DNA from: Podospora anserina
Taxonomy: Eukaryota
Length of the DNA: 33,406 nt
Assembly: GCA_017654855.1 (NCBI GenBank)
Contig: CM030339.1
Coordinates: 62,001-95,406, forward strand
Reading direction: 5' to 3'
The position numbers and the translations under genes are program-made. Every line of letters begins with the position of its first letter. The first letter of the stretch is position 1. The notes under the pieces are model-generated. The model saw only the letters and a list, made by a program, of their open reading frames with translations. It did not search any database and was not told the origin of the DNA. This document shows positions 1-33,406 of this stretch, piece by piece.

Positions 1-208
1 TGGCCGATGATAACCATAGTTATGTGCGAGGTAGGGGCACATAGCATAGTATGCTATGTATATAGCATTATGTAGTATAAGCTTGCTTTTATTTATGTCG
101 CATGATGATCATACAGGCATACAGACATAATTCGTCAGTACGTCATGCAAACATATGTACTGACGAAGTATGTCGAGGAGGAGGTCCTCCTCCTCCTCTA
201 AATAAAAA

Positions 209-279
209 GGTGTGTTAGTTTAATGGCAAAACATGGCGCTACGGACGTTGTTTTATAAGTTCGAGTCTTATACACATCT
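209..279 (+). tRNA. trnR: tRNA-Arg (anticodon ACG)
   Basis: Cloverleaf: acceptor GGTGTGT/ACACATC, D arm GTTT/AAAC with GG in loop, anticodon loop CT-ACG-GA (ACG at 241-243), T arm ATAAG-TTCGAGT-CTTAT. Confidence 0.9.
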
Positions 280-627
280 GTAATGTCTTATCCTACCATA
301 TAATATTCTGGATTTTTAAGTTTTAGTTTTAGACGCAGAAATATATTTTAAGGCGCGAGCTCTAAATGTAATAGTAGCCCTCTACTACTTCGAGCTTGCG
401 CGCCCGGCTCAGTAAAAAAAATTTTTTATGTGCATAAACATGTATGTGGATAAATAAATTTAAATATGTTGCAGTCTGTGCGCGTAACTTTTTAAGTAAT
501 AAATTCATAACCAGGAGATGCATCATAATGGTGGGTATCATTTAAATGAGCGTGGTAGGGGCTTATTTATTATACCGCACGGTATAAGGTTACTTTAAAT
601 AATTTACAAACTTTTAATATTTTCGCT

Positions 628-2310
628 ATGAATATTACCTTAATACTTTTTTTAATAGGAATTTTAGGATTCGTATTAAATAGAAAAAATATTATATTAA
701 TGCTTATTTCAATTGAAATAATGCTATTAGCTATAACATTCCTAATATTGGTAAGTTCACTTAATATGGATGATATAATCGGTCAAACTTATGCTATTTA
801 TATAATAGTTGTTGCAGGTGCAGAATCTGCTATAGGTTTGGGTATTTTAGTTGCTTTCTATAGATTAATTAACTCTCCTGATAAAAATCCAAGATCAAAT
901 TATTCTTATTCACATTTTAATTTATTACCTACAATTTCACGGCGAAGTCGTAATTTAATCCAATCAAGGAATTATTCTAGCCTTTCGCCTAGGACTAGCG
1001 CTGTATGCAGTGTTAGATCAGAGGGTGAAAGGAAAATAGTTTTAAATCCTTCATTTATAAGTGGGTTCTCTGATGCTGAAGGTTCTTTTGTTGTAACTAT
1101 TTTAAATAATCCTAGATATAAAATAGGATGAAATGTACAAGCTAGATTTCAAATAAAGTTACATGAGAAAGATAGAGCTTTATTATTATTAATTCAAAAT
1201 TATTTTTATAATGTTGGATATATATCCACCCTAAAGGGTGGATCTACGGTTGAATTTAGAGTTAGTGATATAACTAGTTTAAATAATATAATTATACCTC
1301 ATTTTGAAAAGTATACATTAATAACTAATAAATATAAAGATTTTATAATATTTAAACAAATTGTATCGTTAATGTCAGAAAACAAACATACTACTTTAGA
1401 AGGGTTAAAAGAAATTTTAGAATATAGAGCATCTCTTAATTGAGGTTTATCTAAAAATTTAAAGGAATCTTTTCCTTCAATAGTACCAGTTAAAAGAGTC
1501 GAAATTGAGGATAATATATTAAGTAATTTACCTTCTAACTGAGTAGCTGGTTTCTCAGCAGGAGAATCCAATTTTTTTATAACTATATCTGGTAATAAAG
1601 TATGATTACGTTTTTCTATAGCTCAAGACTCAAGAGATATATTGTTATTAAAAAGTTTAGTTGAATTTTTTAATTGTGGTTATATAGCTCAATATAAAAA
1701 CCGTAAAGTATGTGAATTTATAGTTACAAAAATTAATGATATAATTATATATATAATTCCTTTTTTTGAAAAATACAAAATTGAAGGTTCTAAATATAAG
1801 GATTATGTTAATTTTAAAGAAGCTGCTATTCTTATTAAGAATAAAGAACATTTAACTGAAAAAGGTTTAAATAAAATAATAGAATTAAAAAATTCTATGA
1901 ATAAAAATGATTAATATTTTCTTGATTAAAAGGAAGTTTTCATCTTGATCACCAAAGGCGAAGTGAACCTTCGTCTAGTCTTATACAAGGCGAAACTCTC
2001 AAATTGCGGGAAATTCTTAAAAACAAATCTACCAAGTTAATATAGTAATATAATTAATGGAACAAGTAATGATTCGTTGTATGGTAAAAACGATTTGTAT
2101 ATATAGAAGATCTGCAGCCAAGCACCAAGTATTCTTGCTACGCAGGAATAACGGTGTGCAGTTAATCGGCTAAATGTGAGTTGGTTTTTATTAATATGGG
2201 CTGCACAAACTAAAGCTCGGATATTAATAATTAGCTTAAGATATAGTCAGTCTCAATATGAGAATATTGAGGTAAAACGAAGAGGAAGTATAGCAATAGA
2301 ATATAAATAA
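628..2310 (+). CDS. nad4L: NADH dehydrogenase subunit 4L; exons 628-866 and 2280-2310 (89 aa)
   Basis: [34 protein letters not shown]...[18 protein letters not shown] joins RGSIAIEYK*. Junction TT|A with exon ending in T and intron in G. Stop TAA overlaps the nad5 ATG by one base (TAATG at 2308-2312). Confidence 0.97.
867..1914 (+). CDS. Double-motif LAGLIDADG homing endonuclease, in frame with nad4L exon 1, intact
   Basis: Open 628-1914 in code 4; motifs [12 protein letters not shown] and [12 protein letters not shown]; typical C-terminus [18 protein letters not shown]. Confidence 0.93.
867..2279 (+). mobile_element. Group I intron in nad4L (IC1-like core)
   Basis: Core elements CAAATTGCGGGAA (~2000), ATCTGCAGCCAAG (~2110), GTGCAGTTAATCGGCTAAA (~2156), TAAGATATAGTCAG (~2237); terminal G2279. 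Confidence 0.93.
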
Positions 2311-5300
2311 TGTATTTAAGTATAATAATATTACCTTTATTAGGATGTATAGTATCTGGCTTTTTAGGTAGAAAAGTTGGGGTTAAAGGTGCACAACTAA
2401 TTACATGTTCAAATGTAGTAATTACTACAATATTATCAATATTAGCTTTTATTGAAGTAGGTTTTAATAATATTCCTGTTACTATAAATTTATTTAGATG
2501 AATAGATAGTGAATGGTTTAATATCATTTGAGGTTTCCAATTTGATAGTTTAACAGTTTATTTTGTGGGTCTGCTGTTTATACAGCAGACAGAAGCTGTG
2601 TTGGTTTTAATCCAACTGTATAAGAATATATATTTAAAAAAATTATTTAATTGTATATTAGTTAGTTTAGCTTTGAAATCGCTTTGTATAAATGATTTAG
2701 AGCTAGCGCCCAATAAAAAATCAAAACTTTCATCTTTATTCCTTAACCATTCTCTGGTATTTATTAAAGGGAGAGTATATAGTTTAAGGCGCAAGCCTCA
2801 AATAATGAATTATTTAACCCAGCAAACAGCTAAATTTTCTACCCTGAAAGAAGATGGTCGGGTGCGTAGCCCAAATTTTTTAGAATGATTCGTAGGATTT
2901 ACCGATGCTGAAGGTAGTTTTAGTATAAACCCTATGCTTACTAAGGATGGATCGACTCTTTCTAAGGTTGGATTCATGTTTAAAATCGCTTTGCATATAG
3001 ACGATGAGAAGGTTTTAAGATATATTAGTGCTAAATTAGGTGTTGGAGGGGTTCGTCTTTATAAAAATGAATGTATATTTAGTGTTACTGATAAAAAAGG
3101 TATACTATTATTAATATCGATATTTGATAAATATAATCTAAATACCTCAAAATACTTAGATTATTTAGATTTTAAACAAGCTTTTTTTGGCTACCATTTT
3201 AATGGTTGAAATAATAATTTAGATAGTGAAACCAGTTTTACTAGTGAGTCAATAAAAAATAAAATTATAGAACTAAAAAATAAAATGAATACTAATCGTA
3301 TTAATTTTGATAGACCTGAAAGTTCTAAAATTATAATTACTAAATATTGACTACTAGGGTTTATAGAAGGGATGGGTCTTTCTTTATAAGAAGAGATAAT
3401 TTAACACCTACTTTTTCTATCGAAAATACTGGGGTACAATTGCCTGTTTTACTTAAGATAAAAGAATTCTTAGAAAATTCTCTTGGTTTTGACAAATATT
3501 CTTTATACAAAATAAAAAATTCATCTATTATATTACTAACTACAGTAAAAGCTAGATGCGTTAATGGTAAAAGTAGTGTATCTCTTATTATAAATAACAT
3601 AAATGTTCTATATAATTATTTAATACCTTTCTTTTCCGACGCTGAATTTTTAACTAAAAAAGGAAAAGATTTTAACGATTTTAAAATTATCAGTAAAGCT
3701 GTGTATATGGGAGCCCATAGGAAAGAAGAGATAAGATCTTTAATTTTAAAATTATCAAATACTATGAATAATTTTAGATTATCAACCTATAAAGGAATAA
3801 TTGAATATTTAAATAAAGAGGAATTAAATATATTAACAACTGTAACATCTACAATTGAATATCTTATAGATGGAAGAGTCAGGGATAATATTACAAAAAA
3901 AATATTACCTAGACAGGTTAGTTGTATATACGAAATAATAAAAAATTATGGAGAAATTCTATTAGCTAATTCTTTAACTGAAGCTGCTTCAATTGTAGGA
4001 TTATATCCTGATACTTTAAGTAAATATTTAGATATTGAAATATTAAATCCTAAAGATGCTTTTATTGAAATTAAAAATTTAAAAAATTAGAAGAGTACGT
4101 GTACTCTTTAGGAATACAGAGCTTCCATACTTCGTTAGTAAATAGGGACTCCCCCCGTCTTTTAATTACTTTCATTACGGTATATGCCTACGAAGTCTGG
4201 GACTATAATTAAATAAAAACTTTATATATATATATATAATAACCCTTACAATAGCCACAATTAGCTAGCTTAACTATTTGAGCTGTGGGGCGCAAGCTCT
4301 ACCGAGGTCAACATATCAATGGTATGTATGTGCACAAGCTCTTCTTGATGGTTTTCAGCTATTGTGGCGGCGCAAGCTCGCAAGGGGGTATATAATGTTT
4401 ATTAATAAATCACTTTTAATCAAGAATATTATAAATGCGCAAGCTACAAATTAGACGAAGTACTAAAAAATTTTTTTTGCTTCGTGCTTCGCTAGAAAGG
4501 ATCTTAATATACAGAGTATATCATTAATAGGAATTGAGCAAGATTATAATCAAACAATTCTATACTTATACAAAAGTGGTGAAAACGGTTAAGGAGGATA
4601 TACTTTAAGACCGTCGGCAGTTATAAATGTCGCTACAGACTGGTTCACCGGGGTTAGGCTGAAATGTCTGTCCAAATGTACAGTCGGATCCTAGAACGAA
4701 TGTGATATCGTAGAGAGTAAATATTTATCGAAAAACACTACACATAGTGGATAGCCTTACCGCAAAGGTAATAAACTCTTAAGTAGGTAAACTACTCTTA
4801 ATGTCTATTGCTCTTATGACAGAGTTGACATCAAGGTCAGGTTAACTAGGATTGTTCAATGTTAATTCCTGTATTGATAATAAGTTCTTTAGTTCACATA
4901 TATTCAATTTCGTACATGAGTAGTGATCCTCGAGGTAGCGTGGAGGGAATACGCTTCTATGGGGGTAAACTGTCAAATTCCGGGGAACTCCTAAAGCTTA
5001 AGGTACCAAGCTGTATTTGAAAAATTATCAGTGGCTGAGGTAATTGCTCAGGTATGGTAACAAGCCTTAAGATATGTGAAAACAAAATGGACAATCGCGG
5101 ATCTAAGTCAACAAAACTAAAAGTTAATGTTGTAAAAGAGCAACGAGTAAACGGCAGTTGATCAGCTAAGTCTAACTTAACTAATTTAAGATGTACTCTA
5201 ACAGGTTTTGAAAAGAATCGTGGTATAAATCACGGCTTCAACCGTCAAATGAGTTGAAGTTCACGTGTTAAAATCCCATCTAAGCAATTCCGTCTCAGCT

Positions 5301-8300
5301 CCGTCGTTTTTATTCATGGTACTTCTAAATTGACTTCGGTGAATCCTGGAGTTTGGTCTGGTTTAATAGACGGAGAAGGTTCTTTTTCAATAATCTTAGT
5401 TAGAAATTCAACACGTAAATTAGGTTGACGTATTGAACCAAAATTTCAACTTGGTTTACATAAAAAAGATTATGATGTATTATTACAGTTACAGCTTTTT
5501 TTAGGTGGTGCCGGTGGTATCTATTCAGCTCGGAATGGTGAGTTTGTTAACTACATAATTAGTTCTATTAAAGATTTAAATAAACTTGTTGTTCATTTAG
5601 AACATTATCCATTGTTAACTCAAAAATCCGTGGATTTCTTTTTCTTTAAACAAATAATAGATTTAATTAATAATAAAGCTCATTTTACTGTTGAAGGTTT
5701 AAATAAAATAGTAAATCTAAAAGCATCTATGAATTTAGGTTTATCCGATAAGTTAAAATTAGAGTTTCCTGGATATCAAGTCATGGAAAGACCTATTTTT
5801 AATTGTATCGAAGTAGCTGCAAATATAAGTCCTTCTTGGATTTCTGGTTTTGTTAGTGCTGAAGGGAACTTTGATGTTCGTACACCTAAAACAAATAGTA
5901 AAACGGGTTATAGAGTTCAGTTAAGATTTAGGATAACCCAGCATGTTAGGGATATCATATTAATGGAAAAATTAGTTCAATATTTAGGAGGAGGAAAAGT
6001 ATATAAATATACTAGATCTGGTGTTCATTTAAGTATAGTTGATTTCTCCTTAATCACTAATAGAATAATTCCTATATTTAAAGAAAATCCTTTAGTTGGT
6101 GTAAAATCTAAGGATTTTGAAGACTGGTGTAAAATACATGAATTAATGGTTAATCGTTCACACTTAACTATTAAAGGTAAAGAAATTAAATTGGGTATGA
6201 ATAGAGGTAGGAGTATTGAGACAGAGTAAGAAGGTAAGATTAATTAATTTCAAGATTACGTCACTTCGTCTATATGAAGAATTTGCTTTAAGACCCTCGA
6301 TGTAACCGGCGCCATTCAAAAAGTAAACTAGTATAAAATGAGACAAATTGTATGATAAATTTAACAAAAGCATAATCAAAGGTTTTTTAGTTATTTAAGC
6401 TTATTTACATTTATGATGATAATACTTGTAACAGCTAATAATTATTTATTAATGTTTGTAGGATGAGAAGGTGTAGGAGTTTGTTCATATCTATTAGTTA
6501 GTTTTTGATTTACTAGAATAGCAGCTAATCAAAGTTCTATATCTGCCTTCTTAGCTAATAGAGTAGGGGATTGTTTTTTAACAATTGGTATGTTTGCTAT
6601 ATTATGATCTTTAGGTAAACGAAATAATTGTAAAGTTTTCATGAGCTTGCGCCCCACGCACAAGATCAAAAATAAAAAAACTAGCTCATTAACCAAATAC
6701 ACTTTGAGCAATGCTCAAAGATGCTTTCATAAAACAACAAATATTTTAGGTAGTGCTGTACAAGCTAAAGCTTGTACTTCTCATTTTATAGCTTGCGCAC
6801 ATATATCTGATATTCAAATTAGGAAGTATTCTAATTCACCTTTTGCTCCTTATTTAGCAGGATTAATAGAAGGTGATGGACATATAGCTGTACATGATAA
6901 AAATACACAAAAAAAAGAGTACAGACCAAAGATTATTATTGCTTTTAATATTAACGATAAACCTTTAGCTGAAAAATTATCAACAGTATTAGCTGTTGGT
7001 AAAGTAATTGATAGAGCTAGTACAGGACATGTATTATTACAAATTTTGGCTAAAGAAGAAGTATTAAAAATAATTAATTTAATTAATGGTCATATGCGTA
7101 CACCTAAAATAGAAGCACTACATAGAGCTATTCGTTGAATAAATGAAAAAGATAATAGCTCTATACCGTTATTAGGTATAGATTCTTCTCCTTTAGAGAG
7201 TAATAGTTGATTATCCGGATTTACAGACGCCGATGGGTGTTTTGGTATAACTGTATACGATCGTAAGAAAAATGGAGTATTTTTAAGAACAAGTGTTAAA
7301 ACTTCTTTCCGAATAGAAGTAAAACAAAATTATTCCAGAGAGGTTACTTTAGAACAAGATGGGCGTAGCACTAGTTTTTTTTTTATTATGAGTGAAATTG
7401 CCGCATTTTTTACCGTAAATTTATATACTAGAACTAGAAAGACAGAGGATAAAGTATTTTACGCTTTTGCAGCAGTGGCTCATAATTCAAGAAGTCATGA
7501 AATACTTCGTAATTATTTTGATAATTATCCTTTGTATTCATCTAAACATCTAGCTTATAAAGATTGATGTCTTGTTCAAGTTCTTCATAAAGGATCTTTA
7601 AGTAAGGAGAACTTAGAGATAATAAAAGCTATTAAAAATGGGTTTAATACTAAGAGAAAAGTATTTGATTTTTCACATTTGAATTCTTTACAATTTAAAT
7701 AAATTGCCGTGAGAGGTAGGAATATCTCTCTTATTATATAACTATGTGCGGGAAAACCCTAAAGTCTTTTTATAGATTATTGTGGAAACTTTTTATATAT
7801 AACTGCGTACACAAAACTTAAAAATTAAAAAGAATAGAATCCTACGAGCTTGCGCCGTCGTATGGTGACTTTTGCTGCTATGTACGGCGCTATATATAGC
7901 GCTATATATAGCGAGGCGCAAGCTCCTCCTCCTCGTAGGGCTTACTTATATGCTTGCAGACTTCGTACGCATACTTATTTGCGGCGTAGCCGTCAGAAGT
8001 ATAGCTGTCAGAAGCATGAAGTATAGCAGGAACAGTAGGATGAAAATGGACAATCCGCAGGAAACTAAGAATAATTCTAATTTATTTAAGGATCCTCAGA
8101 GACTACACGTTATACGCCCTTTATCCATAATGTTGTGCATACTTCGTCTGCCTAAAACATATGTTGAACAAGGGTGAAAATATAGTCCAGTTATAGCTGA
8201 AAAGTTATAAGTTATTCGAATTTAGATTATAGTACAGTATTTTCATTAGCCCCTTATATTAACAGTAAAGTAGTTCTTATTATAGGTATATGTTTATTAA

Positions 8301-11300
8301 TTGGTGCTATGGCTAAAAGTGTGCGCTGATGAGCTTTATTTTGAAATGGAGATATAATCTCTAAACATTGGTCAAATATGTTTCTGACTACGAAATTAGG
8401 TGGCGGGGAAATCCCAAAGTTGAACATAGCATTTTCGCATAATGAAGAGATTAGATCCAATCATGGGGATCGATTAGCTCTTCTAGTCAAGTTTTCTATG
8501 ATTAAGACTATACTGTTTGAAGTTCATCTACCAGTTGTCTCAAGCCATGGACTTCAGCGTGCCTGAGATAGGCTGAATGCGGCAAACCTTTTTCTTGAAC
8601 TTTTGGATAGGGTTATGGCCTGTCCGCAAACGAATTGCATAAACAATTTCAAGGTAGAGAGTGAACAATCTAAGGAAAACAAAATTCAAAATATATGAAG
8701 ATCAGGATTACCTAAGACTAGAAATAGTTATGGTAACAGAGGAGTAGTATTACCCTTTGTATATTATAACAATATATATTGTCCTTTAAAAAAGGGGATA
8801 AGGGGAAGAACTCTAGATTTTAATTTTAGATTGCTATCCACTAGTGCTGGGAGTCCAGTACAGATAAAATCTAACACTAATGATAAGCTTCTAAAGCTAG
8901 CTAAGCATTGTAAAAAAAATTTTTTAATGGTCAAATCCAAATGGACAAATTATACCGATTAATGTATGATTCAGCACTGTATGAATTGGCATATAAAAAG
9001 CTAGGCGCTAGTTCTGGGCGCAAATTCGGCGCAAGCTCTGGAGGGAATATAAATCAGGCGGGTATTAATATTAAACCCCTTGACCATAACCACTACCCTT
9101 TAGTAGGATCCGCAGAGATGTTATCTGAAGTAATTGAAGGAATTATTGCTGAGTTGAAAGATAGTAGGTTTAGATTTGAAGGAAAAAAGGTAAAAACCCT
9201 AGTAAGTAGACCTCTTACTACTTTTAGAAATAAACTGGTACAAGAGGTAATGAGAATGATTTTAGAAGTTATATTCGAACCAACTTTCTCTGAACACAAC
9301 CATGGGTTTAGGCCAGGAAGGGGGTGTCATTCGGCTTTGAAAGAAATTAAGGCGCAAGCTATAAATTTTGGAGTATCAACCTGATATTTTGAAGGAGATA
9401 TTTCTAAATACTTAGTTACTTGTGCTGACGAAGTTATGCATGCAAGCTCCTCTTTTGTTACTTCGAGACGTGGCGGCGACGGTGGCGGCAAAGCCGCAGC
9501 AGCAGCCGCGCTCGTAAGTTCTCAAATAGAAAGAGTCTTAATGAATATAATTGAAAATAAAATTAAAGACCGTAGGTTTACAGATTTAATATGAAAAGCT
9601 TTAAAAGCTGGATATTTTGAATTTAAAATATTCAAAGATTCAAATACAGGTACTACTCAAGGTGATATACTTAGCCCTATTTTAAGTAACATTTATCTAA
9701 ATGAATTAGATAGATTTATTAGTAAGTTAAAATTAGAGTACGATAAAGGAATTAAACCTAAAGTAAATCCTTATTATAACAAACTTTGTAATATGAAGAA
9801 TAAAACTCTTGATGTACAAACTAGGATCCGTATCCATAAGTTACACTTGAAGACTCCTTATTATAAAACACTAGATCCTAGTTTCAAGAAATTAGTATAT
9901 GTAAGATATGCTAATGTTTGGGTTATAGGTGTTAGAGGATCCAAAGAGGATTGTAACATTCTGTTAGAAAAAATAAAATATTTTTTAAAGATAAATTAAA
10001 TATTGGGGGCGCAAGCTCTCGCGCAAGCTCGAGTTTTGAGCTTGTGCCTAAAACCCTATCTAGTATAACTAATGCTAAAAAGGTCTTATTCTTGGATACG
10101 GTAATATTCAGTAGCTGACACAGAAAACATCAATCTTTGACTTCCAGTTCATCTGGGTTCATGCTAAGAAATGGTAGAGAAATTAGACTTGAAGCACCTA
10201 AACAAATAATACTACAAAAACTAAATGAAGCCGGTTTTATAACTAATGGGAAACCATCTCCTAAATTACTATGACAACATTATAATAAGGACACAATAAT
10301 AACATTATATAATTCTGTATATAGGTATATTAATTATTATAGTTTTGCTGAAAATATTTCCAAAATTTCTTCATGACTTCACTTTATATTAAAAACTTCT
10401 TGTGTGAAATTATTGGCATCCAAATTTAAATTAGGAACTATATGTAAAACTTATTTTAAATTTGGAAAAGATTTAAAAGGAGATAATAAAATCGGTTTTG
10501 TGGATGCGATGGCTTATGGAATAAATATTTGAGACTTTAAGATATCAACTAAAGGTATAATTCAAATCCTATATGCTGGAACAAAAACCTCTAGAGGCGG
10601 AGCCGCGAAGCCGCTAAGGAGCAAAGCCGCGAAGCCAGAAAGCCGCCGCACTAAAATTTAATAAAATTAATGGATTAAAGGTTAAAATAGTGCTTTCGAG
10701 GAGGCTACGTATACGAAGTATGCTTTATATATAGCGCTATATATAGCGCAAGCTCCTCCTCGACATACTTTGTCAGTATGTATGTATGTCAGCACTAATA
10801 TTATTATAACCAGACAGTAATACCACTATATATATAATGCAAACGCTTAGTATATTAAAATTGGAGAGCCGTATGATGGGAAACTATCACGTACGGTTCG
10901 GGAAAAGGTATATATACTGATAAGAGGTATACGTATCTAGTTCATTCTCAAGTAGGTTTACATGTATGATTACCTATGGCGATGGAAGGTCCTACTCCTG
11001 TATCAGCATTAATACATGCAGCTACTATGGTAACTGCAGGTGTATATTTACTAATGCGTAGTTCACCATTAATTGAATATAATAGTACAGTTTTATTATT
11101 ATGTTTATGATTAGGTGCGATAACTACTGTATTTAGTTCTCTTATAGGTCTGTTCCAACAAGATATAAAAAAAGTTATAGCTTATTCCACAATGAGTCAA
11201 TTGGGAATGATGGTTATAGCTATAGGTTTATCATCTTACAATGTAGCTTTATTCCACTTAATAAATCATGCATTTTATAAAGCGCTATTGTTTTTAGGAG

Positions 11301-12231
11301 CAGGTAGTGTTATACACGCTGTAGCTGATAACCAAGATTTTAGAAAGTATGGTGGATTAATAAATTTTCTACCTTTAACATACTCTGTTATGTTAATAGC
11401 GAGTTTAAGTTTAGTTGCTTTCCCTTTCATGACAGGTTTTTATAGTAAAGATTTTATTTTAGAATCTGCTTATGGACAATTTAGTTTTTCAGGTGTAGCT
11501 GTATATATAATAGCTACTATAGGTGCAATATTTACAACGCTATATTCTGTTAAAGTTTTATACTTAACTTTTTTATCTAATCCTAACGGAACTAGAGCTT
11601 ATTATAATTATAAACCTGCCCTTGAAGGTGACTTGTTTTTAACTTTACCTTTAATTATATTAGCCATATTTTCGATATTTTTGGTTTCATTACTAAAGAT
11701 ATATTTATAGGTTTAGGATCTAATTTCTTTGGGGATAATAGCTTATTTATCCATCCTACTCACGAGATAATGATTGATACTGAATTTGCTGTACCTGTTT
11801 TATTTAAATTATTACCGTTTATATTTACTATATCTTTTAGTATTATAGCCTTAACTATATCAGAATTTTTATCTGAGTTAGTTATTTATTTTAAATTATC
11901 TAGATTAGGATATAATATTTTTGGTTTCTTTTAATCAAAGATTTTTAATTGAATTATTTTATAATAAATATATTACAAATTTAATTTTAGATTTAGGGGG
12001 ACAAATGACTAAGATATTAGATAAAGGTAGTATAGAACTATTTGGGCCTTTTGGCTTAGAAAAAGGGTTAGTTAATTTTAGTAAAAATATATCATCTCTA
12101 AGTACAAGTCATGTAACGACTTATGCATTATATATCTTAGTAGCTTTTATTTTATATTTACTTTATAATTATTTATCTTTTAATTTTTACCATTTCTTAT
12201 AGCTGGACTCACTATACTAACAACGATATAA
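2310..12231 (+). CDS. nad5: NADH dehydrogenase subunit 5; exons 2310-2557, 4855-4930, 6371-6616, 8219-8320, 10946-12231 (three homopolymer frameshifts in last exon)
   Basis: Exons join as FDSLTV|SMLIPV...[14 protein letters not shown]...WEGVG...LWSLG|NLDY...[35 protein letters not shown]. Frameshifts at T-runs 11678-82, 11929-32 and probably 12184-88. The end at 12231 is inferred; the as-read stop is at 12202. Confidence 0.95.
2558..4090 (+). CDS. Double-motif LAGLIDADG endonuclease with C-terminal HTH (NUMOD1-like) extension; one frameshift at G-run 3369-3371
   Basis: In frame with exon 1; motifs [12 protein letters not shown] and WLLGFIEG/DGSF; tail [22 protein letters not shown]. May extend ~55 nt further through another A-run shift near 4081. 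Confidence 0.88.
4289..4299. repeat. MUSE1-type 11-bp element GGCGCAAGCTC (representative copy)
   Basis: Exact copies at 4289, 4369, 7915, 9028, 10008, 21861, 25162, 27421 (+) and 6643, 7846, 22002 (-); GGCGCGAGCTC variants at 352, 12324 (+) and 21708, 25216 (-). List is by eye and not exhaustive. Confidence 0.88.
4931..6229 (+). CDS. Double-motif LAGLIDADG endonuclease in frame with nad5 exon 2, reading through the ribozyme core
   Basis: No TAA/TAG from 4931 to 6226; motifs [12 protein letters not shown] and [12 protein letters not shown]. Confidence 0.92.
4931..6370 (+). mobile_element. Group I intron nad5-i2 (after CDS nt 324; IC2-like core)
   Basis: Core CAAATTCCGGGGAACTCCTAAAG, AATCGCGGATCTAAG, GAGCAACGAGTAAACGG, TAAGATGTACTCTA (4975-5200); ends G6370. 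Confidence 0.93.
6617..7702 (+). CDS. Double-motif LAGLIDADG endonuclease in frame with nad5 exon 3, intact
   Basis: Motifs [12 protein letters not shown] and [25 protein letters not shown] and [14 protein letters not shown]; stop TAA 7700-7702. Confidence 0.93.
6617..8218 (+). mobile_element. Group I intron nad5-i3 (after CDS nt 570; IB-like core)
   Basis: Core ACTATGTGCGGGAAA (7741), AATCCGCAGGAAAC (~8052), GGATCCTCAGAGACTACACG (~8090), AATATAGTCC (~8179); ends G8218. Confidence 0.93.
8321..10661 (+). CDS. Group II intron-encoded RT-like/maturase protein, catalytically degenerate (YANV), no HNH domain; two homopolymer frameshifts (~8912-8925, ~9988)
   Basis: RT blocks [63 protein letters not shown]; domain [17 protein letters not shown]...[16 protein letters not shown]; in frame with exon 4. 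Confidence 0.88.
8321..10945 (+). mobile_element. Group II intron nad5-i4 (after CDS nt 672)
   Basis: 5' GTGCG at 8321; domain V GAGCCGTATGATGGGAAACTATCACGTACGGTTC at 10866-10899; 3' end ...TTCAT (AY); removal joins AKS|SQVG. Confidence 0.96.
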
Positions 12232-12465
12232 TGTTCTTATTTTTATTTTTTTTTTTTTTATGTATTTTTTAGGCCTAAACTCTATTTTTAGAGTAAGTGA
12301 CACAAGCTCTAAAAGTATTAGAGGGCGCGAGCTCGAAATAATATTATACGATAAGAGTCCAGCTAGACCTTACCTATTTGTTAGTAGTTCATCTTTACAG
12401 TCTAGTATTATTCCTAAAATTTACCTTCCTAAATTTTTAGAATTTTTGTTAAAAGGTTAATATTT

Positions 12466-13012
12466 ATGTTACTAATTCTACCTTTAATTATAATATCCAA
12501 AGCTATATATTTTTGTTGACGCACAGATACATGAACTCATATATATTTTATTCAACAATTTACAAGCTCAATACCTTCTTCTGATGCACAGCAGCCTAAA
12601 AATCCTGAACGGGGGTGGTGAAGCTTCTTCTGCTTGGCAACCTAAAAAGCTTGGAGGTAGCGCCCCGCATAAAGGAGTTATAACTGAGTCAGATTTTGAA
12701 TGAGAATCTGAATCAGAAGCTGACTATAAATCAGATTCTGACCATGATGAGTCAGAAGTAAGTAAATTTATTTACAGTCCTACGTTTAAGGAACGTGTTA
12801 ATAAAGCCACTAAGGAAGAGCTAGTTGAAGCTCTAAATGTAATAGAGTTTTCAATAAAATCTTATGAAAATCATAAAGAAGTACCTGCATATAAAGAACA
12901 AATTAGTAAACTGATTGAAAAAGAAAATATATGTAAATCAGCTTTAGAAAATATTGAGCAGGTTAAATTTTTAGAAGAAGAAAATAGTAAAGGTAAAGGT
13001 AAGGATAATTAA
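12466..13012 (+). CDS. Orphan ORF of unknown function (hydrophobic N-terminus, acidic tract, coiled-coil-like C-terminus); start uncertain
   Basis: Frame open 12494-13012 in code 4 (ATG 12584): GGEASSAWQPKK...ESDFEWESESEADYKSDSDHDESE...KEQISKLIEKENICKSALENIEQVKFLEEENSKGKGKDN*. An overlapping frame from ATG 12466 could join it at G-run 12611-15. Confidence 0.5.
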
Positions 13013-13117
13013 ATTTAATGCGTATGTACATACGTACGGCGCCGTCGTACTACGAACCATAGCTATTTAAGTAATGATTTTTAGTAAGTGAATCAAGCAA
13101 GCATACTTTGTACACCA

Positions 13118-13146
13118 GGACTTGCCTGGCTTAGCCAGGCAAGTCC
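13118..13146. repeat. Perfect GC-rich inverted repeat (13-bp stem, 3-nt loop)
   Basis: GGACTTGCCTGGC-TTA-GCCAGGCAAGTCC. Confidence 0.85.
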
Positions 13147-13612
13147 AATAAGCCCGGCAAGCTGTATATAATATATAATAATAAAGGGTAAATCTTATTG
13201 CTATATAATCATTTTATGATTATATAACAAAGTGATTATTATTATAAAAAAAATGTAGAGGATAAGGATTTAATTTATACACGAACTCTCAATATAAAGT
13301 CAGTACGCCTATTACCACTAAAGTGCAGGCTGTTATATTTATACTAAGATGTCTGTTTAGAATCCAAATCTTATGTAGATTTGCTGCTTGCGCCCGGGCT
13401 GGCTGGCAGGTGGCTACGCCGCATCAGCTGCAGAAGAAGGCGCGACCAGGCTACGCATGTACGACGGCGCATGTCTGTATGCTTGCTGTTATTTTTTTTT
13501 TAGATTCTATATAACATGTATAATGATATAATATAATATTATATAATAATATTTCAATATAGAATAAATTGTATTTTATTATTTTTTTGTTTTTTTAATT
13601 AATAAATTAGTT

Positions 13613-16600
13613 ATGAATTTTGATGCTCCCAGTCCTTGAGGTATATATTTTCAAGATAGTGCTACTCCTCAGATGGAAGGGTTAAATGAATTACACGATA
13701 ATATAATGTATTATTTAGTAGTTATATTATTTGCTGTAGGATGAATTTTATTATCTATAGTTATAAACTATGTTAGTACAAAATCACCAATCTCACATAA
13801 ATATTTAAATCACGGTAGAGATGTGCCTATTCAAAAGTGTTTTAAGTTTAAAGGTAACTTGCGCTTGGTAAATAATAACAATAAATATATACGTTCTTAT
13901 AGTACAACATCTTCTTCAGGTCCTAAGACCAAGTCGCTAGGCCTGTCCCAAAAGGACCATAATAGTATAAAATTGTATCAAGATCCTTATTCAATGAGAA
14001 AATTAATTATAAAAGATAACAAAAATAAATCTGGTATCTATAAATGGACCAATAAATTAACTAATGATATATATATTGGACAATCAGTTGATTTATCTAA
14101 AAGATTTATAAGATACTTTAATATGAGTTATTTGAAAAATAGAGAAACTCTTATAATAAGTAGAGCTTTGATTAAATACGGGTATTCCAACTTCCAGCTT
14201 GAAGTATTAGAATATTGTGATATAGCTGATTTAACAGAAAGAGAACAATACTATCTTGATAAGTTAAATCCTAAATACAATATTTTAAAAAATAGCAGGT
14301 AGTTCTTTAGGACATAAACTAACAGAAGAAACTAAAGCTAAAATTAGTAAATCTTTAAAAGGAATATATGTAGGAGAAAAATCTGCTTTATATGGTCGCA
14401 CTCATTCTGAAGAAACTAAAGCACTCATGGCTCTAAATAAGTTAGGGGCAAATAATTCATTATTTGGTAAAACCCATTCTGAAAAAACTAAAGAGTTAAT
14501 GGGACAAAAAGCTTTAGGTAGAAAACATTCTGAAGAAACTCTATTAAAGATGAGTGCTAGCAGAGGTTATCTTGTTAACATATATGAAAAATCTGATTCA
14601 AAAGGGTTTCAATTAATAGGTAGTTTTGTTTCAATAAGAAGAGCTGCCAAATTTTTAGGAATTAGTAGTAATACTATAAGACTCTATATAAATTCTGGTA
14701 AAATATTTAAAGATAGATATAAGTTTACTAGCTAACGAAGTACACGCAGGAATAAATACCAAATAAATTTAAAAAAACTATGAATAAAATTCCACTATAT
14801 GCTGGAAACTCCTAAAGCCTTCAGGTACTATAAAGATAATAGATATATACTTTATCAGTGATAACCCTAAAGGATGTACAATGGATTATCAGCAGGAAAC
14901 CAAGACCTTGGTATTCTGCCGCCACCTGTGGTGGCAGGACACTGAGGGTGGGGGGGGGAGCGCTGCGCCGCCCTCGGTACTAAATACTTTGGATCCTCAG
15001 AGACTACACGTGGAAATCAAAGGTCGACGACGTCGACATATAAGATAAGATATAGTCCAGTTAAGTATGAAAGTACTTATGTTGTAGACATTAATCGAAT
15101 TAATATGAACTATTACTCCAGCAGTAATATTAATATTAATTGCTTTTCCTTCTTTTAAATTATTATATTTAATGGATAAAAGTCTTACTTAAGTCCATCG
15201 TACAATCTAATCCTTGTATGATTAAAGAGGATGAATTTCAAGAAGAGCTTGCCAAATGCAAGGTTACTTGAAGCGAAGCTTGTTAAGTAGATTTTCAGTT
15301 TATACTGATTAAAATAAACAAGAATGTTCAACGACTAGAAGATGAAATCTATCTACAGAATAGTCTTCATATGCTTTAGATTTATATAAGGGAATTAATA
15401 CATTATATAAATTAGCTATAGTTTCCTCCGTCAATTTTTAAATATAAAGTAAAAACCTTTTTTAATTGATGATGACATAGTCTGAACCATATTGAAAAAT
15501 ATGGAGTAAAAGATAAAGATTATCTTTAACAGTTTTGAAAGTTAATGAGAGTTTTACTAGGTCAGCTTATTTTGAATATAAGCTGAAGGATAAACATATA
15601 TTGATTATATTAGCTTGCTTATTTGAGTTGTTGATATTACAACTAAAAAAATTTATATTTATGCTTGCCCTAGATAATTTTTATCAAGACAGGCAAGCTA
15701 CATCGAAAAATTATAATTTAAAGATTTCGAGATCGCGCCTTAATAAATTATACTCTAAAAAAAATATTTTTTTTAAATCTACTTATAGAATGTATAGTAC
15801 ATTGTTTACAGATAAAGAACTAGCAGTTATGGGTTTATCTTCACTACATCCGTATGCGACTACGTCGGAAGATGAAATTAAAAATTTTTATGCATGATTT
15901 GCGGGCTTTACTGATGCTGAAGGTTATTTTTACATAGCTATCAGTAGCAGTTGTGCTTTTAGATTTCAAATTAATTTACACAAAGATGATATGCATGTAC
16001 TATATTTTATTCAAAAAAATTTAGGATTTGGTGAAGTTAGGTCTTATAATAATTATTCATCTTTTACCGTAACAAGACTTAAAGATGTAAAAAAAAATTA
16101 ATTGTTATTTTTTTCTCAATATCCCCTTCAAGGTTCTAAGTGACTTAATTATAAAGACTTTGCTAAAGCTTTTGAGTTGTATACTAATTCACGCTACGCT
16201 GCGGATTCTAATCTTTTAAAAGAAATTTTGGAAATAAAAATGGTATGAATAAATTAAGATCTGATTATACTTCCCTTAAAAGAAATTAATATAACACCTT
16301 ACTGACTTTTAGGTTTTATTGAAGGAGAAGGTTGTTTTAGTATTAATAAAGGTAATAGCTATAGATTAGATTTTAGTTTAACACAAGCATATTCTAATCT
16401 GGAATTAATGAAAAAATTAAAAGTTATCTTGAGAATCTCCCAAATGCTGGAGGTAACTATGCCAATGCTTTAGGTATATCTATAATTAAGTATAGTAATA
16501 TTAATCACCAGTCTACTGTTAGAATTGAGACTACACGTATACCTTATATTACAAATATTTTAATACCCTTTTTAGAAAATCTAACTTGACATAGTAAAAA

Positions 16601-17606
16601 ACAATTAGATTTTCAAGATTGAAAAATTATATTAATGTTAAAAGAGAAAGGTCATCATTTTACGGAGCAAGGTGTTAATTTAATAGATCGTATTTTAAAT
16701 CAAATGAATAACAATAGACTTTCTACGAATACTAAAGTATTGAAGTCTAATGTAGATCGATCACTTTTATTAGCTGATATTAAAGATATACTTAATGGAC
16801 CTTCTAATTTTGAGGTAAAGAATGGTAAAAAGTTTATAATTTCATTAAATAAATATTATAAATCTTCTCGTAAAAATAGTAGTGTGGAAATATTGGATGA
16901 TATAGGTAATATTATTATTTCATTTGAGTCTTTAGCAGACTGTAGTGCATACCTTAAAGTTGACCCTAGCACTGTATCCAAGAGAATTAAACATAATATA
17001 TCTTTTTCTTTAAATAATAAACAAGTTTATGTGAAAAAAAAAAAAGCGATAAATAAGGAATTTAGTACTTCGTCGCGCTGCGTAGGTATAATTTTGTGGT
17101 TGGGGTGTAGGTATATTTAATAAATTAATACAAATAACAGCAAACATATTAATAAGTGAAACATAACATAATTGGAAGTTAGTGATCCTTCAATGTCAGT
17201 TTTAGCAGAGGGTCACCAATGATATTGAAGTTACCAATATCCTGATTTTTTAGATTCTAATGATCAATTCATAGAATTTGATTCATATATAGTACCAGAA
17301 TCTGATTTAGATGAAGGAGGATTAAGAATGTTAGAAGTGGATAATAGAGTTGTTCTTCCTGAATTAACACATGTTAGATTTATTATAACAGCAGGTGATG
17401 TTATACATTCTTTTGCTGCTCCTGCTTTAGGTATAAAATGTGATGCATACCCTGGAAGATTAAATCAAGTATCTGTTTTTATTAATAGAGAAGGAGTATT
17501 CTACGGTCAATGTTCAGAAATATGTGGAATATTACACAGCTCTATGCCTATAGTAATAGAATCGGTATCTTTAGAAAAATTCCTTATTTGATTAAAAGAA
17601 CAATAG
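13613..17606 (+). CDS. cox2: Cytochrome c oxidase subunit 2; exons 13613-13816, 15088-15177, 17175-17606 (start may be TTG near 13587)
   Basis: [20 protein letters not shown]...YLNHG|TLIELIWTITP...LYLMD|EVSDP...GHQWYWSY...CuA motif DVIHS and [12 protein letters not shown]; stop TAG. Confidence 0.96.
13817..14735 (+). CDS. GIY-YIG homing endonuclease with NUMOD3 repeats and C-terminal NUMOD1-like domain; one frameshift at A-run ~14287-92
   Basis: [27 protein letters not shown], repeats [32 protein letters not shown]; in frame with exon 1. Confidence 0.9.
13817..15087 (+). mobile_element. Group I intron cox2-i1 (IB-like core)
   Basis: Core CACTATATGCTGGAAA (~14793), ATCAGCAGGAAACC (~14888), GGATCCTCAGAGACTACACG (14991), AAGATATAGTCC (~15047); ends G15087. 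Confidence 0.93.
15178..17174 (+). mobile_element. Group I intron cox2-i2 (core at 5' end, ORF downstream)
   Basis: P1 ATGGAT/GTCCAT; core GAATTTCAAG, CTTGAAGCGAAG, GTTCAACGACTAG, GACATAGTCTGAACC (15233-15489); ends G17174. Confidence 0.92.
15538..17120 (+). CDS. Double-motif LAGLIDADG endonuclease with C-terminal NUMOD1-like HTH; several frameshifts between 16090 and 16430
   Basis: Motifs [12 protein letters not shown] and [24 protein letters not shown]; tail [23 protein letters not shown]. Confidence 0.85.
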
Positions 17607-18201
17607 GAGGGACAGGTTGTTAAACTAAAATGTCTGTTTTGTATTTATATTACGACGACGAAGTCATCGTATTGGCGGTGACAAAGTCGCCGCAAGAAGT
17701 CATACAACAAGGTCGTACGAATTACGAATACTTTTTTTTTTTTGAAGAATAGCGGCTCGCGTGAGCGGGATACGGCGCTATATATAAAGCTCGTCTTTAT
17801 ATTAAGATTTTATATTTTGTTGGAGCGCGACGACGAAGTATATATGCATACTTCGTAGGCGCAGGCTCATAATTAATGCGAAGCGCGAAACACAAAACGC
17901 AAAACACTAAAACTAAATATATAATGCGTATGGTAGCCATACGTATTGTTTATTTAATCCTTTTAAACATATTTTATAAGAAAAGGGGAGAAGCCTTAAA
18001 ATTAGTTTACTACTTTTAAACAGGTTAATCCTTAAAGTTAAAGCCCCTTTACAGATAAAGATTAATTTATTCTTACAATAATATCTTACTTAATTAAAAA
18101 ATTAATTAGGATTTTTTATTTTTATAAAGTTCAAGGGGCTAACCTTGAAGGTAATTTTTTTTTATAGTAGGGTAGTATATTTTAATTTGATTTTTATTCA
18201 A

Positions 18202-21161
18202 ATGTCAGGATTGTTATATGCTCTATTAATTATACCTATGATAGGTATTTTTTTTATTTTAAGTTTTGATAGTTATAATTTTAATATTACTAGTAATAAC
18301 AGTAATAGTGGGAGTTTTAGTGAAGCCGGAGCTGGTAAGAATAGTGGAGGAGAATTATTAAAAGTCCTCGTAATAAATAATGAATTAAATTTTTATAAAA
18401 AATTGCTTTTATAACTACAATTATGAATTTAATTGTATCATTAATAATTTATATCTTGTTTGATTTTAGTACTAATCAATTTCAATTTGTACAAGATGAT
18501 TTGGAATTAAGTGTTTATAATATATATTTAGGGGTGGATGGTCTTTCAATATATTTTGTATTATTAACAACTATAATAATGCCTATAGCATTAATATCAA
18601 ATTGAAATTCAATAACACATAATATTAAGGCATATTTAATAATAATATTATTGCTGGAAACTCTTTTATTGGCCGTATTTTTAGTATTAGATGTATTATT
18701 ATTTTATATATTTTTTGAAAGTATATTACCGCCTTTATTTATATTAATAGGTTTATTTGGATCAAGTAATAAAGTAAGAGCTAGTTTTTATATTTTTTTT
18801 TATATACATTTAACCTAAAGTGTAAAAGAGCCAAATACCGGGGAAGCCCTAAAGCTCTAGTAACCAAGGTTCAACACGAAAGTGTTGAACTGGCCTGATT
18901 AATGACTCAGGGTATGGTAAAATCACTAGTAGATATATGGGTAATCGCGGTTCTAAGTCATCCCTGCTTACGTACTGAATCTAAGCAAGAAGGTGTAAAA
19001 GAGCAACGAGTAGACGGTTCTTCGAGTTCTAGAAATTTAGAATTCGTAAGGTGTACTCTAGTCGCTGGGAAACCAGTTTTAGGGAGAAAAATTCATCATT
19101 GTCCTTGCGGTCCGGCATCTTCTAAACTAATGAAGGTGCAAGGGTTATAATATAACTACACAGGCTGCTACGTACACACACCCCTTGTCTACTTTAGATC
19201 CTTGATTTATAACAGGATTTGTAGATGCTGAAGGGTGTTTTATGATAGGGTTAACAAAAAGTGAACTATATAGATCGGGTTATCAAGTAACAGCTATATT
19301 TAAAATTAGTTTACGGCGTACACGTAAATATTATACTTTACTATGTCAAATTAGAGATTATTTTGGTATAGGTATAATTACAAAACATGGGGAAACAACA
19401 TTACAATATATGGTTAGATCAATAAAAGATTTAAATGTCATTTTATCTCATTTTGATGCATATCCTTTGTTTAGTCAAAAAAAGATCTGATTATATACTT
19501 TTTAAACAAGCAATTGTGTTAATTAAAAATAAAGAACATTTAACTAAATAAGGACTTAAAAATATTCTTTCTTTAAAAGCTTCTATTAATTTAGGTTTAT
19601 CTGATGAATTGCAATTAGTTTTTCCTGATATTATACCAATATCTAGACCATCTCCCTGAAAAAGGGGGAGAAGGCACAAGACATGAAAATTAAAAACTTT
19701 AATTATATAGCAGGTTTAACTAGTGGGGATGGATGTTTTTTTTGTCTCTATGCGTAATTCTTCTCATACTGTATCAGGTAAATCTGTGGTATTAAATTTT
19801 CAAATTGTTCAGCACAGTAGAGATGAGGAGTTAATGAGAATGTTAATATCTGCCCTTGGATGCGGTAGAATAGAGTTAGCCTTAAAGCAATCTGCTGTAT
19901 ATTATGTTGTAACTAAATACCAAGATATTTTTGATAAATTAATCCCACTTTTTTATAATCACCCTATTAAAGGTGTAAAAGCCCTAGATTATTCAGACTT
20001 TTAACAAATAGTCTTTTTAATGAAGGATAAAGCTCATTTAACTGAACAAGATTTAATGGAAATCCAATCTATAAAATTAAACATGAATTTATTTAGAAAA
20101 TTAGCTAGTAATAGCTAGTAGTTATATAAGGTAATAAGGCTGCCGGTTAGCCGGTATGAATTAAAGTAACTCTAAATTAAAGAAAAGACATTTATCATGT
20201 CAACAACGTGTTAGGATCATTATTTTTATTATTATCTATTTTAACTATGTCTTCTTTAATTGGTACAACATATTTGGATGTTTTATCAAAAAGTAATTTT
20301 GAATATACAACTCAAATATTTTTATTTTTAGGAGTATTTATAGCTTTTGCTGTAAAAACTCCTACAGTTTTCTTAAATAGTTGATTATTAAAAGCTCATG
20401 TAGAATCGCCCTTAGGTGGAAGTATAGTACTTGCAGGTATTGTATTAAAATTAAGTTTATATGGTATATTTAGACTAATCCTACCTTTATTACCTAAAAT
20501 ATCTTTAAATTATACTTCTATAATTTTTAGTATAGGTATTATTACAATAATTTATGCCAGTTTTAGTACATTACGAACTATAGATATAAAAGAACTAATT
20601 GCTTATAGCTCAGTATCTCATGCTGCAGTTTATTTAATAGGTGTATTCAGTAATATTATTCAAGGGATTGAAGGTGGTATACTTTTAGGTTTAGGACATG
20701 GATTTGTGTCAAGTGGACTATTTATATGTGCAGGAGGTGTATTGTATGATAGATCTGGTACCAGAATAATATCTTACTATAGAGGAACTGCTCAAGTAAT
20801 GCCTTTGTTCTCCATACTTTTTTTCATTTTATGTTTAGGTAATTGTGGTGCACCTTTAACTTTAAATTTTGTAGGGGAATTTATGTCTTTATATGGAACT
20901 TTTGAAAGATTACCTTTATTAGGTCTATTTTCTAGTTCTTCTATGATATTCTCGGCCGCTTACACTATATATATGTATAACCGTATAGCTTTCGGTGGTT
21001 CATTTAGTAAATTCTTTGAAGAAAATATTGGTGATGTAACTAAAAGAGAATTCTTTTTATTATTTACTTTAATAATATTTACTATTATGTTTGGAATATA
21101 CCCATCCTTTATTTTAGATGGCTTACATTATAATGTAACAAGTTTATTGTTTGGTGTTTAG
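18202..21161 (+). CDS. nad4: NADH dehydrogenase subunit 4; exons 18202-18809 and 20209-21161 (homopolymer frameshifts at 18397-402 and 18793-801)
   Basis: LGVDGLSIYFVLLTT, FYIFFESILPP, LYT|LLGSLF, WLLKAHVESPLGGS, KELIAYSSVSH, HGFVSSGLF, NFVGEF; stop TAG. Confidence 0.95.
18810..20208 (+). mobile_element. Group I intron in nad4 (IC2-like core)
   Basis: Interrupts T|TG codon; core CAAATACCGGGGAAGCCCTAAAG, AATCGCGGTTCTAAG, GAGCAACGAGTAGACGG, TAAGGTGTACTCTA (18832-19060). Confidence 0.92.
19186..20115 (+). pseudogene. Degenerate double-motif LAGLIDADG endonuclease in the nad4 intron
   Basis: DPWFITGFVDAEGCF and YIAGLTSGDGCF, with in-frame TAA at 19549 (HLTK*GL) and 20002 (YSDF*Q) plus frameshifts. 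Confidence 0.85.
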
Positions 21162-21233
21162 AGTACTTTGTTGCTGTAATAAATAACAAAAGCAACTGTT
21201 TTCGTTTTTATTTTTTTTTTTTATTTTTTTTAC

Positions 21234-21268
21234 GAGGTATCTAAAAGATATCGAAAGCCGTCCATACA
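21234..21268. repeat. 35-bp direct repeat, copy 1
   Basis: GAGGTATCTAAAAGATATCGAAAGCCGTCCATACA, identical at 22157-22191. Confidence 0.9.
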
Positions 21269-21418
21269 GTTCTGACATTAAGCCCCTTATGAGTGCAAAT
21301 TCATAGGAGGGAATTCATTAAAGATTTTAAGCTATACAGCTACTATCTCAAATTAGAAAAAACTAATTTTAATTAGTGAAGTCCTGGAAATGTGGTTAAA
21401 AAGCAGTTTGATGTTCGC

Positions 21419-21459
21419 GCTAAGCTTGATAGAAGAGTAAAAAACTCTTCAAGCTTAGC
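21419..21459. repeat. Inverted repeat/hairpin
   Basis: GCTAAGCTT-gata-GAAGAGT-AAAAA-ACTCTTC-AAGCTTAGC (4-nt bulge). Confidence 0.75.
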
Positions 21460-22156
21460 TTGAAATTGTTATGTTATACAAAAAAATTAGATAAAATTTT
21501 ATTTATCCTCCTCGTGTACTAATTGATGGATGAAAATAAGTAAAAAGAGTACCTCGGAGAAAACCGGAATCCTAAGCCTGGTGTCGAGCTGTGAATTTGA
21601 GAGGGTAACCGATCAAACAATAAACTCTAAGTTAGAAAAATAAATAAATAAATTCCGGTAATTTTCCAATTTTCCTGCGAAGCCGAGGGGTAATCCTCAA
21701 TTTTTAAGAGCTCGCGCCTAATAGAGTCTTTAAAAAGTGTATGACACACATACTCCATAGTACAAAAATATTGTTATAAAGGATACCTTTGACCTAGGCA
21801 GGCTTCTAAACCCTCCGGGATATGAAGTAGAGCTCGAAAGTAATTATACGAATCACTTCAGGCGCAAGCTCGACCCAATATCTCCCACTATATCACTAAC
21901 CACTATGATAAAAAGATATCTTCGGATACTTATGAAGTTATCTGGTTAGGTTATGTATAGTTGCGATGTGCTGGGAAGAAAGTGGTATGTTAATACGGAG
22001 CGAGCTTGCGCCGCGCCACATGGTTATATAGGTTGGTTTGGGATACCCTATGGGATAATTTAGAGCATAATATAAAAAATGAAAAGAGTAAGGTACAGGT
22101 CAGGACGTATAATCACGCCGTACACTGCGAACTAACTCGTCACAAAAAGCTGGCTG

Positions 22157-22191
22157 GAGGTATCTAAAAGATATCGAAAGCCGTCCATACA
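22157..22191. repeat. 35-bp direct repeat, copy 2
   Basis: Identical to 21234-21268. Confidence 0.9.
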
Positions 22192-22432
22192 TACTTCGTC
22201 TGCTATATATTGTGCTATATATAGCGCAATCTCCTCCCCCCTCCTCCTCCTCCTCGCACACACCATATCATGCTTGTGCCTGCTTGAGGTGCAAGCTCAA
22301 TATTTACATCTTCCTATGCTCTGGCATAAGTTTAAATTAATATATAAGGCTGCGCAAGCTAAAGCTCTTATTATTTAAACTTAGAACTTGATACTTTTAT
22401 ATCAGTATTATTTCTATTTTTTCATAATTTAT

Positions 22433-22585
22433 ATGCCTCAATTAGTCCCATTTTATTTTGTTAATGAAATAACATTTACTTTTATTATACTTGCTATAAC
22501 TGTGTATATTTTATCTAAGTACATTTTACCTAGATTTGTTCGTTTATTCTTATCTCGTACTTTTATATCTAAACTTTTAGGATAA
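22433..22585 (+). CDS. atp8: ATP synthase subunit 8 (50 aa)
   Basis: [17 protein letters not shown]...[21 protein letters not shown]; diagnostic MPQL start. Confidence 0.98.
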
Positions 22586-22720
22586 ATAAAAAGGCTACTG
22601 CTCCTGCAGCTAAGCGCAAGCTAAAGCTAAGGAGCTCGCACAGGCAGGCTGGCGGCGTAGCCGCAGCAGCAGAGGTACAAATTGAGGATATTGGTCTTTT
22701 TTTGGCGCTATACGTAGCGC

Positions 22721-22781
22721 GGCGCCATATATAGCGCTATATATAGCGCTATATATAGCGCAAGCTCCCCCTCCTCCTCCT
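22721..22781. repeat. Composite dispersed repeat: (GCGCTATATATA)n palindrome + GCGCAAGCTC + (CCT)n
   Basis: Related copies at ~7886-7933, ~10727-10761 and ~22213-22254. Confidence 0.8.
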
Positions 22782-22915
22782 CTTATTATATAAACATATG
22801 AAACCTCATACTCATAACTAACATAGAGAGTTATCGTTAATGGTAACATTTCATGAGGTTACTTTTTTATTAGCACTTTTTTTTTGATTATGTTTTTAAT
22901 TTTTATATCTTTATT

Positions 22916-25900
22916 ATGTATTATTCTATCATTATTTCATTAATTGAGGTTGTATTGGTATTAGTTCCTGCCCTTTTAGGTATAGCTTATGTTACAATTG
23001 CGGAAAGAAAAACTATGGCAAGTATGCAAAGAAGATTAGGTCCTAATTTCGTAGGTCGCACACACAGCGTCTCTAGTTCTTTTAAAAAATATTATCATAC
23101 TTCTACAACTGATAAATTAATAAATGGTTTATATTTAAACAGAAAAGCTCCTATTAAGCCTTTTAAAGACAATGTAATTAAAACTTGTGAGGATTTATTG
23201 TCTCCTTCGGATCTTAAGACTTTTTTCAGAAGTATTAAAAGTAAAGGGGGTATATATATATTTACTTACAAAGAAAATCCTGAGATTTTTTTATAGGAAA
23301 GAGCTAAAAATTTTAGAAATAGATTTAAAGCTCATCTTAATATAAATTTACAAGATAAATTTCATATTTTTGCTAATGCTGTAGGTTGAGATAAATTTCA
23401 TTTTTCAATTATTCAGATTTGTAGTTTAGATATTCAAAAAGAAAGAGAGAATTATTTACAAAAAAAACTTACCTTTATTAAATACAATATATAAAAAAGT
23501 GAGATGTATACTATACAAAATTACGACTCTTTACATGAAATATTAAAACTTAAACAATTAGAATGAAACAAAGATAATAAATATTCAGGTATACCTGTCT
23601 ATTTATATACTTATAGTGAAGGATCACTTAAGGATAACTATATCAAATTCGAGAGTATTAATAAATTATCTCAATATTTAAATATAAGCAGAGAAACTAT
23701 AAATATTTATTTAAATACTTATGTTCCTTATAAAAGCAATATTTTTTTAACTGATTTAATAGTAGATTTTGAATTAATAGACAAATTAGTAAGTGATACC
23801 ATTCAAGGATTAGATTTAGATCGTACTATAAGTAAAAAAGTCTGAGTTTATTCTATAGATACAAAAAGTAATATTGTTAAAAACATTTATAATTCTATAG
23901 GTGAGACAATTAAAATTTTAAATGTGTCACATAATTTAGTAAATAATCACTTAGATAAGTGAATACCTGGTGGTATTAAAAAAACAATTATTTATTTAGT
24001 AATGAATTGGATAATTTAAATATAGAAAGATTAAAAGAAGTTCATTTATCTAGAAAACATAATAACCTTAATGTTTGAATATATAATGCTAATACTTTAG
24101 AATTAATAGGTAATTTTAATAGTATAAAAAAAAAAAAGCAGATTATTTTAATGTAGATTATAGATCTTTAATTAATCATTTAGATACTAAAGAAGCTATA
24201 AATAAAGGAGGTAAATTTATATATTTATTTAAAAATGAGTTAGATACAGAAGATTTAAATCTTTTATCTAATAAATTTAATAAAGTTTCTAATATGACAA
24301 CTAGTATTTGAGTATATAAATATGTAGATGATAAATTAACTTTAATCAATGACAATAAACCTAGCTATATTTCTAAATTATCTTTATCTAAAGATTTAAA
24401 AATAAGTGTTAAAACAATAAACAAATATTTAGATTCAAATGAATCATATAAAGGGTATTATTTTTATAGTATATGTAAATAATAGTAAAAATAAAGCGTA
24501 GGAAACTTTATTTGGCCTTTAAACCATCAAATTGACGGGGAAGCCTTAAAGCTATTTAGACTAAGCAAAATAAGTAATTAAGTTGTGGCTCGAAAGAGGT
24601 ATAGTAACACATAAATAGATGCACGAAAGGAAATAGGTAATCCGCAGCCAAGTGCCATATATTTATTGTATAAGTAATGGTGTGCAGTTCATCGACTAGA
24701 CGGTGGTTGGTATTATTGTTCACATAATACTTAAGATATAGTCAGACCCTATCCGAAAGGATACAGGAATATTTATATAATATTCTGTTAAATGGATAAT
24801 ATTTTTATTATTCAGGAGAAGGCCCCTGCCTAAATCTACAGTATGATTTTTTTTTTATACATGATTAAAAGGGGAGATTCGTATTATGGACTACTTCAAG
24901 CCTTTGCCGATGCTTTAAAACTATTATTAAAAGAATATGTAGCACCAACACAAGCTAACATAATCTTATTCTTTTTAGGTCCTGTTATTACATTAATTTT
25001 TTCTCTTTTAGGTTATGCAGTAATACCTTATGTCCATAGGGTTATATAGTCAAACTACGGGGAACTCCTAAAGCTTATAGTACTAAACTAGGTACGAAAG
25101 TACTTAAGTGGCTGAAGTAATTATTCGGGTATAGTAATAAGTTATAAGATGATCAGAGGGGGGCGCAAGCTCGCTCTGAGAAATGGACAATCGCGTATCT
25201 AAGTCAGTATTAAGAGAGCTCGCGCCTATAATACTGTAAAAGAGCAACGAGCAGACGGCTATAGGTATTTATAATATTATTGTAAATATTTAAGGTGTGC
25301 TCTATAAGCTTAGAAATAAGTTATCGTAAATTGTATGGTAAAAATAATAGCGGTTCACCATTAATTGAAAAGGCTGTACGCCACTCTAATTCTTTAAAAG
25401 TTAATTTTCGTCGTAATTATTCTACGACGACGTCGAAAAATAAAAGCGACGAACGCCTCGCACAAGTAAATCCTTGATTTATAACAGGATTTACCGACGC
25501 TGAGGGTTGTTTTATGTAATATGATAAAAAAAACCTAAATATAAAGCAGGTTGAGAAATTCAACCCGTTTTCCAAATTAAACTCCACGTTAAAGATTTTT
25601 TTTTTTGTTATATTAGGAATTCAACGTAGTTTAGGAGATATTGGTACTGTAGTTAATCGCCAATCTACATGTGTACTTTTAGAGTCAGAAAATTGCAAGA
25701 GCTAATAGAATTAATTAAATTTTTTGATAAGTATCCTTTAATTTCTCTCCGGCCCCGCGCCATCGAGCGAAGCGATGGCGCGAGGGAGAAAAAAAGGGGA
25801 TTATCTATTATTTAAACAAATTGTTTCTATTATCCTATTAAAAGAACATTTGACTACTAAAGGTTAACAAAGAATTATTAATGTAAAAGCAACTTTAAAT

Positions 25901-28900
25901 TTCGGGGCGCAGCGCTCTCAAAAGAATTACAATTAATGTTTCCTGAAACTATTCCAGTTGCCCGTCCTTTAAGAGAACCTTGCGTAATTCCGGATCCACA
26001 GTGAATATCTGGATTTACGTCAGGCTTTACACCCCCTACAATCTTTATATGGATTTACATTTAACGATGGCGGGCCTTATCTTATTTAAGGGAAATTGTG
26101 AAATACAACTACAAGGATATGTATGGTTTTATACCTTCTTTCAGGAAGAATCTCTGGGGTTTTAATGCGATGAATTTTAATCGTGTTAAAATCCCTTCCT
26201 CCCCTCTATTCAGGGGACTTAATTACGCATTTAGAATTAATACCTTAGGTTTTTTAAAAATCAACCAGCTTAAACAGTTTAGATCTAAAAGCACCCATTG
26301 TAAAAATTTAGCCGTAAATGAAATAAAGCAGATTACTTCGTTGGTAGTTTGAGGTATTAATTTAACGTCTACAGTGGGTATGGAGAGATTTACAAAGGTA
26401 GTACGAAATATGATTCAATTACCTTCTTATCAAAAAAGTGTTATTGTAGGATTAATTCTATCTGACGGTTGACTAAGATTTTCGGCATCGCCCTAAAAGT
26501 CATAAGAGTCCCCTTATAGGTTTTACTCAATCTTTAGCTCATTCTGACTATGTTTGATTTGTATTTTCTTTTTTATCTCATTATTATGATAATATGCCTT
26601 TGTTTAAGCAAGGTATAAGAGCTGGTAGACTTTTTTATAGCTTAGAAATTGTAACTCGTGCCTTGCCTTGCTTTTTGGAGTTATATGAAATTTTTTATGT
26701 TAACGGAGTAAAAGTAGTCGGCTTCGCAGGAAAATATTTATGAATTGTTAACACCTGTAGCTTTTGCTCACCTTATTCAAGGGGATGGTGGATTTAAAAG
26801 TAAAGGAATTTATCTTTGTACCGACTCGTACACTCTTCAAGATGTAATACGGTTAATGAATGTGTTAATTATACGTTATGAATTAAAATGTACTCTTCAT
26901 AAAGCAAGTAACGGTAAGGGTTACAGAATTTATATTTCTAGAAGCTCAGTAGGTAAAGTAACGAAAATAGTTTTACCTCATCTTATACCCAGTATGTATT
27001 ATAAAGTAGGTTTAGTTAATAATGAGAATAGTTAATAATGGGAATATAGTTTTCGTGCCTCAAACTTGTTGGAGTAAATATACAAAATAAGTTTGTCTTA
27101 CAATCCTATCCCATATAGCTAAAAAAAAAGAGATAAAAATCTTACATGGTGATTTTTCTAGCTGACGAAGTAAGCATACCTCCAGCCACCCTAAGGCGCC
27201 TAATAAATACAACGGCGTCCAGGGTATTTATTAGGGTAATTTCTCTGTTTCTTTAGATAATGGTATTTTTAAGTCTCTTCTCGCGGCCCCGCACCATCGA
27301 GCGAAGCGATGGTGCGAGGGATTTAAAATTACTCAGCATGAAAAAGATGAGTTATTATTAATTGCAATTAAAGATTATTTAAATTGTGGGTATTGTTATT
27401 TAAGAAAAAAAGAAAACAAGGGCGCAAGCTCGATTTTAAAGTTACTAAGTTTTCTGATATTACTGAAATTATAATACCTTTTTTTATTAATAATCCAATA
27501 TTAGGTATAAAATCTTTAGATTTTAAAGATTGATGCTTAGTTCCGGAAATAGTAAAAAAAAGAGAGCATAAACAAGAAGAAAATATTCTAAAAATAAAAG
27601 AAATTCAAAAGGGTATGAATAGGGGAAGAAGTTTTTAAATTTTTTATTATTACTTTTATATAAGTATGGACCTGGTCTAGCTATTAATGATTTTAGCTTA
27701 GGTATTTATTATATCTTAGCTGTATCTTCATTAGCCACATACGGTATACTATTAGCTGGATTTTATCCTTTAAAAAAAAGTTCTTCATTTGTAGAAACAA
27801 ATGATAAAAATCCGATTGAATTTCAAGAAAAGCTTATAATAAGTCAACTTGAAGCGAAACATATTTTCTTTATAAAAACATTAATTTTAAGGTATGGACG
27901 TTCAACGACTAGTATATTATTAAAAATATTAATAGTTCTACCAAGAGCAGTCGGGGTTTTAAATGGGTTTTTTTTATCGTTCAGTTCTTAAGTACAATAT
28001 CTATAGAATATAATTTGACCTGATCGTATAACATTTTTTATTCGTTATTTATTTGTTTTGTATTAAGTTTAATATCTGTGTTAATTTATGGCTGCACCGT
28101 TCTTCTTGTTTTTTTTAGCTGCATGATTTCGCCAGCAGCATTGTTGTTATTAAATACTAGCACTCATTACGCAAATAAATCAAAGAATAAGGCTAATACT
28201 ATGTCCAAGTTATCAACTGTTAAGCTTAGTATTCCTTATCACTATGCGGGAGGCTTCGCAGGGAATAGTAATAGTAAACTGAAACGCTTTTATTCTACCT
28301 GTCGGCCATCTAGCACAGGGGTGTTAAACAGTATTAGGTGAAAAGCTAAAAAAAAGTTATTCTACCACTGGGAGTGATTTTTTAAATAATGATGAGTTTA
28401 ATTTAGATAAGGAAAACATTAACAATAGTATTAAATATTTAGATGAAGAAGATCTAAAAGCTTTACATTCTTTGTATATAAAGGATTTATTTAAAGATAG
28501 AATAGCTCCAGTAGTTCCTTTTGATTCTAATTTAATTTTAGTTTCTTGTAATTTATCAGACCAAAAAAAAAAATCAGAATTCTTAAAACAATGAGGGTCA
28601 AAAGGTGGTATATATATTATGGAATACATACACAATCCACATATATATTATATAGGTAGAACTACTCTTTTAAAAGAAGAATTAATAACCATATTAAAGC
28701 TGATTCTAACAGTAAGTTTCATGCTTTTTTTAAAATTAGTTGGTTTAGAACACTTTAAATTTTCTATAATAGAGATTTCTTCTTCTAGTGAACAAGGAAT
28801 TCGGGAAAATTATTATCTTCAAAAATTTTTACCTTTATTGAATACAACCTTTTCTTCAGCTTTTTCTGAATCTACTATATTTAGGAGTTTAACTGATAAA

Positions 28901-31900
28901 ATAACTAGTTTAAAAACTACAACATTAACGCCGAAAAGCAATCAACCTATTACTATTTATACTTACTCTTTGCATAAACAAGGGGATCATGAGGCAATAA
29001 ACCCCGCTTATATTAAATATAATAGCATAGGTGAAGCAAGTAAAATGGAAAAAATTGCTTATGGAACTATTTTATTATTTAGAGATACTAATCTCCCCTT
29101 TAGAGGTAAATTATATTTTACTAAGCCTATAATAGATTTTAATTATACATTAGACAAAGTTAATAATATATTAAAAGATGTTAAGTTAGTAAGTAATATA
29201 GCTACAAAAGTATGAGCATATGACGCTTTAACATTAGATTTAATAAAGGGTAGTCCTTTTGAATCTAAAACTCAAGCATCAAATATATTAGGTATTAGTC
29301 GTAACGTTATTAATTATTTTATAGATACTAAAAAGCTGAAGGGATTAAAGGGACTTATTTGTTTAGTAGACCGTTAGAGGAGTTAGAAATAACAAGTTTA
29401 AGAAAACTTTCAAAGGATGTTACATTAGGTAATAAAATAAAAGTGTATGCTTATAATGCTATAACTTTGGATTTAATAAACAATGAACCTTTTTCTAGTT
29501 TATCTGATACAGCTGATTATTTTAATGTTAATTATAGAACGATAACGCGCCATTTGGACACTAAATTTGCTACAAAACAAAATAACATGAGCGTGTACTT
29601 TTTTAAAAAGGTGGTTGATTCTAATTTAAAAATAGAATTAATGAAGCAGACAGATAAGCTTCGTTATACTCGTAGTGAAATTTGAGTCTATAAATTAGAT
29701 AAACAAGGTAAATTAATATTGTTACCTGATCAGCCTTTTAAAACTAAGCGTGAAGCTGTACGTGTATTGCATATGCATCATACTGTAATAACTAAATACA
29801 TGGATACGGGGACAGAGTATAAAGGCTTACTTTTATATAGTACACCTCAAAATAACGATTATTAAACCGTGTTAAATTATTCACTAGTTTCTTATTATAT
29901 TCTTACAGTTAGCGTTTTTAAGCCTTCCTTAATAAAGGTTATTTAAGACTAAGACATAGTCTGAACCAGTTCGAAAGAACTAGATGTAAAACATAAATAG
30001 TTTTACGATAACAACATTTGGAAGTGCTAATAGTAAATATGCTTTTTTAGGATCCTTAAGAAGTACAGCTCAATTGATTAGTTATGAATTAGTTTTAAGT
30101 TCTGCTATACTTTTAGTAATTATGCTAACTGGAAGTTTAAATCTTAGTGTTAATATAGAATCTCAAAGAGCTATTGGAATATATTTCCATTATTGCCTGT
30201 ATTTATTATATTTTTTATAGGTTCTGTTGCTGAAACAAACAGAGCCCCGTTCGATCTCGCAGAGGCTGGTTTAAAATATCATATAATCTTAGCTTATTAT
30301 TATATTACAACCGTATTTATTTCAATTACTAGATTAATAATTATTAATTATATTTATAATATCACTATTATTAGGAATATTTACAATAATTTTAGTACAC
30401 TACGTACATTTTACAAATTACACTATGCATCTGGAAAGGTAAACTTTAAAACATTCATAAAATTATATAGTTCCTTAACTCTCAAAGATAGTTCACTACA
30501 CCCTGAATGAATAACAGGTTTCACAGATGGGGAAGGTTCCTTTGGTATTAAGATTTATAAAGCTAAGGGCCACAAACTAGGATGAAGATTAGATCCTTTT
30601 TTCCAAATTAAATTAAATGCCCGAGATCTAGATATATTATATCGTATCAAAGAATATTTTGGAGGAGTAGGAACTATAAGTTTTGAGAAAAATACGGCTA
30701 AGTATATTATTAGAAAACTTAGTGATATTGTAGATATTTTGATACCGCATTTTGAAGCTTATCCTCTATTAACTAAAAAATTTGCGGATTTCGAATTATT
30801 TAGGCAAATTATTTTAATTATAAAAAATGAATCTTCTTTAAGTGAACAAGGATTTATAAAAATTCTTAACCTTAGATATTATCTGAATAAAGGAATATCA
30901 GAGGAATTAAAAGAATTATATCCTAACTTAGTACCAGTAATGAGACCTGAAGTTCCAGAAAGAAAAATCCAACCGGAATGATTAGTAGGATTCATAGATG
31001 GGGAAGGTAGTTTTAATATAATTACAGTAGAGAAAAAGTCTTCAGATGCACCATCAATACTTAGCACTAGTTACAAAGTATGATTACATTTTCAAATAAC
31101 ACAACATAGTCGAGATACTACTCTCATGGAAAGAATAGTTACATTTTTTGATTGTGGTAGTGTTAAAAAAAGAAACACCGATGCTGTTGACTTTAAGTTA
31201 AATAAATTCGAGTTGTTAGAAAACATAATTATACCTTTTTTTCAAAAATATCCACTTCAAAGTGCTAAAGTTTTTGATTTCTTATCTTTTATTGAAGCTG
31301 CCAATGTGATTAAAAGTAAAAAAACTCGTCAGTGAACTGCAGAAGAATTTGCTAAAATTCAAAATATTCAAAGTAATATGAATAAATACATCAAAGAAAA
31401 TCAAAACAAAAAACAGGATGATGAAAGTAATAAAGGTAAATAACTACCACGGTAATGGCCATATTTAATGCAGTATTTCGTATGTACTTCGCAGGACTGG
31501 CATTTAATTACTAATAATAGTTACAACTAAACTTTATTTACTCTCGAGGGCTACCAGCCTACCCTCAGCCACCGTTTTTTATTCTTTAACCTTCTACTAT
31601 ACTACGTTAGTGGTATGTATGGAGAGCTCTAAATAATAAATTTTTAGGTGACGGCCGAGGTATCTTAATTTTTGTTAGGTTATAGATTTTTGATTAGCGT
31701 TAAGATAGTATAAATATTGATTTAGCTGAGGCTATTTAGTAAACAATACGATTCGGTCTCGTAAAAAATTGCTATATGCTGGAAAACCCTCGATCTAAGA
31801 TCGAAGACAATCAGCAGGAAACCAAAGTAATTTATTAATATTTTAATAGTTACGAGTAGGATCCTCAGAGACTATACGCAATAATTAAGTAAAAAATATT

Positions 31901-33333
31901 GTACTTAATAAGATATAGTCCAACCTTGCATGTGAATGTAAGAAGTATGTATAGGGATTAGGTTTACTCAGCTATAATAATAGCAAAACAAATAATTACC
32001 TTCGTAAACATTTAATTAATGCACGAAGATACTATTCTACTTATTCTGATTCATCTCCAGATCCTATATCTACTCCTTTACCTATAAAAATTTTTAGTAA
32101 TTTAGATAATAACGAAGTAGTTATTTCTTATGCTGAAATATTAAGAAAGAAAGCAGGTATTTATTGTTTTATAAATACAGTAAATAATAAAAGGTATATA
32201 GGTAGTGCTAAAGATTTGTATTTAAGACTTATTGAACATCTTGCTGGTAAAAAATCTAATATTGCTTTACAAAATGCCATATTAAAATATGGTTTAAATA
32301 AATTTGATTTTTGCGTATATGAGTACTTTACTTATCACAGTAAAGTAGTAAGTCATAAAGCTTTAACTGATTTAGAAACAAGTTATATTGAAAAATATCC
32401 TTTTGACAGCTTGTATAATTTTATGAGAACAGCTACAAGTATTGAAGGATATAAGCATACAGATGAAGCTAAGTTAAAAATGTTAAATAGGTTTAAAGAT
32501 AAATCTAATCACCCTATGTATGGTAAGAAACATACAGAGGAAACCTTAAAATTGATTAGTAAACCTGGAGAATTAAATCCTATGTACGGTAAGTTACATA
32601 GTGAAGAAACAAAGAAAAAGATAAGTAATAGCATGAGCAAACATCCTTACGGAGTAGGTATATATGATTTAGATGATAATTTAATTGCAAAATTTCAAAA
32701 TAATATTGAATTATCCTTTGAGTTACTCAAACAATATATCTAAAGTTACAGTAGGGAAATATTTAAATTCAGGCCTTATTTACAAAAACCAGTATAGGTT
32801 TAAAGTAAATAATAAATAATAAGATCAAGTTTTAATCTTCTTGTTTATATACATTACATATGGAATCAGAACTTGTTAGTGGATTTATGACAGAACATGC
32901 TGCAGTAGTTTTTGTATTCTTTTTCTTAGCTGAATACGGAAGTATTGTTTTAATGTGTATACTTACAAGTATTTTATTTTTAGGGGGTTATTTGTCAATA
33001 AATAGTTTAGATGTCTTTAATTTTTTTTATTCTATCCTTTTTAATATAGGATTTATTGATCTTAATTTTTTTAATATATTTTATTATTTCTATAAAGAAA
33101 TTTTTGTTAATAATTCTATTATAGAAGGATTAATATATGGATTAACTATAGGATTAAAAAGTTCTATTTTAATATTTCTTTTTATATGAGTAAGAGCTTC
33201 TTTTCCTAGAATACGTTTCGATCAATTAATGGCTTTTTGTTGAACGGTTTTATTACCTTTATTATTTGCTTTAATTGTTTTACTTCCTTGTATATTATAT
33301 AGTTATAATATTTTACCTGTTAATGTTTTATAG
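22916..33333 (+). CDS. nad1: NADH dehydrogenase subunit 1; exons 22916-23056, 24882-25028, 27665-27761, 30021-30267, 32863-33333 (1-nt frameshift at 30174-75)
   Basis: [32 protein letters not shown]...VIP|YGP...[18 protein letters not shown]...[25 protein letters not shown]...[15 protein letters not shown]; stop TAG. Confidence 0.96.
23057..24482 (+). CDS. GIY-YIG endonuclease with four C-terminal NUMOD1-like repeats; multiple frameshifts in A/T runs
   Basis: In frame with exon 1; [38 protein letters not shown]. Confidence 0.82.
23057..24881 (+). mobile_element. Group I intron nad1-i1 (IC1-like core)
   Basis: Core CAAATTGACGGGGAAG (~24528), GTAATCCGCAGCCAAG (~24637), GCAGTTCATCGACTAGACGG (~24684), TAAGATATAGTCAG (~24732); ends G24881. 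Confidence 0.93.
25750..25787. repeat. 38-bp GC-rich hairpin element, copy 1 (copy 2 at 27284-27321)
   Basis: CGGCCCCGCGCCATCGAGCGAAGCGATGGCGCGAGGGA vs CGGCCCCGCACCATCGAGCGAAGCGATGGTGCGAGGGA. Confidence 0.9.
26098..27035 (+). pseudogene. Inner LAGLIDADG endonuclease (LAGLIDADG_2-like family), two frameshifts near 26490 and 26725
   Basis: [67 protein letters not shown]. Confidence 0.85.
27762..30020 (+). mobile_element. Group I intron nad1-i3; core split by an internal ORF
   Basis: Interrupts T|GA (Trp); GAATTTCAAG, CTTGAAGCGAA and GTTCAACGACTAG at 27818-27912; AAGACATAGTCTGAACC at ~29951; same core type as cox2-i2. Confidence 0.92.
28201..29865 (+). CDS. Free-standing GIY-YIG endonuclease with four NUMOD1-like repeats; several frameshifts, mostly in A/T runs; start uncertain
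   Basis: [47 protein letters not shown]; homologous to the nad1-i1 ORF. Confidence 0.82.
30268..31443 (+). CDS. nad1-i4 ORF1: intact double-motif LAGLIDADG endonuclease in frame with exon 4
   Basis: [12 protein letters not shown] and [12 protein letters not shown]; no TAA/TAG until 31441. Confidence 0.93.
31955..32819 (+). CDS. nad1-i4 ORF2: GIY-YIG endonuclease with NUMOD3 repeats, no ATG before the catalytic domain; frameshift near 32730
   Basis: [49 protein letters not shown]; frame opens right after TAG 31952-54. Confidence 0.88.
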
Positions 33334-33406
33334 TTAACCTCTATTACCCTTAAATAAAATACTTTTAATATTTTGATTTCATATTTGAATATGAAATGGG
33401 ATTTTA

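Follow-up and report, generated by a model that had tools for sequence, protein, structure and literature searches.

[quoted passage not shown] The motif itself is real and far broader in occurrence than the window in which it was noticed (the whole stretch of 33,406 nucleotides of Podospora anserina DNA analysed here). As the initial annotation had it, the motif is present in three unrelated families, the LAGLIDADG proteins, the GIY-YIG proteins, and the group II intron reverse transcriptases (RTs), and its seven R-x-Y-S-[T/S/N] sites and the relaxed RLLST all lie at the positions it had given, with the relaxed KLYSS at 30460 and KYYHT at 23087 (Table 1). The carriers scored above the curated Pfam cut-offs as LAGLIDADG_1, as GIY-YIG with NUMOD1/NUMOD3, and as RVT_1 with Intron_maturas2, and their genes belong to mitochondrial DNA, in which TGA is read as tryptophan.

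Table 1. Strict, relaxed, and variant copies of the motif in the window, with the reading frames that carry them
Motif	Position	Strand	Carrier and context
RNYSS	967..981	+	nad4L-intron LAGLIDADG protein linker, frame 559-1914; LAGLIDADG_1 domain starts 30 aa later
RKYSN	6821..6835	+	nad5-i3 LAGLIDADG protein, frame 6365-7702; first LAGLIDADG helix ~10 aa downstream
RLLST (relaxed)	8828..8842	+	group II intron reverse transcriptase/maturase, frames 8186-8962 -> 8914-9999 -> 9957-10661
RSYST	13892..13906	+	cox2-i1 GIY-YIG protein, frames 13568-14302 -> 14289-14735; GIY-YIG domain 46 aa downstream
RMYST	15787..15801	+	cox2-i2 LAGLIDADG frame 15517-16101, degenerate; LAGLIDADG_1 38 aa downstream
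KYYHT (variant)	23087..23101	+	nad1-i1 frame, 13 aa past the end of nad1 exon 1
RNYST	25412..25426	+	nad1-i2 frame 25286-25519, upstream of broken LAGLIDADG remnant
RFYST	28285..28299	+	nad1-i3, frame 27913-28389, other than the frame of the GIY-YIG protein
KSYST (second copy)	28352..28366	+	nad1-i3 GIY-YIG reading frame 28328-29377, at its start
KLYSS (relaxed)	30460..30474	+	nad1-i4 ORF1, LAGLIDADG, 30154-31443; LAGLIDADG_1 17 aa downstream
RYYST	32027..32041	+	nad1-i4 ORF2, GIY-YIG, 31955-32743; leader <=24 residues; not exon-fused

Fourteen intron reading frames were counted in the window, with intron names taken from the initial annotation and exon borders approximate; seven hold the strict motif, three a relaxed form (RLLST, KLYSS, and KYYHT), and four neither, namely nad5-i1 (AKFST), nad5-i2 (FRLSS), nad4-i1 (HPLST), and a LAGLIDADG_2 remnant in nad1-i2. 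From the seven strict sites, the LAGLIDADG_1 or GIY-YIG domain as delimited by Pfam begins 10 to ~105 residues downstream, apart from the nad1-i2 remnant, a 77-aa piece for which no Pfam family scored and in which a LAGLIDADG-type segment of 10 residues lies 17 aa after RNYST. The cox2-i1 GIY-YIG protein bearing RSYST is fused to cox2 exon 1. The two copies in nad1-i3, RFYST and KSYST, may go back to a tandem duplication; they are joined only by an exact match of 10 nt (TTATTCTACC).

The expected enrichment of the motif over its background was borne out. Six matches are present in the 35 forward-strand frames of at least 100 aa (7,743 aa), against 0.23 expected from amino-acid shuffles (maximum, 3), and none of 2000 shuffles reached six. 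A six-frame scan of the window returned nine strict matches on the forward strand and none on the reverse strand, the two surplus matches (at 2283 and 21259) falling in frames of 20 and 40 codons outside the intron proteins, approximately the number due to chance. Among all gapped 3- and 4-residue patterns in the window R.YST ranked 11th, preceded only by signature motifs of LAGLIDADG and NUMOD3, and in a scan with no preset motif of 92 unrelated LAGLIDADG, GIY-YIG, and group II RT lineages from outside the window it ranked first (13 observed; 0.073 expected). Within these 92 lineages, the strict motif occurs in 4/41 LAGLIDADG, 5/26 GIY-YIG, and 8/25 RT lineages and the relaxed motif in 11/41, 8/26, and 16/25, respectively; it is not universal, and the share of lineages that carry it lies between about a quarter and two thirds.

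In orthologues of the nad4L-i1 protein, the linker around the conserved motif differs in both length and sequence. The 120 matches listed of 411 yielded 88 distinct linkers (40–96 aa), 70 of which contain R.[YF]S[STN], with Thr or Ser following the Ser, and the motif forms an island in which conservation reaches 0.95 for R, 0.75 for N, 0.97 for Y, and 0.85 for S, compared to 0.03–0.5 in the flanking columns. GIY-YIG homologues of nad1-i4 ORF2 with at least 50 aa upstream have the strict motif in 71/90 cases and [RK].[YF]S[TSN] in 82/90, with the motif a median of 43 aa ahead of GIY. Of the representatives of LAGLIDADG proteins clustered at 50% identity, 28/124 have the strict motif and 46/124 the relaxed motif, with a frequency per 1000 aa of 3.68 upstream and 0.03 downstream. 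The mitochondrial group II RT proteins, whose source names extend to a red alga and a sponge, possess the strict motif in 39/120 and the relaxed motif in 74/120 cases, and the 39 strict matches in 9,549 aa upstream compare to a single match in 66,340 aa downstream. Homologues of the RT in the window have R-x-[YFL]-S-[ST] ~30–35 aa ahead of the start of the RT domain, with the lineage of the window's RT using the Leu form (R-[LME]-L-S-T), and in an alignment of 25 RT sequences the Arg is at least 90% conserved within the consensus RxYSTxxG...KLxxLxxxC, a conserved block that extends past the motif. A minority of homologues have Lys in place of Arg, and in 262 contexts chosen with R.[YF]S[TSN] the aromatic residue is Tyr (88%) or Phe (12%). 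Bacterial group II RTs (80 frames) and phage-type GIY-YIG proteins (70 frames) gave no match to the motif.

It is very improbable that the motif is a by-product of AT-rich composition, of an inherited leader module shared between the families, or of a constraint acting on DNA or on the RNA of the intron. The residues R, Y, S, T, and N are frequent in AT-rich coding sequence, but the composition-keeping shuffles, the lack of matches on the reverse strand, and a motif density that is at least 100-fold lower downstream in the same proteins all speak against such an origin; chance and AT bias are ruled out by the shuffles, the pattern ranking, and the scan of lineages from outside the window. Inheritance does contribute through large clades, including a 68-member GIY-YIG cluster, but the leaders share no similarity across families (0 pairs at E ≤ 1e-3 among 35 contexts), which leaves a common leader module without support, and within a family the conserved island sits in an indel-riddled linker. 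A putative convergent origin in the three families is plausible. At the nucleotide level, 50 of the 66 distinct contexts from other loci use TCT for Ser, compared to a background of 33%, an excess that might point to common descent or to a constraint on the nucleotides. The same contexts nonetheless use four Arg codons (AGA, 45; CGT, 10; AGG, 9; CGA, 2) and both Ser codon families (TCN, 59; AGT, 7), as do the copies in the window (AGG, CGT, AGA, or CGC for Arg; TCT or AGT for Ser), and the Rfam hits in the window are limited to two group I cores, one group II domain, and a tRNA, none of which coincides with the motif; with codons varying among copies and no Rfam element at the motif, an RNA- or DNA-level element is ruled out. 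Collectively, the shuffles, the orthologue island, the codons, the lineage scan, and the cross-family comparison largely refute an origin as a by-product. Selection at the amino-acid level, specific to mitochondria, for a signal used in maturation would form part of the best explanation, an even bet in our estimation.

The pentapeptide, in which the initial annotation recognized the R-3 signature, agrees at every specified position with the yeast MPP and Icp55 consensus, RX(Y/L/F)↓(S/A)(S/T), as given in Carrie 2015, where the ‘-3R’ class is described as a -2R cut by MPP followed by trimming by Icp55. The motif places Arg at -3 from the predicted mature N-terminus with Tyr, Phe, or Leu next, then Ser and Ser or Thr, with a basic and acid-poor segment before it. 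One GIY-YIG subfamily departs from the preference of Icp55 for Ser or Ala, having the variant R-x-[YF]-H-T-T in the same place as the KYYHT of the window. The fit appears poorer to the MPP and Oct1 (‘-10R’) consensus, RX↓(F/L/I)XX(T/S/G)XXXX↓; the Tyr of 88% of contexts is outside the set accepted by Oct1, and Ser or Thr occupies +5 in 41% of contexts.

The claim of a basic, Ser-rich linker also holds. Across the 262 contexts, D+E amount to 1–4% in the 20 aa upstream of the motif and 9–13% downstream, and K/R occupy 33% at -10 and 32% at -1. The net charge is +3.8 upstream of the motif and +0.7 downstream (p = 3.5e-6). Motif-free linkers are likewise acid-poor (5.4% D+E vs 3.3% in motif-bearing linkers), so that composition is only weakly specific. 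The linker of the nad4L-i1 protein is predicted to be disordered, with AlphaFold2 assigning pLDDT <50 and no secondary structure to residues 82–135, which include the motif at residues 114–118. Upstream of the motif there is no signal of an amphipathic helix (maximum hydrophobic moment, 0.493, vs 0.535 when these residues are shuffled), and the AlphaFold2 model of the nad4L-i1 linker is free of helices. The proposal that the elements mimic a presequence was consequently too strongly worded; the basic, acid-poor 20–25 residues and the match to the cut site stand, while a full mimic is rejected by the negative helix test. An N-terminal location and import by TIM23 do not apply to these proteins, as they are encoded by mitochondrial DNA and the site in most LAGLIDADG carriers is internal, after host-exon sequence. 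Because the consensus match is accompanied by a basic, acid-poor upstream stretch, recognition by the two peptidases appears to be the best available reading of the motif.

Release from hydrophobic exon fusions, the role initially suggested for the cut, suits most of the LAGLIDADG carriers and many of the RTs with host-gene domains. A membrane-helix-like stretch is present in 12 of 16 LAGLIDADG carriers with a long upstream frame, and in the RT matches with host-gene Pfam domains the motif is internal and follows host-exon sequence. The suggestion does not extend to 43 of 67 motif-bearing GIY-YIG frames, in which ≤45 residues separate the preceding stop codon from the motif; these are not exon-fused, and the need for release is therefore less obvious.

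The comparisons establish that the motif exists, where it lies, that it is conserved and confined to mitochondria, and that it agrees with the published consensus; cleavage, with MPP and Icp55 as the cutters, is what we infer. The proteins would be translated in the matrix with either a short leader or a fusion to an intron-encoded peptide and the exon upstream; MPP would recognize the Arg together with the basic, acid-poor segment and cut between x and Tyr, after which Icp55 would take off the Tyr, giving a mature enzyme with an N-terminus of Ser-Thr/Ser and the upstream peptide gone. A wider proposal, to which we give slightly less than even odds, is that MPP and Icp55, known only for imported proteins, also mature organelle-made proteins at sites acquired by three families of selfish enzymes, in mitochondria that by source names span fungi, a sponge, and a red alga, and that the motif would act as a portable release cassette for any exon or intron context, even inside another endonuclease gene.

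Several known systems share part of this arrangement. Nuclear-encoded ‘-3R’ presequences have the same consensus, a basic, acid-poor upstream stretch, and a site N-terminal to the folded domain. The intron carriers, in contrast, are made inside the mitochondrion with no import, their site is often internal and follows a membrane exon, Ser is almost exclusive where the presequences have Ser or Ala, and no amphipathic helix was detected. Loss of an N-terminal peptide by mitochondrially translated proteins, as proposed here, occurs in yeast, in which the leader of the mitochondrion-encoded Cox2 is cut by Imp1/Imp2 and that of Atp6 by Atp23, these being different proteases that act on the intermembrane-space side. 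To our knowledge, the R-x-Y-S-T motif is absent from the Cox2 and Atp6 cut sites. Yeast Arg5,6 and Atp25 have an internal R-x-aromatic site between two functional parts, as do the intron proteins, and the RSY of Arg5,6 is cut by MPP, a cleavage that also needed a strong N-terminal presequence and for which MPP was suggested to be loaded at the import channel (Friedl 2020). NifD is cut by MPP accidentally, with R98 and Y100 required (R98-x-Y100), and this occurs without import even in E. coli (Xiang 2020). Those substrates are imported, whereas the intron proteins have a respiratory-chain exon or an intron-encoded peptide upstream. Both the N-terminal presequence and the passage through the import channel invoked for Arg5,6 are missing from proteins made in the matrix.

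Two other functional explanations bear on the motif. That it is the cleavage site of a different mitochondrial protease, such as the m-AAA protease (Yta10/Yta12) at the ribosome exit, Lon/Pim1, or another enzyme, seems rather unlikely. We know of no sequence specificity of m-AAA or Lon for R-x-Y-S-T. A 2026 yeast preprint still credits Yta10/Yta12 with excising maturases, which is the same step, release from the Cox1 and Cob fusion precursors, and the presequence on which internal MPP cleavage depended (Friedl 2020) is missing from the matrix-translated fusions. The preprint's passages on this step describe no sequence motif, however, leaving the conserved R-x-Y-S-T unexplained, while the MPP and Icp55 consensus is matched at every specified position; the splicing defect of m-AAA mutants may also be indirect, through the loss of mature ribosomal protein bL32m, and according to the same preprint the yta10 null mutant translates poorly. 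A functional element that is never cut, serving in docking or regulation (e.g., chaperone binding, membrane avoidance by the nascent chain, phosphorylation, or nucleic-acid contact), is distinctly unlikely. It would accommodate the conserved block of the RTs that runs on downstream of the motif and the presence of the motif in GIY-YIG proteins that are non-fused with short leaders, but three unrelated folds have the same five residues and nothing else in common, the spacing from motif to domain varies from 10 to >80 aa, the motif segment is predicted to be disordered, and bacterial and phage relatives function without it.

A literature search that covered few subscription journals returned no link between intron-encoded proteins and MPP or Icp55 and no description of the motif; the ‘MPP’ in a paper on a rust mitogenome abbreviates the name of a journal in its reference list, and the words protease, proteolytic, and peptidase are absent from a 2021 review of organellar introns. 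The motif may explain how intron enzymes are freed from the fused host protein and, as it names a candidate pair of enzymes and an exact cut position, opens this gap to a simple experiment. If maturation by MPP and Icp55 is true, the import peptidase would gain its first substrates encoded by the mitochondrion, and the intron proteins would be an instance of mobile elements repeatedly adapted to a host protease. Further, it would become possible to predict where hundreds of homing endonucleases and maturases actually start, with use in the annotation of fungal mitogenomes and in enzyme expression. For the RTs, the predicted new N-terminus falls ~30 aa before the RT-domain anchor, and in bacterial homologues the median distance from the start of the protein to the same anchor is 21 aa.

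The R-x-Y-S-[T/S/N] motif (R.YS[TSN], the strict form) that the initial annotation had described ahead of intron-encoded proteins is confirmed and extended here, with all seven strict sites and the relaxed form RLLST lying exactly where they had been placed. By our count, seven of the 14 intron frames in the window possess a strict form, three a relaxed form (RLLST, KLYSS, or KYYHT), and four neither. There were nine strict matches on the forward strand and none on the reverse strand; both surplus matches fall outside the intron proteins and are probably due to chance. Strict matches are enriched over shuffled sequence, with six in the 35 forward-strand frames that reach 100 aa or more (7,743 aa in total; the seventh copy sits in a 77-aa frame and is excluded), compared to a mean of 0.23 in shuffles (0/2000 reaching six). 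Since the definition of the motif was post hoc, all gapped patterns of three to four residues were ranked, and R.YST was placed 11th in the window, with only fragments of LAGLIDADG and NUMOD3 signatures scoring higher. The seven copies use differing codons for Arg (AGG, CGT, AGA, and CGC) and Ser (TCT and AGT), so the constraint acts at the protein level rather than at that of DNA or RNA. In nad1-i3, RFYST is followed by KSYST 67 nt away in a differing frame, each preceded by K-L-K and sharing a 10-nt string that encodes Y-S-T, and neither frame runs on from the nad1 exon.

Positions in the window of motif sites and other features
Feature	Position	Remarks
Strict motif, nad4L intron	967	
Strict motif, nad5-i3	6821	
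Strict motif, cox2-i1	13892	
Strict motif, cox2-i2	15787	
Strict motif, nad1-i2	25412	
Strict motif, nad1-i3	28285	RFYST and KSYST span 28285-28366
Strict motif, nad1-i4 ORF2	32027	
RLLST	8828	relaxed form
KLYSS	30460	relaxed form
KYYHT	23087-23101	nad1-i1-type variant; R-x-[YF]-H-T-T subfamily also at loci L035, L010, L007, L019
Surplus match RKYSN	2283-2297	20-codon frame, just before nad5 start
Surplus match RPYSS	21259-21273	40-codon frame, just after nad4
Group II RT/maturase frame	8186-8962, 8914-9999, 9957-10661	split over three frames
Open frame, nad5-cox2 interval	12494-13012 (+)	172 codons

The motif recurs in the LAGLIDADG, GIY-YIG, and group II RT families in data independent of its definition. 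One representative per 60%-identity cluster was picked by name and not by motif, excluding clusters with window proteins (41 LAGLIDADG, 26 GIY-YIG, and 25 RT lineages), and among all gapped patterns in the upstream regions R.YST ranked first (observed, 13; expected, 0.073), followed by R.YS and YST. Strict forms occurred in 4/41 LAGLIDADG, 5/26 GIY-YIG, and 8/25 RT lineages and relaxed forms in 11/41, 8/26, and 16/25, respectively. The motif is real, not universal, and many of the misses are near variants (e.g., RRNYSQ, RSYHTT, RRYYVT, and RNFTT).

Among the 120 listed of 553 GIY-YIG homologues of nad1-i4 ORF2, 90 have at least 50 residues ahead of the GIY motif, of which 71 possess the strict form and 82 [RK].[YF]S[TSN], a median of 43 residues ahead of the GIY motif and behind an unalignable leader of 9-79 residues. 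In the nad1-i1-type subfamily, R-x-[YF]-H-T-T replaces R-x-Y-S-T and is followed by a conserved 'LYK.R.AP.KPF' block. Of 263 longer matches to mitochondrial group II RT proteins, 120 were listed; their source names include Basidiomycota, Mucoromycota, a red alga, and a sponge, and some are fused to nad, cox1, cox3, nad6, or atp6 exons (precomputed Pfam domains). Of these 120, 39 carry the strict form, 53 R.[YF]S[TSN], and 74 a relaxed form, about 30-35 residues ahead of the RT domain start, with 39 strict matches in 9,549 aa upstream and one in 66,340 aa downstream; the window RLLST aligns with this site. In their alignment (A3; P0241-P0360), the peptide 'GLPK..N.YGNR..VVP' is also conserved, some 30-40 residues upstream of the motif, and may represent translated conserved intron RNA domains read through by the exon-fused frame. 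An intact 760-aa database protein (P0241) is 99% identical to the middle piece of the split window RT/maturase, the breaks in which may be strain differences or homopolymer sequencing errors.

For LAGLIDADG, 150 representatives of clusters at 50% identity (124 assessable) yielded strict forms in 28/124 and relaxed forms in 46/124, a median of 21 residues ahead of the domain (3.68 per 1000 aa upstream and 0.03 downstream). In 80 metagenome loci, together 770 kb of DNA resembling that of mitochondria, scanned with locally built profiles, strict forms were present in 9/79 assessable LAGLIDADG frames (6/43 clusters; relaxed, 20/79) and 56/119 GIY-YIG frames (7/29 clusters; relaxed, 68/119). At one gathered locus (L061:8672.., + strand) and in one database protein (P0414), a LAGLIDADG frame with its own RYYST or RHYST ahead of the domain begins within the N-terminal region of a GIY-YIG protein, immediately past the 'GGI(Y)' motif, an endonuclease gene nested within another.

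Among the listed orthologues of the nad4L-intron protein (120 of 411 matches, with Diaporthe, Trichoderma, and Epichloe among the source names), the linker joining the Nad4L exon to the LAGLIDADG fold spans 40-96 residues with many insertions and deletions, and contains a conserved island with R at 0.95, N at 0.75, Y at 0.97, and S at 0.85, followed by T or S, whereas adjoining columns are at 0.03-0.5. R.[YF]S[STN] is present in 70 of their 88 distinct linkers, most of the remaining 18 being off at one position, and the motif is subject to selection. AlphaFold2, run on this alignment, placed the motif (residues 114-118) in a stretch without secondary structure (residues 82-135, pLDDT <50), ahead of a LAGLIDADG fold starting at residue 141.

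In the upstream part of the frames at 80 bacterial group II RT loci, neither the strict form nor R.[YF]S[TSN] was found (0/80 each; relaxed, 1/80), and these proteins begin a median of 21 residues ahead of the RT anchor. The same two patterns were absent from 70 phage-type GIY-YIG frames of the viral collection (relaxed, two), where the first Met lies a median of 7 residues ahead of the domain. Four more viral-collection loci with at least 48% identity to the query, three at about 30% G+C, were kept separate and are probably mitochondrial DNA; L161, L162, and L163 (about 30% G+C), whose GIY-YIG frames share 48-65% identity with the fungal mitochondrial query, resemble mitochondrial contigs catalogued as viral. 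Judging from the sequences compared, the motif is mitochondrion-specific. Among 35 leader and motif contexts there were no cross-family pairs at E<=1e-3 and nine within-family pairs, all RT. Because the contexts of separate families lack similarity, a shared leader module is unlikely and repeated acquisition of the motif plausible.

The likening of the motif to the R-3 signature of the matrix processing peptidase (MPP) followed by the aminopeptidase Icp55 agrees with Carrie et al. 2015, in which the yeast Icp55 consensus is RX(Y/L/F)|(S/A)(S/T) and, in the '-3R' class, MPP cuts two residues past Arg and Icp55 then takes off one; the intron-protein motif agrees at all specified positions. Across 262 distinct contexts, Asp and Glu constitute 1-4% of the 20 residues upstream and 9-13% downstream, Lys and Arg together reach about one third at each of positions -10 and -1, and net charge is +3.8 ahead of the motif and +0.7 past it. 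In the RT proteins, the predicted new N-terminus lies within about ten residues of the start of bacterial homologues. MPP is able to cleave internal sites of like kind, as reported for an RSY in the polyprotein Arg5,6, where trimming by Icp55 is predicted (Friedl 2020), and for NifD, where the cut depends on R98 and Y100 and also occurs in E. coli (Xiang 2020). Cleavage by MPP and Icp55 is the most likely reading, at roughly even odds (about 0.5).

That the motif is the cut site of another protease is unlikely. A function other than cleavage is slightly less probable again, and an artefact highly improbable. Cleavage by MPP and Icp55 also faces counter-evidence. A 2026 preprint still credits yeast maturase excision to the m-AAA protease; it also reports that m-AAA loss cripples translation through bL32m. 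The internal Arg5,6 cut also required a strong N-terminal presequence, and MPP loading at the import channel was suggested (Friedl 2020); matrix-made intron fusions lack such a presequence. No amphipathic-helix signal was found upstream of the motif (0.493, compared to 0.535 in shuffles of the same stretch), contrary to the proposed presequence mimic, and mimicry is at most limited to the peptidase-recognition part. Linkers are acid-poor both with (3.3% Asp and Glu) and without (5.4%) the motif, and the R-x-[YF]-H-T-T variant does not match Icp55. Release from a hydrophobic exon suits the LAGLIDADG carriers with a long upstream frame, 12/16 of which have a membrane-helix-like stretch, but not the 43/67 GIY-YIG carriers with a stop-to-motif distance of 45 residues or less. 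These short-leader frames might join an exon via alternative splicing, an arrangement noted for certain internal frames in a 2021 review on organellar introns. The initial interpretation is partly supported.

A full-text literature search, in which subscription journals were thinly covered and which did not extend to supplements, found no paper describing the motif or tying intron-encoded proteins to MPP or Icp55, though older or tabulated mentions are possible. The processing mechanism was called an obvious gap by Edgell et al. 2011, and the 2021 review does not mention proteases; the motif makes this long-standing question directly testable.

The window is AT-rich mitochondrial DNA (about 30% G+C) and, translated with TGA as Trp, has tRNA-Arg, nad4L, nad5, cox2, nad4, and nad1, the latter five all interrupted by introns (5/5) with LAGLIDADG_1, LAGLIDADG_2, GIY-YIG/NUMOD, and group II RT/maturase frames; Rfam identified two group I cores and one group II domain. 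Intron names follow the initial annotation and exon borders are approximate. Going by source names, the closest database proteins point to Podospora and include P. anserina orf261 (99% identity to nad1-i4 ORF2, the GIY-YIG query) and the P. comata 'ND4L i1' protein (93% identity to the nad4L-intron protein). The open frame between nad5 and cox2, which has no Pfam match, encodes an acidic product rich in Ser, Glu, and Asp.
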